Translations under genes and position numbers: made by a program | Assembly (NCBI GenBank): GCA_024650005.2 | Contig: CP122380.1 | Span: forward strand, 192,001-256,000 | Reading direction: 5' to 3' | DNA: 64,000 bases | DNA from: Candidatus Bathyarchaeum tardum | Lineage (GTDB): Archaea; Thermoproteota; Bathyarchaeia; Bathyarchaeales; Bathyarchaeaceae | The notes under the pieces: generated by a model | The model's database searches: none | What the model was told of the DNA's origin: nothing | What the model saw: the letters and a program-made list of their open reading frames with translations, nothing else | In this document: one piece after another, positions 1-64,000 of the stretch | Layout of the letters: every line of letters starts with the position of its first letter | Numbering within the stretch: the first letter of the stretch is position 1

Positions 1-353
1 TTGATATCTCCAAAATCTACGAACGTATCCGTGAAGCAGGACATTGTGACCCATCCTTACACAAAACCATTGAAAAAATGGGGATAGAAACTCTGGAAAT
101 GGTCGGAACAAGCATAGAAGCCCTAAGAAATCACGATGCAGAACTTGCAAAAACCTTGACTAAACGGGAAAAATGTGTTGACAAACTCTATTACAGCTAT
201 CTTGACAAACTGATTGAGACAAAAACCACGACCGGCTGTACTATCTCAAGTTTGCTTGTTGTTCGGTACCTTGAAAGAATAGCTGACCATGCGACCTACA
301 TTGGTGAGTCGATTGTCTATCTTGCAACTGGAGAAAAAACTAGATTAAGATAA
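1..353 (+). CDS. phoU: Phosphate uptake regulator PhoU, C-terminal part (5' end outside window)
   Basis: VVRYLERIADHATYIGESIVYLATG is the PhoU repeat signature; followed by DUF47 gene. Confidence 0.85.
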   Translation, partial: DISKIYERIREAGHCDPSLHKTIEKMGIETLEMVGTSIEALRNHDAELAKTLTKREKCVDKLYYSYLDKLIETKTTTGCTISSLLVVRYLERIADHATYIGESIVYLATGEKTRLR

Positions 354-380
354 AATAAAAATTGGAAAGGAGGGAAAAAA

Positions 381-1049
381 ATGGCTAAGAAAAGTTATGC
401 TTGGTTTGAAAGAAGCCGCAGAACAAAACTGTTAGATTTAGCTCAAGAACAGATAACTAAAGCTCTTGATACTGCGAATTTGCTTCATGATGCGATGGAG
501 AAAATTTCTAAAGCAAAAGTAGCTGAAGCTCGAAAACCGATTGAAAAACTGTTTACGGTAGAAGAAGAAATTGACCACCTTCGAACTGAAGTTTTCAAGG
601 AACTGTCCAAAGGAGCAGCAATGTTTGCTGACTACAGAGAAGACATACTTCATCTTGTAAAACGCCTTGACACGTTTGCTGACCACGTTAAAGATGCTGC
701 ACGTTGCATAGTGATGCTTGGAGACTACCCGATTCCTGCTGAATTGTGGAATAAAGTTCTTTACATAACTGCAACTATTGTAGATTGTGCAACTGCCCTT
801 CGTACGAGTATTGAAAACATATCTCCAAACCCAACTGAAGCTGTCAAAGGCGCAAATAAAGTTGAAGAGATTGAAGCTGGAATTGACAGAGAATATCTTG
901 CAACCAAATCGTTATTCATTAAATACGGTGACGATGTTAACAGCGGTGCGTTGATAATCTTTGACGACCTGATTGAGTTCCTTGAAGAAGCAGCTGACAT
1001 GTGTGCGGATACCGCAGATTACATAGTTACCCTAGCAAGTTCAGATTAA
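381..1049 (+). CDS. DUF47 family phosphate-transport regulator (PhoU-like)
   Basis: EEEIDHLR...REDILHLVKRLDTFADH...E.AADMCAD pattern; GGAGG SD upstream. Confidence 0.85.
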   Translation: MAKKSYAWFERSRRTKLLDLAQEQITKALDTANLLHDAMEKISKAKVAEARKPIEKLFTVEEEIDHLRTEVFKELSKGAAMFADYREDILHLVKRLDTFADHVKDAARCIVMLGDYPIPAELWNKVLYITATIVDCATALRTSIENISPNPTEAVKGANKVEEIEAGIDREYLATKSLFIKYGDDVNSGALIIFDDLIEFLEEAADMCADTADYIVTLASSD

Positions 1050-1057
1050 ACTGAACT

Positions 1058-1100
1058 CAAGGGAACCAAATCCCTTTTTTATTCTTTATTTTGATTTTCT
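1058..1100 (+). terminator. Hairpin plus T-tract terminator
   Basis: AAGGGA-accaaa-TCCCTT followed by T-runs directly after stop. Confidence 0.5.
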
Positions 1101-1323
1101 CAAGGTGTATATGTCTCAATATATTATTTAGGGTTCTATATAGTATTTGGATAACGTGAATATGCTGTCTTGCCATTCTATAAGTTGTGGTTAAAGTGGT
1201 AAAAGTAAAAAACAAGAAAACAAAAAAATTTAACCCAAAACCGAGTGAACCTTGGTACTTTCCTCATGTCTGAAAACAAGTGGGATTAAATTTAATGTTA
1301 ACTTGACTTTTGGGGTGAATTTG

Positions 1324-1413
1324 ATGAGTTTTGAAGATGTGGAACTTCTAAAAAACAGCTTTACGTTGTATGCTGTTCCAGTAAAGCCTTTTGTTGCATC
1401 AAAAACTCTTTAG
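1324..1413 (+). CDS. Possible 29-aa small ORF (MSFEDVELLKNSFTLYAVPVKPFVASKTL)
   Basis: GGGGTGA SD at 1312-1318 and TTTAAT upstream; no recognisable motif. Confidence 0.3.
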   Translation: MSFEDVELLKNSFTLYAVPVKPFVASKTL

Positions 1414-1606
1414 TAGTTCAAAAAAGAAACACAACCTACGCGCGTGTAGTTGTAAATGTTCCTTATGGTGCAAAATATCATTTCAAAATGTTGTTATTAT
1501 CGGTGTTTTCAAAACTGAAGAATATACATAGATGAATTTCTAGAAACAATATATATAAATAAATTCTTAACTCAAATGTGGTATACTTTATCCTGTGGGC
1601 TGTTAA

Positions 1607-2071
1607 TTGTCTGAAACAACTTTGCGTGTATCCAAAATCAAGGACGGTACCGTGATAGATCACATCACTGCCGGTCATGCTTTGGAGGTTCTAAAAATTT
1701 TGGGAATCACGGACCCTGTCAAAAGTGTTGTAACTGTTGGCATTAATGTTCCTAGCAAAACCTTTGGTTTGAAAGACATGGTGAAAATTGAAGGCAGAGA
1801 ACTCAAAGCCCACGAAGTCGACAAAATCGCTTTGTTGGCTCCCCATGCAAGCATCAACATTATCAGAAACTACAAAGTTGTAGACAAACAACTAGTAAAA
1901 CTGCCCAATATAATACGGGAAACCGTCAAATGCACAAACCCTGCATGCATTTCAAATAGTAACGAACCCGTCAAATCAACGTTTTATGTGGACAACGAAG
2001 AACCTTTGTGCCTAAGATGCCATTACTGCGGTTACATAATGGAACGCCAAGACATCCCTAAACAGTTCTAA
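1607..2071 (+). CDS. pyrI: Aspartate carbamoyltransferase regulatory chain
   Basis: IKDGTVIDHI, C.NP.CIS and LRCHYC Zn motifs; TTG start. Confidence 0.97.
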   Translation: MSETTLRVSKIKDGTVIDHITAGHALEVLKILGITDPVKSVVTVGINVPSKTFGLKDMVKIEGRELKAHEVDKIALLAPHASINIIRNYKVVDKQLVKLPNIIRETVKCTNPACISNSNEPVKSTFYVDNEEPLCLRCHYCGYIMERQDIPKQF

Positions 2072-2162
2072 AACCTATTTGATGTCGTTAAACATCTGGT
2101 TTTAGTTGATTTTCGATTCATAACTGTTATGAACCAAAATATGGTGTCTCTATTGTGGTTCA

Positions 2163-2633
2163 ATGACGATTTCTACAAAAGAAGAGTTGCAGTTTCTGCT
2201 TCATCGGGCATTAGAAATCGAAAAAGATTTTGAATCAATTTCTGTTTGGAAATGCTTTGTTTGTATAGGTTCAAAGTATCGACCTACTGTTCTTACGTTG
2301 GCGCGAGACTCTCATAATCATAGGCTTGATTTGGAAAAATTGTTGAAAACCCTTAACTTGGATCCCCCTACTGATGAGATTCCTGAAGGATCCTTCAATT
2401 TTGAAGGCATGCTGGACAATGAAATCCTTCAAAAAATTGTTGAAAACGACCAGATAGTTGCTGACTTGTATGCTGAAGTGGCGAAAAAAACTGATCCTAA
2501 GCTTGTGGCGGCGTTGTTGGGTGATGAAAATGTATCCATTTTCTATGATTTGCTGAAGTGCCTGGTTGAGGATGAAAATAGGCACGTTAACATGGTAAAG
2601 TCTGTCACTGGCGATATTGTTCGTGTTCAATGA
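2163..2633 (+). CDS. Ferritin-like/rubrerythrin-like four-helix protein
   Basis: ALEIE...DS.NH and LY...EDENRH di-iron type motifs. Confidence 0.65.
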   Translation: MTISTKEELQFLLHRALEIEKDFESISVWKCFVCIGSKYRPTVLTLARDSHNHRLDLEKLLKTLNLDPPTDEIPEGSFNFEGMLDNEILQKIVENDQIVADLYAEVAKKTDPKLVAALLGDENVSIFYDLLKCLVEDENRHVNMVKSVTGDIVRVQ

Positions 2634-2659
2634 GTTTTGTTGATTATATCAACGTTTTT

Positions 2660-2713
2660 ATTACTAAACAGTAATGTTTATATCTTTTATAATGGTTGTT
2701 ACTTGTAGGTAAT
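2660..2713 (+). promoter_or_regulatory. TATA box flanked by two TTAC-N6-GTAA inverted repeats (candidate operator of wHTH-hsp20 operon)
   Basis: TTAC-TAAACA-GTAA 2661-2674, TTTATA 2677-2682, TTAC-TTGTAG-GTAA 2699-2712. Confidence 0.5.
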
Positions 2714-2728
2714 ATAGGACGAGGTTGT

Positions 2729-3139
2729 ATGACATTAAAACTCCAGCTAGTGCGTGACGGAAAAATAGTTCTAGAAGTTCCCTTATCGCTGATGGACTGG
2801 CCAAAAGAACAACTTGAAACAGAATTCGAAGCTTTCGAAGATGATTTTGAGCGCTTCTCCAGTATGTTTGATGCCTTATCCAATCAAACTCGCCTACGGA
2901 TGATGCGCCGATTAGTTCAAGACGAAAACATTACCATGAATTTTGCTGGTTTCATGAAAGATCTGGATTTGAATCCAAAAACTGTCTGGGAAAACTCAAG
3001 AAAATTAAGTGACGGCGGATTTTTAACAAAAACCGGACGAGGAACATATAGCTGCTCTGAATTTGGACAAACAACTTTTCTTACTTTAAGCCTCGCCTTA
3101 CGTCGCCTGTTAGAATCGTTAAATGAAGAAAATGTTTAG
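2729..3139 (+). CDS. ArsR-like winged-helix regulator upstream of hsp20
   Basis: FDALSNQTRLRMM ArsR-type helix and HTH; ATG 2729 follows GAGG SD (ORF track starts 2696). Confidence 0.75.
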   Translation: MTLKLQLVRDGKIVLEVPLSLMDWPKEQLETEFEAFEDDFERFSSMFDALSNQTRLRMMRRLVQDENITMNFAGFMKDLDLNPKTVWENSRKLSDGGFLTKTGRGTYSCSEFGQTTFLTLSLALRRLLESLNEENV

Positions 3140-3153
3140 GAGGTGAAAGACAC

Positions 3154-3753
3154 TTGACAGAAGATAATCGATGGTCAAAATGGTTTAACCAAAAGATGCC
3201 TTTCTTTGAAGAGGACTTTTTGGGCATAAACGAAACCTTCAAACAAATGGAAGAAGCAATCGCAAAAGAATTTGAAGAATTATCCAAACGTGCACCCACT
3301 GATTTACAACACGAAGAAACCCTGCCTGACGGAACCAAAGTACAAAGTTATGGTCCCTTCGTCTACGGATACAGCGTAACAGTAGGTCCCGACGGAAAAC
3401 CCAACGTGAAAGAGTTTGGAAACTTCAAAGCAGGAACCCAACTAGGAAAACCTCACATGGACATCAAAGAAAAACGTGAACCTTTAACTGATATCATAGA
3501 TGCTAACGAAAACGTTCGGATCATAATTGAACTGCCTGGTGTCGAAAAAGACGACATCAAACTAGCCGGAACCGACAACAAACTAACAATTTCAGTTGAC
3601 ACTGCCAAACACAAATACTACAAAGAAATCGAAATGCCCTCCAAAATCGACGCCAAAAAAGCCAAATCAAACTACAAAAACGGCGTATTAGACATAACAG
3701 TTCCCAAAAAGAAACCAGAAAAGACCAAAAGCCAACCTATAAAGATAGACTAA
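3154..3753 (+). CDS. hsp20: Archaeal small heat shock protein Hsp20
   Basis: GPFVYGYSVTVGPDGKP.V.EFGN archaeal Hsp20 motif, ELPGV.K.DI, YKNGVLDI; GGAGGTGA SD, TTG start. Confidence 0.95.
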   Translation: MTEDNRWSKWFNQKMPFFEEDFLGINETFKQMEEAIAKEFEELSKRAPTDLQHEETLPDGTKVQSYGPFVYGYSVTVGPDGKPNVKEFGNFKAGTQLGKPHMDIKEKREPLTDIIDANENVRIIIELPGVEKDDIKLAGTDNKLTISVDTAKHKYYKEIEMPSKIDAKKAKSNYKNGVLDITVPKKKPEKTKSQPIKID

Positions 3754-3963
3754 ACTATCCTCTTTTTTTATTTCCATTTTTCCTTTTTTAGCATGTCTAG
3801 GATATTATTATAATATCAATTCAATTTTTGCACACCAAAAACGTATCTACCTGTTGAAAATGCCATAAATCAAGAAAAACAGTTATTCAAAAGTAGATAC
3901 CTTTAAATCATGACGTCAAAACCTATAAACGATACAAAAGTAAAGTTTACGAGAGGATTAGTA

Positions 3964-4191
3964 ATGAGCGAAATGGCCACAAAAATCCTGGAAGAAAGCC
4001 TCGGCAAAATAGTTCTAGTACGTCTACGAGGCGGAAAGAAACTAAGAGGCAGACTCAAAGGCTTCGATCAGCACCTCAATTTGGTGTTAGATGAAACAGA
4101 CGACACAACAGATGTAGAAAACGTGAAAAAACTCGGCGCCATAATTGTCCGTGGCGACAATGTGGTAATAATCTCTCCTCCCCCAAGGTGA
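3964..4191 (+). CDS. Sm-like (LSm) RNA-binding protein
   Basis: GRLKGFDQHLNLVL (Sm1), IIVRGDNV (Sm2); conserved link to rpl37e. Confidence 0.95.
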   Translation: MSEMATKILEESLGKIVLVRLRGGKKLRGRLKGFDQHLNLVLDETDDTTDVENVKKLGAIIVRGDNVVIISPPPR

Positions 4192-4197
4192 TAACAA

Positions 4198-4413
4198 ATG
4201 GGAAAAACCGGTAAAGGAACATCATCCATGGGTCGACGTGCCCATAAAACCGTGCACATCAAATGCAGACGATGCGGCAGAAGAGCATATGGAGTAAAAA
4301 CCAAATGCTGTGCAGCATGTGGATACGGAAGAACCACCAAAATACGCAGATATGCATGGCAGACAAAGACCGTCAACGGCGCACGGCTTGTCAAAATTAG
4401 GCAGTCTGCCTAA
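4198..4413 (+). CDS. rpl37e: 50S ribosomal protein L37e
   Basis: KGTSSMG, HIKCRRCGRRAY, CAACGYG. Confidence 0.97.
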   Translation: MGKTGKGTSSMGRRAHKTVHIKCRRCGRRAYGVKTKCCAACGYGRTTKIRRYAWQTKTVNGARLVKIRQSA

Positions 4414-4644
4414 TATCAACCTTTTTGTCTATGCACTTTAGATAACACTTTTTAGTTTATTTTTTTCACACTTCTGTGCGACATATATGTATACTACTAA
4501 CAGACCTATTTTGAAAACTACCTTTTTTGTGAATTTTTTTCTCACAGCACAACTGTTGTGCCAAAAGTTTACACGAAAATTATACTATTAAAAAATGAAA
4601 AAAAGAAAAAGATAGGTGAAGAAGTTTTCACTTCTTCGTGTTGT

Positions 4645-6555
4645 TTAACCTTCTGCGACTGCTTGTTTTGCGGCTTCTACTGAAGATTTGTCTTCGATTG
4701 TAGATAGGTCGCCGACTTCTTTTCCTGCTACGATTGCTTTGAGAACTCGTCGCATGATTTTACCGCTTCGAGTCTTGGGCAATTTAGTTACGAAGTAGGT
4801 CTTTTCAGGAGTAGCGAGAGGTCCTACTGTTTTGCGGACGTGAGCTTTGATTTCTTTTTCTAGCTCTGGGCTTCCGGTGAGTCCTTCTGATAGGACAGCA
4901 AAGACAATGATTGATTCGCCTTTGATTTCGTGGGGTTTGCTTGCGACTGCGGCTTCTGTTACTGATGGGTGTTCAACAATTGCGCTTTCGATTTCGGCAG
5001 TTCCAAGTCTGTGACCTGCGACTTTGAGGACTTCATCTGATCGGCCAAGGAGCCAGAGATATCCGTCTTCATCTTTCATACAGTAGTCGCCAGGGAAGTA
5101 ACAACCTGGGAATCGTGACCAGTAGGTAGATTTGAAGCGTTCTGGGTCTTTGTATACTGTCATGGTCATTCCTGGCCATGGTTTCCTGATTACGATGTAG
5201 CCTCTTACGTTTGGTTTTACTGAGTTTCCATCTTCATCTACTACGTCAGCCTCGATTCCTGGAAGAGCGTATGATGCAGATCCTGGTTTCATTGGAATCT
5301 CTCCAATTCCTGGAGCTCCTGAGACCATGAATCCACCGGTTTCAGTTTGCCACCAAGTGTCAACGATTGGGCATCGTCCGCCGCCTATGTTATTGAAGTA
5401 CCAAATCCATGCTTCTGGGTTGATAGGTTCACCGACACTTCCAAGGAGCTCTAGGCTACTTAAGTCGTGGTTTTTTACAAACTTTATGTCCATTCCCATG
5501 AACATACGAATGGCAGTTGGGGACGTGTAAAGGACATTGACCTTGTAGTCTTCAATGATTTCCCACCAGCGGTCTGCAGTTGGGAAGTCGGGGGCTCCTT
5601 CATACATGACGATGGATGCGCCGTTCATCAAAGGTGCATACACAATGAAGCTGTGACCAGTAATCCATCCGATGTCTGCGTTGCACCAGTAGACACTGTC
5701 TTCACGTAGGGGGAAGACTTTGTTGAATACAGAGTTAATGTAAACCATGTATCCACCAGTGCTGTGGACGATACCTTTTGGTTTACCCGTGGTTCCAGAG
5801 GTGTACAAAATGAACATTGGGTGAGTGCTTTCAACTGGAACTGGTGCGATGACTTCTTGTGTTTTCACAACTTTGTCGTGATACCACATGTCACGTCCTT
5901 CTTGCATGTTGATGTCATGACCAGTTCGTTTTACAACAAGAACTTGTTCAACTGATGGAGCCAGTTTACATGCTTCGTCAACAATGCCTTTTAGTTCAAT
6001 AATTTTACCCCGTCGATAACAGCCGTCTGAAGTAATTACTAATTTAGCTTCAGTGTCGTTAATCCTGTCTGCAAGAGCCTGTGAGCTGAATCCAGAGAAG
6101 ACGATGGTATGAATTGCACCCAGTCTGATACATGCCAGCATCATGATTGGTAGTTCAGTAATCATTGGTAAGTAAAACGCAATACGGTCGCCTTCTTTTA
6201 CACCCATTGCTTTGAGTGCCGCTGTGGCTTTGTTAACTTCTCGTTGGAGCTGGAGATAAGTCAGGGTCTTTTCTTCGCCTAATTCTCCGATCCAATAAAT
6301 GGCTGCTTTATTTTTTCTGTCAGTTTTTACATGCCTGTCTACACACAAGTATGAGGCATTTAGTTTACCCCCTGAGAACCATTTTGCAAAAGGAAGGTTC
6401 CATTCGAGCACTTGATCCCAAGTCTTGAACCAGTCAATTTTTCTTGCTTCTTGTTCCCAGTATTCTTCAATATTTTCCAACGATTTTTTGTGTACGTCTA
6501 AATACCTTTTCATTGGCCAATATTTTTTCGATTCAGCTGGTGTTTCTGTTGTCAT
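4645..6555 (-). CDS. acs: AMP-forming acetyl-CoA synthetase
   Basis: [34 protein letters not shown]. Confidence 0.97.
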
Positions 6556-6684
6556 ACCATCACCTGTTCAAATATGTTCGAGCGAAAACAAATTATTCCG
6601 GCAATATATCTTTTACGGAGTTAAACAGGAAAAAAAACATTTGATATGTTCACATTCAAAATTTGTTATTTTTTCTTAAAATAG

Positions 6685-6785
6685 TGGCGGACCCGCAGGG
6701 ATTTGAACCCTGGGTCTTCGGCTCCGAAGGCTTGCGCGTCACTTTTGGGTGACTCGACGCCTTATCCAAACTAGGCTACGGGCCC
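6685..6785 (-). tRNA. tRNA-Arg(TCG) with 23-nt non-canonical intron at 29/30 (6732-6754)
   Basis: Minus strand: acceptor GGGCCCG/CGGGTCC+GCCA, D-stem GCCT/AGGC, anticodon stem TCG|GC with GCCGA restored by removing AGTCACCCAAAAGTGACGCGCAA, T-loop GTTCAAAT. Confidence 0.92.
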
Positions 6786-7028
6786 ACGTTATTCAAAGAT
6801 GCTATTTAAAGATTAAAGGATAACGGATTTATCTTCTTTAAAGTTTGAGGGCACTAATTTTAGTTCAATTTTTATGTATTTTTCTCTTGAAAAAAGTATA
6901 TATATTGATATATGCCTCCGACATTAGGTGTTGCGAGGAGTGTAATGTATACTTGAACGTCATTCTTTTCAAAACTGATTGTTCTTGTATTAACAGATTC
7001 CTTGTTGGACAAACTTGTGTGATGTAAA

Positions 7029-8483
7029 ATGTCTGTTGTAAAACCTGTAACTTGTCCCATATGCGGCTGTGTATGTGATGATTTGGAAATAACCGTTGAA
7101 GACGGAAAAATAAAGAAAGTAAAAAACGGTTGTGTCCTGTCCATTTCTAAGTTCATGAATTATAACTGTGCACACCGCCTTATGGAACCTATGATTCGAA
7201 AAAATGGGGAACTTGTGCCTGTTTCCCTTGAAGAAGCTGTAGACAAAGCCGCTGAAATTTTGGTAAACGCCAAATATCCAATTTTACACGGTTTTTCTTC
7301 AACAACCTCTGAAGCTATCGTTACCGGAGTAAAACTAACCGAAGAAGTCGGGGGAGTATACGACAACTGTGCAGTAAACTGCCACGGTCCATCCCTGCAG
7401 GGTGTTCAGCACGCTGGTGTTCCTGGTTCTACTTTGGGTCAGGTTAGACACCGTGCAGATTTGATTATTTATTGGGGTGCTAACCCAATGGTTGCCCACC
7501 CAAGACAGTTGTCCAGATACACTGTTGGAACCGAAGGCAAATACGCAAAAAGTGACATTCGCGAACGCTACAACAAGAAAGCAATGAATGAAGAGCAACA
7601 AAAAAGCATGAACGAAGTTTTTGACGACGAATGGGTAATGCAACATTATTCTACTAAATCTGCTGCCATGAATGGCGCTATAGTTGACCCCTTGAAAGTT
7701 AAACGAAAAGTAATTGTTGTAGACGTCAAGAAAACTCCGACAGCTCAAATGGCTGACCAATTCATCAAGATAAAGCCCAACACAGACTTTGAATTATTCC
7801 AAGCCATTCGAGTAATCCTCAAAGGCGGCGACTTAGATGTTGACGAAGTCGCCGGAATTCCCGTTGAGACCCTTGAAGAACTTGTTGATGCTATGATTAG
7901 TTGCAGGTTTGGGGTTCTTTTCTGGGGTCTTGGATTAACAATGAGCCTAGGCAAATACCGAAACACCGAAGCAGCAATCCGGCTAGTACGGGACCTTAAC
8001 CAACGAACCAAATTTGTAATGATGCCAGTTCGCGGCCACTATAACGTTGCAGGCTCAAACGTAGTCGCATGCTGGCTCACTGGTTATCCTCACTCTGTTG
8101 ACATGTCCCTTGGTTATCCACGATACAATCCGGGAGAAACTTCAATAACTGACATTTTAGCCCGGGGAGAAAACGACGCTTCAGTTATCCTTGGTGCTGA
8201 CCCTGTTTCAAATTACCCCAAAAAACTCTGTGAAGCCTTTGTAAACAATCCTTTGATTGTTTTGGACCCTCACAAAAACATTTCAGCTTTAATGGCAGAC
8301 GTAGCAATCCCTGTAGCATTCAGTGGAATCGAAGCCTCAGGCACCGCTTACCGAATGGACAACGTTCCCATTACCCTCAAAAAAGTTGTTGACCCCCCAG
8401 AAGGCATTCTCACCGACAACGAAATCCTAACAATGATTCTCGCCAAAGTCAAAGAACTCAAAGCCAAAAAAGCAAACGCTTAA
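7029..8483 (+). CDS. fwdB: Formylmethanofuran dehydrogenase subunit B (W/Mo)
   Basis: CPICGCVCDDL N-terminal FeS motif, CHGPS Cys ligand, RADLIIYWGANP..AHPR, GHYNV.G, RYNPGET, GTAYRMDNVP. Confidence 0.93.
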   Translation: MSVVKPVTCPICGCVCDDLEITVEDGKIKKVKNGCVLSISKFMNYNCAHRLMEPMIRKNGELVPVSLEEAVDKAAEILVNAKYPILHGFSSTTSEAIVTGVKLTEEVGGVYDNCAVNCHGPSLQGVQHAGVPGSTLGQVRHRADLIIYWGANPMVAHPRQLSRYTVGTEGKYAKSDIRERYNKKAMNEEQQKSMNEVFDDEWVMQHYSTKSAAMNGAIVDPLKVKRKVIVVDVKKTPTAQMADQFIKIKPNTDFELFQAIRVILKGGDLDVDEVAGIPVETLEELVDAMISCRFGVLFWGLGLTMSLGKYRNTEAAIRLVRDLNQRTKFVMMPVRGHYNVAGSNVVACWLTGYPHSVDMSLGYPRYNPGETSITDILARGENDASVILGADPVSNYPKKLCEAFVNNPLIVLDPHKNISALMADVAIPVAFSGIEASGTAYRMDNVPITLKKVVDPPEGILTDNEILTMILAKVKELKAKKANA

Positions 8484-8492
8484 CCTTTTTAT

Positions 8493-8530
8493 TTGCCGTT
8501 CTTTTTTGCGGCAACATTTGTTTTTATTTC
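8493..8530 (+). terminator. Hairpin/T-tract after fwdB
   Basis: TTGCCG-N10-CGGCAA flanked by T-runs. Confidence 0.45.
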
Positions 8531-8541
8531 TAGCATAGTTA

Positions 8542-9102
8542 ATGTTAAGAGAAAGAAACAACTACTTTTTGTTGATTCACTCTGCATTATTTAATGGGGC
8601 TTGCATTTTGAAACGAACATTAGAATTTTGGCTATCTTTTGTTATCTTGATTTTTGTTGTCGTCTTTTCAGTTGTAGCATATGTCAGTTGGTTTGAGTTG
8701 CTTTTTTTTGTTGGTTCCCTGTTTTTTGTTCACTGGATCGGTTTAGGTGCAACAATTTTCATTGCAGTTTTTGTTCCAATTTATTATGTGCTTAAACGCA
8801 ACAAACCCCGAAAAATAAAAACCCTGCTAAGGATTCACGTTTTTGGAAACCTTTTGGGGTTTTTGCTGGTTTCAGTTCATTTTTCCCAAAACGTCGGTCG
8901 GTTAGCTGGTTTTTATCCCCGGTTAAGTGACGGGTTCGTATTGTTTTTGGTTATGGCTGTAATTGTAGCAACAGGAATGATAGAAAGGTTCGATGGCAAA
9001 CCAAAACTAGCAAAATACACAAAACCGATCCACCGATACACTGTTGCAGTTTTTTATTTGGTTGTCATTGTTCATACTTTGCAAGGTTTTAACCTAATCT
9101 AA
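8542..9102 (+). CDS. Integral membrane protein, ferric-reductase/cytochrome b-like (start possibly TTG ~8608)
   Basis: Several hydrophobic helices; two H-x13-H pairs. Confidence 0.6.
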   Translation: MLRERNNYFLLIHSALFNGACILKRTLEFWLSFVILIFVVVFSVVAYVSWFELLFFVGSLFFVHWIGLGATIFIAVFVPIYYVLKRNKPRKIKTLLRIHVFGNLLGFLLVSVHFSQNVGRLAGFYPRLSDGFVLFLVMAVIVATGMIERFDGKPKLAKYTKPIHRYTVAVFYLVVIVHTLQGFNLI

Positions 9103-9201
9103 AACTTTTCAGAATTTCCCCTTGTTGTTTGAGCACTCAATGATGGTTAGGCTGGCAAGGCAATGCTTTAATAAATGTTGTATTTTATCATGTGTGCTTA
9201 T

Positions 9202-9276
9202 GGGCTTGTAGCTCAGTACGGCTGGAGCGTTCGGCTGATAACCGAAAGGTCGAGAGTTCAAATCTCTCCAGGCCCA
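9202..9276 (+). tRNA. tRNA-Ile(GAT)
   Basis: GGGCTTG/CAGGCCC, GCTC/GAGC, TTCGG-CTGATAA-CCGAA, GAGAG-TTCAAAT-CTCTC; CCA not encoded. Confidence 0.97.
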
Positions 9277-9318
9277 CTTTTCAATTCACCTGGTCCACTT
9301 TAAAATTTTTTTTAGTGG

Positions 9319-9606
9319 TTATTTGCGTTTACGGAAGAGCATGATTTCTTCGGGTGTGGTGCAGACGTATTCGAATCCGTTTTCTATTAGTTGTCTTGCT
9401 TCTTCGCTGTTTTTGGTTGCTTTAGATGTGTAGTCGTCTCCTTTGAAGTCGACGAGCTGGGTGTATTTTAGCGTGTTCATGATGTTTTTGTGTCCCAGCA
9501 TGTTCATGACGTGGAGAATGTCCTTTGTTTTATGATACTCCATGGTGGCTTTCCAGTGCCTGAATGTATTGAAGTGTATTTGTTTTAATCGTGGATTTTG
9601 TAGTTT
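9319..9606 (-). pseudogene. Truncated tyrosine integrase/recombinase, C-terminal fragment
   Basis: Extended frame reads KLQNPRLKQIHFNTFRHWKATMEY...LGHKNIMNTLKY; TGA at 9607-9609 upstream; adjacent to tRNA 3' end. Confidence 0.85.
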
Positions 9607-10268
9607 TCAATGGAGACTTGCTTTGTTTAAGCGGGCTTTCTGAATGATTTCGATTATTGTTTTGCATAGAATTTTAATTATATTAGAAGTAGTCCTTCTC
9701 CACAGTAATTTTACGACTACTTCTCAAATGTCTTGAAAAAAGCTCTATTTATTGAATAGGGCATTTTTTGGGAGCTAATGAGTTGTCAGGGTCTAAGACA
9801 AGCTTTCTAGTGACTTAACACTCTTGTAACTTTCCGTTCGCGAAAATCATGATGTTCTAACACTTCAAATTCCCCCAATTCGAAACCTAAACCCATCTCA
9901 AACCGAAGTATATTACCTGCAATCAAAGAGAACACGAAAAAATCGACAGAAACCTAATTCTTCTAACCCTGAAAAGCTTGGAAAATGCAGCAGTCACCTT
10001 TATCGCCCCCACAAGTCAACTAGAAGTAGTAGTAATCACTAGTGAAAAAATGGAGTCATTACAACTTCTAAAATTAATATATCAAATTGTTGATCCTCCA
10101 TCTTTGGAAGACCGTTAATTAGCCTCTGCTTTCAGGATTATTAAGATTATATGCCTCTTTTTGGGCTGCAATATTAAAAAAATCTAAAAGCACTCCCCGA
10201 AAAACTTTAAATATTTTTAATTTTATATGCCATAAAAAGGATAACTGTATTAAAAAACGTGAAAACAT

Positions 10269-11084
10269 ATGGTAACAAAAATCGAATCCCTGTATAATGC
10301 CCTTCTTCCAATTAAAGTTGTAAACTTCAATGACATCCTAGAGAAAGCCACAGCCATTATTGAAACTAACCCTGAACGCAAATATGTTTACCGCAAATAT
10401 GTAAGGAGTTTAATCAAAAAAGGCAAGCTTCAGAGGATTAGAAGAGGCTTATACATAGTTTTGTCTCCCCTTGAAGAACCAAAAAGACACATAATCGATA
10501 AACTTCTAATTGCGTCCAAAATCAAGGACGAATACTACCTAGGTTTTCATACCGCCCTTGAATACTATGGTTGCGCCAGTTCGTTTTACAATGAAGCCTA
10601 CATCTGTATAAAAGCAAAAGACCGATTTGATCCTTTCAAATACAAAAGATTCAGCTTCAAACCCGTATTTGTAGCTGATACTAACACCGAAGTTGAACAA
10701 AAAAAATACAAAACAACCACAATAACCGTTAGCAGTAAAGAAAAAACATTCATTGACTGCATCGACAAAATTCAATACGCGGGAGGATGGGAAGAAGCCA
10801 TCAAAAGCCTTGAAGGACTGGGAGGAATAAATATAGAAAAACTATTGAGCCATCTCTACACCTACGACAAAGACATACTATACAGAAGAGTAGGCTACGT
10901 CTTAGAGCTCCTAAAAAACAGATCACAATTCTATGAAGACATAAACGAACAACTGTTAGTTGAACTTAAAAAGCGAATATCAGGTCCACCCCGATACCTG
11001 ATAAACACTAAAGAAGGAACTCTTGACAGAAGATGGCAACTGTATATTCCAGAAGATTTTCAAGAAAAATTACGAGGGATTTAA
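10269..11084 (+). CDS. Type IV TA/abortive infection antitoxin, AbiEi family
   Basis: wHTH RIRRGLY, YLGFHTALEYYG, S.EKTFID motifs; paired with nucleotidyltransferase. Confidence 0.85.
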   Translation: MVTKIESLYNALLPIKVVNFNDILEKATAIIETNPERKYVYRKYVRSLIKKGKLQRIRRGLYIVLSPLEEPKRHIIDKLLIASKIKDEYYLGFHTALEYYGCASSFYNEAYICIKAKDRFDPFKYKRFSFKPVFVADTNTEVEQKKYKTTTITVSSKEKTFIDCIDKIQYAGGWEEAIKSLEGLGGINIEKLLSHLYTYDKDILYRRVGYVLELLKNRSQFYEDINEQLLVELKKRISGPPRYLINTKEGTLDRRWQLYIPEDFQEKLRGI

Positions 11085-12048
11085 ACTGAAAAGAGATTAC
11101 GACCTAGACGAACTGGCACGCAGTCACGGCTTTGACGTTCGGCAGATTGAAAAAGTATGCAGAATTTCTGATGTCCTAGAAGATATTTCAGCCATAAAAT
11201 TCCTAAGAGACCGACTCTCCCTTTACGGTGGAACCGCACTTACATTTATTCACTCTGAAAAGATAACTCGACTTTCTGTCGATTTAGATTTCAACTATCG
11301 GGACTTGGACGAAAAAGACTGGGGTGAAACCCGAAAAGACATCGACACGAAAATGAAAGAACTGCTTTACAGGCAAAAATATAACCGCTCTCACCTAGCT
11401 ATAAATGCAAGTTACCCCTTAGCGAGAATTACTGTAAGCTATATCAACACCCTTGGAACAAATGACAACTTCAAACTCGAAATAGGATACATGCGCAGAA
11501 CACCCATCCTCAAAACCGAATCAATTGAAGAATTCCGGCATATAGGCACACAAGAAACATATCCAATAAAAACTCCAACAAAAGAAGAACTCTTCGCAAA
11601 CAAATGGTGTACCCTTCTTTACCGAGGAACACCAAGAGATCTCTTCGATGTCTACCAAATATCCAAAAACAAAATAAATTTTGAAACATTCCGAAAATGC
11701 TCCATTGTAGACAGCTTAATGCGCGGAAAAACAGAAATCCATAAACTTAACATAGAAAAAATACTTGAACCAATAAACTTGGACTCCAACCTAAGAAACG
11801 TATTACAGACAGAGATGCTTTCAAAACTAGACATCAACGAAATGAAAGAAAAAGTCAAAGAATTCAGCCAAAAAACACTAGAAACATTAACACAAAATGA
11901 AATTAAAGCAATTGACCACTTTAACCGACTACAACAATTCGAACCAAGCTTAATCGATGAAAAAAGAATCTTTCACCCCAACATAAAAAACCACCCTGGC
12001 ATACAACGATCACTACAAAAACTATCAACAAATAAAAAACAAACTTAA
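11023..12048 (+). CDS. Nucleotidyltransferase toxin, AbiEii/AbiGii family (start may be CTG 11086)
   Basis: LYGGTAL...RLSVDLDF, ANK..TL..R...RDLFD. Confidence 0.88.
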   Translation: MTEDGNCIFQKIFKKNYEGFKLKRDYDLDELARSHGFDVRQIEKVCRISDVLEDISAIKFLRDRLSLYGGTALTFIHSEKITRLSVDLDFNYRDLDEKDWGETRKDIDTKMKELLYRQKYNRSHLAINASYPLARITVSYINTLGTNDNFKLEIGYMRRTPILKTESIEEFRHIGTQETYPIKTPTKEELFANKWCTLLYRGTPRDLFDVYQISKNKINFETFRKCSIVDSLMRGKTEIHKLNIEKILEPINLDSNLRNVLQTEMLSKLDINEMKEKVKEFSQKTLETLTQNEIKAIDHFNRLQQFEPSLIDEKRIFHPNIKNHPGIQRSLQKLSTNKKQT

Positions 12049-12136
12049 ACAATTCAAAAAAAGGGGAATTGCAGGAGGATGCTTCCACCAATAGCTTACG
12101 GGGTTGAATTCAAATTTCTTATATCGGCTTTTATTT

Positions 12137-12535
12137 TTATTTTTGATTTGCTGGTTTCAAAGTGTTTATTGGCGATGAATTATAGTTAGGTATCTCTTTT
12201 GTTACTTCAATAGTGAAACCTGATTTTTCTAAACTGTTTTTTATTCGATTAACATATGCGCCGTGGGTTCCCCAAGAAAGTTCAAGAACTCCTGAGGATC
12301 CTGCAAAGGATATGAGTTCCAGATTTGTTTCAGATGGGCTTGTTTCTTTTATGATTATAAATATTGCTGCATTGCTGTTTGCCCTGATGTAGTATGATTC
12401 CCCTAAAATTACTGCAATTTTTCCTTCTGAACTGTTCCATTTTTCGTTGTGGATGCTGCCGAAATATTTCGTCATATGCTGAGTAATTTGTTCAAATGAA
12501 CTTGATACTTTGCATAACATGTAATGAGCTGTCAA
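12137..12535 (-). CDS. Hypothetical protein, DUF6054-like
   Basis: E.YYIRANSNA...AGSSG....SWG pattern; TTG start. Confidence 0.55.
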   Translation of the reverse strand: MTAHYMLCKVSSSFEQITQHMTKYFGSIHNEKWNSSEGKIAVILGESYYIRANSNAAIFIIIKETSPSETNLELISFAGSSGVLELSWGTHGAYVNRIKNSLEKSGFTIEVTKEIPNYNSSPINTLKPANQK

Positions 12536-12597
12536 TTATTTTCTACCTATTAATGCTTGGATTATTAGATATTAAAACTCTTTTGAATAAAAAATGT

Positions 12598-13575
12598 CTA
12601 GATCCGCGTCATTTCATTGATTGGGATCAAGCAATGTGAAGCAAAAGTAATGTTATGTTTTTCTTCTTCTGCCATGACTGCTCCGGGTACGATGCCGCCG
12701 ACCATGCATATGCCGAATCTGTCCATGCTTACAGGTATCCCAAGTACCGGCTCGTTGGGTTCTCCTAAAACAAGAACCCCGCCCCAGCCTTTCTTTTGCT
12801 GTTCTTCAATAATTTTAATTGTTTTTTCCCTTGCTTCACAAGGAACTTCTCGTATAGTTGCCAATAACATGCCTGAACCTGTTTTTAGCATCCTTGAGAT
12901 TGATGTCATTTTTCTATGAACAAATACTTCCAGCGGAGGAATTGTTGTTCCTTCATACGAGATTATTTCTACAAATCTGATTGGTTTATGATTTACTACT
13001 TGAACAAGTCCCCCATACTTGAAAAACAGGGGAATCCCCGAATGAATCATTATGCTATCTAAGGTTAAGTTACAAACAGTAAAAAGGGCAATTTTGTCCT
13101 TAGGGACAGAAATGTCGTAGTATTCCTCTTTTTCTTTAATTACTTTGATGTATGGTGCTGAAAGGAGATTCATGTATTGAAGTGCGTTCATGGTTTTTAC
13201 TGTTTTGTCTTGAAGATTTTTGTTTAGCACCGACACGTTTGCGATTACTGTTCCTTTGTCTGTTGTTGGGTTATATGTTGCTGCGTATGCTAAGGACATA
13301 AAACGGGTGGTGGTGAAACCTAGCCTTTGAGTAGCCAGAGAACGGCTCAACTCTTCAAGACCCTTGTTTGTTATTGATCTTCCTTTTCGGTCATGCCCTA
13401 ATACGAAGCCTTTTGCTTCTAAAAGTTGAAGATGATATCTTACTGTTCTTTCGCTCAGGAGAAAACCTCTTTTTTTTAGTTCTCTTTTCAGCAAAGTTGA
13501 ACCCAACGGGTTACCAAACTCGCTTAAAATTCTTAATATTTCGATTTCTTTTCTAGCACTTTCTTTCTCCTGCAA
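12598..13575 (-). CDS. nrpR: Nitrogen repressor NrpR (wHTH + DUF128/NRD)
   Basis: EILRIL...LGS..L..EL..RG..LSERTVRYHL, GR.IT.KG.EEL, TVCNLTLD, KYGGL, I.Y.GTT..PLE. Confidence 0.92.
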   Translation of the reverse strand: MQEKESARKEIEILRILSEFGNPLGSTLLKRELKKRGFLLSERTVRYHLQLLEAKGFVLGHDRKGRSITNKGLEELSRSLATQRLGFTTTRFMSLAYAATYNPTTDKGTVIANVSVLNKNLQDKTVKTMNALQYMNLLSAPYIKVIKEKEEYYDISVPKDKIALFTVCNLTLDSIMIHSGIPLFFKYGGLVQVVNHKPIRFVEIISYEGTTIPPLEVFVHRKMTSISRMLKTGSGMLLATIREVPCEAREKTIKIIEEQQKKGWGGVLVLGEPNEPVLGIPVSMDRFGICMVGGIVPGAVMAEEEKHNITFASHCLIPINEMTRI

Positions 13576-13614
13576 AATAAACCCACTTTTTTGTTAGAAA
13601 AAATTTCAAAAAGC

Positions 13615-13650
13615 AAGGGACAAACTGTCCCCATTTTTTTATTTGTTTTT
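13615..13650 (-). terminator. Hairpin between gdhA and nrpR
   Basis: GGGACA-aac-TGTCCC with flanking A/T tracts. Confidence 0.35.
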
Positions 13651-14898
13651 TTAAATCATTCCTCGGATTTTCATGGCTTCGATTACTCGATTTACTGCGA
13701 CTACATATGCAGCTTGTCTCATGTTCACGCCATATTTTTTAGCAGAATCTAAGACCTCATGATATGCTTTGCTCATTTTTGTTGCTAATCTTTCATGGAT
13801 TGTTTCCAAGTTCCAGTAATACATTGAAGCGTTTTGTACCATCTCGAAATATGAAACAGTTACTCCTCCTGCGTTACACAAGAAATCAGGTATTAGGTGA
13901 ACTCCGTTTTTGTACAAAATTTCATCTGCTTCTGGTGTAGTTGGTCCATTAGCTAGTTCAGCTAAAACTTTAGCTTTGATGCGCGAGGCGTTTTCAGCAG
14001 TAATTATGTTTTCTAGGGATGCTGCAATTAAGATATCTACATCAAGTTCGAGTAGTTCTTCACCCGAAATTGTTTGAGTATTTGGAGAATTTACAACTGA
14101 ACAAGTTTCTGCTTTGCATGTGCAAATACTGTCAAGGTCAAGGCCATTCTTGTTATATACTCCACCTTTAGAGTCGCTTACTGCCACAACATTTGCGCCA
14201 AAAAATTCTTTACTTAAAAGTGCAGCATAGCAACCTGCGTTGCCGTAACCATGTATTGCTATAGTGGCTTTTTTCATGTCTATGCCCAATTCTTTTGCAG
14301 CTTCTCGAATAGTGTACATTCCACCTCGAGCAGTTGCATCGTCGCGTCCGCAGGAACCTCCAACACATATTGGTTTTCCTGTGATACAGCCAAAAGTATT
14401 GTTTCCTGTAATTTTTGCGTATTCATCCATCATCCATGCCATAGTTTGGGAGTTTGTATATACGTCTGGAGCAGGCACGTCTTTTTGGGGTCCAATAAAT
14501 TGCCAAATACTTTTGATGTATGACCTGCTTAAACGTTCTAGTTCATTTTTGCTCATCTCTTTTGGATTGCATATAATTCCGCCTTTTCCTCCGCCCAGTG
14601 GCAAATCTAAAAGGGAACATTTCCAGGTCATCCATGCTGCTAAGGCCCTGACTGTGTCTACTGTTTCTTCAGGATGAAAACGAATGCCACCTTTTGTAGG
14701 GCCTAGCGCGTCATTATATTGAACACGAAATCCTTGGAACACTTTGGTTTTGCCGTTATCCATTCTAACTGGGATTGATACGTGTAGTTCGCGCATAGGA
14801 TGACTCAGTATTTCATAAACGTCACTATCTAACTTGAGTATCTTTGCACAATCATTTAGTTGCTTTCGTGCAATTTCAAATGAGTTTTCGTTTGCCAT
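13651..14898 (-). CDS. gdhA: Glutamate dehydrogenase (NAD(P))
   Basis: GPTKGGIRFHP, MTWK, GGGKGG, DVPAPDV, ELANGPTT, NAGGVTVSYFE. Confidence 0.96.
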   Translation of the reverse strand: MANENSFEIARKQLNDCAKILKLDSDVYEILSHPMRELHVSIPVRMDNGKTKVFQGFRVQYNDALGPTKGGIRFHPEETVDTVRALAAWMTWKCSLLDLPLGGGKGGIICNPKEMSKNELERLSRSYIKSIWQFIGPQKDVPAPDVYTNSQTMAWMMDEYAKITGNNTFGCITGKPICVGGSCGRDDATARGGMYTIREAAKELGIDMKKATIAIHGYGNAGCYAALLSKEFFGANVVAVSDSKGGVYNKNGLDLDSICTCKAETCSVVNSPNTQTISGEELLELDVDILIAASLENIITAENASRIKAKVLAELANGPTTPEADEILYKNGVHLIPDFLCNAGGVTVSYFEMVQNASMYYWNLETIHERLATKMSKAYHEVLDSAKKYGVNMRQAAYVVAVNRVIEAMKIRGMI

Positions 14899-14914
14899 TT
14901 TTTAACACCGATAA

Positions 14915-15247
14915 CTAGTTTGTGTGCGCCGAATGATTGGCGACTTTTTTTATGCTTTTGAAACTTAGTGAAGTTTCTACAGGGAAGTCTGTTGGGAATG
15001 TTATTTCGTATACGTCGGCTGTGTTGCAGTTTTCACATTTCAGCGGTCTCCATCTGCATGCAAAACAGTTTTCGGATTCCATGCCGATGCGAAGGCATAT
15101 GTCTTCACATCCTTCTTTGCGTCCAACAATTACTCCAACAAATTCGATCCATGTTTTTCCACAATGAATGCAGGTGAACCTTTTTTTGATCAGTTTGCCT
15201 GTTTTTTTTCTGTTTTCTATCTCCTTGATTACCTCGGTAATTTCCAA
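14915..15247 (-). CDS. Cys-rich (8 Cys) putative zinc-binding protein
   Basis: CIHC, CEDIC, CFAC, CENC; 16 nt upstream of gdhA on the same strand. Confidence 0.7.
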   Translation of the reverse strand: MEITEVIKEIENRKKTGKLIKKRFTCIHCGKTWIEFVGVIVGRKEGCEDICLRIGMESENCFACRWRPLKCENCNTADVYEITFPTDFPVETSLSFKSIKKVANHSAHTN

Positions 15248-15469
15248 GAGAGCATCCCCACGTTATAAGGCTATTTAGTGAATATTTATGTATTTTGTTC
15301 GTTTATTACATTTTAAAACTGACATTATAAGATAAAATTGTGTAAATATTATATTTTGTCAACGTCTGTAAAAATTACACATATTCAGTCGACATTTTAA
15401 GATTTTTCTTCTAAAATGGTATAATTTAAAAACACTGATGTGTTATCTTTCAACAAAGAAGGGCATATT

Positions 15470-15949
15470 ATGGCTAATAAATTAAAAGTTGATTTGATTG
15501 ACCGTAAACTGATTAGAGCCCTACAAAAAGACGCACGTACAAATTTTGCAGATATTGCTAAAGACTGTGACGTGTCAACAGACACAATCAGCAAACGATT
15601 CAGAAAATTGAAAACCGCTGGCATCATAAAAGGAACCACTATACTTTTGAATCCAAAAAGTTTTGGAAATGAATGTGTAGGAAGCTTTGGGGTTGACGTC
15701 AGCTATCCACATTTGAAGACTGTTGTTGAAACAATACAAAAAATACCTGAAGTTGTTATTTGTACTACTTCAATGGGTAAGCATGACATTTTTTGTATAG
15801 CTGTTCTCAAAAATGTTGGGCGCCTAAGTCAAGTAAAAGACTTGATCAAAGGGCACCCTGCGGTAAGGGAAGTTACAACAAGCATCTGGGTTGAGGAAAT
15901 ATTGCTTTGCCCCGAAAATTTTGAATTTCAAAAATTAGGGATGCAGTGA
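15470..15949 (+). CDS. Lrp/AsnC family regulator
   Basis: DLIDRKLIRALQKDARTNFADIA HTH plus RAM domain. Confidence 0.92.
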   Translation: MANKLKVDLIDRKLIRALQKDARTNFADIAKDCDVSTDTISKRFRKLKTAGIIKGTTILLNPKSFGNECVGSFGVDVSYPHLKTVVETIQKIPEVVICTTSMGKHDIFCIAVLKNVGRLSQVKDLIKGHPAVREVTTSIWVEEILLCPENFEFQKLGMQ

Positions 15950-16431
15950 ACAAAATGGATAAAACTGATTCAACAATAATTAATTTATTGACTGTAGATG
16001 CTCGGACCTCTTTTCGAAAAATTGCCCGGGAGCTTGGGGTTTCTCCTGATACTGTAATATGCAGATACAAAGCGCTACAAGAGCAAGGTGTAATTCGTGG
16101 GTCAACTGTAGTTCTTGATCCAAAAAAAATTGGTTACAAGGGGATGGCTGCATTTATGATCGACACTTCCCCTACAAATATTATCGCAACAGAAGCAACG
16201 CCCCCTGAAGAATTGTCCCATATTTTAGAAACATTGATCAAAATGCCCGACGTGATTCTGGCTACAAAGACAGTTGGCGACCATGATATGCTGGCTATCG
16301 CTGTAATCAAAGATGTTGAACATCTAATTGAGACCGGCGGGAACATTGCTAAGATATCTGGAGTAAAAGATTTGCAGGTATCTTTTTGGGTTGAAAAAGC
16401 AGAGCTTCATCCAAAATATTTCATAATTTAA
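15946..16431 (+). CDS. Lrp/AsnC family regulator
   Basis: DKTDSTIINLLTVDARTSFRKIARELGVS; GTGA overlap with previous gene. Confidence 0.92.
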   Translation: MNKMDKTDSTIINLLTVDARTSFRKIARELGVSPDTVICRYKALQEQGVIRGSTVVLDPKKIGYKGMAAFMIDTSPTNIIATEATPPEELSHILETLIKMPDVILATKTVGDHDMLAIAVIKDVEHLIETGGNIAKISGVKDLQVSFWVEKAELHPKYFII

Positions 16432-16453
16432 ACCAAGGGATTTCCTTGGTTTC
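16430..16453. terminator. Hairpin between convergent genes
   Basis: AAACCAAGG-gattt-CCTTGGTTT. Confidence 0.55.
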
Positions 16454-16500
16454 TAAATTATGAGTAACAAATTTCATGTTTCAAAGCGTTGTAGGAAAAT

Positions 16501-17778
16501 TTACTGTTGTTTACAGTATTTTTCTACTAATGTTTTTGTGTTTACCACGTTGAGTTGTTTGAATAGGAACTCAAATTGTTTTTCTACTTCTGTTGCGATG
16601 GTTGTTCGGGTTTGTTGAGGTAATGCCATGATCTCTTTTTTGAATTGTCCAAAAGCTTTTTTGCGGGTTTTGTAGATGAATTGTTCTTCGGTTTGGTCTT
16701 CTTTGCGTTCGTTTGCAAGGTTTGCTTTGAGCCAAGTGTACATTTTTTGTTTTAGGTCTTCCGGGAACTGTTTTGATTCATAAATTATGTTCTGGAAAGC
16801 CGTGGCTAAATGGACTTCTGCGGTTTCGCATTCAACAAATTTGTGGAACGCTTCTGGTGGCAGGGTTGATGCTCCATGTTGGACTGCTCCTGCCATTCCG
16901 TATTCTTTGCGAGCTTTTTCAGAGAGAGTTTTCAGTGTGTCAAAGTCAAGCTTGATTTTGGCTATTGAACCATCGGGTAAAACAACTCCGCCGTGGGTTG
17001 TTCCAGTTTGAATTGAAATCTTGCTGATTCCTGTTACATCTTTTCCTAGTTGGCTTTCTAGACCATTCATGTATGCTTTGAGGTCTTCAGGTGTGGAGTT
17101 TTGGGTTCCGATTTCGCCGATTTCTCCTCCTACAGAAATGGTAACGCCTTTTGGTTCTATGTTTCGAATAAACTGGGTAAGTTTTGCACAAACTTCATAA
17201 TTCAAACGTTGCTGTTCTGTTAATGTTGGTTTGGATAAGTCCACAAGGGTTGATGAGTCTATGTCAATGTTGTAAAACCCTGCGTTGATGGCGTCTGTAA
17301 TTAGGTTTTTTACGCCTTGGATTTCTTTGTCTGGGTTTTCTTTGAATTTGTCAGCTTTTACTTGGAAGTGGTCTCCTTGGATGAAAACTGGTCCTGAATA
17401 GTTTTCTTTTATTGCAGCTGCCAAAACCATGGCTGCAAATTCAACTGGGGGTTGATTAGTGTAGCCAATTTCTGATTTTGCAATCTCAAAAATGAAAGCG
17501 CCTGCGCTGTGTTTTTTGGCTACTCGAAATATTGCACAAGCCAAATCGTAGGTCATGGTTCTTAGATTCATGGCTGGAACCGTGAATCCTTCAAACTTGT
17601 TTCTGCCCCGAGCCATATAAAATTCATGAATACTTGCGGGGTAAATTCCATTTTCTTTTGCTAGGTCAAGAATTTGTTTTGCGATTTTTTGTTTTTCATC
17701 CATGTTGTCGGTCATGACCAACTGGGTTATAGTTTTTTCGATATCAAAAGATTTGGAGTCCATAACACACGCCGCCAT
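16501..17778 (-). CDS. Class II fructose/tagatose-bisphosphate aldolase (long form)
   Basis: FTVPAMN, FIQGDH, GGEIGEIG, GTTHGG, VQHGASTLP metal-binding motifs. Confidence 0.88.
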   Translation of the reverse strand: MAACVMDSKSFDIEKTITQLVMTDNMDEKQKIAKQILDLAKENGIYPASIHEFYMARGRNKFEGFTVPAMNLRTMTYDLACAIFRVAKKHSAGAFIFEIAKSEIGYTNQPPVEFAAMVLAAAIKENYSGPVFIQGDHFQVKADKFKENPDKEIQGVKNLITDAINAGFYNIDIDSSTLVDLSKPTLTEQQRLNYEVCAKLTQFIRNIEPKGVTISVGGEIGEIGTQNSTPEDLKAYMNGLESQLGKDVTGISKISIQTGTTHGGVVLPDGSIAKIKLDFDTLKTLSEKARKEYGMAGAVQHGASTLPPEAFHKFVECETAEVHLATAFQNIIYESKQFPEDLKQKMYTWLKANLANERKEDQTEEQFIYKTRKKAFGQFKKEIMALPQQTRTTIATEVEKQFEFLFKQLNVVNTKTLVEKYCKQQ

Positions 17779-18002
17779 TTAATCAATGCTTACTACTATA
17801 ATTCTCTATTATTTGAATATTAAATCATGAAACGAGATGTTACGTTAAATTACATAATTTTAAAACCGTAGCTTTTTTATTTTCCGTAAAAAGGTTGTTT
17901 TCAACAATGAACCTCATTAGTATACATATCTATTCACGTCTGTTCAGAACTCGCCAGGCACGTTGATAGAAACAATCTCGATGTTTTTTGATAAACTCAT
18001 TT

Positions 18003-19178
18003 TCATTTAGCCTTTTTAAAAACCATTTTTATAACTAACAAAATAGTTCCTAAACCTAAAAACTCAAATAAAGTTAGGTTATTCTCTGGAATTGTTTTGA
18101 TGTCGATTTGTTTGGTTAGTGGGTGGTTGTCTTGGTTGTTTTCGTCTAGGATGTATGGGGTGTCGCCTATGTTATCGCCGTTTTCGTCTATTCCGTCGTA
18201 GTCACTCCAGTAATTGCCGATGGTGCTGTTATCCCATGCTACGATGTCGGTTCCTTTATTCGTTGGGTTATAGTTTCCATACTTTATTTCATGTGTACTT
18301 ATCTGCTGGGTGTTTCCGACAAGTAAGTTGCCAAAAAACTTGTTTCCTTCTCCCCTGATTGCCATTTCTCCTCCGACAGGAAATGTTAATAACCAAACTG
18401 CGATGCTGTTTTCTGAAATGTTGTTACCATACACTTCGGCATTTCGGCAGCCTTCGGCAAAGCGGATTGCCCAGTCGTTTTTTGTAAAATTGTTTCCGTA
18501 AACCGAGTACGGTCCATAATAAATCATGTTTAGACCGCCTTCGTTGCTGGAAATGTTGTTTTCGGTGACAGTTATGTAGTTGGATTGTCCAATGTTTATG
18601 CCATACGTGTTTTCAGTTATGTTATTTCCAATGATAACAATACTTTTTGTATCGTATCCTGAAATTCCAGTGCCACAATTTGTGATGTTATTGCCAGAAA
18701 TCAACACATTGTTTGCTCGCGGTCTAATTCCTTCAGAATTGTTTACAATGTTGTTGTTGATTATTTTGCAACCTGACGGATGTGGTTCACCACTGTAGTT
18801 CACAATTGTGATTGCCACTCGGCAGTCCGTTATTGTAAATCCTGAAATAGTAACATCAGGGGCCGCAACCCTGATTGCTGTACCCCCTCGAATGTTGCTG
18901 TAGTTTCCTTGAATCATTGTGTTTTTTGGATCTTCGCCAATAATGGACACTGTTTTATAGACAATAATTGACGCGTTCTCATCCACGGGATAAACTCCAT
19001 TTTTTACAAAAACTGTATCCCCGACGTTGGCTGCTATAATGGCGTCTTGAATTGAATCATAATCATCTGGAACAACAATGGTTTTTGTTTCAGCATTGAC
19101 TAATGGAAATTGTATGACAACTAACCAACTAGAACAAAAAAGCAAAAGCAGAATTAATCTTGAAGCATTTTTTGTCAC
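18003..19178 (-). CDS. Secreted NosD/CASH beta-helix surface protein with PEF-CTERM-like tail
   Basis: Signal peptide, VPDDY.SIQ.AI, NNI..N repeats, GNYWSDY.G.D...D.IGDTPY, IPE+TM+KK. Confidence 0.9.
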   Translation of the reverse strand: MTKNASRLILLLLFCSSWLVVIQFPLVNAETKTIVVPDDYDSIQDAIIAANVGDTVFVKNGVYPVDENASIIVYKTVSIIGEDPKNTMIQGNYSNIRGGTAIRVAAPDVTISGFTITDCRVAITIVNYSGEPHPSGCKIINNNIVNNSEGIRPRANNVLISGNNITNCGTGISGYDTKSIVIIGNNITENTYGINIGQSNYITVTENNISSNEGGLNMIYYGPYSVYGNNFTKNDWAIRFAEGCRNAEVYGNNISENSIAVWLLTFPVGGEMAIRGEGNKFFGNLLVGNTQQISTHEIKYGNYNPTNKGTDIVAWDNSTIGNYWSDYDGIDENGDNIGDTPYILDENNQDNHPLTKQIDIKTIPENNLTLFEFLGLGTILLVIKMVFKKAK

Positions 19179-21043
19179 ATTTTTCTCCTCTGTATTTTGT
19201 TTCTAAAAACTATCAAAACCGCTGTTGAAACAACAAACAGCGGCAGAATTGCCCAAAATGAAAACTCAGGAATTACGTTAACCTCAATTGGTGTCATTAA
19301 TGGATATTTGTCTGTGTTGTTGCGGTATTCCGAAACTAGGTATTGTGTGTCGCCGATTCCGTCGTTGTTTTTGTCTGTTCCGTTGTAGTCGCTCCAATAG
19401 TTGCCCCCTGACTGGGGACCGTTATCAAAAATTTGCATTCCATCTAGTATTGGTATGTATCCTTTGCTGGTTTTTTCGATTTTGACCTGTTGGTCTATGT
19501 TTTTGATAAAATTGTTGTTGTAAACAACGTTGTTTGAGCAGTTGACAAATCCTGCTCCTATCCAATTATTTTCGATATTGTTGCCTGTTATTGTGTTGCT
19601 AGAGGCGTTGAAAAAAAGCAGCCCGTGTTTGTAGTTTTCTTGAATGTTGTTGTTGGTTATGTTGTTTTGTGTTGAGTTGCCAAGCCAAATTGCCCAGTAA
19701 TTATGTTTGATATTGTTTTCAACTATGGAGTTGTTTGTGGATTGGTACAGTTTCACGCCATAATAGTTGTTGATTACTACAGTTTTGGTTATCGTGCAAT
19801 TTGTTGTGTACGCTAAAAAAAGTCCATTATAATTGTTTGAGATTTCAGCATCTGTAACTGTGATGTTACTGCAGTTAACCAAGGTTACCTGTCCTGCATC
19901 TGTTGGAACAGTTGCATTATGTAGGTTGACCAAGTAGTAAACTGGCTTGCCATCAACAGTGTTTGAGCTGTCAATATCTTGAATGTAATGTTCAAGTATT
20001 GTTCCGTTAACCCAGATGTTGTTTTTGTTACCAGAAATTTCGTTGTTACTTAGTTTGTTGTTGGTGCATTGTTTGATTTCTATTCCATGTTTATTTTTTG
20101 CGATTTTGTTTCCTACGATTATGTTGTTGCTTGCATCATCAGCTAATCCCAGTCCACAATATATGCTGTTGATTATGTGGTTTTTTTTGATGATATTGCC
20201 GAAAGACGAAGATATTATTTGGACAGCATTTGCTGTATCCATAAAACTGTTAGATTCGGCCAAATTGTTAGATGATGCTTGAATCTTTAGTCCATAACTG
20301 CCAAGTATTATGTTGTCTGCAGATCTCAAAAAAATATTTCTGGTTATCGTTATCTGGTTACTTGTTATGGTGTTGTTGTCTGCTGATGTGCAGCACCATA
20401 TTCCGCCAAGGGAATTAGAAACAAGGTTTGTACGTAGATTATTTGTAGTTGAAGAATTTATTACGATTCCATAACCGTAGATGTAATCCTCTATGCTGTT
20501 GCCTTGGATTGTGTTATTGTCAGAATATTGAAGCTTTATTCCTTTGCTGTATGGTATGTTTCTTGTGCCGTTCATATGGTTGTTTTCTATGATATTTTCT
20601 GAAGCTCCGTAAAGCCAAATACCTATCCAATGTTCGGAGAAAATGCAGTTTGACACTTTACAGTTTCGAACATGAAGCAGGTGGATTCCTCTGCCACTTA
20701 TAGAATTAACAACACTTTCTATTGTAAAATTGCTGATGGTGACATTGTCATGTTGCACCAACACTGCTGTTCCATTAAGTTCCCAGTTGCCGACTATTTT
20801 GGTTTTTTCTTTGTTTTCCCCAACTAATGATACCATTTTATCGATAACTACGCTGCCGTTGTATGTTCCTTCTTTCACAAAAACTGTGTCACCGTCATCA
20901 GCAGCGTCTACTGCTTGTTGAATTGAGTTGTAATCGTCGGGAACAACAATCATTTTTGGTTCCGGTTGGGCTTTAGTTTGAGGAAACAAAGCCAAAACAG
21001 AAATTAGTAATAACAAAATGAATGTTGTTTTGAATTCATTCAT
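19175..21043 (-). CDS. Secreted NosD/CASH beta-helix surface protein with PEF-CTERM tail
   Basis: ATG 21043 begins signal peptide (ORF-track extension to 21139 is probably promoter); GNYWSDY; VIPEF-TM-RRK. Confidence 0.9.
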   Translation of the reverse strand: MNEFKTTFILLLLISVLALFPQTKAQPEPKMIVVPDDYNSIQQAVDAADDGDTVFVKEGTYNGSVVIDKMVSLVGENKEKTKIVGNWELNGTAVLVQHDNVTISNFTIESVVNSISGRGIHLLHVRNCKVSNCIFSEHWIGIWLYGASENIIENNHMNGTRNIPYSKGIKLQYSDNNTIQGNSIEDYIYGYGIVINSSTTNNLRTNLVSNSLGGIWCCTSADNNTITSNQITITRNIFLRSADNIILGSYGLKIQASSNNLAESNSFMDTANAVQIISSSFGNIIKKNHIINSIYCGLGLADDASNNIIVGNKIAKNKHGIEIKQCTNNKLSNNEISGNKNNIWVNGTILEHYIQDIDSSNTVDGKPVYYLVNLHNATVPTDAGQVTLVNCSNITVTDAEISNNYNGLFLAYTTNCTITKTVVINNYYGVKLYQSTNNSIVENNIKHNYWAIWLGNSTQNNITNNNIQENYKHGLLFFNASSNTITGNNIENNWIGAGFVNCSNNVVYNNNFIKNIDQQVKIEKTSKGYIPILDGMQIFDNGPQSGGNYWSDYNGTDKNNDGIGDTQYLVSEYRNNTDKYPLMTPIEVNVIPEFSFWAILPLFVVSTAVLIVFRNKIQRRKM

Positions 21044-21089
21044 TTTACATCTAAATATTACTGGTTTGACATAAGGAAAAAGGGTTTTT

Positions 21090-21150
21090 GTCAAGAAATA
21101 TTGACTAAATGTTCTTGTATAAATTGTTTCTATAGTCAAGAAACTTTGAC
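21090..21150 (-). promoter_or_regulatory. Two GTCAA-N6-TTGAC palindromes upstream of beta-helix operon
   Basis: GTCAAGAAATATTGAC 21090-21105; GTCAAGAAACTTTGAC 21135-21150. Confidence 0.75.
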
Positions 21151-21205
21151 TAATAGACTTTTGAGTTTTTGTTTATGCATTAGCCTCTGCTTTTTTAGCA
21201 GTATC

Positions 21206-21364
21206 CTATTCTGTCTTTTGGTGCAATAATTTTTTGCATTTTGGACAATAAGGCTGAAGACTAAAAGGTTTATCTACCCACCAAACCCTGTTTACCAGTT
21301 TATATTTGACTTTAGTTCCACACGAATAACATTTTCTTTCATGAGGTTCTCTTGCTTTTGACAT
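21206..21364 (-). CDS. 52-aa zinc-ribbon microprotein
   Basis: MSKAREPHERKCYSCGTKVKYKLVNRVWWVDKPFSLQPYCPKCKKLLHQKTE; CxxC...CxxC; below ORF-track cutoff. Confidence 0.65.
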   Translation of the reverse strand: MSKAREPHERKCYSCGTKVKYKLVNRVWWVDKPFSLQPYCPKCKKLLHQKTE

Positions 21365-21699
21365 TTACTGCGTCCCAAAAACGTATTAAATAATAAGACT
21401 AAATAAACTTTAATTATTGATAATACGGATTATTTGATGGGATTAAACTTTATCTCCTCTGCTGGTTTGAAAGGAATATCTTTACGGTTATCGTCCCTAC
21501 TAGGGTACCCTGACTGTTTTCCTTACCTGTATACACGATTTAGCACGTAAACACTCTACTTCTTTTGTTTATAATATGGTACCTTCCTTAATCCTCTCTT
21601 TCATATTTGGTATACAATCGCAAAGAAATGAGGAAGAAATTAATACTCTTGGTTTAATCTCCTGCATAAAAGCAAACAAGATTACATGTGCAAAGATGA

Positions 21700-21795
21700 T
21701 TACTTATTGCTTTTCTCTATTATGATGTCTGCAAAGTACCTGACCATTACCGATTGTTGTTTTTTCCCCTATTTGCTCCAAGGCTTCACGTGATC
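21700..21795 (-). pseudogene. HNH endonuclease C-terminal remnant
   Basis: DHVKPWSK*G then frameshift KTTIGNGQVLCRHHNREK, matching HNH DH..P.S.GG.....N...LC..CN..K. Confidence 0.75.
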
Positions 21796-21935
21796 ACTTT
21801 TAAATTAATAGATTAAGTAAAACTGTAAAAAGCCGATTATTATGGATTGTAAACCAAAATATGTTGCAGATTTTTTTATGGCAAACCTAAAAAGGAAAAA
21901 CAATCCACATTTTCTAATCGAGAATAGGGGTAATC

Positions 21936-22871
21936 ATGATGGTAAATGCGAGAGAATTTATTGAGAATGCCATAATTGAAATTAATGAAACAGTGGGAGA
22001 AAATAAGGTAATCTCTGCTTGTTCTGGAGGAGTTGACAGCATGACTGCAACTTATCTAGTTCACAAGGCTGTAGGCGATAACCTACTTGCAGTTTTCATT
22101 GATGATGGATTGAGGCGTCAAGGAGAACCAGAATTTGTTGCTGAAACACTAAAATCTTTAGGAATTAAAACAAGAGTAATTGATGCAAAAGAAGAATTCT
22201 TCAAAACTTTTCAAGGAAAAATTGATGCTGAAGAAAAACGCAAAGCTTTCAGAGACAAATTCTATAAAACTTTTGGAAAAGTAGCAAAAGAAGAAAACAT
22301 GAAATTTATTGTTCAAGGCACAATAAAGGCTGATGTACTTGAAACTGTTAAGGGAATTAAATCACAACACAATGTCCTAGAACAGATAGGAATTAATCCT
22401 CAAAAATATGGTTATGTAATTCTTGAACCCTTAAGAGAACTTTTTAAACCCGGTGTCAGAATGGTAGCTCGGGAACTTGGGCTTCCAAAAGAAGTTTCTG
22501 AAAGAATGCCTTTCCCGGGACCAGCATTATCACTAAGAGTCTTAGGGGAGGTAACTCCTGAAAAAGTTGCTATTGTACGTAAAGCAACTCAAATAGTTGA
22601 AGAAGAAACATCAAACCTTAAAACATTCCAGAATTTTGCAGTGCTTCATAACGACAAAGCTACTGGAATTAAAAATGACAAAAGAGTATATGGTAACATT
22701 GTAACAATACGGGTTGTAGTTTCAAAAGATGCTGTAACTGCAACTGCAAAAGAAATTGAATACAAAACATTATTCAAAATTGCAAAAAGGATTACAACGG
22801 AACTACCTACAGTTGTTAGATGTTTGTATGATGTTACAGATAAGCCACCTGCAACAATAGAGTTCGAATAA
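21936..22871 (+). CDS. guaAB: GMP synthase subunit B (ATP pyrophosphatase)
   Basis: SGGVDS, D.EEKRK, VQGTI..D, IKSQHNV, PFPGPAL, DVTDKPPATIEFE. Confidence 0.95.
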   Translation: MMVNAREFIENAIIEINETVGENKVISACSGGVDSMTATYLVHKAVGDNLLAVFIDDGLRRQGEPEFVAETLKSLGIKTRVIDAKEEFFKTFQGKIDAEEKRKAFRDKFYKTFGKVAKEENMKFIVQGTIKADVLETVKGIKSQHNVLEQIGINPQKYGYVILEPLRELFKPGVRMVARELGLPKEVSERMPFPGPALSLRVLGEVTPEKVAIVRKATQIVEEETSNLKTFQNFAVLHNDKATGIKNDKRVYGNIVTIRVVVSKDAVTATAKEIEYKTLFKIAKRITTELPTVVRCLYDVTDKPPATIEFE

Positions 22872-23018
22872 TACAAAAACATCTTAATTTTTTGGTTAAT
22901 TTTTAACCTTTTTTCCCTCTTCTTTTCTATCTTTCCTTTCTACTTTTCTTATCACAAAACACAAAATGAAATACAGTAAAACAAAAGACTCACACGCAAT
23001 TGTGGGAATAATTGTTAG

Positions 23019-23069
23019 GTCAAACTTTCTTGACAAGGTATCCGATATTTTTGGTCAAGGTTTCTTGAC
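23019..23069 (+). promoter_or_regulatory. Two GTCAA-N6-TTGAC palindromes upstream of PEF-CTERM gene
   Basis: GTCAAACTTTCTTGAC 23019-23034; GTCAAGGTTTCTTGAC 23054-23069. Confidence 0.75.
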
Positions 23070-23116
23070 AAAAACCCTTTTGTTTTCTCTAAATCCAGCA
23101 ATTATTCGTGAACATA

Positions 23117-23614
23117 ATGAAACGTATAATGATTATAAGTTCACTGATGACTGTTTTATTTCTTTCAACCTGTATACCTAACGCTGTTTTTGCCTCTTCT
23201 GAGAATTGGGTTGAAGTAATGAGATTTTCAGAAAACTCTTCTTGGTTAGGTGAGACGGACCCTTTTATTATTGACCATGTTGATTGGAGAATTAAATGGG
23301 AATATGTTCCAAGACCTAATGAAGAAAATCTGTCAGTTTTTCAAGTATATGCAGAAACACACGAAGACTTTCACAAAAGAGTAGATTCAATAGTAAATTG
23401 GGGTTCTGGAATCTATAATGGAACTCTAAACATAACCGATGATTTTGGCAAATATAAATTATTTATAATATCAAACGTGCCTAGCTTCTCAATAATAATT
23501 GAACAAAACATAGATTCCATCCCAGAATTTCCTTCATGGATAGTTTTACCCTTATTCTTGATTGCAACGTTGTCTTTGATTGCTGCCAGAAAAAAACTAA
23601 AACTAAATTCTTGA
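23117..23614 (+). CDS. Secreted protein with PEF-CTERM sorting tail
   Basis: MKRIMII signal peptide; IPEFPSW-TM-RKK C-terminus. Confidence 0.85.
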   Translation: MKRIMIISSLMTVLFLSTCIPNAVFASSENWVEVMRFSENSSWLGETDPFIIDHVDWRIKWEYVPRPNEENLSVFQVYAETHEDFHKRVDSIVNWGSGIYNGTLNITDDFGKYKLFIISNVPSFSIIIEQNIDSIPEFPSWIVLPLFLIATLSLIAARKKLKLNS

Positions 23615-23758
23615 GTAATGCTTTGTGATTCGGAATTTGAGAACACAATATCCGAGATTGAATAGGTTGTTTATTCCGGAATAGGCTTTGAATCCTGTTC
23701 TTTTTCACTCTGCCTGTGCCCCCTTGGGCACAATTCACTCGAGCACTGTAAGATTTTG

Positions 23759-24199
23759 TTATTTTTTATTCTGTTTTTGATCCATTACTTTTTTTGCTAA
23801 AATTACTGCTTCTTCTTTTGTTTCTCCGAATAATGCACCTATTTCATCTGCATCGTCTTCAGTCACAGCTGTGCCGCCAATCATGATTGTAATTTTGTCT
23901 TTTATTCCTTCGTTTTCTAGGGCAGAAACTACCTTTGGAAGATTATTTTTTGCAGCGCTCAATAAAACAGAAATAACAATTATGTCTGCGTTTGTCTCTT
24001 TAGCTTTTGACGCAAAAACTTCCGGAGAAGCCCCGCGTCCAACATCTACAACTTTAAACTGTGCCCTCTTCAAGGCTTTTCTGACCATCTCTTTAGCCGT
24101 AGTCATTATATCGGGATCAAGAGTACCTATTACCACAGTTCCAATTGGATTGTCTGGTTCAGGAGGTTCCTTGTCCATCATGCCTTTTAACCAAGCCAA
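23759..24199 (-). CDS. Cobalamin-binding (MtaC-like Rossmann) domain protein lacking the His ligand
   Basis: VVIGTLDPDIMTTAK, VVDVGRG..PE.F, DII.ISVLL, IMIGG.AV; GGTGA SD, TTG start. Confidence 0.8.
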   Translation of the reverse strand: MAWLKGMMDKEPPEPDNPIGTVVIGTLDPDIMTTAKEMVRKALKRAQFKVVDVGRGASPEVFASKAKETNADIIVISVLLSAAKNNLPKVVSALENEGIKDKITIMIGGTAVTEDDADEIGALFGETKEEAVILAKKVMDQKQNKK

Positions 24200-24309
24200 A
24201 AAATCACCCCTATATGTATAATACTAATAGATGCTGGAAGCTTTTAATCCTGCCGTTAAAATTGCATCCGTTCGGGTGTATTTTAATTGGTATTTTAGTT
24301 ACATAATGC

Positions 24310-24354
24310 TTATATTATTGGTTTTCTATGTTGGCTTTACTACCTAAAGTAGTA
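24310..24354 (+). promoter_or_regulatory. dnaK-operon promoter with TACTAC-N5-GTAGTA operator
   Basis: TTATAT near 24310; palindrome at 24338-24354. Confidence 0.55.
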
Positions 24355-24459
24355 TAGTACGTGTGGTAACAAATGACTGAAGCTCGAGCCGCCAAAAACA
24401 TTTACGAATCTGAAGAGGCAATGTGAGGGATTACTATCAAAGGCGATTTAGACCTATTT

Positions 24460-25137
24460 TTGATGATTCTGGAAAACCCCACACGAAGAGATATCATAAA
24501 ACGTCTCAGCGAGGAACCAAATTACTCCCTTCAGTTGGCAAAAGATTTAGGCCTAGGTCAACAGCTGGTTGCAAAACATCTGCGGATAATGGAAGAAGCT
24601 GGAATGGTGGCATCTTCTGTTGAAGCCAGTCCCCTTGGTCCCAAACGCAAAATCTACACCCTGGACAAGAACGTTTCTGTTACTTTGGATGTTTCCCGAC
24701 ATTTTTTCAAGGCCAAAGTTGTATTTTTTGACTCTGAGCCTGAACGAGAAGAAATCTCTGATACTTCTGCTTCTCTGATGGATAAAATGGACCAAACCCT
24801 GGAACGTCCAAAACAGTTTGAAACCATCACACCTTTTACCAGTATAATTTCTGAAATAGATAAACAACTAGAATCCTTGGAGAATGAACGTGCAATTTTG
24901 TTGTATATCAGAAATTTTGCAATGAAAGAAGCTTCCCACATCGTTGAGTTATTCACGAATCCTGATACAAGAAGAATCATCCGTTACGCTTTAGATGAAC
25001 ATGACATCAGCGTGAAAAGCATCTCTGAATCCCTAAATTTGAGGGAAACTATTGTTCGTCAGGCATTATCAAAATTGAAACAGAGTTTTAATATTGGAGT
25101 TGAAATTGTTGACGAAAACCCAAAAGAAAACCAGTAA
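24460..25137 (+). CDS. ArsR/HSR1-like heat-shock regulator (true start likely upstream, ~24430-24436)
   Basis: ILENPTRRDIIKRLS..P.Y..QLA..L...QQ.V.KHL..ME..G, GP.RK.Y; first gene of grpE-dnaK-dnaJ. Confidence 0.85.
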   Translation: MMILENPTRRDIIKRLSEEPNYSLQLAKDLGLGQQLVAKHLRIMEEAGMVASSVEASPLGPKRKIYTLDKNVSVTLDVSRHFFKAKVVFFDSEPEREEISDTSASLMDKMDQTLERPKQFETITPFTSIISEIDKQLESLENERAILLYIRNFAMKEASHIVELFTNPDTRRIIRYALDEHDISVKSISESLNLRETIVRQALSKLKQSFNIGVEIVDENPKENQ

Positions 25138-25681
25138 ATCGAGTGGAAAATCTTTGAAAGATTCTAACATTAACAAAGAACTTGAACAAAAAATAACCCA
25201 ACTAGAAGAACAACTAAGTGTAGAACAAAAGAAATCTCAAGACTACTTGACTAAACTCAAGTATCTGCAAGCTGATTTTGAAAATTACCGCAGAAGGGCA
25301 GAAAAACAGGTCCAAGATGCTGTTACTCGTAGCAACGAAAACCTGGTTTCATCCCTGATTGAAGTTATTGATGATTTTGAAAATGCAATTTCAGCAGGAG
25401 AAACAACCGAAAACAAAGATGCTCTGCTGGAAGGAATAAAAATGGTTCATAAAAAACTGGATTGTTTGTTGGCAACTGAAGGTTTAGAGCGCCTTGAATG
25501 TGTGGGTCACCAATTTGACCCCATAAAACATGAAGTTTTGGCGCAAATCCCAACCGACAACCATGAAAGTGGCACAGTCATTGAAGAAGCTCGCAAGGGC
25601 TTCGTTTTCAAAGGCAAAGTTCTCAGACCAAGCGTAGTTACTATCGCTTGTGAAAATTCAAAAGGTGAACACAATGAGTGA
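25094..25681 (+). CDS. grpE: Nucleotide exchange factor GrpE (start possibly TTG 25106/25109)
   Basis: [19 protein letters not shown]...KVLRPSVV. Confidence 0.96.
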
Positions 25682-27563
25682 AACAAAACGAGAAAGAATA
25701 TTAGGAATAGACCTAGGAACAACCAACTCTGCAGCTGCCATAATGGAAGCTGGAAGACCCGTAATCATCCCCAGCGCAGAGGGACCAACCATCGCGGGCA
25801 AAATGTTTCCGTCGGTGGTTGCCTTCACAAAAGATGGACAACTGTTAGTTGGAGAACCCGCAAAACGACAAGCGGTAACCAACCCAGAAGGGTCAGTTTT
25901 TGAAGTAAAACGAAAAATGGGTACAAACGAAAAGATCAAACTCCACGGCAAAGAATACAGTCCACAACAAATTTCTGCTTTCATACTTCAGAAAATTAAA
26001 CGTGACGCAGAAACCTTCCTTGGTGAACCTGTAAGCAAATGTATCATTACAGTCCCTGCCCATTTTAACGACAACCAGCGACAAGCAACCAAAGACGCTG
26101 GAGAAATTGCAGGGTTTGAAATTTCCCGAATAATCAACGAACCAACTGCGGCCTCCCTTGCGTATGGTTTAGACAAAACTGACAAAGAAATGAAAATTTT
26201 GGTCTTCAGTTTCGGTGGAGGAACCAACGACACTACAATCATGGATTTCGGTGGAGGAGTCTTCGAAGTTTTAGGAACAAGCGGAGATACTCAACTAGGT
26301 GGAACAAACTTGGACTCTGCAGTTGTAAATTACTTACTTGGAGACTTCAAAACCCAAAACGGCATTGACCTAAGCAATGACGCCATGGCAATGCGTCGAC
26401 TTAAAGAAGCTGGAGAAAAAGCCAAAATTGAGCTTTCAACCTTGCTCACAACTGATATCGATCTGCCTTTCATTGCTTCTGACGTTAGTGGTCCAAAACA
26501 CTTGCATGTTACATTAACTCGAGCTAAACTTGAACAACTAACAAGACCCATAGTTGAAAAAATCCGCGAGCCAATATTGCGAACCTTGCGAGACGCTAAA
26601 CTAGAAACAAAAGACATCGACAAAGTCGTATTAATTGGCGGACAAACGCGAATGCCTTTGGTTCGAAAATTTATGGAAGATCTTCTAGGTAAACCTGCTG
26701 AACGTGGTGTTGACCCGATGGAGTGTGTTGCTGTTGGTGCTGCAATTCAAGCTGGAGTCTTGGCTGGAGAAGTCAAAGACCTTCTACTGTTGGATGTTAC
26801 TCCCTTGTCTCTTGGAGTTGAAACTCTAGGTGGAGTTTCCACAAAAGTCATCGAACGAAACACAACCATACCCACCAAGAAAAGCCAAATATTCTCTACT
26901 GCTTCAGATAACCAAACAACCGTAACCATAAACGTGTTGCAAGGCGAACGTGCCATGGCAAAAGACAATGTTTCCTTGGGAATGTTTAACCTAACTGGAA
27001 TACCACCTGCGCCTCGAGGTGTCCCTCAAGTTGAAGTAACCTTTGACATTGACGCTGACGGTATCCTGAATGTTTCAGCCAAAGATTTAGCCACAAGCAA
27101 GGAACAAAAAATTACCATAACTGCTTCAACAAAACTTTCTGACACAGAAAAAGAACGTATGATGAAAGAAGCTGAACAATTCGCCGAAGAAGACGAAAAA
27201 CGCAAAAAAGAAATCGAAGTCCTCAACGAAGCTGACTCGTTGCTCTATACTGTAGAAAAAACCAAATCTGACCTAGGGGACAAACTTGCAAAAGATCAAA
27301 TCGAAAAAATCGATAAAGCCGCAGCTGAATTACGAGAAGTTCATAGTAGCAAAGACATTGAAAAAATCAAAGAAAAATCTGAAGCTTTAACCAAAATCTT
27401 GCAAGAAGTAGCTACTGTAGTTTACCAGCAAGCCGCGGCTGCACAGCAAGCAGCCCAACAGGCTCAAGGAGCGCAAGGGCAACAAGGACAACCGAACGCT
27501 GAAGGTCCCAAAGAAAACGTTGTAGATGCAGAATATGAAGAAGTAAAGGACAACAAAGAATAA
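25674..27563 (+). CDS. dnaK: Chaperone DnaK (Hsp70)
   Basis: [55 protein letters not shown]. Confidence 0.98.
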
Positions 27564-27596
27564 TCACCCTGTTGTTACGGCTTAGGCTGATATCCA

Positions 27597-28691
27597 GTGA
27601 CTGACAAACGCGACTACTACGAAGTTCTTGGAGTGTCAAAAGATGCTCTAAAACCCGAGATAAAAAAAGCATACCGAAAATTAGCTATGCAATACCACCC
27701 TGACCGAAACAAAGACGGAGGCGCTGAAGAAAAATTCAAAGAAATATCTGAAGCCTATGCTGTTCTTTCTGACGACGAAAAACGTAGCCAGTACGACCAG
27801 TATGGTCATGCTGGAATCAACGGGAAATACAACTGGGAAGACATTTACCGAAACACCGATTTTAACTCAGTTTTCAGAGACATCGGTTTCGGTGGGTTTG
27901 GCTCCATTTTTGACATGTTCTTTGGTGGAGGTGGAGGCGGTCGACGGGGGGGTCCACAAAAAGGTCAGGATTTGCGTCATCCAGTGGTGATCACTCTGGA
28001 AGAAGCTGCTTCTGGGGTTGAAAAAGAAATTGAATTCGACGGTTTTGACTCCTGTGACGTTTGTAGCGGCAGTGGAATTAAGCCTGATGCAAAAACTAGC
28101 CGATGTCCTGAATGCCAAGGAACTGGTCAGGTGCGTTCTGCTCGAAATTTGGGGGGTATGTACTTTACTCAAGTTCATCCTTGTAGGTCATGTAATGGAA
28201 GAGGCGTTCCTTTAGATAGTATATGTCAAAGTTGCAGGGGTTCTGGCGCTAAGCCTGCACGGCACAAAATTAAAGTAAAGATTCCCGCTGGATTTGAAGA
28301 TGGATACAGCCTGCGCATAAATGGCGAAGGCAAGCCTGGAATTAAAGGCGGTCCTCGGGGAGACTTGTATGTGCTTGTACACATTAAACCTCATAACCTG
28401 TTTGTACGCAGGGGTGATGACATTTTGTATGAAACCCAAATTAGTTTTCCTCAAGCTGCCTTGGGGACCAAAATTATGGTGCCCACATTAAATGGCGAAG
28501 CTAAACTGAAGATTCCAGATGGAACCCAAAGTGGAACAGTTTTCCGTTTGAAAGGCAAAGGTGTTCCTCATTTGCGGGGTTGGGGAAGTGGAGACCAGTT
28601 CGTAAATGTTGTCATCAATACTCCCCAGAAGCTATCGAAAAAACAAAAGAAACTCTTGAAAGAACTAGAAAAAGAATTTAAACACGATTAA
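27597..28691 (+). CDS. dnaJ: Chaperone DnaJ
   Basis: J-domain HPD, G/F region, four CxxCxGxG motifs; GTG start. Confidence 0.98.
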
Positions 28692-29131
28692 CTTCTATTT
28701 TCAGCTCTTTTTTTCTGTTTTTCCCATTTTTTCTTTGCTGATCAGTCATTGGTTGGTTGTGTATTGTTGTATCTTTGGTTTCTTTGGTTATTTTGGTTTT
28801 ATTTGCCTGTTCCAGCGTTTTCTTGTGCTTTTGTACGCTGTTTTTGTAGTTTTTGGTACTTCTGTTCTACAGTTTAAATATTGACTAATACTTCAGTTTT
28901 CCCCCATTTTTTTATGCATTATGTATTCTATTTTTAGTTATTTATGAAATTTAGTTGCGATTTTGAAGTTATTTTTGCTGTTGAAGTTGCTGGCGTGATA
29001 TGCTTTGATATTGTTTGTCGTCACACCCATCCTTAAATCGATGTTTGACCTGTTATGAAAGTAAGAATATGTCTGGATAATGACATATTGTATAACTGTA
29101 ACACATAACTACACAAGGAAGATGGAAAAAA

Positions 29132-29530
29132 ATGAACAAACAAGAAATTAGAAAAGCTGAAATCAAGCTCGTAAGAGGAATGCTTGACCTAGTTGTCCTA
29201 GGGTTATTAAAGGATAAATCCCTCCACGGATATGGAGTAATAACAAACATACGCAAAAACTTTGGAGTTTACTTTGGTCCCAGTACCATCTACCCTCTGC
29301 TGGGTGAACTTGAAAAGAAAGGGACCATCAAAAGCGAATGGGACCTAACCCATGACCGTCCACGAAAAGTATATTCTTTAACCCCTGAAGGGGACAGTTT
29401 GTTAAACGGTGTGGAACAATCCCTTTACCAAATATGCAACAGACTCAACGAATTCGGGATGAACCGTTTGCGTCTTAACTGCCCAACAATTGACAACCAA
29501 CTGAAAGTAAACGATGTGATTTCCCTATGA
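29132..29530 (+). CDS. PadR family regulator
   Basis: LHGYGVI, GPSTIYPLL..LE..G.I, RPRKVYSLT..G. Confidence 0.92.
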   Translation: MNKQEIRKAEIKLVRGMLDLVVLGLLKDKSLHGYGVITNIRKNFGVYFGPSTIYPLLGELEKKGTIKSEWDLTHDRPRKVYSLTPEGDSLLNGVEQSLYQICNRLNEFGMNRLRLNCPTIDNQLKVNDVISL

Positions 29531-29727
29531 CCTCCTCATCAATTCAAAGAATTAACATCTTTGACGCCTTGCATACTGCCATAACGTCAAAAGACAAAAA
29601 ACAACTTAGATTCGCAAAATGTCCACAATGTGGTCGACACACGCCCTACCGAATAGAAAACCTGGGTGACAATGGCCTTCGCTGCAAGCGATGTGGTTCT
29701 CGTATTTCGTTGTATTATCGACAATGA
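29527..29727 (+). CDS. Small zinc-ribbon protein coupled to PadR gene
   Basis: CPQCG...CKRCG; ATGA overlap. Confidence 0.65.
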   Translation: MTSSSIQRINIFDALHTAITSKDKKQLRFAKCPQCGRHTPYRIENLGDNGLRCKRCGSRISLYYRQ

Positions 29728-29762
29728 AATGCGAATAAAGGTTGTTTTGTGTGGATTGTTTG

Positions 29763-29978
29763 TTAGGTTCTTGCTAGTTCTTTTTTGAGTTTGTTTACGA
29801 AGTTTTCTTCGTTTTCAGCAATTTTCTTTTTTACTTCTTTCCATGTTTCAGAGCAATTCTTGTATTGGACTCCAACTATGCTGTGGATTGTTTTGTCGAT
29901 GTCTTTTTTGTTTTCTTTTGTGACTTGTATTTCTGCTTTTTCGAAAAGAGCGTTCAAGTGTCTAAAGTAGCATGTCAT
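29763..29978 (-). CDS. Small conserved hypothetical protein (MTCYFRHL...)
   Basis: Open frame with protein-like composition; likely leaderless from the shared TATA at ~30005. Confidence 0.65.
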   Translation of the reverse strand: MTCYFRHLNALFEKAEIQVTKENKKDIDKTIHSIVGVQYKNCSETWKEVKKKIAENEENFVNKLKKELART

Positions 29979-30004
29979 ATAATCTGAATATCCGTTTAGC
30001 AATA

Positions 30005-30048
30005 TTTATAAACTGGTGTATGTTTGAGTAATCGGCAATAGGTTGCCG
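30005..30048 (+). promoter_or_regulatory. GOGAT operon promoter: TATA plus CGGCA-N6-TGCCG operator (NrpR-like)
   Basis: TTTATAAA 30005-30012; CGGCAATAGGTTGCCG 30033-30048. Confidence 0.65.
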
Positions 30049-30087
30049 TATGCCAACAAGTGAAGTAGTGGAGAGCGAAAAAATAAC

Positions 30088-30531
30088 ATGAAAAGAATAT
30101 CCGTCAAAGAAGATGCATGCATAGGCTGCGGAATATGCCAAGTTTACTGTACTTTAGAACACTCAAAAAGCAAAGACGCCATCAAAGCCTACCTAAAAGA
30201 AGACCCTAAACCAGTCAGCAGAATTCGTATCGAAACTAACAAACCAGTTTCAATGTCAATCCGGTGCCAGCACTGTAAAGACACCCCGTGTGTGTATGCT
30301 TGTCTTGCTGGGGCAATGACTCTTGACAAAAAAACTGGTCTAGTAATTCATGACCCTGAAAAATGCATGGGCTGTTGGACCTGTATTATGGTTTGTCCAT
30401 ATGGTGCGGTAAAGCCTGATTCTTCAGGAAAAATAATTGCAAAATGTGACCTTTGCCCAAACCTAGATGTTCCTGCATGTGTGACTAACTGCCCCAACGA
30501 TGCGTTATTGTGTGAAACGGTGGAAGAATAA
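30088..30531 (+). CDS. 4Fe-4S dicluster ferredoxin-like protein (CooF/HydN type)
   Basis: CIGCGIC...C, CQHC...PC...C, CMGCWTCIMVCP, KCDLC...PAC...CP. Confidence 0.93.
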   Translation: MKRISVKEDACIGCGICQVYCTLEHSKSKDAIKAYLKEDPKPVSRIRIETNKPVSMSIRCQHCKDTPCVYACLAGAMTLDKKTGLVIHDPEKCMGCWTCIMVCPYGAVKPDSSGKIIAKCDLCPNLDVPACVTNCPNDALLCETVEE

Positions 30532-30532
30532 A

Positions 30533-31807
30533 ATGGTGAAATACTTGATTATTGGGGGCTCTGCAGGAGGTGTTGGAGCCGTTGAAGCAATACGTGAAGT
30601 TGATCCAACTGGTACGATAGCACTAATTTCCGAAGAGGTTTTTCCTCAGTATTCCCGTCCAATGATTTCCGAATTTGTCAGTCAAGAAGCGACTCTTGCT
30701 ACTATGAAATACCGTAGTGAACAGTTCTGGAAGAAACACAACGTCCACGCATACACGGGAAAAACTGCACTGAACATTGATTTTGACAAAAAAATCGTGA
30801 AACTTGATGACGGACAAAAACTAGAATATGAAAAACTGCTACTTGCCACTGGGGGTCGACCAGTTGTTCCCCAAATGGATGGAGTAACAAAGGAGGGGGT
30901 TTTCACTTTCACTGAACTTGCTAGCGCAGAAGGCATAACCTCTAAACTGCAGCACGCAAAATCTGCTGTGGTTCTTGGTGGAGGTCTTATTGGAGTAAGC
31001 GTAGCTGATGCCTTGGTGAAACGTGGAATAAAAATAACCTTAATCGAATTAAATGACAGACTGATTCATGTTGTTTTGGATGAAAAAGCTTCTGAACTTG
31101 CTGAAACAGTGATAAAAGCCACCGGAACAAAGCTGATTCTTAGTCAAACAGTAAAGCAAATTCTCGGAAAACAAGGAAACCCCAACGAAGTGGGTGGGGT
31201 ACTTCTTCAAGATGACACAATAATTTCTTGTGATTTAGTTGTTCTTGCTGTTGGGGTTAATCCACGAATAGAACTTGTTGAAGATTCAAAAGTGGAAATT
31301 CAAAAAGGAATAATTGTTGACCGTTTCATGCAAACCAACATTCCCGACGTTTACGCATGTGGAGATGCAACAGAAGCCCACGATTTTCTGGTAAAAGAAA
31401 ACCGGCGTTTGCCCCTATGGCCTTTAGCTCATGTAGGCGGACGAGTAGCTGGATACAACATGGCTGGTCAAACAACAGAATACGAGGGCGGCACCGTAAT
31501 GAGTTCCATGAACTACTTCCGATTGCCTATTATATCAGTGGGAAAAATTAACCCCGAAGATAGCAGTGAATATGAAATACTTGTTGATGTTCAACCTGAA
31601 AAGCCAGTTTACAGAAAAATTGTCCTCAAAGATGATGTTATTGTAGGCTTCATCTTCTTGGGTGAAGTTGAAAAAGCAGGAATACTGTTCCGATTAATTA
31701 AAAACCAAGTTAACGTAGCTGAAGTTAAGGAAAAACTTCTTTCCAAAGACTTTGGAATAATTAGTTTGCCTGAAACTGTAAGAAAAGAAATGTTTGTGGT
31801 GCATTAA
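30533..31807 (+). CDS. FAD/NAD(P)H oxidoreductase (NADH oxidase/nitrite reductase-like)
   Basis: IIGGSAGG, LLLATGG, VLGGGLIG, T..PDVYACGD. Confidence 0.92.
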   Translation: MVKYLIIGGSAGGVGAVEAIREVDPTGTIALISEEVFPQYSRPMISEFVSQEATLATMKYRSEQFWKKHNVHAYTGKTALNIDFDKKIVKLDDGQKLEYEKLLLATGGRPVVPQMDGVTKEGVFTFTELASAEGITSKLQHAKSAVVLGGGLIGVSVADALVKRGIKITLIELNDRLIHVVLDEKASELAETVIKATGTKLILSQTVKQILGKQGNPNEVGGVLLQDDTIISCDLVVLAVGVNPRIELVEDSKVEIQKGIIVDRFMQTNIPDVYACGDATEAHDFLVKENRRLPLWPLAHVGGRVAGYNMAGQTTEYEGGTVMSSMNYFRLPIISVGKINPEDSSEYEILVDVQPEKPVYRKIVLKDDVIVGFIFLGEVEKAGILFRLIKNQVNVAEVKEKLLSKDFGIISLPETVRKEMFVVH

Positions 31808-31808
31808 C

Positions 31809-32927
31809 ATGAAGAATCTTACTAAAGTTAACAACCCTTACGGCGACGAAAAAGTCTTTGATGCCTGTTCCATATTTGGCATGATGAACCTCAAAGGAGA
31901 AAGGTTCTCCGCAAAAGACCCCATGCGAGCAATCGCTAACATGCATGACCGTGGAAACGGTTTAGGAGGTGGTTTTGCAGCGTATGGAATATACCCCGAA
32001 TACAAAGACGATTACGCCTTCCAGGTAATGTACCTGAGCACCGATGCAAAACTACAAACTGACCGCCTGTTAAACGAAGCCTTTGACATAATCAACGATG
32101 AACCAATGCCCATCCAAGAAGCCAAAGTCACAGATCCCCCTCTAATGTGGAGATACTTTGTTCAACCTAAAACTGCTAAACTTCAGAGCCAGCATCCAAA
32201 CGATTACGTCATGAAATATGTTACTCGCATAAACAGCGAAACAGGCAAAGCTTTCGTGTTTTCAAGCGGAAAAAACATGGGCGTGTTCAAAGGAGTAGGT
32301 TTCCCCGAAGACGTTGGTCAATACTTCTGTTTAGAAGACTACAAAGGATACCTTTGGACCGTTCACGGACGATTCCCAACAAACACCCAAGGCTGGTGGG
32401 GAGGAGCCCATCCTTTCAGTATGCTAGACTGGACTGTAGTTCACAACGGCGAAATTTCATCGTACGGAATAAACAAACGATACCTGGAAATGTTCGGATA
32501 CAAATGCACAATGCAAACCGACACCGAAGTCCTAGCATATGCCTTTGACCTTCTGATGAGACGCCAAAAACTGCCTATCGAAGCAGTTACAAAGATTCTT
32601 GCACCCCCATTGTGGTCAGAAATCAAAACAATGCAACCAAATGCCCAACAAACCATAACTGCTATGCGACAAACATACGGTGGTTTATTGATGAACGGAC
32701 CTTTCACAATCATAGTTGCCCATGAAGGAGAAATGATTGGACTAACAGACAGAATCAAGCTGCGACCTCTTACTGCCGCAACAAAAGGCGATATTTTGTT
32801 TCTGTCTTCAGAAGAAGCAGCCATCAGGCTAGTTTCACCCCACTTAGACGATGTTTGGAGCCCCCGAGGTGGAGAACCCGTAATTGGTCGACTACAAACC
32901 AAAAAACCTGTGGAGACCATAGCCTAG
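31809..32927 (+). CDS. Glutamate synthase amidotransferase domain (GltB1, class II GATase)
   Basis: ACSIFG, DRGNGLG, HGRFPTNT.GWWGGAHPF, VHNGEI, TDTEV, DRIKLRP. Confidence 0.92.
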   Translation: MKNLTKVNNPYGDEKVFDACSIFGMMNLKGERFSAKDPMRAIANMHDRGNGLGGGFAAYGIYPEYKDDYAFQVMYLSTDAKLQTDRLLNEAFDIINDEPMPIQEAKVTDPPLMWRYFVQPKTAKLQSQHPNDYVMKYVTRINSETGKAFVFSSGKNMGVFKGVGFPEDVGQYFCLEDYKGYLWTVHGRFPTNTQGWWGGAHPFSMLDWTVVHNGEISSYGINKRYLEMFGYKCTMQTDTEVLAYAFDLLMRRQKLPIEAVTKILAPPLWSEIKTMQPNAQQTITAMRQTYGGLLMNGPFTIIVAHEGEMIGLTDRIKLRPLTAATKGDILFLSSEEAAIRLVSPHLDDVWSPRGGEPVIGRLQTKKPVETIA

Positions 32928-32938
32928 GAGAATAGACC

Positions 32939-34450
32939 ATGAAAAGTTACGTTATTCCCGAATACATAATCGAACGCGACCCAAATCGTTGCATCCGTTG
33001 TAAAGTTTGCGTTAACCAATGTAGTTACGAAACTCATTGCTACGACGAAGACGACTACTGCATGGTCAGCAAAAGCGAAAACTGTGTAAACTGCCAGCGT
33101 TGTGCAACATTTTGTCCAACTAACGCCATAACTATAAAGAAAAACCCCAACGTTTACCGAAGTAACGCTAACTGGAGCCAAGAAGCTCTAATCGGCATAA
33201 AAAAACAAGCCGAAACAGGAGGAGTCGTCCTTACTGGAATGGGCTGTGACAAACCTGAGCTTACATACTGGGACAGGCTTTTGATAAACGCAAGCCAAGT
33301 CACAAACCCTTCAATTGACCCCCTGAGAGAGCCCATGGAGCTTCGAACATACATTGGTTCCAAACCTAACAAGCTAGACCTTGACTTTAGCAAAGGAGAT
33401 TTAGAGCTGAAAACTAAACTTGCTCCTCAGCTTACTCTTGAAACTCCCATCATGTTCTCTGCCATGTCTTATGGGTCTATTAGTCTTAATGTTCACAAAT
33501 CCCTAGCCCGTGCAGCCAGTGAATACGGCACATACTACAACACCGGAGAAGGAGGACTAGAAAAAAGCCTGTACAAATACAGTGACCACGTTATTGTTCA
33601 AGTTGCCTCTGGACGTTTCGGAGTTCACCCTGAATACTTGAACGCAGGCGCAGCAATAGAAATCAAAATCGGACAAGGTGCAAAACCTGGAATTGGTGGT
33701 CACCTTCCTGGAGAAAAAGTCAGCGCCGAAATTTCCAAAACACGTATGATACCCATGGGAACTGATGCTCTTTCTCCTGCGCCTCAGCATGACATTTACT
33801 CTATCGAAGACCTAAGGCAACTAATCTTTGCCCTCAAAGAAGCTGTCGACTACACAAAACCAGTCTTTGTAAAAATTGCAGCAGTTCACAACGCTGCAGC
33901 TATCGCAAGCGGTATTGTTCGAGCTGGTGCAGATGCTGTAGTCCTTGATGGTATACGAGGAGGAACCGGAGCCGCACCACGAATAACCCGAGACAACGTA
34001 GGCATCCCTATCGAGTTGGCTCTTGCTGCAGTTGATCAACGGTTACGTGACGAAGGCATCCGAAACCAAGCCTCTGTTGTTGCTGCAGGCGGAATCAAAA
34101 GCAGCGGTGACGTTCTCAAAGCCATCGCGCTGGGTGCAGATGCCTGTTACATTGGAACTGCAGCCCTAGTTGCGTTAGGTTGCACAGTTTGTCAGAAATG
34201 TTACACTGGACGATGCCCGTGGGGAATTGCAACCACTGATTTGTGGTTAACTAAACGAATTAACCCAGAAATTGGTGCTCAACGCCTTAAGGGGCTTTTG
34301 CGTGGATGGAGCCTAGAAATCATGGAAATGATGGGCGGAATGGGAATAAACGCCATTGAAAGCGTGCGCGGAAATCGTTTGGTTCTCAGGGGAGTTGGAC
34401 TTACAGATACAGAACTGAAAGTGCTCGGAGTAAGAACAGCAGGAGACTAA
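32939..34450 (+). CDS. gltB: Glutamate synthase FMN subunit (GltB2) with N-terminal ferredoxin
   Basis: AMSYGSIS, NTGEGG, QVASGRFGV, EIKIGQGAKPGIGGHLPG, CTVCQKCYTGRCP. Confidence 0.95.
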   Translation: MKSYVIPEYIIERDPNRCIRCKVCVNQCSYETHCYDEDDYCMVSKSENCVNCQRCATFCPTNAITIKKNPNVYRSNANWSQEALIGIKKQAETGGVVLTGMGCDKPELTYWDRLLINASQVTNPSIDPLREPMELRTYIGSKPNKLDLDFSKGDLELKTKLAPQLTLETPIMFSAMSYGSISLNVHKSLARAASEYGTYYNTGEGGLEKSLYKYSDHVIVQVASGRFGVHPEYLNAGAAIEIKIGQGAKPGIGGHLPGEKVSAEISKTRMIPMGTDALSPAPQHDIYSIEDLRQLIFALKEAVDYTKPVFVKIAAVHNAAAIASGIVRAGADAVVLDGIRGGTGAAPRITRDNVGIPIELALAAVDQRLRDEGIRNQASVVAAGGIKSSGDVLKAIALGADACYIGTAALVALGCTVCQKCYTGRCPWGIATTDLWLTKRINPEIGAQRLKGLLRGWSLEIMEMMGGMGINAIESVRGNRLVLRGVGLTDTELKVLGVRTAGD

Positions 34451-34454
34451 AACA

Positions 34455-35240
34455 ATGTCCCTACAAGACTTAATCAAACAATCAGCCGGCAGTTTAACCG
34501 TCAAAAACAAAGTTGCAAAAATTGATTCCACTGGAATGTACTACCGTGAATTGAACAGTTTACTGCGACAACTGGACAATAATGGGGTTGAAAACATTGA
34601 AATTCGCAACGTTTGTGGTCAACGCTACCTTGGAACTGACCTTAAAGGGAACATAAAACTTGACCTCTATGGAACTCCAGGAAACGACTTAGGTTCGTTC
34701 ATGAAAGGAGTAGACATAACTGTTCACGGCAACGTGCAAGACGCTTGCGGAAACACCATGGACAGCGGAAAAATAGTTGTTCATGGACGGGCAGGAGATT
34801 TGGTAGGACACTCCATGCGTGGAGGGAAAATTTTCATCCGTGATAGTGCTGGCTACCGTGTTGGAATTCACATGAAAGAGTACATGGGAAAACGCCCTTC
34901 CATAGTAATTGGAAGAACAGCCCAAGATTTCCTTGGTGAATACATGGCAGGCGGAATACTAGCTGTATTAGGAATAGACATGAAACAAAAAGTTCACGAC
35001 GCCCGATTTGTCGGAACAGGAATGCACGGCGGAGTAATCTACATCCGGGGTGAGGTTCGTCATATGGGAGAAGAAGTCGCAGTCCGAGAACTTGATGATG
35101 ACGATTACAAAAACCTAAAACCCTTAGTTGAAGAATTCTGCAGTTACTACGACTTGGATGTATCAAAAATTATTGATGGCAACTTCAACAAGCTGATTCC
35201 AGTTTCAAAACGCCCTTACGGAAACCTTTACACATATTAG
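34455..35240 (+). CDS. Glutamate synthase GXGXG domain protein (GltB3)
   Basis: GTPGNDLG, GNTMDSG, FLGEYMAGG, GTGMHGG. Confidence 0.92.
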   Translation: MSLQDLIKQSAGSLTVKNKVAKIDSTGMYYRELNSLLRQLDNNGVENIEIRNVCGQRYLGTDLKGNIKLDLYGTPGNDLGSFMKGVDITVHGNVQDACGNTMDSGKIVVHGRAGDLVGHSMRGGKIFIRDSAGYRVGIHMKEYMGKRPSIVIGRTAQDFLGEYMAGGILAVLGIDMKQKVHDARFVGTGMHGGVIYIRGEVRHMGEEVAVRELDDDDYKNLKPLVEEFCSYYDLDVSKIIDGNFNKLIPVSKRPYGNLYTY

Positions 35241-35656
35241 TCTGCTTTGCGTTTCTTAATCGCGTTTTCTATTACGTCAAGCTTAAGTGCAATATACGCC
35301 AGGGCTGTTGCAACAATGCCGAGAGCGTAATATCCTGCTCCAACTGTAACCCCTATTGATGCGACGGTCCAAAGGGTCGCCGCAGTAGTTAGTCCCCTTA
35401 CTTTTTCTTGGGATTTTACTATGGTTCCTGCACCCAAAAAACCAACTCCCACAACAACTCCTGCTGCTATTCTTGATGGATCACCCCCCGGAAAGGCGTC
35501 ATAGGATAAAATAGTAAACAGGGCTGCTCCTAACCCGACAAGGCTGTTGGTTCGTAATCCTGCGGGTTTTCGGCTTAATTCCCGTTCAAGACCCACAATA
35601 GCCCCCAAAATAAATGCCAAAACTATTTTTATTATTGGTTCAATTTCGAGCATCAT
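35237..35656 (-). CDS. MgtC/SapB family membrane protein
   Basis: GLERE...KPAGLRT, DPSRIAA, GVGFLGAG, GLTTAATLW. Confidence 0.95.
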   Translation of the reverse strand: MMLEIEPIIKIVLAFILGAIVGLERELSRKPAGLRTNSLVGLGAALFTILSYDAFPGGDPSRIAAGVVVGVGFLGAGTIVKSQEKVRGLTTAATLWTVASIGVTVGAGYYALGIVATALAYIALKLDVIENAIKKRKAD

Positions 35657-35722
35657 AGCAACTAAATCTTTTTCACACGTTCTATATATATTTAAACAGG
35701 TCTACGTTGTATGCACAATTAT

Positions 35723-37174
35723 TTAACTCAGCCACAATGGTTTTCCATCAAGAAACTGCGTCAAAAACCCTGCAAAATCAGAATTTCTACAATAAAATGA
35801 TGCAATTTCATCGTTAAGTAAGACTTCTAAACAATCAACTGCTTCTGCAACAATATCAGCAACACCCTCCCCTTTGAAACCGTGTCGCAGTTTATCATTT
35901 AGTAAGTCAATAACATCCGTGTAGTTTCTCTTCACATCTACTATCCAACGGCTGTCTTCTGTTCGGGGTCCAGAAACAGTCAAATCTGAACCTAGATGTT
36001 TTCGCAAAAACTTTTCGGACTCGTTTTTCCTGTTCAAAGGCGGACCTAACTGAGCTTTCATGTTTGGAATCAAACGATTTTGTAGCTCAAATACGAAAAC
36101 GTTCAAGCTTTTTTCGTCACTCCAAATAGCATCCCGCAAAACTTCAAAATCATTTTGGGTGATGATTTTTCGTATGGCTTTTTGTCTTTTGTAAAGTTGC
36201 CCCCATAACACATCGGGAACAGGAATTTTTCCTTTAAACTTGATGAAAACTAATGAAGACCCCCGATTACGTATGCTTTCAAGGAGTTCTGTTTGAGTTA
36301 GGGCTTTGGTTTTTGGTGGATAAAAAAACTTTATGTCAGGTTTTTTTAGGAATTCTCGTGATGCCGCAATGAATTCGTCAAGTTTTTCTGGTCTTACTGC
36401 GGCTGCGACGTTTCTTTGTTTGTCTACTGGGTCAACCACGACTAAGGGTTCAACAAATTTTTCCTTGAGGGCTTTTAGTTGTTTGTATTGTTTTTCGTTA
36501 TCTATGACGGTTTTTTCTTTCCAGTCTGTAGCAGCCCGTAAAACCTCAATGAATGAACCAAAATTTAGAACCAAAAGCTCACAAAGGTATCCGCTGAAAC
36601 CTCCAACCTTGATTTCTGCGCCGTAAACGTTGATTCCTTTCATGAAGCGTTTAAGTAACCTGATTTCTTCTGACATTTTTTTGGTAAGATGCGCTTTGAC
36701 ATAATCTGTGTGGAAGGGCGTTCTGTCGGTTGCGCTGATTAAGTTGCCCTGTTTGACTTTGTAACACGGAACAACATTCAAGTAAACTCCATCATCCGTA
36801 ACCGCTTCAATATACGGGTGCTGGGCATACCTTTCAATCTGGACAAAATCTTTGGTGGCTTCTTTTGCAACATCCAACAAAACTGTCCCAAAATCTTCTA
36901 GAGGAACCGTTTCAGCCACTTGCATAAACACATCAATTTCTGGGCAATCCTTCAACCATGTGTTCTTGGCAACTGAACCCTCTATTCTAACTTCAATGTC
37001 AACCCCTTTGTTTTTGGCGGCGTTTTCTACTTTTTTTGTTAAACTCTCTGCTATTGCTTGAATCTTTTTTTGATCGCTTTCGCTGGGGTTAACTAGTTTT
37101 AGAACTTCCCAACGAATTTCTTCAACGGAACGAGGCACAACAAACACCAAATTATGTTTTACTTTTTTCCACAA
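35723..37174 (-). CDS. cca: Archaeal class I CCA-adding enzyme (start possibly GTG 37138)
   Basis: GSVAKNTWL...IDVF, YAQHPY, SATDRTPFH, VYGAE...GFSGYLCEL, DPVD..RNVAAA. Confidence 0.96.
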   Translation of the reverse strand: MWKKVKHNLVFVVPRSVEEIRWEVLKLVNPSESDQKKIQAIAESLTKKVENAAKNKGVDIEVRIEGSVAKNTWLKDCPEIDVFMQVAETVPLEDFGTVLLDVAKEATKDFVQIERYAQHPYIEAVTDDGVYLNVVPCYKVKQGNLISATDRTPFHTDYVKAHLTKKMSEEIRLLKRFMKGINVYGAEIKVGGFSGYLCELLVLNFGSFIEVLRAATDWKEKTVIDNEKQYKQLKALKEKFVEPLVVVDPVDKQRNVAAAVRPEKLDEFIAASREFLKKPDIKFFYPPKTKALTQTELLESIRNRGSSLVFIKFKGKIPVPDVLWGQLYKRQKAIRKIITQNDFEVLRDAIWSDEKSLNVFVFELQNRLIPNMKAQLGPPLNRKNESEKFLRKHLGSDLTVSGPRTEDSRWIVDVKRNYTDVIDLLNDKLRHGFKGEGVADIVAEAVDCLEVLLNDEIASFYCRNSDFAGFLTQFLDGKPLWLS

Positions 37175-37728
37175 ACTTCTCTTAGATTATTGTAAATTGG
37201 ACCTCGAGGCGTCAAATCACTTTTCTTTAACCTAAGGCATTCTGCATTTATTGTTCCTAACTCGTAGTCTGCCATTTCATGAATTGTTTCTGCGAGTTTG
37301 AATTTGTTTCTTCCGCTCCGTACACGAGCTATGGTTAAATGGGGATTGAAACCTTTATTGTCTGGTTGGAATCCCAGCCCTCTTAGGCGGGGTTCTAGTT
37401 GCTGAAAAATGTCTTTTAGTTCTTTTTCGCCGTTTTTGATTCCTGCCCAGACAACTCGGGGATTATTAGGTTTTGGGAATGCACCTAAACCCTGAAGTTC
37501 TATGGTAAATGGAGAAAACGTAATCTGTTTCATTTCTTCATGGATACTGTCAATCATTGAGGCTTGTATTTCTCCTAAGAACCTGATTGTAACGTGAATG
37601 TTTTGTGGATTGACTAACTTCAGTTCTGCCCCGCTGTTAGCCAACATTTTTTGAATATGAGAAATGTTTCCAAGTATTTTTTGGTCTTCTATATCAAAGG
37701 CTAAGAAACTTCGGATGGTTCCTGACAT
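37159..37728 (-). CDS. thpR: RNA 2',3'-cyclic phosphodiesterase (2H family, LigT-like)
   Basis: HVTIRFLG and PHLTIARV 2H motifs, GAFP....PRVVW, GPIY. Confidence 0.95.
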   Translation of the reverse strand: MSGTIRSFLAFDIEDQKILGNISHIQKMLANSGAELKLVNPQNIHVTIRFLGEIQASMIDSIHEEMKQITFSPFTIELQGLGAFPKPNNPRVVWAGIKNGEKELKDIFQQLEPRLRGLGFQPDNKGFNPHLTIARVRSGRNKFKLAETIHEMADYELGTINAECLRLKKSDLTPRGPIYNNLREVCGKK

Positions 37729-37845
37729 ACAAATCTCTCGTATAATGTCCAATATACTTTTCTTTTCGCGGTTTTAATAACTTCGCGTGTAGGCGCGCCT
37801 ATATTCATTAAAAGTTCACATGCGTTAATTTTTGAATTGCTGGCA

Positions 37846-37970
37846 CCAGAAAAGGGGTTGAGCTCCATGGCGTTTTTGGCGTCCGAACCGAGTGTGCGCC
37901 AAATCCTCCTTAGACTTTTGCGCATTTGCGCACGGCGACTCAAGGTTCTTTGAGCTTGCCCCTTTTTTGG
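37846..37970. ncRNA. Candidate structured RNA (unknown family)
   Basis: GC-rich island in AT-rich spacer; long closing stem plus nested helices and hairpins (see findings). Confidence 0.5.
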
Positions 37971-38287
37971 TTTCTATGACAAAAACTTGAATAACAATAA
38001 TAGGTATAACGTTTATGCACATAAGATTTGTTCCATATTTCGTTTTTAAATCTGATTCAGAATTACACTGAATTTTTAAACATTAATTTTTTTACCATTT
38101 GTATTGACTCAAAATAAGTCCAAAACTTAATTGCTTGAATTGCGCCGATTTCTTTGTTACAAGTATTTTCTGTAAAAACTGTGACCTTACATGAGTTAAA
38201 GAAACTAATCTGTTTTTGTTGGTGCCAACAACTGTTTTATTGAGTTTTAACAGAAGATACTTCATGTAACATAATGAGGGGTTTGGG

Positions 38288-38845
38288 ATAGCAGACAAAA
38301 TTGTTGTTGGGCTTGCTGGGATGCCGGGAGCAGGTAAGGGTGTTTTTCGGAAAACTGTTCAAAGGTTAGGGCATCCTGTTGTTACCATGGGCGACGTAGT
38401 TCGAGCAGAAGTAAAAAGACGAAACCTCAAAGCAACCCCTGAAAACATGGGCAAAGTAATGCTTAACTTACGAGAGTTAGATGGACCTGCTGCCATTGCT
38501 AAACAATGTATTCCAGCATTGAAGCAAACAACTGGAAAACTTGTTGTTATTGACGGAATCCGTAGCCTTGTTGAAGTTGATGAATTCAAGAAGCATTTTG
38601 CTGATTTTGTTTTGGTTGCTGTTCATTCTTCTCCTAAGACAAGATTTAAACGCCTAGTTAACAGAAAACGAAGTGACGATCCCCCTGATTGGAACACGTT
38701 TATGGACCGAGATCTTAGGGAACTTGGGATTGGAATGGGGTCTGTTATTGCAATTGCGGATTACATGATAGTAAATGAGGGAAGCATAAATCATTTGAAG
38801 AACAGAATTAATCAGTTAATTAGTAGGGTGCTTAACGATGACTGA
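38288..38845 (+). CDS. P-loop NMP kinase / archaeal dephospho-CoA-kinase-like (UPF0200); inferred ATA start 38288
   Basis: KIVVGLAGMPGAGK, MGDVVR, IDGIRS..EV, RDLREL..G; first in-frame ATG (38321) lies inside Walker A. Confidence 0.88.
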   Translation: MADKIVVGLAGMPGAGKGVFRKTVQRLGHPVVTMGDVVRAEVKRRNLKATPENMGKVMLNLRELDGPAAIAKQCIPALKQTTGKLVVIDGIRSLVEVDEFKKHFADFVLVAVHSSPKTRFKRLVNRKRSDDPPDWNTFMDRDLRELGIGMGSVIAIADYMIVNEGSINHLKNRINQLISRVLNDD

Positions 38846-39263
38846 TGTGCAGATTCGTGTTGATGCTGAAGTTAATCAAACAGAAGACTTAGAAAAGGTA
38901 AAAACTGCAGTTGAAAACATGTTTGGTCCTTTGGATTTTGAAGTAAAAGACAAACTCTGGGGTCAACTACTCACCGTACGGATTACTGGGACTCAAGGCT
39001 TAACTAAGCTATCTAATTTGCTTAAACGTGAGCAGATTCTTGCAGCTGCGCGAAAGGTTCTTCGTAACTGCATTGACAACAATTCTATAACGTTTTATCT
39101 TAACAAGCAAGTAGCCTATGCTGGACATGTTTCTTTTTCCCAACAAAGCCATGAATCCCCATTGGGACCAATCACCGTCAAAATTGACTGTGATGACCCC
39201 AAAAAACTAGTAAACTGGCTTGCCCCTCGAACCATAAAGCAAAGTTCCTCACGCAAAAAATAG
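38838..39263 (+). CDS. DUF54 / UPF0201 RNA-binding-like protein
   Basis: TEDLEKVK.AV.N.F, I..AARK.L, LNKQVAY.G.VSF, SPLGPI, WLAPRT. Confidence 0.85.
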   Translation: MTDVQIRVDAEVNQTEDLEKVKTAVENMFGPLDFEVKDKLWGQLLTVRITGTQGLTKLSNLLKREQILAAARKVLRNCIDNNSITFYLNKQVAYAGHVSFSQQSHESPLGPITVKIDCDDPKKLVNWLAPRTIKQSSSRKK

Positions 39264-39278
39264 CTGTAGTGTTTAGGG

Positions 39279-40061
39279 ATGGTTAAACCTGAAATTGGCT
39301 TGTCAATGCTTTACTGCCTCGATAAACCTTTCAAGTATGTTCTAAGTTCTTTGCCTGAACTTAATGTGAAGCACGTAGAATTAACCGACGAAGGATTCCA
39401 TGCCCTGACCAAAAATCGAATAAAAAAACTAAAAGAAATCGCCAAAACTAACAACCTTGACTTTGTTGTTCACGCCCCATGGGCAAACGTAAACATCGCA
39501 ACTATCAGCCCAGTTTTACGCCGAGCAGTTTTGAAACGGTTACGACAGTCTCTTGTTCTTTCTGGGCAGTTGGACTGCCTTTTGTGGCTTTTTCATCCTG
39601 GATTTAAGAGTGGTCTTGACAGGTTTTATCCTGGGAAAGATTGGGAATTAAATTTGGATTCTGTTCGCAGTTTACTAAAAGTTGCCCAGCAAGAAGGTGT
39701 AACTATTGCTATCGAGAATATTCCCGAGCCTTTCCCAGCATTGATGAAAAGTGTAGACGACTTTCATAGATTCTATCAAGACTTGAACGACGACATTGGT
39801 ATGGTGTTAGATGTTGCGCATGCTAATTTGAACAACCAAATTAACGATTTCATACAACAATTCTCCAAAAAAATCATACACATGCACCTGAGCGACAACC
39901 AAGGAACCAGTGACCAGCACCTAGGAATTGGCTATGGTACCTTAGACTGGCAAAACTTCGCAAAAGCGGTCAAAAAAGCCCGATACGATAAACTATTGAT
40001 GATTGAATCCACGGACCACCCACAACAAAGCATACAGTATCTCAACAAACTTTTTACTTAA
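39279..40061 (+). CDS. Sugar phosphate isomerase/epimerase (xylose isomerase-like TIM barrel)
   Basis: VHAP, FHPG, IAIEN, LDVAHA, HMHLSDN.G..D.HL..G.G. Confidence 0.88.
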   Translation: MVKPEIGLSMLYCLDKPFKYVLSSLPELNVKHVELTDEGFHALTKNRIKKLKEIAKTNNLDFVVHAPWANVNIATISPVLRRAVLKRLRQSLVLSGQLDCLLWLFHPGFKSGLDRFYPGKDWELNLDSVRSLLKVAQQEGVTIAIENIPEPFPALMKSVDDFHRFYQDLNDDIGMVLDVAHANLNNQINDFIQQFSKKIIHMHLSDNQGTSDQHLGIGYGTLDWQNFAKAVKKARYDKLLMIESTDHPQQSIQYLNKLFT

Positions 40062-40969
40062 TCTTTCAGGGCTAATTCTAGCTGCAAAAGGTCTTCTGCT
40101 AAAATCGTGTTAGGAAACGTCGTTTTTGCTTGTTCTAATAGCTGATTGGCATCTTTGTATCTGGCACTGATATGGGTTAAAACCAGTTTTTTGACGTTTG
40201 CTTGTTTCGCTGTTTGAGCAGCCATCGTTGGTGTAGAATGTTTATCTTTCAATGCTCTTTCCTGCAAGGCATCTTCAAAAGTAGATTCATGAATCAACAA
40301 ATCCGCGTTTTTTGCTAACTCAACCAAAGCTTCGGACGGTCCAGCATCTCCTGTGTAAACAATTTTTCTTCCCTGTCGAGAAGCCCCAAGAACATTTTCA
40401 GGCTTCACAACTTCACCGCTAGGAAGAGTAACAGATTTTCCTGACTGCAGCTCCGACCATAATGGACCTATAGGAACACCTAGTTTCTGGGCCATTTTTG
40501 TGTTAAATCTTCCCGGTCGCGGCTTTTCTGATAATGCGTAACATAATGCAGGGTCCATGTGACCTGAATCAACTGCTGTTACTTGGTACTCTTTTTCGTC
40601 ACAGACTAAGCCTGCTTCAACTTCAAAAATTTCTAAAGGAAAAGTGAGAGTATATGGCACAGTTTGATTTATTGCCTCCACAAAATCTTTGATTCCCTTT
40701 GGTCCATAGATTTGCAGCTCTTGTTTTCGGGATAAAAGGGACATGGTCTGTAAAAGACCAGGCAAACCTAAAACGTGGTCACCGTGCATGTGAGTAACAA
40801 AAATTTTTGTTTTACGTTGAAAACCCACACCTGCTTGCACCATTTGCCTTTGAGTTGCTTCTCCACAATCAAATAGTATTAACTCATTTTTTCTTCGAAT
40901 TGCAATTGCTGCAGAGCTCCTCTCAACTGTTGGAATGGCTGCTCCGGTTCCAAGAAATGTTATCTGCAA
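40058..40969 (-). CDS. rnz: Ribonuclease Z
   Basis: FLGTGAA.PT, FDCGE.TQ, THMHGDH, exosite, YTGD, HESTF, LTHISARY. Confidence 0.96.
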   Translation of the reverse strand: MQITFLGTGAAIPTVERSSAAIAIRRKNELILFDCGEATQRQMVQAGVGFQRKTKIFVTHMHGDHVLGLPGLLQTMSLLSRKQELQIYGPKGIKDFVEAINQTVPYTLTFPLEIFEVEAGLVCDEKEYQVTAVDSGHMDPALCYALSEKPRPGRFNTKMAQKLGVPIGPLWSELQSGKSVTLPSGEVVKPENVLGASRQGRKIVYTGDAGPSEALVELAKNADLLIHESTFEDALQERALKDKHSTPTMAAQTAKQANVKKLVLTHISARYKDANQLLEQAKTTFPNTILAEDLLQLELALKD

Positions 40970-41047
40970 AGTTGTATACTCCCGTTTTCTTTACAAATAG
41001 TATATTATATGTTTTTTAGGTTTATTTGATTACGCCTTCAAGGCTTG

Positions 41048-42079
41048 TTAGAGTTTTTCAAAAACTACTATTTCTCGGGTTAAACTTCTGTGCACATAAA
41101 CAAAATGAGACTCCAGATGTTTGAACCCTGCTGCTTGTGCGGTTTCACTTATCTGAATCTTTTTTGGAGCAGCCATACAGATCTTGGCACCTTTAGGTAA
41201 AGAGTTTCCGATTCCTGCTAGAAAATCTTCAACGATATATCTTGTTTTTGCGCCTAAGGTGCTTGCTGACCTGCCGTATGGGGGGTCTGTGACGATACAA
41301 TTCACTTTTGTTATTGGAGGACAACGGGCATCTGCTATTGCAAAGCCTTCTGCTTCTATTCCGAAGTGTTTGATGTTTTTTCGTCCACCTCGAAGCATGT
41401 GAGGTTTTGCGTCAAATCCAATAACACGACACCCTATCAGGCCTGCTTCGATAAGCATTCCTCCTGTTCCACAAAAAGGGTCTAAAATTAAATCACCTGT
41501 TTTTGGTTGAGCCAGATTAACCATGGCTCGCGCCAGTTTAGCCTGCATAGCCGTAGGATGAAAGAAAGGTCTTCTTCTTGGTCTTCGATCAGAGAACGGT
41601 TTAGGGGTGATTTCTGCAAGTTTCAAACCAAAAATAAACTTGTTATCTGTTAAAACTCCATAGAACGTTTTTTGTGGATTTGTCAAATTAACTTTAGATG
41701 TGGTAACCTTTTCAAGTATGGTGGCACCAACATGCCCTTCAAGCCAAACACGGTCAATTTCTGGATTTACCCCTTTTACTCTGCGAATTCTCACAGCAAA
41801 AGTTTCGTTACCAATAAACTCGTCGACAAAAGACTGAATGTTATCCAAGATTTTTTCTGTTGAAGCATTACAGTTGAAGATTTCTTGGCAACAAACCCGA
41901 GTCAAAGCTGACCTTGCCTTAATAGAATCTATGCAGTTTGTTTCTGCTTCAAGGCGCAGTACCTGGGTTAGTTTTTCTTTGATTTGGTACCTATACCCTT
42001 CTGCTTTTAGAATAGCTTCTGCTTCCGAAACTGGAAGAGTTTCATGCTCTCCTGAAGTCTGGAAAAAAAGTTTGCCCAA
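41048..42079 (-). CDS. tRNA (guanine-10 N2) methyltransferase, THUMP + MTase (Trm11/TrmG10)
   Basis: SGEH..LP..E, RPFFHP....KLARAMVNL, DPFCGTGG, TDPPYG, VHRSLTR. Confidence 0.92.
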   Translation of the reverse strand: MGKLFFQTSGEHETLPVSEAEAILKAEGYRYQIKEKLTQVLRLEAETNCIDSIKARSALTRVCCQEIFNCNASTEKILDNIQSFVDEFIGNETFAVRIRRVKGVNPEIDRVWLEGHVGATILEKVTTSKVNLTNPQKTFYGVLTDNKFIFGLKLAEITPKPFSDRRPRRRPFFHPTAMQAKLARAMVNLAQPKTGDLILDPFCGTGGMLIEAGLIGCRVIGFDAKPHMLRGGRKNIKHFGIEAEGFAIADARCPPITKVNCIVTDPPYGRSASTLGAKTRYIVEDFLAGIGNSLPKGAKICMAAPKKIQISETAQAAGFKHLESHFVYVHRSLTREIVVFEKL

Positions 42080-42090
42080 GAAATTGGCAC

Positions 42091-42966
42091 CTATTTGGTT
42101 GACAATGCCTCCACGATCAGTGGTGCAAGGGATACTTGTCTAACTGTGCTGGGGATGCTGTCTGTGCCCACGATTTCTTCGGCTCCGCTTTCTATAATCT
42201 TGGTTTTTGCTTCCCCAATAAGTAACGGGTGAACACAAGCAGCGAAGACTCTTCGTGCGCCTTGGCTTTTGAGCATCTTTATCGCTCGGGCTATTGTTCC
42301 ACCTGTGCTGATTATGTCGTCAAAAACGATTACATCTTTGCCTTTCACGTTGAGGCACTTTTCTTCAACCTGAATCTCACCAGTATAACGGTCACGTTCC
42401 TTTCGTAACCACCCACAACCTCCACCAAGAACCTTGTCTGCCTCTTCAGCTAACTTGATGGCACCCTTATCAGGGGACAATGCAAAAGCACCATCTAGTC
42501 CTTTGTTTTTGAAGTCTTGGGCTAACAAAGTTATGGCTGAAAGATTCATTGTGGGAATTGAGAACCAGTTCAGACTGTTTTTGGCATGAATGTTAACTGT
42601 AACAAACTTGTCGATGTTACATGCTTCCAGTAGTTTTACTAATGTTTGGCTGCTGATTGCTTCCCCTGCCAAGAAACGTTTGTCTTGTCTGGCAAAGGCC
42701 AAATACGGAACAACTGCGGTTACTTTTTTTGCTCCCAAGTCTTTAGCTGCATCTAGGGTCAACAACAATTGCATAACGTTTTTGTCTTGAGGTTGCCCAG
42801 TGGTCTGAACTACAATAACCTCTTCATCTGTCAAGTCACCATCAAAACGTAACGAATACTCTCCGTCAGGAAACCCTTTGACGTTAACATTAACGATTTC
42901 TGCATTTAGGTCTTCAGCAACTTTTTTGCCCAAATTTTGAGCACTTGGACCTGGAACAACTATCAT
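42091..42966 (-). CDS. prs: Ribose-phosphate pyrophosphokinase
   Basis: FPDGE, PYLAFARQD, SPDKGA, FDDIISTGGT. Confidence 0.96.
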   Translation of the reverse strand: MIVVPGPSAQNLGKKVAEDLNAEIVNVNVKGFPDGEYSLRFDGDLTDEEVIVVQTTGQPQDKNVMQLLLTLDAAKDLGAKKVTAVVPYLAFARQDKRFLAGEAISSQTLVKLLEACNIDKFVTVNIHAKNSLNWFSIPTMNLSAITLLAQDFKNKGLDGAFALSPDKGAIKLAEEADKVLGGGCGWLRKERDRYTGEIQVEEKCLNVKGKDVIVFDDIISTGGTIARAIKMLKSQGARRVFAACVHPLLIGEAKTKIIESGAEEIVGTDSIPSTVRQVSLAPLIVEALSTK

Positions 42967-44243
42967 AGTTTTCCCTTCTGTTTGTATTCTTCTATGAGCT
43001 CTTTGGCTCGGCTCATTCGAACTTGTTTTTCTTCAACCATGCGCTCCACTACCATTTCAACCAATTTTCCTGACGCTCCCGCGGTGATAGCCAAGTTACG
43101 AGCATGCAAACCCATGTGTCCTCTTTGGATTCCTTCATTAACTAAGGCACGTAGCGCTGCAAGATTTTGAGCTAAACCTACGGCTGCACATACTTCTCCA
43201 AGTTCATTGGCTGTTTTCACTCCTAAAATTTTCAAGGCAATTTTAGCAGTTGGGTGAACTTTCGTGGCTCCACCAATTATTCCTATGGCCATTGGCAGTT
43301 CAATTGAGCCTACCAAGTCCCCGTCACTGTTTTTCTCCCAGTGAGACAAAGTAGTATACTCCCCGTTTCTGATCGCATAAGCGTGGGCTCCTGCTTCGAT
43401 TGCTCGGTGGTCGTTTCCTGTTGCTGAAACAACTGCAATTATGCCGTTCATTATGCCTTTGTTGTTGGTTGATGCCCTAAAGGGGTCAACTACACCAAAA
43501 TTGTACGCTTGAACAATGCCATCAACAACATCTTCACCGCCAACAGCTTCTTTATCTATTATTACCCATGCCCGAGCTAACCGTTTAACTGCAAGATTAG
43601 AAAGTATTCGCAGGTAGACTCGACCGCCTGTTATTCTTTCTATCACGGGGGCGATGGCTTCAGTCATAGTGTTTACGGCGTTGGCACCCATTGCATCCCG
43701 ACAATCAACATAAAGTTCGGTAATTACCATGGGACCAGTTTTTGTGTCAATTACCTTAACTTGTAAATCTTTAGCTCCACCGCCAACAGAAAGAAGCATG
43801 GAGTCTTGATCGTTTGCTTTTTTGAGAATCTCTTGTTTGGCTGACAGTATCTTCATTTTTGCTCCAAAAGGTTCTTTGATGTTTACTGCTTGGATTTGCC
43901 CAATCATTATTGGGTCAGTGCTACTTGTGAAAAACCCACCTTTTTTTCCTGCCATTTTAGCGCCATAAGACGCTGCTGCAACAACTGAAGGTTCCTCTGT
44001 TACCATGGGTATCATGTATTCTTTGTTGTTAACAACAAAATTCATGGCAATTCCCAGAGGCAATGGAAATGTTCCTACAACATTTTCTATCATTACTTCT
44101 GCGAGTTCCATTTTCAAGGCACCTGTGGTCTGTAATAGTTGAACTTCTTCATCGGTTAGCCCTGCAAACTCTTTAACATGCTGCATTCGTTCTTGAGGTG
44201 TTAATTTGTAAAACCCTGGAATTTGAGACTTTTTCATTATCAT
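42963..44243 (-). CDS. mvaA: HMG-CoA reductase, class II
   Basis: ENVVG, EEPSVVAA, DAMGAN, RILSNL, NKGIMNG, GND.RA.EA, EGIQRGHM.LH. Confidence 0.95.
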   Translation of the reverse strand: MIMKKSQIPGFYKLTPQERMQHVKEFAGLTDEEVQLLQTTGALKMELAEVMIENVVGTFPLPLGIAMNFVVNNKEYMIPMVTEEPSVVAAASYGAKMAGKKGGFFTSSTDPIMIGQIQAVNIKEPFGAKMKILSAKQEILKKANDQDSMLLSVGGGAKDLQVKVIDTKTGPMVITELYVDCRDAMGANAVNTMTEAIAPVIERITGGRVYLRILSNLAVKRLARAWVIIDKEAVGGEDVVDGIVQAYNFGVVDPFRASTNNKGIMNGIIAVVSATGNDHRAIEAGAHAYAIRNGEYTTLSHWEKNSDGDLVGSIELPMAIGIIGGATKVHPTAKIALKILGVKTANELGEVCAAVGLAQNLAALRALVNEGIQRGHMGLHARNLAITAGASGKLVEMVVERMVEEKQVRMSRAKELIEEYKQKGKL

Positions 44244-44307
44244 GCCTCTGATAAACTCAGTTTACTTTTAACGGAATCGCATATGAATCTATCTGAGCAC
44301 CCGGTAT

Positions 44308-45213
44308 TCACGTTCTTTCAATGCAAGAAATGTAATATACAATATCGTTAGTGAATTTCCCCCAATTATTTGCGATTTTTCTGACTTGAGTCTCTGTAAG
44401 CAATTTATTGTCTGAATAAAAGTTTGAAACTGTCCGCCGAACCCCAAGATCTCCAGCAGGAATAGCAGTACTTCTTTTCAAACCCGCAAACAAAACCATC
44501 TCAGCAGTCCATGTTCCTACGCCGTGAAAGTGTTTTAATGCTTCAGTTACTTCAGCGTTTGAAAGCAAAACTAAACCTTCGGCATCAAACTTGTTGTTAG
44601 TTACTTGCTGAGCTATTTCTTTAATACACTGAGCTTTGCGCCAACTCACTCCACATTTTCTGATTTCTTGAAGGCTTATTTTAGTAAACTTTTCTGGCGT
44701 TGGAAAATCGTAGTAAATTAGGTCATTTACTTTAATGCTGTCTCCGAATCGGGTTACCATCTTGTTAGTAATAGAATAAGCAACTTTGATTGAAATTTGC
44801 TGCTGAATTATCGACTTAATGAAACATTCAAAAACAGTAATCCCAAAACCTGCAGCTTTCAAACCCACAAACTGATTTTTCAAGTCAGCAATTTCCTTGT
44901 TTTGTTCCATAAACTTGTAAAGTTCAGTTAAGTCTTGACTAAACGAAAAAATGTTATCCAGTTTCTCTGTCAAATCCTGTTTTTCTTTCGCATCTAATTT
45001 TTCACCAAAATATTGCAGCTCAATTTTTGGGTCTTGAATTGTACCTTTTGACAGTAATGATACTGGAACAAGTTTTCCTGAATCTAACTTTACGGCACGT
45101 CTCCAAATGCTTTCATTGTAGACTTCTGGCATAGGTTTTTGGTATCCAAATACTCTGCAGTTCAGATCGAAATCGAAGGGTGCCTTCGGATAAATGAAAA
45201 AATTTTGAAACAT
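44308..45213 (-). CDS. alkA: DNA-3-methyladenine glycosylase II (AlkA family)
   Basis: SIIQQQIS, FPTPE, HhH GVGTWTAE, PAGDLGV. Confidence 0.9.
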   Translation of the reverse strand: MFQNFFIYPKAPFDFDLNCRVFGYQKPMPEVYNESIWRRAVKLDSGKLVPVSLLSKGTIQDPKIELQYFGEKLDAKEKQDLTEKLDNIFSFSQDLTELYKFMEQNKEIADLKNQFVGLKAAGFGITVFECFIKSIIQQQISIKVAYSITNKMVTRFGDSIKVNDLIYYDFPTPEKFTKISLQEIRKCGVSWRKAQCIKEIAQQVTNNKFDAEGLVLLSNAEVTEALKHFHGVGTWTAEMVLFAGLKRSTAIPAGDLGVRRTVSNFYSDNKLLTETQVRKIANNWGKFTNDIVYYISCIERT

Positions 45214-45246
45214 CAGATATGTTTCCTCAATTATTTGAATAGTTAA

Positions 45247-45501
45247 TTATTCACTCCATGCTTGGTTAGAGAATTCGATTGCATGCAAAATTTTTTGTTT
45301 GAAATCTGAATCTTCACATTCGAAGGAGTACATTACAAATCCATCAAAGGCGAAAAAGTACATTCTGCCTGTTTGGTAGATTATTTTTGGTTTGGCGATT
45401 TCTACCAGTTCTAAAAACTGTTTTCTTTTGAATTTAACCCGATATGAGCTGGTGTGTTGTGCTGCAATAACTGCCGCTGTGGTTACTCCTGCTGTTGCCA
45501 T
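45247..45501 (-). CDS. Hypothetical protein
   Basis: ATG preceded by GTGAGG SD; 84 aa. Confidence 0.65.
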   Translation of the reverse strand: MATAGVTTAAVIAAQHTSSYRVKFKRKQFLELVEIAKPKIIYQTGRMYFFAFDGFVMYSFECEDSDFKQKILHAIEFSNQAWSE

Positions 45502-45642
45502 TCTTTTTTAACCTCACAAAATATTATTATTCATTTCTGGTATAGTTTTTTCCCTTTTTTTGGATAATTTGACCCGAAACCCTTTTTCCAGCATCTATCT
45601 TTATATATTAACATATGAACATGAACTGAAAAGGCGAGAAGT

Positions 45643-45849
45643 ATGAGATATTGCCCTGAATGTGGTGGCGAACTACATTACGTGTCCCTTACAAAGCGTT
45701 ACGTTTGCAAGAGCTGCGGTCTTTCTCTGACTCCCCAAGAACTTTATGAGTTGCGCGAAAATAATCGACCAACTTACGAAACACCTGAGGAGCAAAAACA
45801 ACAACAGAGAAAGGATTACCTGAAGTGGTACCTCAGCAAGAAAAAATAA
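45643..45849 (+). CDS. Zinc-ribbon small protein
   Basis: CPECGG...YVCKSCG; C-terminal DYLKWYL. Confidence 0.8.
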   Translation: MRYCPECGGELHYVSLTKRYVCKSCGLSLTPQELYELRENNRPTYETPEEQKQQQRKDYLKWYLSKKK

Positions 45850-45981
45850 GCATTGATAAAACTTAATGTTTTGAAAGAAAACCTAGCATACATGCTTTTT
45901 GGTAGCATTTTTATTCATTAAACAAAGCAGTTATCTTTTCGTTTTCAATTATTACTCAACAGTTTCTAGGTTAGGATCACT

Positions 45982-46809
45982 ATGAATCAATCTGTGGAAA
46001 TAATCTGTGTTGGAAACGAACTTCTTATCGGCAAAACCTTGAATACAAACGCTCAATGGTTAACAAAACGAATCACAACCTTGGGTTTACTCGTCAAACG
46101 GGTTACTGTTGTGGGCGACAACCTTTCTGATATATCAATGGCAATAAAAGAAGCAATCCAACGCAAGCCCTGTTATGTTATAATCACTGGTGGGTTGGGT
46201 CCAACCTTTGATGACATGACCCTAGAAGGACTAGCCAAAGCCTTAAACCGCCAAACCAAAGTTGACGACCAAGCTTTGCAAATGGTTGCAGAAAAATATC
46301 GTATGTACGCAAAAGATGTCAAGATAAATGAAATTGAGTTAACTCCCCATCGTTTAAAGATGGCCAAAATTCCTGTAGGCTCTACAGTTGTTCGTAATCC
46401 AATGGGGACCGCTCCTGCAGTAAAGTTTGAACATAAAAACATTACCATATTTGCCCTTCCCGGGGTGCCCTCTGAAATGAAAGGCATATTTGAAGAATCA
46501 ATTGCTCCGTTACTCAAGAATGCTGGTCAAGGAATGAACTTTTTTGAAACCAGCATAGTTTCTACAAATGTTATGGAGTCAGAAATGGCACCTTTTATTG
46601 ATGTTGCAATGAAAGACAACCCTTATGTTTACATAAAATCTCATCCCAAAGGAACTGAAACCTCATCTTTCATTGAGTTTCATCTTTCCTCCACCGACAA
46701 AGATGCTGATGTTGCCAAAAATCGTGTTAACAAGGCCCTTGCTCATCTCAAAGAACTGATTCAGAAACGAGGTGGAACAATAATAACTACCCTGCCTGAT
46801 GATTTTTAA
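45982..46809 (+). CDS. CinA N-terminal-like / MoCF-binding domain protein
   Basis: VGNELLIG..LNTN, TGGLGPT.DD.T, N..GTAP, LPGVP.EM, YIKSHP. Confidence 0.9.
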   Translation: MNQSVEIICVGNELLIGKTLNTNAQWLTKRITTLGLLVKRVTVVGDNLSDISMAIKEAIQRKPCYVIITGGLGPTFDDMTLEGLAKALNRQTKVDDQALQMVAEKYRMYAKDVKINEIELTPHRLKMAKIPVGSTVVRNPMGTAPAVKFEHKNITIFALPGVPSEMKGIFEESIAPLLKNAGQGMNFFETSIVSTNVMESEMAPFIDVAMKDNPYVYIKSHPKGTETSSFIEFHLSSTDKDADVAKNRVNKALAHLKELIQKRGGTIITTLPDDF

Positions 46810-46887
46810 CTCTTCGAAACAGACAACAATTATATCCTCTGATGAAAATAAGACCTTCATGTATGTTTAGTGTTGGTTGGTGTTTGA

Positions 46888-47649
46888 GTGGTCATAATTT
46901 TTCTTATTGGAACTGCTGGGTCGGGCAAGTCTCTTCTTACTGCGTCTTTGAATGAATTGCTCAAAGTCCAAAAACAAAAATCAATTACAGTAAACTTGGA
47001 TCCAGGTGTTTCAAACCTGCCCTATAAACCAGATATCGATATCAGAAACAAAATTGACATTAACCAAATCATGGAAGAATACCAACTTGGACCCAACGGC
47101 GCCTTGGTTCTAGCTTCAGACCTTATAGCAGAAGAAGCCGCAACCATCGGAGGTGAAATCGAAGATTTCCAATCAGATGTTGTTCTGGTGGACACCCCTG
47201 GGCAAATGGAGTTGTTTGCTTTTCGAGCAAGTGGACCCTATATTGCAAACGAATTAACATCTGAACAAAAAGCAATCGTGTACCTTTTTGATTCTGTGTT
47301 TTCTTTTAATCCTCTGAATTATGTTTCAAACATGTTCTTGGCCTCTGCAGTGTATAACAGGTTCTTTTTCCCACAGTTGCATGTGCTTTCAAAATGTGAT
47401 CTGTTGCCTCCTGAAGAATCGGAACGGATTGTTGAATGGTCCCTAGACCCAGAAATGCTTGAAACAGTAATCGAAGAAACTCTCGAAGGAACCCGTATGC
47501 TTTTGAGCCGAGACATGGTTCACGTTATTCACCGTTTGGGGCTAGATTTTCAGTTGGTGCCTGTGTCTGCAAGGACTAATTATGGAATAATTGAGCTAAA
47601 CTCTGCGCTGGAACGAATTCTGGTGGGTGGCGAAAAGTTTACTATGTAA
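46888..47649 (+). CDS. GPN-loop GTPase
   Basis: GTAGSGKS, NLDP, LGPNG, DTPGQME. Confidence 0.95.
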   Translation: MVIIFLIGTAGSGKSLLTASLNELLKVQKQKSITVNLDPGVSNLPYKPDIDIRNKIDINQIMEEYQLGPNGALVLASDLIAEEAATIGGEIEDFQSDVVLVDTPGQMELFAFRASGPYIANELTSEQKAIVYLFDSVFSFNPLNYVSNMFLASAVYNRFFFPQLHVLSKCDLLPPEESERIVEWSLDPEMLETVIEETLEGTRMLLSRDMVHVIHRLGLDFQLVPVSARTNYGIIELNSALERILVGGEKFTM

Positions 47650-47842
47650 CTTTCTATTTCGTAAAGTTCTGAAAGATTAAAATATGGTGAACATAAAATA
47701 ATTGCATCAAACCTTTGGAACTAGATTTTTTATTTTTTATTGGTATATAATAAGATTTGTGTTTTTTTGTGTATTTAAATCATACATGTGTTAAACATTT
47801 ATGCATAATGTTTATATTTCACACTATTATGAATTTGTAACT

Positions 47843-48328
47843 ATGATGAAAAAAAGAATGCTCAGACTCTTGTTTGAGCTTATGAAAAACGCTAAACGAA
47901 GCGACAGGGAAATCGCAAAAATCATCGGAGTCTCCCAGCCAACCATTACACGAATGCGACAACGGCTCGAAAAAAAAGCCATAGTCGATTACACCGTAAT
48001 TCCCGATTGGACCGAATTGGGTTTTGAAATCATGGCAATGACCTTGGTCAAAGCCAAAGGCTCAGTTGAAGTAACTGAAAAAGCAAAGAAATGGGCTATG
48101 GAAAACGCTAACGTTGTTTTCGCAGCAAGCGGTGAAGGCTTTGGAATGGATTTCTCGGTTTTGTCTTTCCACCGTAACTATTCCGGATACTCCAAATTCG
48201 TTGACGAACTAAAAGCACAACTCGCAGACAACATCCAAGACGTACAAAGCTTCCTGATGGCAACTGACAAAGAACGCACCCTAAAACCCCTCTCCCTCAA
48301 ATACCTTGAAAAAGCAGCAGAAGAATAA
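47843..48328 (+). CDS. Lrp/AsnC family regulator
   Basis: KNAKRSDREIAKIIGVSQPTITR HTH; RAM-like C-terminus. Confidence 0.88.
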   Translation: MMKKRMLRLLFELMKNAKRSDREIAKIIGVSQPTITRMRQRLEKKAIVDYTVIPDWTELGFEIMAMTLVKAKGSVEVTEKAKKWAMENANVVFAASGEGFGMDFSVLSFHRNYSGYSKFVDELKAQLADNIQDVQSFLMATDKERTLKPLSLKYLEKAAEE

Positions 48329-48634
48329 GACTAAACAACGCACAAAGGCGTTGTTAACGTCCATTTTTTTCTTTTTTTAGAACTTTTCTTATGCTTCTGA
48401 TTTTTCAGAAAAAAGCTTGTTTTGGAAGTTTAACCTCCGGAAAAATTAAAAATCATATTAAAATTTGAGATTACGGGAATTTAATTTTTCACCGAAGTTA
48501 TTCTTGGAAAATAAAACTGTTCTATAATGTGAAAATAACTGATTACCTGGTAGATTACAAAACTATAATACTGAATCGACTAACTTAAATTAATAAAAAA
48601 CAGTATTTGTATAAAACACCCGAAATGTGGTTCA

Positions 48635-51600
48635 ATGTCACAATTTAATGAAATATTATCTGATAAAATAAAGTATTGGAAATGTCGGTTAATTGACTTG
48701 TCTCGTCGAAATAACCTAATTTCTTATCGTTTCACTAAATCAAAAAGCGTTTTAGTTTCTGCTCCAAACATATCTGGTGTATTTGATGCAATCGATGAAA
48801 ATAATGTAATCCTTTTTCAAAAAACTGATGATGTTGAGGATCAAACTAAAGGTTGGATTTCGTCTGAGGATGATTCAACAACTAATAAAAAACTATACAA
48901 CATCTATTTAAAAGCACGAGAAAACTTTCAGGAATTAGGTGTTAATACCTGCTTTTTGGGAATAGGATTTTTAGAATACAAAGATAGTGAATGGTCTACA
49001 GATTTAATTAAAGCACCATTAATTTTAATGCCTGTAGAAATTGAGCGAACAAAAAAAGTTTCAAAGTTTTACCATAAATTTGATATTTTCTCAGAACCGG
49101 ATGATTTTCAACTAAATCCTTCTTTAAAAGAAAAATTAGCGGCAGAGTATGGAATAAACTTAGAAGAAATTGAAGAAGGTACAGACATTTACGAATATCT
49201 AGATCAACTAAAACAGATTATTAGCCAACATGAAAACTGGAAGTTTCTTGAAGAAGTAGTTCTAGATATTTTCACCTACCAGAAATACATTATGTATAAC
49301 GACCTTGAATTAAATGACGAAAACATCAAAGAAAACCCATTAATTCGAGCGTTTGTAGGAGACAGAAATGCATTACTGGGCGATTATTCCGAAATACTTC
49401 GGGAAGAATTTAATGATGTTACTGATGTTGATGTGTTCAGTGCAGATTCTTCTCAAAAACGTGCAATTGAATTGGCTAAAGCAGGTGCAACATTTGTTCT
49501 CCAGGGACCGCCAGGAACAGGAAAAAGTCAAACAATATGCAACATAATTGCTGCATTAATTGAAAAAAAGAAGAAAGTTCTCTTTGTTAGCCAAAAAATG
49601 GCTGCATTAGATGTTGTTTTAAATAGATTGAAAGAAAAAGGCTTGGACAGGTATTGTCTTAATCTGCACGCTTATAGAGGAAATAAAAAGCAGATCATTG
49701 CTCAATTAATGGATCAGCTAGAAAATTCTCCAATAATCAAAGATTATGCAAAACAATATTCATTTTCAAGTTATCTAAAAGCTCAATCAAAAATTAATGA
49801 TTACTACAAAAATCTATGTGAAAAAAGGGTTCTGCGAAAGCTTTCCTTATTTGATGTACGTGGAAAACTTGCAAAACTAGAAGATACTCATAACCTGAAT
49901 GCTCAACTTTCAAATACACTTAACATTAATGATGAGGAATTTTTGAATCTTATCGATAATATGGAAAAGTTAGATATCATCCTAGATTCAGTTGTAGATC
50001 CTCTAAATAATCTGTACCGTTACTATAAACCAATTTTTAATACTACATATCAGCGGGCCAATCTAAAAAATGATCTTAACAATATGTTAACCTCTTTTGA
50101 AATATTATTCAACTATGTAAACTCATTGCCCATCATGAATGATGAGAATAAACCAAATACTTTCAAAGAAATGGATTTGTTTATAGAAAATCATGAAAAA
50201 ATAAACGCTTTAAAAATTCCAATCGAATTGTTATCCGACAACTTTTTCACATACCATAAATTGTTGAAAGAGATCTTTCCAATTTTTGAGAGAATCAATG
50301 AAATTAAAAGTGAAATTACATCACAGGTATCTGAAAAATTTCTTGAAATGGATACATCTGAACATCAAATTTTGCTCACAGAAACAGGCTTATTTGGCAA
50401 ACTTTTCAGCTCAAAATATAAAACTGCAAAAAAAGAACTTGATGAATTAGCGAATACACCCTTAGAAAAAAACAATTGGTTAAAGTTATTTGATAAAAAA
50501 GCCAAATTCATGGAAAACGTGGATTCATTTAATTCAATAATTCAAACAAATATTACTGTTTTTCAAAAACTAAAAATTATCGACAATCATGAAATAATTC
50601 CTGTTTTGCTTGAACTTACAACTAAAATATTAAAAATTATTGATCAATTTGATTTAGACCAGCAAACTTCACTGAATATTATACAATTTATGAAAACTAA
50701 TTCGTGCATATTTACTGAATATTTAGAGATTAAAAATAGCTTGAAGATTTTGGAGGATTATTTTGAAAATCTGAAACTTGTTGATTATGGATTCGATCAA
50801 ATTCCAGAAATTATTAAGAAATTGATTAAAGATCACGATAAAATAGACTATATCCTGTTATTTTACAAAACATTCAATGAATTGTCTACTGAATTAATGA
50901 CATTCGTGAAATTATATCTTGAAAATAGAAAAGTAGGTTCCCTGCAAAAATGTTTTGAAAAAACATATTATCTCCAATTACTTGACAAAATAGAGCGTTC
51001 AGATAGAATTTTTTCACCCAAATTACAGATTGAACAATTTAGAAACAAAGATGTTGAAACACGTAACATAAAACGATTCAAAATAATGAACACTATTGAG
51101 TCATCTCAGCCTTCGTATACTTATGACAGCTGTAGCAATAGTGAGGTTCAAATATTAAAGCGTGAAAACAGAAAGAAAAGAAGAGTAAAACCTATTCGAA
51201 AGCTATTACAAGACATCCCAAATCTAACTTTTTCATTAACACCTTGTTTTATGATGAGCCCTCTGACCGTTAGTCAGTACTTAGATTATCCTCACATACA
51301 TTTTGATGTGGTAATCTTTGATGAAGCATCACAAATAATGCCTGAAGATGCAATTCCTTGTTTTCTTAGAGCAGATCAGGCAATAATAATGGGTGACACC
51401 GAACAATTGCCACCCACCAGTTTTTTCAATCGGGGTCTTGATGATGAAGACTTTGATGAAGACATAGTGGATCTTGAAAGTCTATTATCTGAAGCAAGTA
51501 TAAAATTCCGAGAAAGCTCCTTGAATTGGCACTACAGAAGCAAAAATGAAAACCTCATTGCTTTTTCAAATTACTGCTTTTATAAAAACAGATTAATTAC

Positions 51601-53146
51601 ATTTCCAAATTCAAAGCAAGATGCAGAAACAGGGATAGATTTTGTATTTGTTAAAAATGGCGTATATGATAGAGGAAAATCAAGAACAAACAGAAAAGAA
51701 GCAAAAAACGTGGTTAGCACATACAAAAAATTAAAGAAAGAAAATCCCTCCAAAACCTTTGGAATAATTGCCTTCAGCAGACAACAGGAAAGAGCAATTA
51801 GAGATGCTTTTCTACTAAAAAACATTGACATTGACAACTCAATAGACGATATGGACGAGCCTTTGTTCATAAAAAATCTTGAAACTGTTCAAGGGGACGA
51901 ACGAGACATTATAATCATAAGCGTCGGTTATGGACCTGATGAAAAAGGCAAATTTAGTTATAACTTTGGACCTCTAAATAAAGAAGGGGGATACAAACGG
52001 CTAAATGTTGCAGTAACACGATCAAGGTACAAAACAATAATTATTTCCTCAATTGATCCTCAATTCCTTGATGAAGACAAAATCAATGTAGATGGCGTAC
52101 GATATCTGAAAAACTATCTAAGTTTTGCAAAAACTTCACAAATGCCTGAACTTACAAAAACCATTGAGGGCATAGAATTTGATTCTGATTTTGAGGAAGC
52201 TGTATATGACGCACTAAAAAATGAAAATTTTGAACTGATTACACAAATAGGGTGTTCAGGGTACAGAATAGATTTAGGTATCAAAAATCCCGAAAAACCT
52301 GGTGAATATATACTGGGAATAGAATGTGATGGGACCCAATATCATTCATCCAGGTTTGCACGAGATAGAGATAAAATTAGACAAAATGTCTTAGAAAAAT
52401 TAGGTTGGAACATTCATCGAATATGGTCTGAAGATTGGCTCAAAAATAGAGAATTTGAGATACAAAGGATAAAAACAAAAGTTGAGCAATTATCTGTTAC
52501 TCCTATAAAAGAAAGTAAAAAAAAAGAACACTTCGAGAGAGTAGAAACAGTAAATCATTTTAAAGAAGTATGTTTTGATGATATTTTTCCGAAATATACC
52601 GTGAAAGAGCTCCAAAAAATTGATTTTGATCTTGAATGGTCAAGTTCCAGAGGATATTGGTTTTATGACAATAATCTCTTGATATTAGAACGAATGCTTG
52701 ACGTTATTAATATTGAAGCGCCAATGACAAAAACATTGTTATTCCAAAGAGTTAGTAAATCGCTCTCCATTGGAAAAATAGGTAATAGATTGAATAATTA
52801 TTTTGAAATGTTGCTGGAGTTGTTAGAGCGAAAAGAGTATTTGTTTAATAACGGTTCAACTCTTTCAACTAAACCCATAAAGAAATTGGAAAGAATTAGA
52901 ATTTCAAATTCTAAACAACGAAGATTTGAATGCATTCCAATAGAAGAATTAGCTTCAGCCTGCGTTGAATTATTGAAAATAAATGTTAGCATGGAAAAAG
53001 ATGGGTTAATTCAGGATGTAGCTAGAAAATTTTATGGAAATAATAGATGTGGAACTAAAATAGAGAAAAAAATGAATGAAACAATCAGTTATCTAAAGAA
53101 AGAGAAAATTATTATAATTCATGGGAATAACATTAAGCTAAAATAA
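48635..53146 (+). CDS. DUF4011 - SF1 (Upf1/DNA2-like) helicase - Vsr/REase - DUF3320-like protein (Hhe-type defence)
   Basis: W...LIDLSRRN.L, QGPPGTGKSQT, DEASQ, HYRS, ETVQGDERD, RLNVAVTR, DSDFE..V...YRIDL...GIECDG..YH...RD..RQ..LE..GW. Confidence 0.88.
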   Translation: MSQFNEILSDKIKYWKCRLIDLSRRNNLISYRFTKSKSVLVSAPNISGVFDAIDENNVILFQKTDDVEDQTKGWISSEDDSTTNKKLYNIYLKARENFQELGVNTCFLGIGFLEYKDSEWSTDLIKAPLILMPVEIERTKKVSKFYHKFDIFSEPDDFQLNPSLKEKLAAEYGINLEEIEEGTDIYEYLDQLKQIISQHENWKFLEEVVLDIFTYQKYIMYNDLELNDENIKENPLIRAFVGDRNALLGDYSEILREEFNDVTDVDVFSADSSQKRAIELAKAGATFVLQGPPGTGKSQTICNIIAALIEKKKKVLFVSQKMAALDVVLNRLKEKGLDRYCLNLHAYRGNKKQIIAQLMDQLENSPIIKDYAKQYSFSSYLKAQSKINDYYKNLCEKRVLRKLSLFDVRGKLAKLEDTHNLNAQLSNTLNINDEEFLNLIDNMEKLDIILDSVVDPLNNLYRYYKPIFNTTYQRANLKNDLNNMLTSFEILFNYVNSLPIMNDENKPNTFKEMDLFIENHEKINALKIPIELLSDNFFTYHKLLKEIFPIFERINEIKSEITSQVSEKFLEMDTSEHQILLTETGLFGKLFSSKYKTAKKELDELANTPLEKNNWLKLFDKKAKFMENVDSFNSIIQTNITVFQKLKIIDNHEIIPVLLELTTKILKIIDQFDLDQQTSLNIIQFMKTNSCIFTEYLEIKNSLKILEDYFENLKLVDYGFDQIPEIIKKLIKDHDKIDYILLFYKTFNELSTELMTFVKLYLENRKVGSLQKCFEKTYYLQLLDKIERSDRIFSPKLQIEQFRNKDVETRNIKRFKIMNTIESSQPSYTYDSCSNSEVQILKRENRKKRRVKPIRKLLQDIPNLTFSLTPCFMMSPLTVSQYLDYPHIHFDVVIFDEASQIMPEDAIPCFLRADQAIIMGDTEQLPPTSFFNRGLDDEDFDEDIVDLESLLSEASIKFRESSLNWHYRSKNENLIAFSNYCFYKNRLITFPNSKQDAETGIDFVFVKNGVYDRGKSRTNRKEAKNVVSTYKKLKKENPSKTFGIIAFSRQQERAIRDAFLLKNIDIDNSIDDMDEPLFIKNLETVQGDERDIIIISVGYGPDEKGKFSYNFGPLNKEGGYKRLNVAVTRSRYKTIIISSIDPQFLDEDKINVDGVRYLKNYLSFAKTSQMPELTKTIEGIEFDSDFEEAVYDALKNENFELITQIGCSGYRIDLGIKNPEKPGEYILGIECDGTQYHSSRFARDRDKIRQNVLEKLGWNIHRIWSEDWLKNREFEIQRIKTKVEQLSVTPIKESKKKEHFERVETVNHFKEVCFDDIFPKYTVKELQKIDFDLEWSSSRGYWFYDNNLLILERMLDVINIEAPMTKTLLFQRVSKSLSIGKIGNRLNNYFEMLLELLERKEYLFNNGSTLSTKPIKKLERIRISNSKQRRFECIPIEELASACVELLKINVSMEKDGLIQDVARKFYGNNRCGTKIEKKMNETISYLKKEKIIIIHGNNIKLK

Positions 53147-53243
53147 TAACAAATTTTTTGATTTTTATTTTCATCATTTATGGTTCGTAAAGCATTAATA
53201 CAACTTATTTACGAAGTTTTCGTTAAAACGAGTTGGGATTAAA

Positions 53244-54209
53244 ATGAGTTTCAGTGAAAAGGAAGTTTATCAAGGTTTGTTATATTATTACTCGACCAAA
53301 TATCCGAATAATCCCAAAACCATTTTAGAAAATGATATACTGGCAGAAATTAAGTCTGGCAAAACAAGAAAGTTAGCAATTGAATCATTATTTGCTCAGA
53401 CGTTTCAAAAAGATATGTCGGAATTGAAAGATTTAGCCAAATCAAGTCCAAGCAAGCAGAATAATTATCGTGTTAAATCCATGTTCACTCGAGAAGAAAT
53501 GGAAAATTTTGGCAGCAATATACTAAACAAAAAATCAAAAGGAAAAAGCCCAACTTTTAAAAAAATTAGTAAAGTGAAGAAGTATCCTAAAGGATACTAT
53601 TTGCATTTACTCGCTCTTGATGAAGTAAGTGGATATTATAGAAGTGAAGGCGATCCCAAATGGTGGGAAAAAAGAGCGGGAAAAGATTACACTTGCACAA
53701 TTTGTCACAGATCGATTCCTAAAACCACCCGATACATTGGACAACAGATGCTAAAGCCAGGTAGAAAGGGCATATATGGCTACAAAGGAACGTACACAAC
53801 TAGATATTATCATATTATTTGTATTTTAAAGCAAAAAAAAGGTATTCTTCAAGCAAACATATCAAAGTTGGAAAATGAAATACAATCTTTGGAGCAGAAA
53901 ATTGAAGATTTACGAAGAGAAATTTCAGTAAATGAAGTGGGAATTTATAAAAATATTGAAATTATTAATAAAAAAAGGCAAGAATGTACAGAAGCAGGTT
54001 TTTTTGGTAAAATTAGCAAAAAAATCCATTTATTTTTTGATGAACGATTACTTACTAATCAAAATAACAAAATGAAAAAAATTATTTTCAAAATAAAAAA
54101 TGAAACAATTCCAACATGTGAACTCAAAATTAAAAAATCTGTCAATCTAAAAAATGCTACTAAACAATCGTTAAGACAAATAAGCGAAACTATTGAAGAT
54201 ATAATCTAA
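53244..54209 (+). CDS. Hypothetical basic protein with CxxC...HxxC finger and coiled coil
   Basis: CTIC...YYHIIC; heptad-rich C-terminal half; AT-rich like upstream gene. Confidence 0.7.
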   Translation: MSFSEKEVYQGLLYYYSTKYPNNPKTILENDILAEIKSGKTRKLAIESLFAQTFQKDMSELKDLAKSSPSKQNNYRVKSMFTREEMENFGSNILNKKSKGKSPTFKKISKVKKYPKGYYLHLLALDEVSGYYRSEGDPKWWEKRAGKDYTCTICHRSIPKTTRYIGQQMLKPGRKGIYGYKGTYTTRYYHIICILKQKKGILQANISKLENEIQSLEQKIEDLRREISVNEVGIYKNIEIINKKRQECTEAGFFGKISKKIHLFFDERLLTNQNNKMKKIIFKIKNETIPTCELKIKKSVNLKNATKQSLRQISETIEDII

Positions 54210-54216
54210 AGTTGTA

Positions 54217-54438
54217 TCAACAAGCTTTAAGGATGTTAAACATCACGTTCAACATGAAAGTCCTTATGATTTTAAAAGGCCACAAATAACTAAAAGACTT
54301 TTTCATATTTGTTAAAAATCTGGACACTTTCTCTTTTTTGATGGTTTCTTCTTCATTTTTTGTATGTGCAAAAGTAACCTGAACCAGTAAACAAATTATC
54401 CCAAGCAAAACAACAACCCTTACAGCTTTACTTACCAT
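54217..54438 (-). CDS. Small secreted/membrane hypothetical protein
   Basis: Signal-peptide-like N-terminus; overlaps stop of upstream beta-helix gene. Confidence 0.5.
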   Translation of the reverse strand: MVSKAVRVVVLLGIICLLVQVTFAHTKNEEETIKKEKVSRFLTNMKKSFSYLWPFKIIRTFMLNVMFNILKAC

Positions 54439-55682
54439 TTACTGCAACCAACTTTTTTGGACAGCCTTTTTCGACACAAAAAAGCAACCAAAGTTATGCT
54501 TAAAAACAAAGGCAAAACAAGCCATGATGGAAATTCTGGTATTTCGTTAGATATTTCTTGTTCGAGTTCAGGGTCGTTATTGTTGACGGTGCTATTGTTT
54601 GAATCTCCTTTGACTCTTATGGGTAAGACTTTGTTTTTGGTTATTGCGTTTTCAACGATGTATGCGTTTGGGCAGTCATACAAACTAATGTCCACTTCTT
54701 GGTTGTTTGTTACAATGTTTTTTGTAATGCTTGTGTTCCAAGCTCCCCATGCATAAATGCCGTCGTTTGTGTTTTGTGTTATGTTGTTTTTGGTAATCAC
54801 GTTATTGAAGCAGCACTCATATGAGCCTTGAAACGCAATGCCATAGTAATTATTTCTTAGATGATTTCTTGTTATTACTGAATTGTTTGTGGCGACAAGG
54901 AGTATTCCTTGGCTGTTGTTGGTGAGAACAAAGTTTTCGACAGTTATGTTTGTGCAGTTTACAAGAGCCACATATCCCGTGTTGACTGGCACGGTTTTGT
55001 TTTTCTCGTTAACCCAGTAAGTTATGGATTTCCCATTTATCGTGTTTGAATCATCTATGTCGCTGATGTAGGAGCTCATGTGGCTAGATGTTTCGCAGTC
55101 TATCCACAAGTTGTAGGTATTGTTGCTTAGCTGATTGTTTCTAAAAACATAAGATGGACAGTGATGAATGAAAACGCCGTATGTGTTGTTTGCTATGATG
55201 TTTTCCTCAAGATAATTATTTTTTGAAAAAATCATTGATTTTATTCCATAGGTATTGTCTGTTAGGCTATTTTGGGACAGTGTAATGTTTGTACAACCAG
55301 CCAATGATTCTGCATACGTGAAATGGATGCCATGCCTGAAGTTCTTGATGTGCAGATTCTTTATTTCCACGCTGTTCTGGCCCTGCATCCAAATACCATT
55401 AAGACTTCCATTTCCTTGAAGGGTGTGACCAGCACCATCAATAACTATGTCGCTAGAAAAAACTACGATACTGCCTGCAATGTCTCCTGTAAACGTGTAA
55501 ACATTTCCGCTACGTTGAATCATATCTGTGCCATTTACTGATCCGTTTTCCGTAATTTCGATGCTGTGCTCGGGCACTGAAGCTGGAAAAAAGTTTGCAG
55601 AAACAAAACTGATAAACTGTGGACTAATGCATACTAAAACTAGCAAAGCGATTAACGTAACTGAACACAACAGCTTCTTCAA
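54432..55682 (-). CDS. Secreted NosD/CASH beta-helix protein with PEF-CTERM tail
   Basis: TTG 55682 signal peptide (LKKLLC...), IDGAGHTLQG, NN...N repeats, IPEFPSW-TM-RKR. Confidence 0.9.
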   Translation of the reverse strand: MKKLLCSVTLIALLVLVCISPQFISFVSANFFPASVPEHSIEITENGSVNGTDMIQRSGNVYTFTGDIAGSIVVFSSDIVIDGAGHTLQGNGSLNGIWMQGQNSVEIKNLHIKNFRHGIHFTYAESLAGCTNITLSQNSLTDNTYGIKSMIFSKNNYLEENIIANNTYGVFIHHCPSYVFRNNQLSNNTYNLWIDCETSSHMSSYISDIDDSNTINGKSITYWVNEKNKTVPVNTGYVALVNCTNITVENFVLTNNSQGILLVATNNSVITRNHLRNNYYGIAFQGSYECCFNNVITKNNITQNTNDGIYAWGAWNTSITKNIVTNNQEVDISLYDCPNAYIVENAITKNKVLPIRVKGDSNNSTVNNNDPELEQEISNEIPEFPSWLVLPLFLSITLVAFLCRKRLSKKVGCSKW

Positions 55683-55735
55683 GTTAACCAACCGTTTACT
55701 TAATTTCAAAATCAAAAAAGAATATAGCATTTTTT

Positions 55736-55751
55736 GTCAAAGTTTCTTGAC
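55736..55751 (-). promoter_or_regulatory. GTCAA-N6-TTGAC palindrome upstream of PEF-CTERM gene
   Basis: GTCAAAGTTTCTTGAC (exact reverse complement of the 21135 copy). Confidence 0.75.
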
Positions 55752-55945
55752 TAATGGGTTACTCAAAACAAAATTTTAACCAATCAAAGTGTTAAAACCA
55801 CGCGTTAGGTATTTGGGACGAACTCAAATTGGAACTGTTTTCTTCTATTTTTTCCAGAACCTTTTTTATTTCCTTTTTGTTATTTTGGTTTCCTTAGACG
55901 CGGATAGAAAGCCTTAATTTTAATGGCGTATCCCAAAAGCTGTAT

Positions 55946-56038
55946 GGGTCCGTAGCTTAGCAAGGAAGAGCAACTTGCGCCTAAAGCACCGGGCTTTTAA
56001 CCCGGGGGTCAGGGGTTCAATTCCCCTCGGACCCGCCA
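55946..56038 (+). tRNA. tRNA-Lys(TTT) with ~16-nt D-arm intron (22/23; ~55969-55984)
   Basis: GGGTCCG/CGGACCC+GCCA, CCGGG-CTTTTAA-CCCGG, AGGGG-TTCAATT-CCCCT; oversize D-arm resolves to GCTT/GAGC after removing AGCAACTTGCGCCTAA. Confidence 0.92.
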
Positions 56039-56046
56039 TAACTTTT

Positions 56047-57042
56047 CTAAACATTTAATATGTCTATTTTTTTGCCAATCTTTTCTTTCAAAGCTTTTTT
56101 GTAGACCACGTTTGCTGTTGCGGCATCTTGTATAGCAAGCCCAGTAGATGTGAAAACTGTAATTTCATCACTTGAAGTTCTGCCCTGTTTTAATCCTGCA
56201 ACAATTTCACAAATGTCGCCCCAGATGTCTTCTTTTGTGATTATTCCTTTCGAAATTGGAACATTAATTTCGCCCCCATGACTGCTCTGTTCCCACTCGT
56301 CCACAACGTTTTTGGATCTTAACAAAATGTTTGGATCTAACTCTTGTTTTCCTGGAGCATCTGCTCCAATACAATTAATATGGCTCCCTTGTTTCACCCA
56401 ATCTGACGAAACTAAAGGTTTTCTTGAAGGGGTTGTCGTTATAATTATGTCTGTTTCTTGTACTGCTTTTTTAACGCTTTCAACAACACAAATTTTTAGC
56501 TGAGGATATTTTTGCCTCATTTCTTCAACATATTTTTCTGACGCTTTGGGATTAATGTCCCACACGTTGACTTCTTGTATTGTCTTAAAGACTATTTGAA
56601 GCCCCATAAGTTGAGTTCTTGCTTGGGCGCCTGCACCAACTAATCCAACTATTTTTGGGCTAGGGTTAGCAAGATATTTTGCTGCGATTGCTCCTGCTGC
56701 TCCGGTTCGAAGGGCGGTAATCTTTGTTCCTCCCATTATCGCAACTGGTGCACCAGTTTTGGGGTCAACCAAAATTATTGTTGCCATAACGGTAGGCAGT
56801 CCATGTTTTGGGTTTTCTGGATGAGAATTCACAACCTTCACGGTTACTGCATCAATTTCTTCAAGGTATGCTGGCATGGTCCGCAAATCGCCGTTGTATT
56901 TTTTCATGAACAAATACTGTTTAGAAGGCATTTGGGCGTGACCTGTTCCCTTCATTTTAAATGCTAATTCTACAGCTGGGATTGTTTCATCAATTGAGAT
57001 TAGGTTTTTTATATCCTTTTCAGACAGAACTAAAGTTTTCGT
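56047..57042 (-). CDS. ala: Alanine dehydrogenase (ornithine cyclodeaminase/mu-crystallin family); inferred ACG start
   Basis: GDLR.MPAY, VKVVNSHPENP..GLPTV, T.LRTGAAG, GAGAQA, IGADAPGKQELD, STGLAIQD. Confidence 0.9.
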   Translation of the reverse strand, partial: TKTLVLSEKDIKNLISIDETIPAVELAFKMKGTGHAQMPSKQYLFMKKYNGDLRTMPAYLEEIDAVTVKVVNSHPENPKHGLPTVMATIILVDPKTGAPVAIMGGTKITALRTGAAGAIAAKYLANPSPKIVGLVGAGAQARTQLMGLQIVFKTIQEVNVWDINPKASEKYVEEMRQKYPQLKICVVESVKKAVQETDIIITTTPSRKPLVSSDWVKQGSHINCIGADAPGKQELDPNILLRSKNVVDEWEQSSHGGEINVPISKGIITKEDIWGDICEIVAGLKQGRTSSDEITVFTSTGLAIQDAATANVVYKKALKEKIGKKIDILNV

Positions 57043-57119
57043 GTTGATTGCCTCCTGAGTACTTAATCTGTGATTTTAGTTTAATGTTACCGTGCTCCTT
57101 ACTCTTTGTCAACGTAAAA

Positions 57120-58676
57120 CTAAACAGTTCTAGTTGGTACCTGTTTTTGGTTCAACCCTGAAAGGGTTAACAATGGCTTTAACACTTTTTTGCCGTGTTT
57201 CCACCTGTAATACAAAACATACGCAAATGCTGAAACAACCCGTGCTGGCCATTGGGAAAGGTCTGGGGCAAAAATTTCTATGTTGTTCCTCCAACATGTT
57301 GCCAAAAGTTCCCATTGAAGGGGCGTTAATTGTTTCAGGTCCATGTGTTGTGCCTTTCTAAGGTTGCACTCCTCTTCGGACGTGAACAGCAACGGGACAT
57401 AGAACAGTTTATTGTGTTTTAGTTGATTTACAAGCTCAATGGTAGCGTTTGTGTCATCTTCGGTTTCGCCAGGCAACCCAACAATAAACGTCGCTAACGG
57501 CCAAATGCTGTTTTGGTTCATGATGTCAATAGATTTTGTTACTATGTCTTGCCACTCTTCGGGCTTGAATGGAAAAACTTTTCTCGGCATATATTTTTTC
57601 ATAAGGCGAAAGCTGCCCGTTTCTATTCCTACTTCGATGGAGCTGTGTTTTATGCCACTCGTAACCCAGTACGATTTTTCAAGAAGGACTGGTCCAATTT
57701 CTCGAATCATTTCTGGTTCACACACAACTGGTGCTAACGCAGCATGGGCAGGTTGAATGAATTCTACTTTTGGAATTTTTGCTATTGAATTAATCAGTTC
57801 AGAAACTGCTTGGCGGTTTGGCCTGAAGTTGTCTTTGCATTTGTATAGGAAGATGTCTTCACTTGCCAAGATTATCATCCGGGTTCCATGCTTGGCATTT
57901 ATTTCAACCTCTCTTAGAATGTGTTCTAATGGAAAAGAATACCGTTTCCGAATCATGGGGGAACAAAACTTACAGCCTCGTCCGCAACCACGGGTAATTT
58001 CTACTGTGCCAAATATTGCTGGATTTACTATTGGACAGATTTCTTTCGGGTCTGGGGCTTGAGTTTCCACAAATTTTGGAAGTTCTTCACCCTTTAGTGC
58101 CTTGCGAAAAATTTCTAGTGCAGTTTTTTCTCCCTCTCCCATTACTATGCAATCGATTTGATACTTTTTTTGAAGTTTAGCCCTGTGAATTTGCCATGCG
58201 CCTGCTCCTCCCAGAACAATTTTTGCGTTCCATTTTCGCAGTATTGGGTTTGTTATTAATTCCCTGAATTCTGCGGCTGCCACGGGTTCCCCTCCAAAAC
58301 CTACCAGAGACGTGTATGTTCGGCTCACAAATCCTATTCCTACAGGTTCCATGGTTGATATTCCAATAATTTTTGTGTTTGGTCCAACCACTTTTTTGAG
58401 ATCATATGGGTGAACAACTGCTACATGTTCTGATCCAAACTCGTTAATCAATGAAGCTTCAATTTTGCGCATTCCGTAGGGCACAAACTTGGCGGTGTTG
58501 TTTCCGTTCATTGGCGTTTTTGGGTACCAATATTTTCGTAACATAAACCTTGGAATGATTGCAGTTGGAAACCCTCCAGAAAACGCCCTAAAAGGATTGA
58601 GTTTAAAATCACTCATATCAGTGGCAGACCCTGTTAAAACTATTGGAACCCCTTGCAGCTGACCATTGTTGGCCAT
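57120..58676 (-). CDS. B12-binding-like radical SAM protein
   Basis: EITRGCGRGCKFC CxxxCxxC; PYG.RKIEA.L; GIETGS; GLPGET. Confidence 0.9.
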   Translation of the reverse strand: MANNGQLQGVPIVLTGSATDMSDFKLNPFRAFSGGFPTAIIPRFMLRKYWYPKTPMNGNNTAKFVPYGMRKIEASLINEFGSEHVAVVHPYDLKKVVGPNTKIIGISTMEPVGIGFVSRTYTSLVGFGGEPVAAAEFRELITNPILRKWNAKIVLGGAGAWQIHRAKLQKKYQIDCIVMGEGEKTALEIFRKALKGEELPKFVETQAPDPKEICPIVNPAIFGTVEITRGCGRGCKFCSPMIRKRYSFPLEHILREVEINAKHGTRMIILASEDIFLYKCKDNFRPNRQAVSELINSIAKIPKVEFIQPAHAALAPVVCEPEMIREIGPVLLEKSYWVTSGIKHSSIEVGIETGSFRLMKKYMPRKVFPFKPEEWQDIVTKSIDIMNQNSIWPLATFIVGLPGETEDDTNATIELVNQLKHNKLFYVPLLFTSEEECNLRKAQHMDLKQLTPLQWELLATCWRNNIEIFAPDLSQWPARVVSAFAYVLYYRWKHGKKVLKPLLTLSGLNQKQVPTRTV

Positions 58677-58797
58677 TTTTTCCCCATATTAGCGCGTTTG
58701 TATCGTACAACCTTTAAGAGTTTTGCTGTGCTTTTGTTTAATTGTATTCAGGCTTGAAGCATTGAATGCAGATGTAAATTAAGAAAATTCAGGAGAT

Positions 58798-60189
58798 ATG
58801 GGTTTAATGACAACTGAAAGCTGGTTACAGTGCATCATTCCTAGTTGTGGAAAAAAATACAGTGTAACTGAACGAAGAACAAATTGTGACTGTGGAGAAC
58901 TTCTTGACGTCCAGTACAAAGGAGCCTTCCCCAAAAGTTTGCAAGAAACCTTTTATATGCGACAAAGTCACAGACAAAGTGAACCCCATAATATATTTAA
59001 TGAAAGTGGGGTTTGGCGATTCCGTGAGTTACTTAATTTTGTTAGCGTTAATACAGAGGACCTTACTGATTGTAGTAAAAAACTTGTCTCTTTAGATGGT
59101 GCAGAAGGAAGAACAAAAACATTTCATTTGACTAAGGTAGCCGATTATGTGGGTCTAAACTCAAAAAACTTTTGGATACAGTTTGAAGGCGATAACCCAA
59201 CCGGTTCTTTCAAAGATAATGGAATGGCATCTGCTTTTACTCACGCAAAAATGGTTGGAGCCAAAAAAGTTGTTTGCGCTTCTACGGGAAACACTTCAAG
59301 CTCTGCTGCAGCTTTTGCTGCTAATGAGCTAAATATGACAGCGGTGATTCTGGTTGGAGAAGGCAAAATAGCAAAAGGCAAGCTTGCCCAGTCTCTTGCC
59401 TATGGTGCCAAAGTTTTGCAAGTTAAGGGTGATTTTGATGTTGCTATGGCTATGGTCCAAGAGCTTTCCAAAGAAAGTAATATCTACGTTGTCAACTCCT
59501 TGAACTGTTTCCGGCTTGAAGGCCAAAAAACTATGATGTTTCGAATTCTGGATTATTTGAATTGGGAGATTCCTGACTGGATAGTTTTTCCTGGAGGAAA
59601 CTTGGGTAACACTTCAGCTTTTGGTAAAGCCTTCATGGAACTTTATGAATATGGATGGATAAAGAAAAAACCCCGGATGGCTGTGGTTGTTGCAGAGGGG
59701 GCACCTACATTTTCAGACCTTTATAATGACCATGGACTAAAATGGAATGGTGGAAAAATTAACAACAGTATCATCAATGACTACTATATTGAAGTGGAAC
59801 GAAAAGGCATCAAAGCAAACACTCGCGCCAGCGCAATTGAAATTTTAAAACCAGTAAACCTGAAGAAAGCATTACGAACTCTTGAATTCACTAATGGTGT
59901 CGTAACAAAGGTTCCAGACAATGAAATAATGGATACTATGGCTATGATTAGTAAAAACGGGTTTGGTTGTGAGCCTGCTTCTGCTGCTACGGTTGCGGGA
60001 ACCAAAAAATTGGTTTCCCAAGGAGTAATCGAAAAAGACGCTACTGTAGTTGGAATCGCTACTGGTCACATTCTCAAGGACACATCTGCAATTGTTGATT
60101 ATCACTTTAATCCCAAAAACAAGTTTGCTAACACGCCGATTGTTGTGGAGCCTGACGTGAATAAGATACTCAAACTTGTTGATTCTTGA
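58798..60189 (+). CDS. thrC: Threonine synthase
   Basis: N-terminal Zn knuckle, NPTGSFKD, CASTGNTS, EGQKT, PGGNLGN, EPASAA, TGH.LKD. Confidence 0.93.
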   Translation: MGLMTTESWLQCIIPSCGKKYSVTERRTNCDCGELLDVQYKGAFPKSLQETFYMRQSHRQSEPHNIFNESGVWRFRELLNFVSVNTEDLTDCSKKLVSLDGAEGRTKTFHLTKVADYVGLNSKNFWIQFEGDNPTGSFKDNGMASAFTHAKMVGAKKVVCASTGNTSSSAAAFAANELNMTAVILVGEGKIAKGKLAQSLAYGAKVLQVKGDFDVAMAMVQELSKESNIYVVNSLNCFRLEGQKTMMFRILDYLNWEIPDWIVFPGGNLGNTSAFGKAFMELYEYGWIKKKPRMAVVVAEGAPTFSDLYNDHGLKWNGGKINNSIINDYYIEVERKGIKANTRASAIEILKPVNLKKALRTLEFTNGVVTKVPDNEIMDTMAMISKNGFGCEPASAATVAGTKKLVSQGVIEKDATVVGIATGHILKDTSAIVDYHFNPKNKFANTPIVVEPDVNKILKLVDS

Positions 60190-60199
60190 TTGGCTTTGT

Positions 60200-60451
60200 T
60201 TATGATGCACCTAGAAAGCTTAGTGCTTGGGATGCAATCAAGAACAAGAATATGGAACTGGTGACTTTGGAGCCTACTTTCCAGACTACTGATAGTAAAA
60301 TTAGTATGGTTGCCATCTGTATGAGTTGATGGGATGCTGAAATTCCCATGTATTCTAAAATGAAGCCGATAACAAAGGTTAACCCATCTCCGATACTTTT
60401 TAACCCAATCATTATTTGACCTAAGGCTTCGATTAAGCCTGGATTAAACAC
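60200..60451 (-). CDS. Small membrane hypothetical protein
   Basis: GTG start after AGGTG SD; hydrophobic segments. Confidence 0.55.
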   Translation of the reverse strand: MFNPGLIEALGQIMIGLKSIGDGLTFVIGFILEYMGISASHQLIQMATILILLSVVWKVGSKVTSSIFLFLIASQALSFLGAS

Positions 60452-60929
60452 TTTTTTAACACCTAGACTCCGCTGACGCTTAAATATAGATACCTGAATT
60501 TAATTTATCAACCTTGTGCGGTAGCAGTTCGGATGATAAATCCAGTTAACCAATTATCAATAACAGTATTGTTCGGTTTTATTGACGCTTGCTACTAATT
60601 CAACAATAATTAAAAAATTATGAAGATTCATTGCATAAAAAAATTATATTAAAAGTTAAATAACACAAAACAATACCTAATTTTGTCCTTGAATTTGCTT
60701 TATCATTTTTGCTTTCGAGTTGCTAAAGGGATTCAGTATGTTTTGTAAATATCTTTTAAGTGCGAAATGTAATTCATCATTTTGGTTCGGTGATTTTCTT
60801 TATAATTGCTTATGGTTTAGTTTCAATGCGAACCATAACACATTTGAAATAACTAAGTTTTTGTATATGAAATCTTTCTGAGAAATGAAAAATTTAAGTA
60901 CAAGTCCGTTGATTGTTACGGAATTGAAT

Positions 60930-61007
60930 GCCTTGGTAGTATAGCTAGGTCTAGTATAGGCGGCTGTCGCCCGCCCGACCCGGGTTCAAATCCCGGCCAA
61001 GGCGCCA
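60930..61007 (+). tRNA. tRNA-Asp(GTC)
   Basis: GCCTTGG/CCAAGGC+GCCA, GGCGG-CTGTCGC-CCGCC, CCGGG-TTCAAAT-CCCGG. Confidence 0.97.
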
Positions 61008-61436
61008 TTCACATTTTCTGTTTCTATTTTTTCTAAGGATCAAAGTTTTTTCAACTGGGAAAATATTTGCTGGTGGTCAATATTAGCTGAACACATAAAA
61101 CATCAAAGGGTTTCACGTAGCAACCTGTAAAAAGTGTCAGGTTTGCCTGGTGCCATTACGGCGATGCTGTTTTGTTTTCTGCAATGTGTTCTTTTGCAGT
61201 TTTGATTACATTGTTTTATGGGGATTACCTTGGAGTTGTGGAAACCGTTCAAAGCTACTAGTTTCCATTTTTGTTTAACAAAAACTCAGAGAAACCGCTA
61301 CGTTCTGAATATCTTGTTGTTGCAGTCTATGGCTTCTTTTACCATCTTTTGCTTCAAATTCAGTGTACTCTTATCTGTGGTGACAATCATGTCAATTATT
61401 ATATTTTTTTAAAACAAAAATTAAAAATCAAAACGT

Positions 61437-61838
61437 TCACTGGAAAGTTTTTGTTACCCATTCCTTGATTTCTTGCCTGACTTGTCGTACTTGTTGCATT
61501 ATTTGTTCTTCAGTGCCCTTAAACTTTGAAGGGTCAGCAAAACTTTTGTGTATCACTTTTTCTGCTGGAAAGAAGGGACATGTTTCTTTGGCGTGGTCAC
61601 AAACAGTGACTACGACATCAAACTTTTTTGCTTTAAACTCATTGATGTTTTTTGACCATTGTTTTGACGTGTCGATTCCAATTTCGTTCAAAGCTTTGAT
61701 AACATGCGGGTTGATTTTTGTAGCTGTTGTTCCAGCGCTGTAGGCTTTGTATTTGCTTGAAAGGTTTGCGTTAACTAGGGCTTCTGCCATCTGGGAACGG
61801 GCAGAATTGTGGGTGCAAATGAACAATATTTCTTTCAT
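61437..61838 (-). CDS. arsC: Thioredoxin-type arsenate reductase (LMW-PTP fold)
   Basis: LFICTHNSARSQMAE, SAGT, VTVCD.A.E.CP.FP, F.DP. Confidence 0.92.
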   Translation of the reverse strand: MKEILFICTHNSARSQMAEALVNANLSSKYKAYSAGTTATKINPHVIKALNEIGIDTSKQWSKNINEFKAKKFDVVVTVCDHAKETCPFFPAEKVIHKSFADPSKFKGTEEQIMQQVRQVRQEIKEWVTKTFQ

Positions 61839-61848
61839 TGGGTTGCCT

Positions 61849-62229
61849 CTACAGTAAATCAAGGTCCCTTAGTTTTTCGATTTCTGTTTTGTCTGCTATA
61901 GAGCAGTATGCCCATTTTCCTTTCTTTTTTCGTTTAACTATCCCTGCATTTTCTAGTATCTCAACGTGGTGAGAAAGATTTGGCTGCGTCGTATCAATGC
62001 ACACCATGAGTTCGCAGATGCACATTTCTTTGTTCATAAGCAATTTTATTATTCTAAGGCGTTTTTCGTCCGCTAACGCTTTGAAAAACTTGCTTTGTTT
62101 TTTTGCCATTTTGGTGTCTGCGACGGTTTCAACTAGTTCGAGTAATTCTTTGCAGTATTCTTCTGGGGCTTCTGCATTGCAGTATTCTGTTTCTGTTAAT
62201 CGTTTTAATCGATCTTTGAGGTCTTCCAT
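61849..62229 (-). CDS. arsR: ArsR/SmtB metalloregulator
   Basis: FKALADEKRLRII..L....MCICEL, QPNLSHH..IL..AG. Confidence 0.9.
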   Translation of the reverse strand: MEDLKDRLKRLTETEYCNAEAPEEYCKELLELVETVADTKMAKKQSKFFKALADEKRLRIIKLLMNKEMCICELMVCIDTTQPNLSHHVEILENAGIVKRKKKGKWAYCSIADKTEIEKLRDLDLL

Positions 62230-62344
62230 GATTTTTCACTTTATTTTTGTTGTGAACGTTTTTAAATATGTTTACACCAACAAAACGTATAAATATATCT
62301 ATATATGTTGATAACAATAAGAAACATATCTAAAAGTGACCTAA

Positions 62345-63136
62345 ATGGAAAATAAAAAAATAAAAGAACACATCAAAAAGCGGTATGGTGCCATTGCTTC
62401 ATCCGACTGTTCTAGTTGTTCATCAACTTCTTGCAGTTCTTCTGCGTGTTGTCCCTCATCAGGTTCTGATGACCCTCCACAATATATCGCATGGAAAGTC
62501 GGCTACGCTCCCGACGAAATAAACAGCGTTCCCGAAGAAGCTGTTTCAGGCTTAGGGTGCGGAAACCCGGTTGCCCTCGCAAAACTCAAAGAAGGACAAA
62601 CTGTTCTTGACTTGGGCTCTGGTGGAGGAATGGACTCTTTTTTAGCCTCCAAAAAAGTTGGACCCACCGGAAAAGTGATTGGGGTTGACATGACCCAACA
62701 AATGATCGACAAAGCTAAAACTACTGCGTCGGCTCATGGTTACAATAATGTGGAGTTCCGTTTAGGAGAAATTGAGTCCTTGCCTGTTGATGATTCCTCA
62801 GTGGATGTAATAATCAGCAACTGTGTAGTTAACTTGGCTCCCGACAAACTCAAAGTCTTCAAAGAGGCTTACCGGGTTCTAAAACCGGACGGTCATTTGA
62901 TGGTTTCCGACCTAGTTACCTTGGGTGATTTGCCTGAAAATGTCAAAAAAAGTTTTGATGCTTGGGCTAGTTGCATAGCTGGTGCTTTGGAAAAAGACGA
63001 TTATTTAAACAAAATTGCAGAGGCAGGCTTTACTGACGTTAAAGTTGTTTCTGAAAAACCTTACCTGATTGATGTTTCATCCCAAATTAAAGGAAAAATA
63101 ATCAGCATACAAGTTGAGGCTCAGAAAAGTTCCTAA
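62345..63136 (+). CDS. arsM: Arsenite methyltransferase
   Basis: Cys-rich N-terminus, GLGCGNP, LDLGSGGG.D, ISNCVVNL, WASCIAGA. Confidence 0.95.
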   Translation: MENKKIKEHIKKRYGAIASSDCSSCSSTSCSSSACCPSSGSDDPPQYIAWKVGYAPDEINSVPEEAVSGLGCGNPVALAKLKEGQTVLDLGSGGGMDSFLASKKVGPTGKVIGVDMTQQMIDKAKTTASAHGYNNVEFRLGEIESLPVDDSSVDVIISNCVVNLAPDKLKVFKEAYRVLKPDGHLMVSDLVTLGDLPENVKKSFDAWASCIAGALEKDDYLNKIAEAGFTDVKVVSEKPYLIDVSSQIKGKIISIQVEAQKSS

Positions 63137-63210
63137 TCTGATTTAGTAAATTCGTTTCTGACTGGTGTCTGCCTGCATGGAATAGGAAGTCTAAGTGTGT
63201 CCTGATGGCT

Positions 63211-63372
63211 TTATGCTAAGGTTCCTTTTATGGCATCGGCTTTCAACCTGAGATTATCCAGCTTGTCATCGAAATGAAGGCACGAATCTTCATCTTTTTC
63301 GGGGTCTTTTAATGAACAGTGACCGTTATTCCAATTTATGCAATTTGACCTATCACATAATGGGTAATCCAT
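63211..63372 (-). CDS. 53-aa Cys-rich microprotein
   Basis: MDYPLCDRSNCINWNNGHCSLKDPEKDEDSCLHFDDKLDNLRLKADAIKGTLA; AGAGGGG SD; just downstream of ArsR gene. Confidence 0.65.
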   Translation of the reverse strand: MDYPLCDRSNCINWNNGHCSLKDPEKDEDSCLHFDDKLDNLRLKADAIKGTLA

Positions 63373-63399
63373 CAATTTCCCCTCTTGTGCATTTTTTGT

Positions 63400-63723
63400 T
63401 TAGATGATTTGCTCCAAGATTTTTTCTGTAAGTGAGTTCATGATTTCTGGAGTAAGTGAGTCAACAATTTTGAACACTTGAGGGTCTGCTACCGAGTAGA
63501 GTCTACGGTTTCCATCTTTTCTATTTTTGACCATTCCGCAGTTTTTTAGAATTTTTAAGTGCCGAGAAACTACTGGCTGAATAATATCAAGGTGAGGAAC
63601 AATTTTGCATACGCATTTTTCGCCGTCACGGAGGAATTCGAGTATTTCTAGTCGAACTGGGTCTGATAATGCTTTGAAAATTTTGGCTTTGAACTTGTTT
63701 TGGTCTTTGATTTGTAGGAGCAT
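63400..63723 (-). CDS. ArsR/SmtB regulator
   Basis: FKALSDPVRLEIL..L..GEKCVC.I, QP.VSRHL. Confidence 0.92.
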   Translation of the reverse strand: MLLQIKDQNKFKAKIFKALSDPVRLEILEFLRDGEKCVCKIVPHLDIIQPVVSRHLKILKNCGMVKNRKDGNRRLYSVADPQVFKIVDSLTPEIMNSLTEKILEQII

Positions 63724-63807
63724 ATGTTAAAAATGAGAAAAGTGAATATTTAAATATTGTTATATGCTTTGCAGATTTTACGAATACATGTTCATAGGTG
63801 GCAAATA

Positions 63808-64000
63808 GTGGCTAAAAAAATGTACAAAGGAATTCCCCGAAACAAAATCCCTTGGTATCCTATAATTGACAAAGAAAAATGCACTAACTGCGGCAAATGT
63901 GTAGAATACTGTAGCCTTGGAACTTTTGGTTTTGAAGAAAAAGACGGAGAAAAACAAGTAGTGATAAAAAATCCATATAATTGTGTGGTTCTTTGTACTG
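63808..64000 (+). CDS. 4Fe-4S ferredoxin-like protein (3' end outside window)
   Basis: GTG after AGGTGG SD; GIPR..IPWYP.ID.EKCTNCGKCVEYC...NPYNCVVLC. Confidence 0.85.
   Translation, partial: MAKKMYKGIPRNKIPWYPIIDKEKCTNCGKCVEYCSLGTFGFEEKDGEKQVVIKNPYNCVVLCT

Follow-up and report, generated by a model that had tools for sequence, protein, structure and literature searches.

A probable palindromic operator upstream of surface-protein genes in Bathyarchaeia and its candidate membrane-anchored regulator

Introduction

ArnR and ArnR1 of Sulfolobus acidocaldarius are membrane-bound one-component regulators, described as activators, that combine an N-terminal HTH with a membrane anchor, bind inverted repeats upstream of the BRE, control a surface structure and differ between paralogs in their sensor parts (PMC10117864). 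In ArnR, which acts on the arlB promoter, HAMP and sensor regions lie between the HTH and a C-terminal helix (PMC10117864). TFB-RF1 (PF1088), from Pyrococcus furiosus, is an activator of its own operon, and the region it protects, −47 to −70 from the start, lies immediately upstream of the BRE (PMC5937170). Both TFB-RF1 and EarA of Methanococcus maripaludis have a palindrome or repeats just upstream of a weak BRE and one- or two-operon regulons, and the portions of the sources drawn on here describe no membrane anchor for them (PMC5937170, PMC5512572, PMC10117864). In proteobacteria, one upstream motif marks most PEP-CTERM sortase-target genes and co-occurs with a membrane-linked regulator, PrsK/PrsR, a sigma-54 two-component system found with exosortase (PMC1569441). 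ToxR/CadC-type transmembrane regulators join a DNA-binding domain to a transmembrane helix, the single-pass form being the commonest (PMC10269533); the string 'Bathyarch' is absent from the main text of this survey, and its supplements may list the proteins considered below. Finally, HlyU and NolR are soluble ArsR/SmtB dimers that read palindromes with helix 4, and HlyU is an activator (PMC4330345, PMC8960804).

Sediments are rich in Bathyarchaeia, a group without genetics. Literature searches returned nothing on Bathyarchaeia with PEF-CTERM or on DUF7347, no regulon or transcription-factor binding motif described for Bathyarchaeia, and no operator or recognition code for the DUF7347 membrane regulator family. 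Nothing on the palindrome was among the papers listed either, and the archaeosortase literature may yet remark on motifs upstream of PEF-CTERM genes.

Results

Palindromes and genes of the window

The window, the whole 64-kb stretch of DNA that was analysed, contains the palindrome GTCAA-N6-TTGAC as an exact match at all five positions named in the original prediction (0.13 expected; five or more copies in 0/100 shuffles of the window; Table 1). The proximal copies end 46, 47 and 53 nt before the start codons, the predicted range, and each is directly followed, again as predicted, by an A-run and a TATA-like tract. Two loci have AAAAACCCTTTT here, the third has AAAAAATGCTATAT. All three genes encode proteins with a signal-peptide-like start and the expected IPEF-TM-basic tail, and the targets are indeed not all homologous, two being NosD beta-helix proteins and one lacking a Pfam family. 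In the first locus, where an operon is probable, the downstream gene overlaps the stop of the upstream one. The spacer, suggested to be partly conserved, is T-rich on the gene strand at four sites and A-rich at 55736; its orientation is therefore not fixed. Among 36 curated promoters of the genome, this spacer is T-rich in 25, A-rich in 8 and mixed in 3. Sites with one mismatch at window positions 3143 and 3174 were dismissed as chance matches that fall below the matrix threshold and overlap the start of an Hsp20 gene.

Table 1 Operators, promoter elements and genes at the three loci of the window
Feature	Position	Strand	Remark
NosD-type beta-helix protein, degenerate tail IPEN-TM-basic	18003..19178	-	Second gene of probable operon
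622-aa secreted NosD-type beta-helix protein, IPEF-TM-basic tail	19175..21043	-	
BRE-like A-run and T-rich TATA position (AAAAACCCTTTT)	21078..21089	-	Directly after 21090 operator; BRE/TATA identity putative
Proximal operator of minus-strand NosD/PEF gene	21090..21105	.	Exact match; ends 46 nt before ATG 21043
Distal operator, 45 bp upstream of 21090 copy	21135..21150	.	Exact match
Distal operator, 35 bp upstream of 23054 copy	23019..23034	.	Exact match
Proximal operator of plus-strand small PEF gene	23054..23069	.	Exact match; ends 47 nt before ATG 23117
BRE-like A-run and T-rich TATA position (AAAAACCCTTTT)	23070..23081	+	After 23054 operator
165-aa secreted protein, no Pfam family, IPEF-TM-basic tail	23117..23614	+	
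416-aa secreted NosD-type beta-helix protein, IPEF-TM-basic tail	54432..55682	-	Probable TTG start, 53 nt after site
BRE-like A-run, then more TATA-like tract (GCTATATT)	55720..55735	-	After 55736 operator
Single operator, spacer A-rich on gene strand	55736..55751	.	Exact match

Although their sequences clearly show motif, helix and basic tail, none of the window's three PEF proteins matches TIGR03024, for which two matches reach the cut-off across the genome. One sortase was found in the genome. It carries the family signature (48.7, above 23), scores 26 against the ArtC threshold of 100 and is nearest to thaumarchaeosortase (107.8, below the 250 cut-off).

Genome-wide distribution

The anticipated genome-wide enrichment was observed computationally, with 42 exact copies in the whole genome versus 1-8 at other spacer lengths; of the 32 palindromes of the form (G/C)xyAA-N6 that were compared, GTCAA-N6-TTGAC alone is enriched. 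Its extended consensus is TTRGTCAA-N6-TTGACYAA. Two of the 42 sites lie inside genes, in a genome that is ~80% coding, and the rest are intergenic. The original prediction had placed the palindrome at all PEF-CTERM promoters, which is true of the window's three PEF units and not of the genome, where it precedes 19/27 PEF-tail transcription units (32/40 genes, counted by operon). Palindromes are also found in front of non-PEF genes, some coding for other secreted or membrane proteins, and a crude gene caller places one in front of 1/1314 genes without a hydrophobic segment. In family f9, an IPEF tail is present in 1/23 ORFs downstream of a site, some of these ORFs being cut by the locus end. 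The computed target set thus covers secreted, C-terminally anchored proteins in general and is not strictly PEF.

A candidate regulator

The proposed co-regulation by one factor is supported, because the sites are intergenic, stand at a fixed distance to the start and have unrelated flanks; in addition, a candidate factor was found. The best candidate, a 434-aa paralog with the recognition helix SSSHLTYHL, is encoded outside the window (G000:C1:1421810-1423114). From its N terminus onwards, the protein is made up of a DUF7347/ArsR-type winged helix, a single transmembrane helix, a further long helix and an FTP/PepSY-like domain predicted to lie outside, and thereby has the DNA-binding domain and transmembrane segment of a transmembrane transcription regulator. 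The protein exceeds the curated cut-offs of Pfam PF24038 (34.3 bits versus 27.6) and HTH_5 (32.9 bits versus 22), and its predicted structure matches SmtB/HlyU folds. Its score against the ArsR/SmtB metalloregulator model (NCBIfam NF033788) is 33.3 bits, below 55, and residues 1-95 contain no cysteine. A hydrophobic segment is located near residue 95-120, as in 61/62 held-out homologs. The outer domain has five stand-alone copies in this genome, and no family members were found in viral contigs. From the covariation described below, it is highly probable that a DUF7347 family protein physically binds the palindrome, and, given the family, the 434-aa paralog is the likely reader. We infer dimerisation, the membrane topology and an outside signal for this protein.

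Own-promoter sites and the recognition helix

Sites of the form G-xx-AA-N6-TT-xx-C were detected computationally in the own promoters of 70/109 family genes (110 sites versus 3.1 in shuffles), with both arms alike in 52% versus 16%, and such palindromes are also present in 58/62 of a held-out set. They extend to another order as well (family f24, e.g. L079). No palindrome precedes this genome's 434-aa gene itself, and the strict site is absent from 25/50 promoters of the SSSHLTYH type.

By computed covariation, the operator variant follows the recognition helix: SSSHLTYH is paired with GTCAA, DSGHLSYH with GT(A/G)AA and DNGLLNYH with GAGAA. At the level of half-sites, SS[HN]LTY goes with TC in 54/72, DSGH with TA/TG in 42/46 and DNGLLN with AG in 42/58, although these statistics are overstated because a promoter is inherited with its gene; the helix types are distributed largely by clade. 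In held-out sequences, DNGLLN has AG in 59/100 and TC in 1, whereas ETGFLN has GA in 15 and AA in 10 of 32, against the predicted AA. ETGLLN promoters pair a GTCAA arm with an unlike partner. Three tandem paralogs in one genome (G233, L078) each have a different operator variant in front of them, and in another (G184) the two DNGLLNYH genes have all four GAGAA-N6-TTCTC sites of the genome in their promoters. In an alignment, the variable residues fall on the recognition helix of HlyU, which makes contact with the major groove (PMC4330345). For the CTCAA-N6-TTGAG variant (287-aa paralog) and the GT(A/G)AA variant (358-aa paralog), no regulon was found, and neither variant is enriched genome-wide.

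Promoter geometry and mode of action

The proximal copy adjoins a BRE/TATA-like element ~47 nt before the start. An A-run, assigned as BRE by likeness, is found at offsets 0-4 after the site in 92-97% of 36 promoters, and many family f9 promoters have TTTAA/TTAAA-type boxes at the place of the window's T-rich tract. Additional operators always lie further upstream of the proximal copy and never downstream. In 21/23 pairs, the computed spacing is 34, 35, 44 or 45 bp (resultant 0.89 at a 10.5-bp period). This layout is conserved across other families and another order. The promoters of both window and genome thus have the arrangement of a TFB-recruiting activator, with the site immediately upstream of the putative BRE at a fixed distance, and we lean towards the regulator activating rather than repressing.

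Alternatively, a protein of the same family could act on the same operator as a repressor, with a dimer that covers the 5' edge of the BRE and blocks TFB until it is freed by cleavage or by an external signal. Self-repression is the usual mode of ArsR-type proteins. The conserved flank of the palindrome (TT before, AA after) extends over the initial three bases of the A-run, and tests for a weak TATA element, which bear on the same question, gave p=0.098 with a BRE/TATA model trained on 33 tRNA promoters (the model drifted and was dropped), 15/33 promoters versus 19/33 tRNA promoters in a pattern test and p=0.067 in a later, post hoc pattern test. Against this, a core upstream of the BRE with extra sites further upstream is the layout described for activators (PMC5937170, PMC10117864), and a plain T-run occupies the TATA position in 16/21 paired-site versus 5/12 single-site promoters (a post hoc comparison). 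Repression is the less probable mode, though one to be taken seriously.

Co-occurrence and other possible readers

In a computed 251-genome draw, a close homolog (E<=1e-28) of the candidate is present in 18/19 motif-rich versus 11/232 other genomes. In a further comparison, it is present in 23/24 same-genus versus 0/16 other-family genomes. G074 (10 sites) has a STPHLTYH paralog only, a helix type with 0/7 own-promoter sites. Protein and profile searches found no close homolog in two motif-rich genomes, G019 (15-16 sites, 95% complete) and G191 (13 sites, 96% complete), as would be expected if a separate soluble factor read the palindrome and the membrane regulators were merely regulon members. 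Such a factor is rather unlikely, since the operator variants are nearly private to each paralog and differ among tandem paralogs, so that a separate hidden factor would be needed for every variant. An HTH-NrdD fusion (C1:177069) has two sites 140 and 184 nt upstream in this genome, and the HTH of the fusion is weakly related to the DUF7347 family (E 2e-4). As a reader in this lineage it is very improbable and was rejected: the fusion occurs in 38/41 genomes, including 15/16 without the motif, its helix is invariant, and upstream sites are present at 5/32 loci, where the BRE/TATA faces away in 5/5 and a divergent secreted-protein ORF is found at 4/5. Nor is there a site at the class II reductase gene.

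Recombination and duplication

The original prediction had also raised the possibility of a role in recombination, with the sites as shuffling signals for surface-gene cassettes. The 5-6-5 palindrome geometry and the scattering of single surface genes among housekeeping genes are compatible with it. So are the genome's 10 integrase-domain matches, of which one is located ~1.4 kb from a site and another immediately behind a PEF cluster; a few of the matches are near surface-gene loci, and there is no general linkage to sites. However, the sites do not bound a unit on both sides with one matching spacer, as dif/att-type sites do: a 3' site accompanies 1/40 PEF genes, where it is the promoter of the next gene, and sites are otherwise 5' only. 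One site set serves a whole 8-gene or 5-gene operon, the distance to the start is fixed, and spacers differ even within pairs. Gene order is also kept in contigs of an independent run, X3, from another study. None of these contigs has a well-supported rearrangement joint, as the joints seen either match at only 28-34 letters of the repeat or come from low-identity contigs; contigs drop rare variants. Shuffling is thus highly unlikely, and the palindrome is very probably an operator rather than a recombination site. Block duplication of whole upstream regions as the sole origin of the motif is the least probable reading and was refuted, as mean flank identity is 0.32-0.33 versus 0.28-0.29 in controls, with 0.78 at the site and 0.68 at BRE/TATA (630 pairs), and the layout is preserved in other families and another order, although some pairs share long upstream likeness (90% over 114 nt for 2080529/2082217) and copying therefore helped to spread the motif.

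Discussion

We estimate a probability of about three in four that a membrane-anchored one-component regulator of Bathyarchaeia uses the palindrome as its operator. The candidate resembles ArnR and ArnR1 in its N-terminal HTH and membrane anchor, in the inverted repeats upstream of the BRE, in the proposed control of surface structures and in the differing sensor parts of its paralogs (PMC10117864). In contrast to ArnR, its helix directly follows the HTH, a 260-aa domain is predicted outside, paralogs change the operator and ~30 scattered promoters are the putative targets; it lacks the HTH-HAMP-sensor order with a C-terminal membrane helix, and a domain search gave no HAMP match. With TFB-RF1 and EarA the system shares the operator just upstream of the BRE, and differs in motif, in an A-run that looks intact and in a TATA position that is often a plain T-run. 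The likeness to ToxR/CadC-type proteins is the DNA-binding domain with a transmembrane helix, and that to HlyU and NolR is the fold, which in those soluble proteins reads palindromes as dimers. The proteobacterial PEP-CTERM motif likewise marks most sortase-target genes (99/167 versus 32/40 by operon here) alongside a membrane-linked regulator (PMC1569441). There is no homology, and by analogy the archaeal system looks like a convergent one-protein solution.

In the proposed mechanism, the two recognition helices of a dimer would each engage one 5-bp half-site, at a distance of 11 bp. This dimer would lie immediately upstream of the BRE, and a second would often bind the same face of the DNA, an integral number of helical turns further upstream. 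Upon an outside signal, the regulator would most likely recruit TFB/TBP and switch on ~30 promoters, most of which belong to genes for secreted beta-helix, Kelch and other surface proteins. By motif, the genome has five TFB-like ORF candidates, four of them of TFB size. Ancestrally, each paralog may have regulated itself, with the SSSHLTYH type later taking over the surface-gene repertoire in some lineages. A broader picture, which we offer tentatively and at a little under even odds, is that Bathyarchaeia possess a modular set of single-protein surface receptors, each paralog having its own operator through two to four helix residues in largely separate pairs. In these, a winged-helix/membrane module would be fused to outer domains that change, at least one being drawn from the cell's surface-protein families, and one pair would be the master activator of the sortase-anchored surface proteome, acting on ~30 scattered promoters from the membrane as the archaeal one-protein counterpart of PrsK/PrsR.

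If true, the regulon would, to our knowledge, be among the larger ones tied to a membrane-anchored archaeal factor, and it bears on how such factors reach many promoters. DUF7347, a family of unknown function, gains a named candidate regulator, an operator, targets and a base-level prediction, for the test of which the 95-residue soluble domain suffices. In assembled genomes, the operator points to surface proteins that are co-regulated, and natural receptor-operator pairs, with their separate specificities, could become parts for archaeal gene control. Together, palindrome and regulator provide a testable handle on cell-surface control in little-studied archaea.

Putative operator sites and promoter anatomy

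The five copies of the palindrome GTCAA-N6-TTGAC in the window, which spans G000:C1:192001-256000, are exact, compared with 0.13 expected (0 of 100 shuffles reach five). As described in the original prediction, the gap from the proximal copy to the gene start is 46, 47 and 53 nt at three genes whose products have a signal-peptide-like start and an IPEF-TM-basic C-terminus (PEF tail). These proteins are not all homologous; two are beta-helix proteins of NosD type, and the third matches no Pfam family. In 36 hand-curated promoters of the genome, solely TT(A/G/T)-GTCAA-GGTTTC-TTGAC and an adjoining AAAAA-(C)CC-TTTT are conserved. On the gene strand, the spacer is T-rich in 25 of these promoters and A-rich in 8. 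Based on the TTTAA or TTAAA often found at the position of the TTTT element in promoters of f9, another family in the class draw, and on the A-run-CC-TTAA read by eye in the genome's tRNA promoters, we take the element 3′ of the palindrome to be a BRE plus TATA; tests for a weak TATA in operator promoters pointed clearly in neither direction. The distal copy lies 34 (7 pairs), 35 (5), 42, 43, 44 (3) or 45 (6) bp upstream, and promoters of the regulator family described below add spacings of 24-25 and 54-55 bp. These steps of ten (resultant 0.89, n = 23) suggest that both sites lie on one face of the helix.

Genome-wide targets

Across the genome, 42 exact copies occur in 28 loci, compared with 1-8 when the spacer length is 0-5 or 7-12, and among 32 palindromes of the form (G/C)xyAA-N6 only GTCAA is enriched (42 vs 2.3). 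Just two copies fall inside genes, though coding sequence, called with a crude in-house method, makes up ~80% of the genome. A matrix derived from 41 of the sites places a site at 19 of 27 PEF-tail transcription units (32 of 40 genes). The proposal that the palindrome marks all PEF promoters thus stands for most and was too strong for the remainder: eight units lack a site by the matrix rule, though 176046 among them is probably served by one on the far side of a small ORF. Targets include beta-helix proteins, Kelch proteins, proteins of no family, an FtsX-type permease, two membrane proteins (one 4Fe-4S, one methyltransferase-like) and a radical SAM/SPASM enzyme, so that restriction to PEF genes is wrong. 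Among 1314 genes without a hydrophobic segment, just one is preceded by a site at a distance of 25-110 nt. In 15 of 83 loci, the radical SAM/SPASM gene and the regulator gene are divergent neighbours; in the genome under study the two are unlinked, yet the former has its own operator and is a probable core target.

The alternative that the sites act as recombination or shuffling signals did not hold. Sites lie 5′ only, the sole 3′ case being the promoter of the next gene, and one site set serves operons of eight and five genes. In contigs from four sequencing runs, including X1, from which the window itself may derive, no well-supported joint was found at the sites, although contigs drop rare variants; in run X3, from another study, gene order is kept and the spacer of the copy at 21090 has a substitution with both arms unchanged. 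Pointing the other way, ten integrase-domain matches occur in the genome, two beside surface-gene loci, so the surface genes may travel together with their own promoters. Block duplication of upstream regions is ruled out as the sole cause by flanks barely above control likeness in the 36 curated promoters (0.32-0.33 vs 0.28-0.29).

A candidate regulator and its distribution

A near-perfect site was found by matrix scan 47 nt before the winged-helix membrane protein gene C1:1340465. Three close paralogs (434, 358 and 287 aa) all match DUF7347/HTH_5 over cut-off. In the model of the 434-aa paralog (C1:1421810; pLDDT 85.7), a winged helix (8-85) and a loose linker precede a helix (100-169) that begins with a hydrophobic segment, followed by a domain at 177-432. 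This domain resembles YpeB and M4-protease propeptides (FTP/PepSY; E 6e-7 to 6e-5), for which structural comparison gave a lead only (TM 0.45-0.48). Five secreted stand-alone copies of it are encoded in the genome (E 3e-73 to 9e-32). There is no site in the own promoter of C1:1421810. HTH-NrdD, tested as reader of the palindrome, fails in this lineage.

All 24 same-genus genomes contain 6-75 copies of the motif (reversed control 1-15; weakest G010, 6 vs 3), compared with 0-2 in each of 16 genomes of other families; close regulator homologs occur in 23 of the 24 and 0 of the 16. In a draw of 251 genomes from the class, 19 have six or more copies (6 of this genus, 13 of f9); in four genomes from other genera within this genus's family, the count is 0-1. 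Homologs at E<=1e-28 occur in 18 of the 19 motif-rich and 11 of the 232 other genomes, a hand count in which kin are not independent. In most of the 11, the best match has an altered helix (STPNLTYH in four, PSSHLTYH in four, DSGH or DSAH in two). G019 and G191, fragmented assemblies 95-96% complete, have normal-looking operators and no close regulator homolog, and G074 has an STPHLTYH paralog only. In three f9 genomes, an ORF follows 23 of 29 promoter-form sites; 22 of the 23 have an N-terminal hydrophobic segment and one an IPEF tail, with long ORFs truncated where they run past the end of the locus. Of 80 loci from named records that hold close homologs of the regulator, nearly all belong to Candidatus Bathyarchaeum or other Bathyarchaeia, which places the source organism in this class.

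A proposed recognition code

From 117 genes of the family, 109 were retained after dropping 7 distant ones and one fragment. G-xx-AA-N6-TT-xx-C occurs 36-125 nt upstream of 70 (110 sites vs 3.1 in shuffles), with the same variable bases (xx) in both arms in 52% (vs 16%), and these bases vary with the recognition-helix residues.

Recognition-helix types and variable bases in family promoters
Helix	Variable bases (half-sites)	Promoters with site
SS[HN]LTY	TC in 54/72	25/50
DSGH	TA or TG in 42/46	14/15
DNGLLN	AG in 42/58	16/16
[ET]TG[FY]LN	AA in 16/20	7/7
S[ST]P	none	0/7

Among named homologs, a set overlapping the first, 46 of 80 have a site, almost always GTCAA/GTAAA-TTGAC. A held-out set of 62 loci, left from 80 metagenome loci once 17 duplicated or previously seen ones and 1 short one were removed, has sites in 58. 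There, DNGLLN shows AG in 59 of 100 and TC in 1 of 100; ETGFLN (n = 32) shows GA in 15, AA in 10 and AC in 5, so the AA prediction was right for the third base only; and in ETGLLN promoters one arm is GTCAA and the other differs from it. Genome-wide, GAGAA-N6-TTCTC copies lie in family promoters in 4/4 cases in G184, 3/4 in both G227 and G214, and 4/12 in G230. In G233, three tandem paralogs each have a different operator variant. The code statistics overstate, because each gene is inherited along with its promoter and the helix types mostly track clades; shared descent does not readily explain why the two arms, and the two copies, change together. The varying residues align with SQSALSQHL of HlyU, whose recognition helix is described as touching the major groove (PMC4330345); base-specific contacts of NolR are described as mostly from the same helix (PMC8960804). 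By this code, the window's sites are predicted to belong to the SSSHLTYHL paralog C1:1421810.

Coordinates of features in the window, on contig C1 of the genome under study (G000) and in extracted loci (L)
Feature	Position	Observation
Palindrome copies	window 21090, 21135, 23019, 23054, 55736	
Small winged-helix gene	window 2696-3139	Weak DUF7347 match, directly before Hsp20 gene (about 3154-3753); candidate heat-shock regulator
Second ArsR-type gene	window 24460-25137	Heads grpE-dnaK-dnaJ operon; candidate heat-shock regulator
Integrase-domain remnant	window 9454-9630	Internal stop, below cut-off
1503-aa helicase-like gene, orphan and NosD/PEF gene	window 48635-55682	Adjoins tRNA-Leu (55946); looks like an island
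434-aa paralog	C1:1421810	Between aIF2-gamma and PIN/rpoE genes (names by sequence reading)
Stand-alone outer domains	G000:C1:1726342, 1953456, 583840	
Stand-alone outer domain	G000:C1:775257	Fused to further domain
Stand-alone outer domain	G000:C1:774028 (L259:228-983)	Interrupted by stop; carries operator
Two-helix (DSGH) paralogs	L017, L018, L019, L020 (upstream)	Follow apparent tRNA 3′ ends in several genomes (by eye); a hint of integration
Regulator near HTH-NrdD gene	L275, L276, L281, L284, L287, L290	A few kb apart in several same-genus genomes, secreted genes inserted beside; probably an ancestral locus and a hot spot for insertions
Distant DUF7347 membrane proteins, other families	L039, L040, L037 (upstream)	GTCA/TGAC-containing inverted repeats upstream; operator type may be older than regulator clade
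Radical SAM/SPASM gene	L010:881-1951 (G000:C1:423880-424950)	Nearest AhbD/NirJ2, below all cut-offs
Polytopic membrane protein	G000:C1:1156191-1157447; L220 (G272)	No Pfam family; operator in both families; second conserved target
Single sortase	L006:1586-2605 (G000:C1:1249085-1250104)	Closer to thaumarchaeosortase than archaeosortase C; no operator among matrix hits; possibly a new subfamily for PEF tails
Strong sites, no clear downstream gene	G000:C1:1650732, 428493, 259109, 1181893, 1887385	Signs of regulon turnover
Truncated targets	G000:C1:1261243, 1325360, 1739746	Signs of regulon turnover

Proposed mechanism and relation to known systems

The candidate is predicted to be a dimeric, membrane-anchored activator that would act beside the BRE. 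If the DUF7347 family is the reader, repression is less likely than activation, though by no means remote. The propeptide-like outer domain might, speculatively, bind a protein or peptide outside the cell. The operator layout matches that of archaeal activators with a site upstream of the BRE: the available passages describe TFB-RF1 as covering -47 to -70, immediately 5′ of the BRE, and activating its own operon (PMC5937170), and membrane-bound ArnR, from which the candidate differs in architecture, as binding inverted repeats upstream of the BRE (PMC10117864). The candidate is predicted to work like the transmembrane one-component regulators (PMC10269533), and its regulon parallels, with no homology, the PrsK/PrsR control proposed for bacterial PEP-CTERM genes (PMC1569441). 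Literature searches, with one relevant paper outside them, returned nothing on the motif, the DUF7347 family or a Bathyarchaeia regulon. The kind of system is already known; the family, the operator, the size of the regulon and the paralog code appear to be new.

Follow-up and report, generated by a model that had tools for sequence, protein, structure and literature searches.

Single-mismatch codons (ACG, CTG, ATA, ATT or ATC) probably serve as start codons for a few dozen genes of Candidatus Bathyarchaeum tardum, core transcription and protein-folding genes among them. We estimate that such near-cognate starts head about 2–3% of the genes in this genome (G000), a single 2.15-Mb contig (C1) with 38% G+C. 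In the reading that we hold to be rather likely, these starts are real, a strong Shine-Dalgarno (SD) site compensates for the weak codon, and the tolerance is general to the SD-using archaea of the phylum. The alanine dehydrogenase gene of the window, by which we mean the whole stretch of 64,000 nt that was analysed (C1:192001-256000), appears to be one such gene. Features listed for G000 are given in window positions.

The alanine dehydrogenase start codon

On the minus strand, AGGAGG (57056-57051) is followed by a spacer of 8 nt (57050-57043) and then by ACG (57042-57040), exactly where a preliminary description of this DNA had placed them. This spacing falls within the SD peak of the genome, which lies at 7–9 nt for clean canonical starts.

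56047..57042, minus strand: alanine dehydrogenase coding sequence, 331 aa (TIGR02371; PF02423)
57051..57056, minus strand: SD site AGGAGG of the alanine dehydrogenase gene, pairing with the genome's own 16S 3' end (-10.0 kcal/mol)
57040..57042, minus strand: ACG, inferred start codon, in the column of the start codon in 26 relatives
57076..57078, minus strand: in-frame TAA, which rules out any start further upstream
56953..56955, minus strand: first canonical in-frame ATG, 29 codons into the conserved protein and the expected pick of common gene callers

The same description had held that no canonical start precedes the ACG in frame and that the protein opens with an N-terminus of the alanine dehydrogenase type. 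Both statements stand: the 11 codons between the stop (57078-57076) and the ACG include no ATG, GTG or TTG, and position 1 of the TIGR02371 model falls on residue 2 of the ACG-started protein. In a profile search, this protein scored 445.2 bits against TIGR02371 (cut-off, 409.15) over model positions 1–324 of 325, and the product of 56047..57042 is a predicted enzyme of the archaeal alanine dehydrogenase family. Starting at ATG 56955 would yield 302 aa as against 331 aa from the ACG, with the loss of 29 conserved residues. The region 57000-57120 is less structured than its shuffled versions (z=+2.1), and 198 of the 200 shuffles fold more strongly. The match to a sigma-70 promoter at 57112-57084 is without meaning, the host being an archaeon.

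For the start column, 30 loci were cut, of which 3 were truncated, and 27 rows including G000 were compared. The 26 relatives hold ATG (15), GTG (4), TTG (3) or ATT (4); ACG is found in G000 only. Three ATT alleles of the genus have no upstream canonical codon, two of them with a stop three codons earlier; the order-level ATT allele is not forced because a GTG sits three codons before it. On a tree of 25 rows, 5 switches between canonical and near-cognate codons are needed, at least 4 of them forced by well-supported branches. Near-cognate alleles carry stronger SDs than ATG alleles (p=0.004), kin rows not being independent.

What else could place an ACG here? The start may have been lost, leaving a young pseudogene, a truncated protein made from ATG 56955, or a start at the neighbouring ATC 57048. 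Such a loss would fit the restriction of ACG to one of the 27 rows and the dispensability of the enzyme in the genus, where just 11 of 24 relatives have a match; the rules of translation table 11, whose starts are TTG, CTG, ATT, ATC, ATA, ATG and GTG and which lacks ACG, would moreover pick ATC 57048. However, the reading frame is unbroken and the protein clears the equivalog cut-off from residue 2 onwards; moreover, none of 697 clean starts shows the spacing of just 2 nt that separates ATC 57048 from the SD. A lost start also gives no cover for the single-mismatch starts of conserved core genes described below (rpoN, dnaG, prefoldin alpha and Alba), and we consider it very unlikely.

That the start codon is an artefact of sequencing or assembly has, in our judgement, a negligible probability. 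An error is one of the possible readings of a gene at G000:C1:1601136-1601530 (minus strand), which we take from sequence likeness to be RidA-like: its SD and TTG lie one base out of frame with the gene body at a run of six A, and this may mean that the gene is broken, that a base was miscalled or that frameshifting takes place there. Against an error at the ACG, a contig from run X1, possibly the source of this DNA, covers 38000-57400 with 0 differences and 0 gaps at a depth of 216, and independent genomes hold other non-canonical codons in the same columns. Run X3, of another study, covers both 38288 and 57042; it is silent on the ACG, as 57 of its 97 differences, the 7 in 55862-57400 among them, are known by number only. 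As far as the DNA can tell, the ACG start of alanine dehydrogenase is real.

A contig of run X3 joins across window positions 48313-55862 (7.5 kb, with a 1520-codon ORF and two more genes), beside a tRNA at 55946-56038, and over the same positions the depth of run X2 falls from ~4000 to ~900. This segment looks like a strain-variable island inserted at the tRNA. ARAGORN calls the tRNA 'Stop (tta)' with an intron, and its 3' part also matches other contigs; judged by its loop, a tRNA-Lys(UUU) whose intron lies in the D-arm is the more natural reading.

Probable near-cognate starts in the window and across the genome

Further near-cognate starts had been proposed in the window at ATA 38288, at ATT/ATC ~24430-24436 and at CTG 11086.

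38276..38281, plus strand: SD-like GAGGGG of the P-loop kinase gene; most genus loci have a GAGG- or GAG-rich site in the corresponding position
38288..38845, plus strand: P-loop kinase (Pfam AAA_17/AAA_18) with an ATA start, from the Pfam match and the genus column
24436..25137, plus strand: ArsR-type HTH regulator with an ATC start, from GAGGG 24425-24429, in-frame TGA 24424-24426, family-profile matches and the relatives' ATG
11086..12048, plus strand: AbiEii-family nucleotidyltransferase (PF08843) with a probable CTG start; GAGGG 11074-11078, TAA of the upstream gene 11082-11084, alternative TTG 11023

The first of these proposals is strongly supported by the start column of the genus. Among 23 usable kinase loci (24 cut, 1 truncated), we found ATA in 13, ATG in 8, TTG in 1 and an ATA shifted by one codon in 1, and 9 of the 13 ATA alleles are not preceded by any canonical codon. 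The first ATG falls inside the P-loop, 11 codons downstream of ATA 38288. ATT and ATC never occur in the column though they make up 70% of Ile codons; the column is therefore unlike an internal Ile. Four switches are needed on the kinase tree, at least 2 of them forced; SD compensation is absent from this family (p=0.36).

For the second proposal, a near-cognate start is indeed present, at ATC 24436; ATT 24430 was dropped in its favour, the ATC column holding ATG in 6 of 8 relatives (the 2 others are distant and unaligned there). The regulator stands ahead of chaperone genes (window 24436-28691). Its close homologues are confined to 4 of 24 genus relatives, a hint of a heat-shock module with a patchy distribution. 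CTG 11086 is plausible from its GAGGG and from distant AbiEii homologues, 7 of 10 aligned ones having a canonical start at -1 to +2 codons from its column, but it is not forced because TTG 11023 lies in frame; no close relative was found in 151 genomes. The gene before it (10269-11081) has no Pfam or NCBIfam match at 1e-5, so that its 'AbiEi' label rests on its neighbour. A second AbiEi/AbiEii-like pair lies at G000:C1:348097-349496 (plus strand); the first gene of that pair may also start at a near-cognate codon (ATC). In sum, no canonical in-frame alternative would keep the conserved N-terminus at 57042, 38288 and 24436, and one would at 11086.

Core genes outside the window have near-cognate starts too. 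In dnaG, the start is ACG in 10 of 10 genus genomes; an in-frame TGA lies inside the SD itself, and the first canonical codon comes 18 codons inside. In each of 4 further genera of the family the column holds ATG, and 3 of 6 order-level genomes have ACG there, two of them lacking a canonical codon within 60 codons; in 3 class-level and 7 other-class genomes, a canonical codon stands at or near the start. Fixation of ACG is by itself no proof of selection for ACG over ATG because adjacent synonymous sites are also conserved. A DnaG cut to the first GTG (381 aa) stands in the protein collection. Prefoldin alpha starts with CTG in 8 and GTG in 2 of 10 genus genomes, and rpoN with ATT in 5, ATA in 3 and TTG in 1 of 9 genomes, an order-level genome having ATG. 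For Alba, read in G000 alone, the start is a CTG behind GGAGGTG.

Four Alba-like paralogues lie in G000 (C1:139605, 385477, 665846 and 1759894), one with a CTG start and another with a CTG beside a GTG. A further gene, G000:C1:1167992-1168261 (plus strand), presumably RNA polymerase subunit K-like (rpoK) by sequence likeness, has an apparent ACG start 22 codons ahead of its first canonical codon.

How frequent are such starts? We used two methods. In the first, we took codons that precede the first canonical start and are linked to it by coding-like sequence, and compared near-cognate frequencies in SD-led and SD-less positions. For the 2073 predicted genes of G000, observed and expected numbers at three SD thresholds were 50 vs 29.0, 42 vs 19.3 and 24 vs 8.8 (p=2e-4, 2e-6 and 5e-6). 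An E. coli K-12 control (twelve 50-kb stretches, 526 predicted genes) gave no excess (1 vs 4.2, 0 vs 2.4 and 0 vs 0.5). Of 346 strong-SD ATG starts, this method would detect just 134 if they were mutated, so that an excess of ~23 would correspond to ~55–60 genes, near 3%.

In the second method, 563 ORFs of G000 were paired with sampled relatives and forced cases were sorted by hand. Eleven of the 563 were forced (2.0%; 95% CI 1.0–3.5%).

hisZ, ATC
hflX, ATA
rpoN, ATT
trm112, ATC
DUF359 dephospho-CoA kinase, ATT
TIGR00375-like, ATT
DUF1512, ATT
four genes without an assigned family: ATA, ATA, ACG and CTG

Hand sorting kept 9 of 38 raw rows, and 1361305 and 1611603 were added from other lists to give the 11. 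The 29 dropped rows overlapped neighbouring genes, lay antisense, broke frame or belonged to genes whose canonical start is good; they include eS24 (ATG), 46299-47180 (TTG) and 1359155-1359730 (ATG). The name hisS, given to one candidate, was replaced by hisZ. A pair test run automatically from the first canonical codon proved too noisy, and none of the counts depends on it. Because conservation of upstream DNA has other causes, its 13 'forced' G000 rows took in far-cognate codons and a stop.

SD sites at the usual spacing are commoner than chance before the near-cognate starts of G000. At 11 homology-found near-cognate starts, the median SD reached -9.3 kcal/mol vs -5.75 at 156 canonical ones (p=5e-5), a contrast that is inflated because the choice among neighbouring near-cognate codons partly used SD spacing. 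We rejected translational coupling as a general cause: among 17 starts with a computed gap, several lie within 20 nt of an upstream stop, but alanine dehydrogenase (77 nt), dnaG (101 nt) and others do not, and small upstream genes were possibly missed.

Behind SD sites, ACG and CTG are the most enriched codons, followed by ATA and ATC depending on the threshold; AAG and AGG show no enrichment in G000. Since ACG and CTG are each one C-to-U change from a canonical start, this ranking would fit mRNA editing, which would turn ACG into AUG and CUG into UUG so that the ribosome meets canonical starts. However, relatives hold ATT, ATA or ATC in the same columns (alanine dehydrogenase, rpoN, kinase and trm112), and such alleles are beyond C-to-U repair. 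ACG and CTG are also one transition away from ATG and TTG, which would account for their excess. We therefore regard editing as highly improbable, the ATH alleles sharing the start columns.

Lineage comparison and the initiation machinery

The preliminary description had inferred an unusually permissive, SD-driven start selection in this lineage. Relatives' columns, the genome-wide enrichment with its E. coli control and the stronger SD pairing uphold near-cognate, SD-driven start selection; the comparison with other lineages does not bear out that it is unusual. Controls were three genera (f16, f17 and f31) of other classes of the phylum, with two genomes each and 200 kb per genome. In the two SD-using genera, f17 and f31 (400 kb per pair), 3 of 192 pairs were forced (95% CI 0.3–4.5%), as against the 11 of 563 in G000 (Fisher p=1.0); the samples are small and the comparison is weak in both directions. 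Sorted by hand with the criteria applied to G000, f17 retained 2 genes, f31 retained 1 and f16 none; f16, which hardly uses SD sites, gave 0 cases in 124 pairs.

L125:13546-14136, minus strand (G147, f17): tRNA-intron endonuclease, ACG behind GGTGAGG, in-frame stop just upstream
L136:5860-6447, minus strand (G153, f17): tRNA-intron endonuclease, ACG behind GGTGAGG, in-frame stop just upstream
L170:11194-14130, plus strand (G116, f31): leuS (leucine--tRNA ligase), CTG or ATT behind GAGGTGA, 51 codons without a canonical codon

The ACG of the endonuclease is conserved in both f17 genomes, and in both the first canonical codon comes dozens of codons inside. The second f17 case is the ATA start of a DUF460 gene. 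Two more CTG candidates in G147 (Clp1-like and DUF84) have no partner pair and stand outside the 3 of 192.

With the first method, pooled genus relatives gave 15 vs 10.8 (p=0.13, not significant), f17 gave 6 vs 4.7 (no significant excess) and f31 gave 8 vs 3.1 (p=0.015, at one threshold only). Near-cognate rates outside G000 are thus poorly measured, because the method is there mostly non-significant.

These figures bear on the reading of the preliminary description, namely that the starts are real and that the tolerance is special to Bathyarchaeia or to the genus through a laxer proofreading machinery. Several points favour it: (i) G000 alone has an excess at all three thresholds, amounting to 1.6–2.7 per 100 SD-led starts; (ii) dnaG, prefoldin alpha and rpoN are near-cognate across the genus, and dnaG has a canonical codon at or near its start in the class-level and other-class genomes examined; and (iii) the control samples cover just 400 kb per pair. 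The similar rate of forced cases in two other classes argues against it, as does an initiation machinery in which aIF1, initiator tRNA, KsgA, Kae1, Sua5 and the uS9 tail are all ordinary. On balance, we judge a tolerance special to the lineage unlikely.

The preliminary description had also pointed to aIF1, aIF2 and the initiator tRNA as places to look for substitutions. We found no lesion in aIF1 or in the initiator tRNA; aIF1A, aIF2 beta and aIF2 gamma are present and unremarkable on a plain reading of their sequences. We detected an aIF1 gene in 55 of 61 relatives, in each of the 33 high-quality genomes and in 150 of 151 phylum genomes. It starts with ATG in G000 and at every locus read (30 loci, 6 of them unread); autoregulation of the infC type through a poor start codon does not apply, therefore, to aIF1. 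Loop 1 of aIF1 in G000 is basic with an aromatic residue (K-W-G-K), as in control f17 (K-F-G-K); the Pyrococcus loop is R31-Y32-G-K34 in the accessible part of its description (PMC6237735). The initiator tRNA of G000 has A1:U72 and three G-C anticodon-stem pairs, and the anti-SD is standard. KsgA, Kae1 and Sua5 are present, and the uS9 tail ends in SYR. We thus found no loss or change in G000 of aIF1, KsgA, the t6A enzymes, the uS9 tail or the identity elements of the initiator tRNA.

TTG and GTG starts had been cited as part of the same pattern for six genes. Their names, pyrI, hsp20, nrpR, rnz, trm11 and dnaJ, are those of the earlier reader, which we take over as assigned from sequence likeness; all six first codons are there in the sequence. 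TTG makes up 33% of SD-led canonical starts in G000 vs 21–27% in the SD-using controls, and in Aeropyrum pernix it is given as 52% of starts in the text available (PMC5911459). Frequent TTG is therefore no peculiarity of the lineage.

Proposed mechanism and known systems

How might a near-cognate codon be used? What the DNA displays is a strong SD 7–11 nt upstream, in an unstructured leader, of a conserved protein that begins at ACG, CTG, ATA, ATT or ATC with no canonical alternative. Pairing at the SD would hold the small subunit with the near-cognate codon in the P site, where ordinary Met-tRNAi and aIF2 may accept one mismatch often enough to pass aIF1 proofreading. The product would begin with Met, probably at a lower yield than from AUG. 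Near-cognate codons would derive from canonical starts, in most cases through a single base change, and be tolerated at strong SDs; in some genes (alanine dehydrogenase and the kinase) the codon appears to switch back and forth, in others (dnaG) to be fixed genus-wide.

In E. coli, AUA, AUC, AUU and CUG give 1–2% of the output of AUG, and GFP started from ACG mostly carries an N-terminal Met, according to the part of the report available (10.1101/063800). Archaeal efficiency is probably higher, because a yield of 1–2% seems poor for rpoN or Alba. In Sulfolobus, aIF1 destabilises non-AUG complexes, as the accessible text of PMC6237735 has it, which counts against an easy passage of near-cognate sites through proofreading.

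Beyond this mechanism, we see as possible, although doubtful, a wider start code in SD-using archaea, in which CTG, ATA, ATT, ATC and ACG join ATG, GTG and TTG as the sole start of a few percent of genes, and in which the output of a genus-wide set tracks the stringency of initiation (levels of aIF1 or of the ternary complex). That set would be dnaG, rpoN and prefoldin alpha, together with Alba and the rpoK-like gene in G000; if true, it would give archaea an equivalent of the IF3 and eIF1 stringency circuits.

Genes obliged to start at ACG, CTG or ATH would be ready substrates for the trade-off between SD strength and aIF1 in the archaeal initiation complex, which among prokaryotic ones stands nearest to that of eukaryotes. 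The allelic series of the alanine dehydrogenase column (ATG, GTG, TTG, ATT and ACG) is a natural experiment. Ordinary gene finders shorten such genes because their starts are ACG, CTG, ATA, ATT or ATC, and an estimated 40–60 proteins of G000 are shortened or missed by standard callers.

A literature search, in whose coverage most subscription journals were not included, returned no paper on starts of this kind for Bathyarchaeia, nor any in which they are the sole starts of archaeal genes. The accessible text of one review gives archaeal starts as AUG, GUG and UUG only (PMC7531240), and another paper, in the part available, portrays aIF1 as guarding against non-AUG starts (PMC6237735). The closest bacterial parallels are infC and pcnB (ATT/ATA), Deinococcus dnaA (ATC) and rpsL (CTG), whose starts were proven by N-terminal proteomics according to the available part of PMC2830850. 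As here, a single-mismatch codon is there the sole start of essential genes, conserved in the genus and mis-annotated by callers. Unlike here, where we estimate 2–3% of genes, those cases are a handful, and ACG is not among the ones that the available text names (PMC2830850). The machinery differs as well, being aIF1/aIF2 here and IF3/IF2 in the bacterial cases, and a self-regulating case is absent here, the aIF1 gene starting with ATG.

The pairing of a weaker start codon with a stronger SD is likewise familiar. GUG and UUG starts in prokaryotes are offset by stronger SD sites in the accessible part of one survey (PMC5622118); our data resemble that survey in this respect, and Aeropyrum pernix (PMC5911459) in the frequent TTG. 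Among 61,358 ancestral AUG starts, the same part of the survey reports 3 switches to CUG or AUU, with no mention there of ACG or AUA (PMC5622118); unlike in that account, switches to second- and third-position mismatches recur here within single gene families.

In ribosome profiling of Haloferax volcanii, archaeal ribosomes stalled at near-cognate codons, which made up ~30% of the putative alternative start sites; these sites are secondary and were set aside by the authors as possible false positives, as far as the available text goes (PMC7261190). Here, unlike in Haloferax, the near-cognate codon would be the only possible start of conserved genes, in an SD-using lineage. Initiation at ACG and CUG in eukaryotes and their viruses shows the same codon preference, in that CUG, ACG and AUH can be used and AAG and AGG work poorly, and its eIF1/eIF2 core is homologous; there, the start context is set by scanning and the Kozak context, and here by SD pairing.
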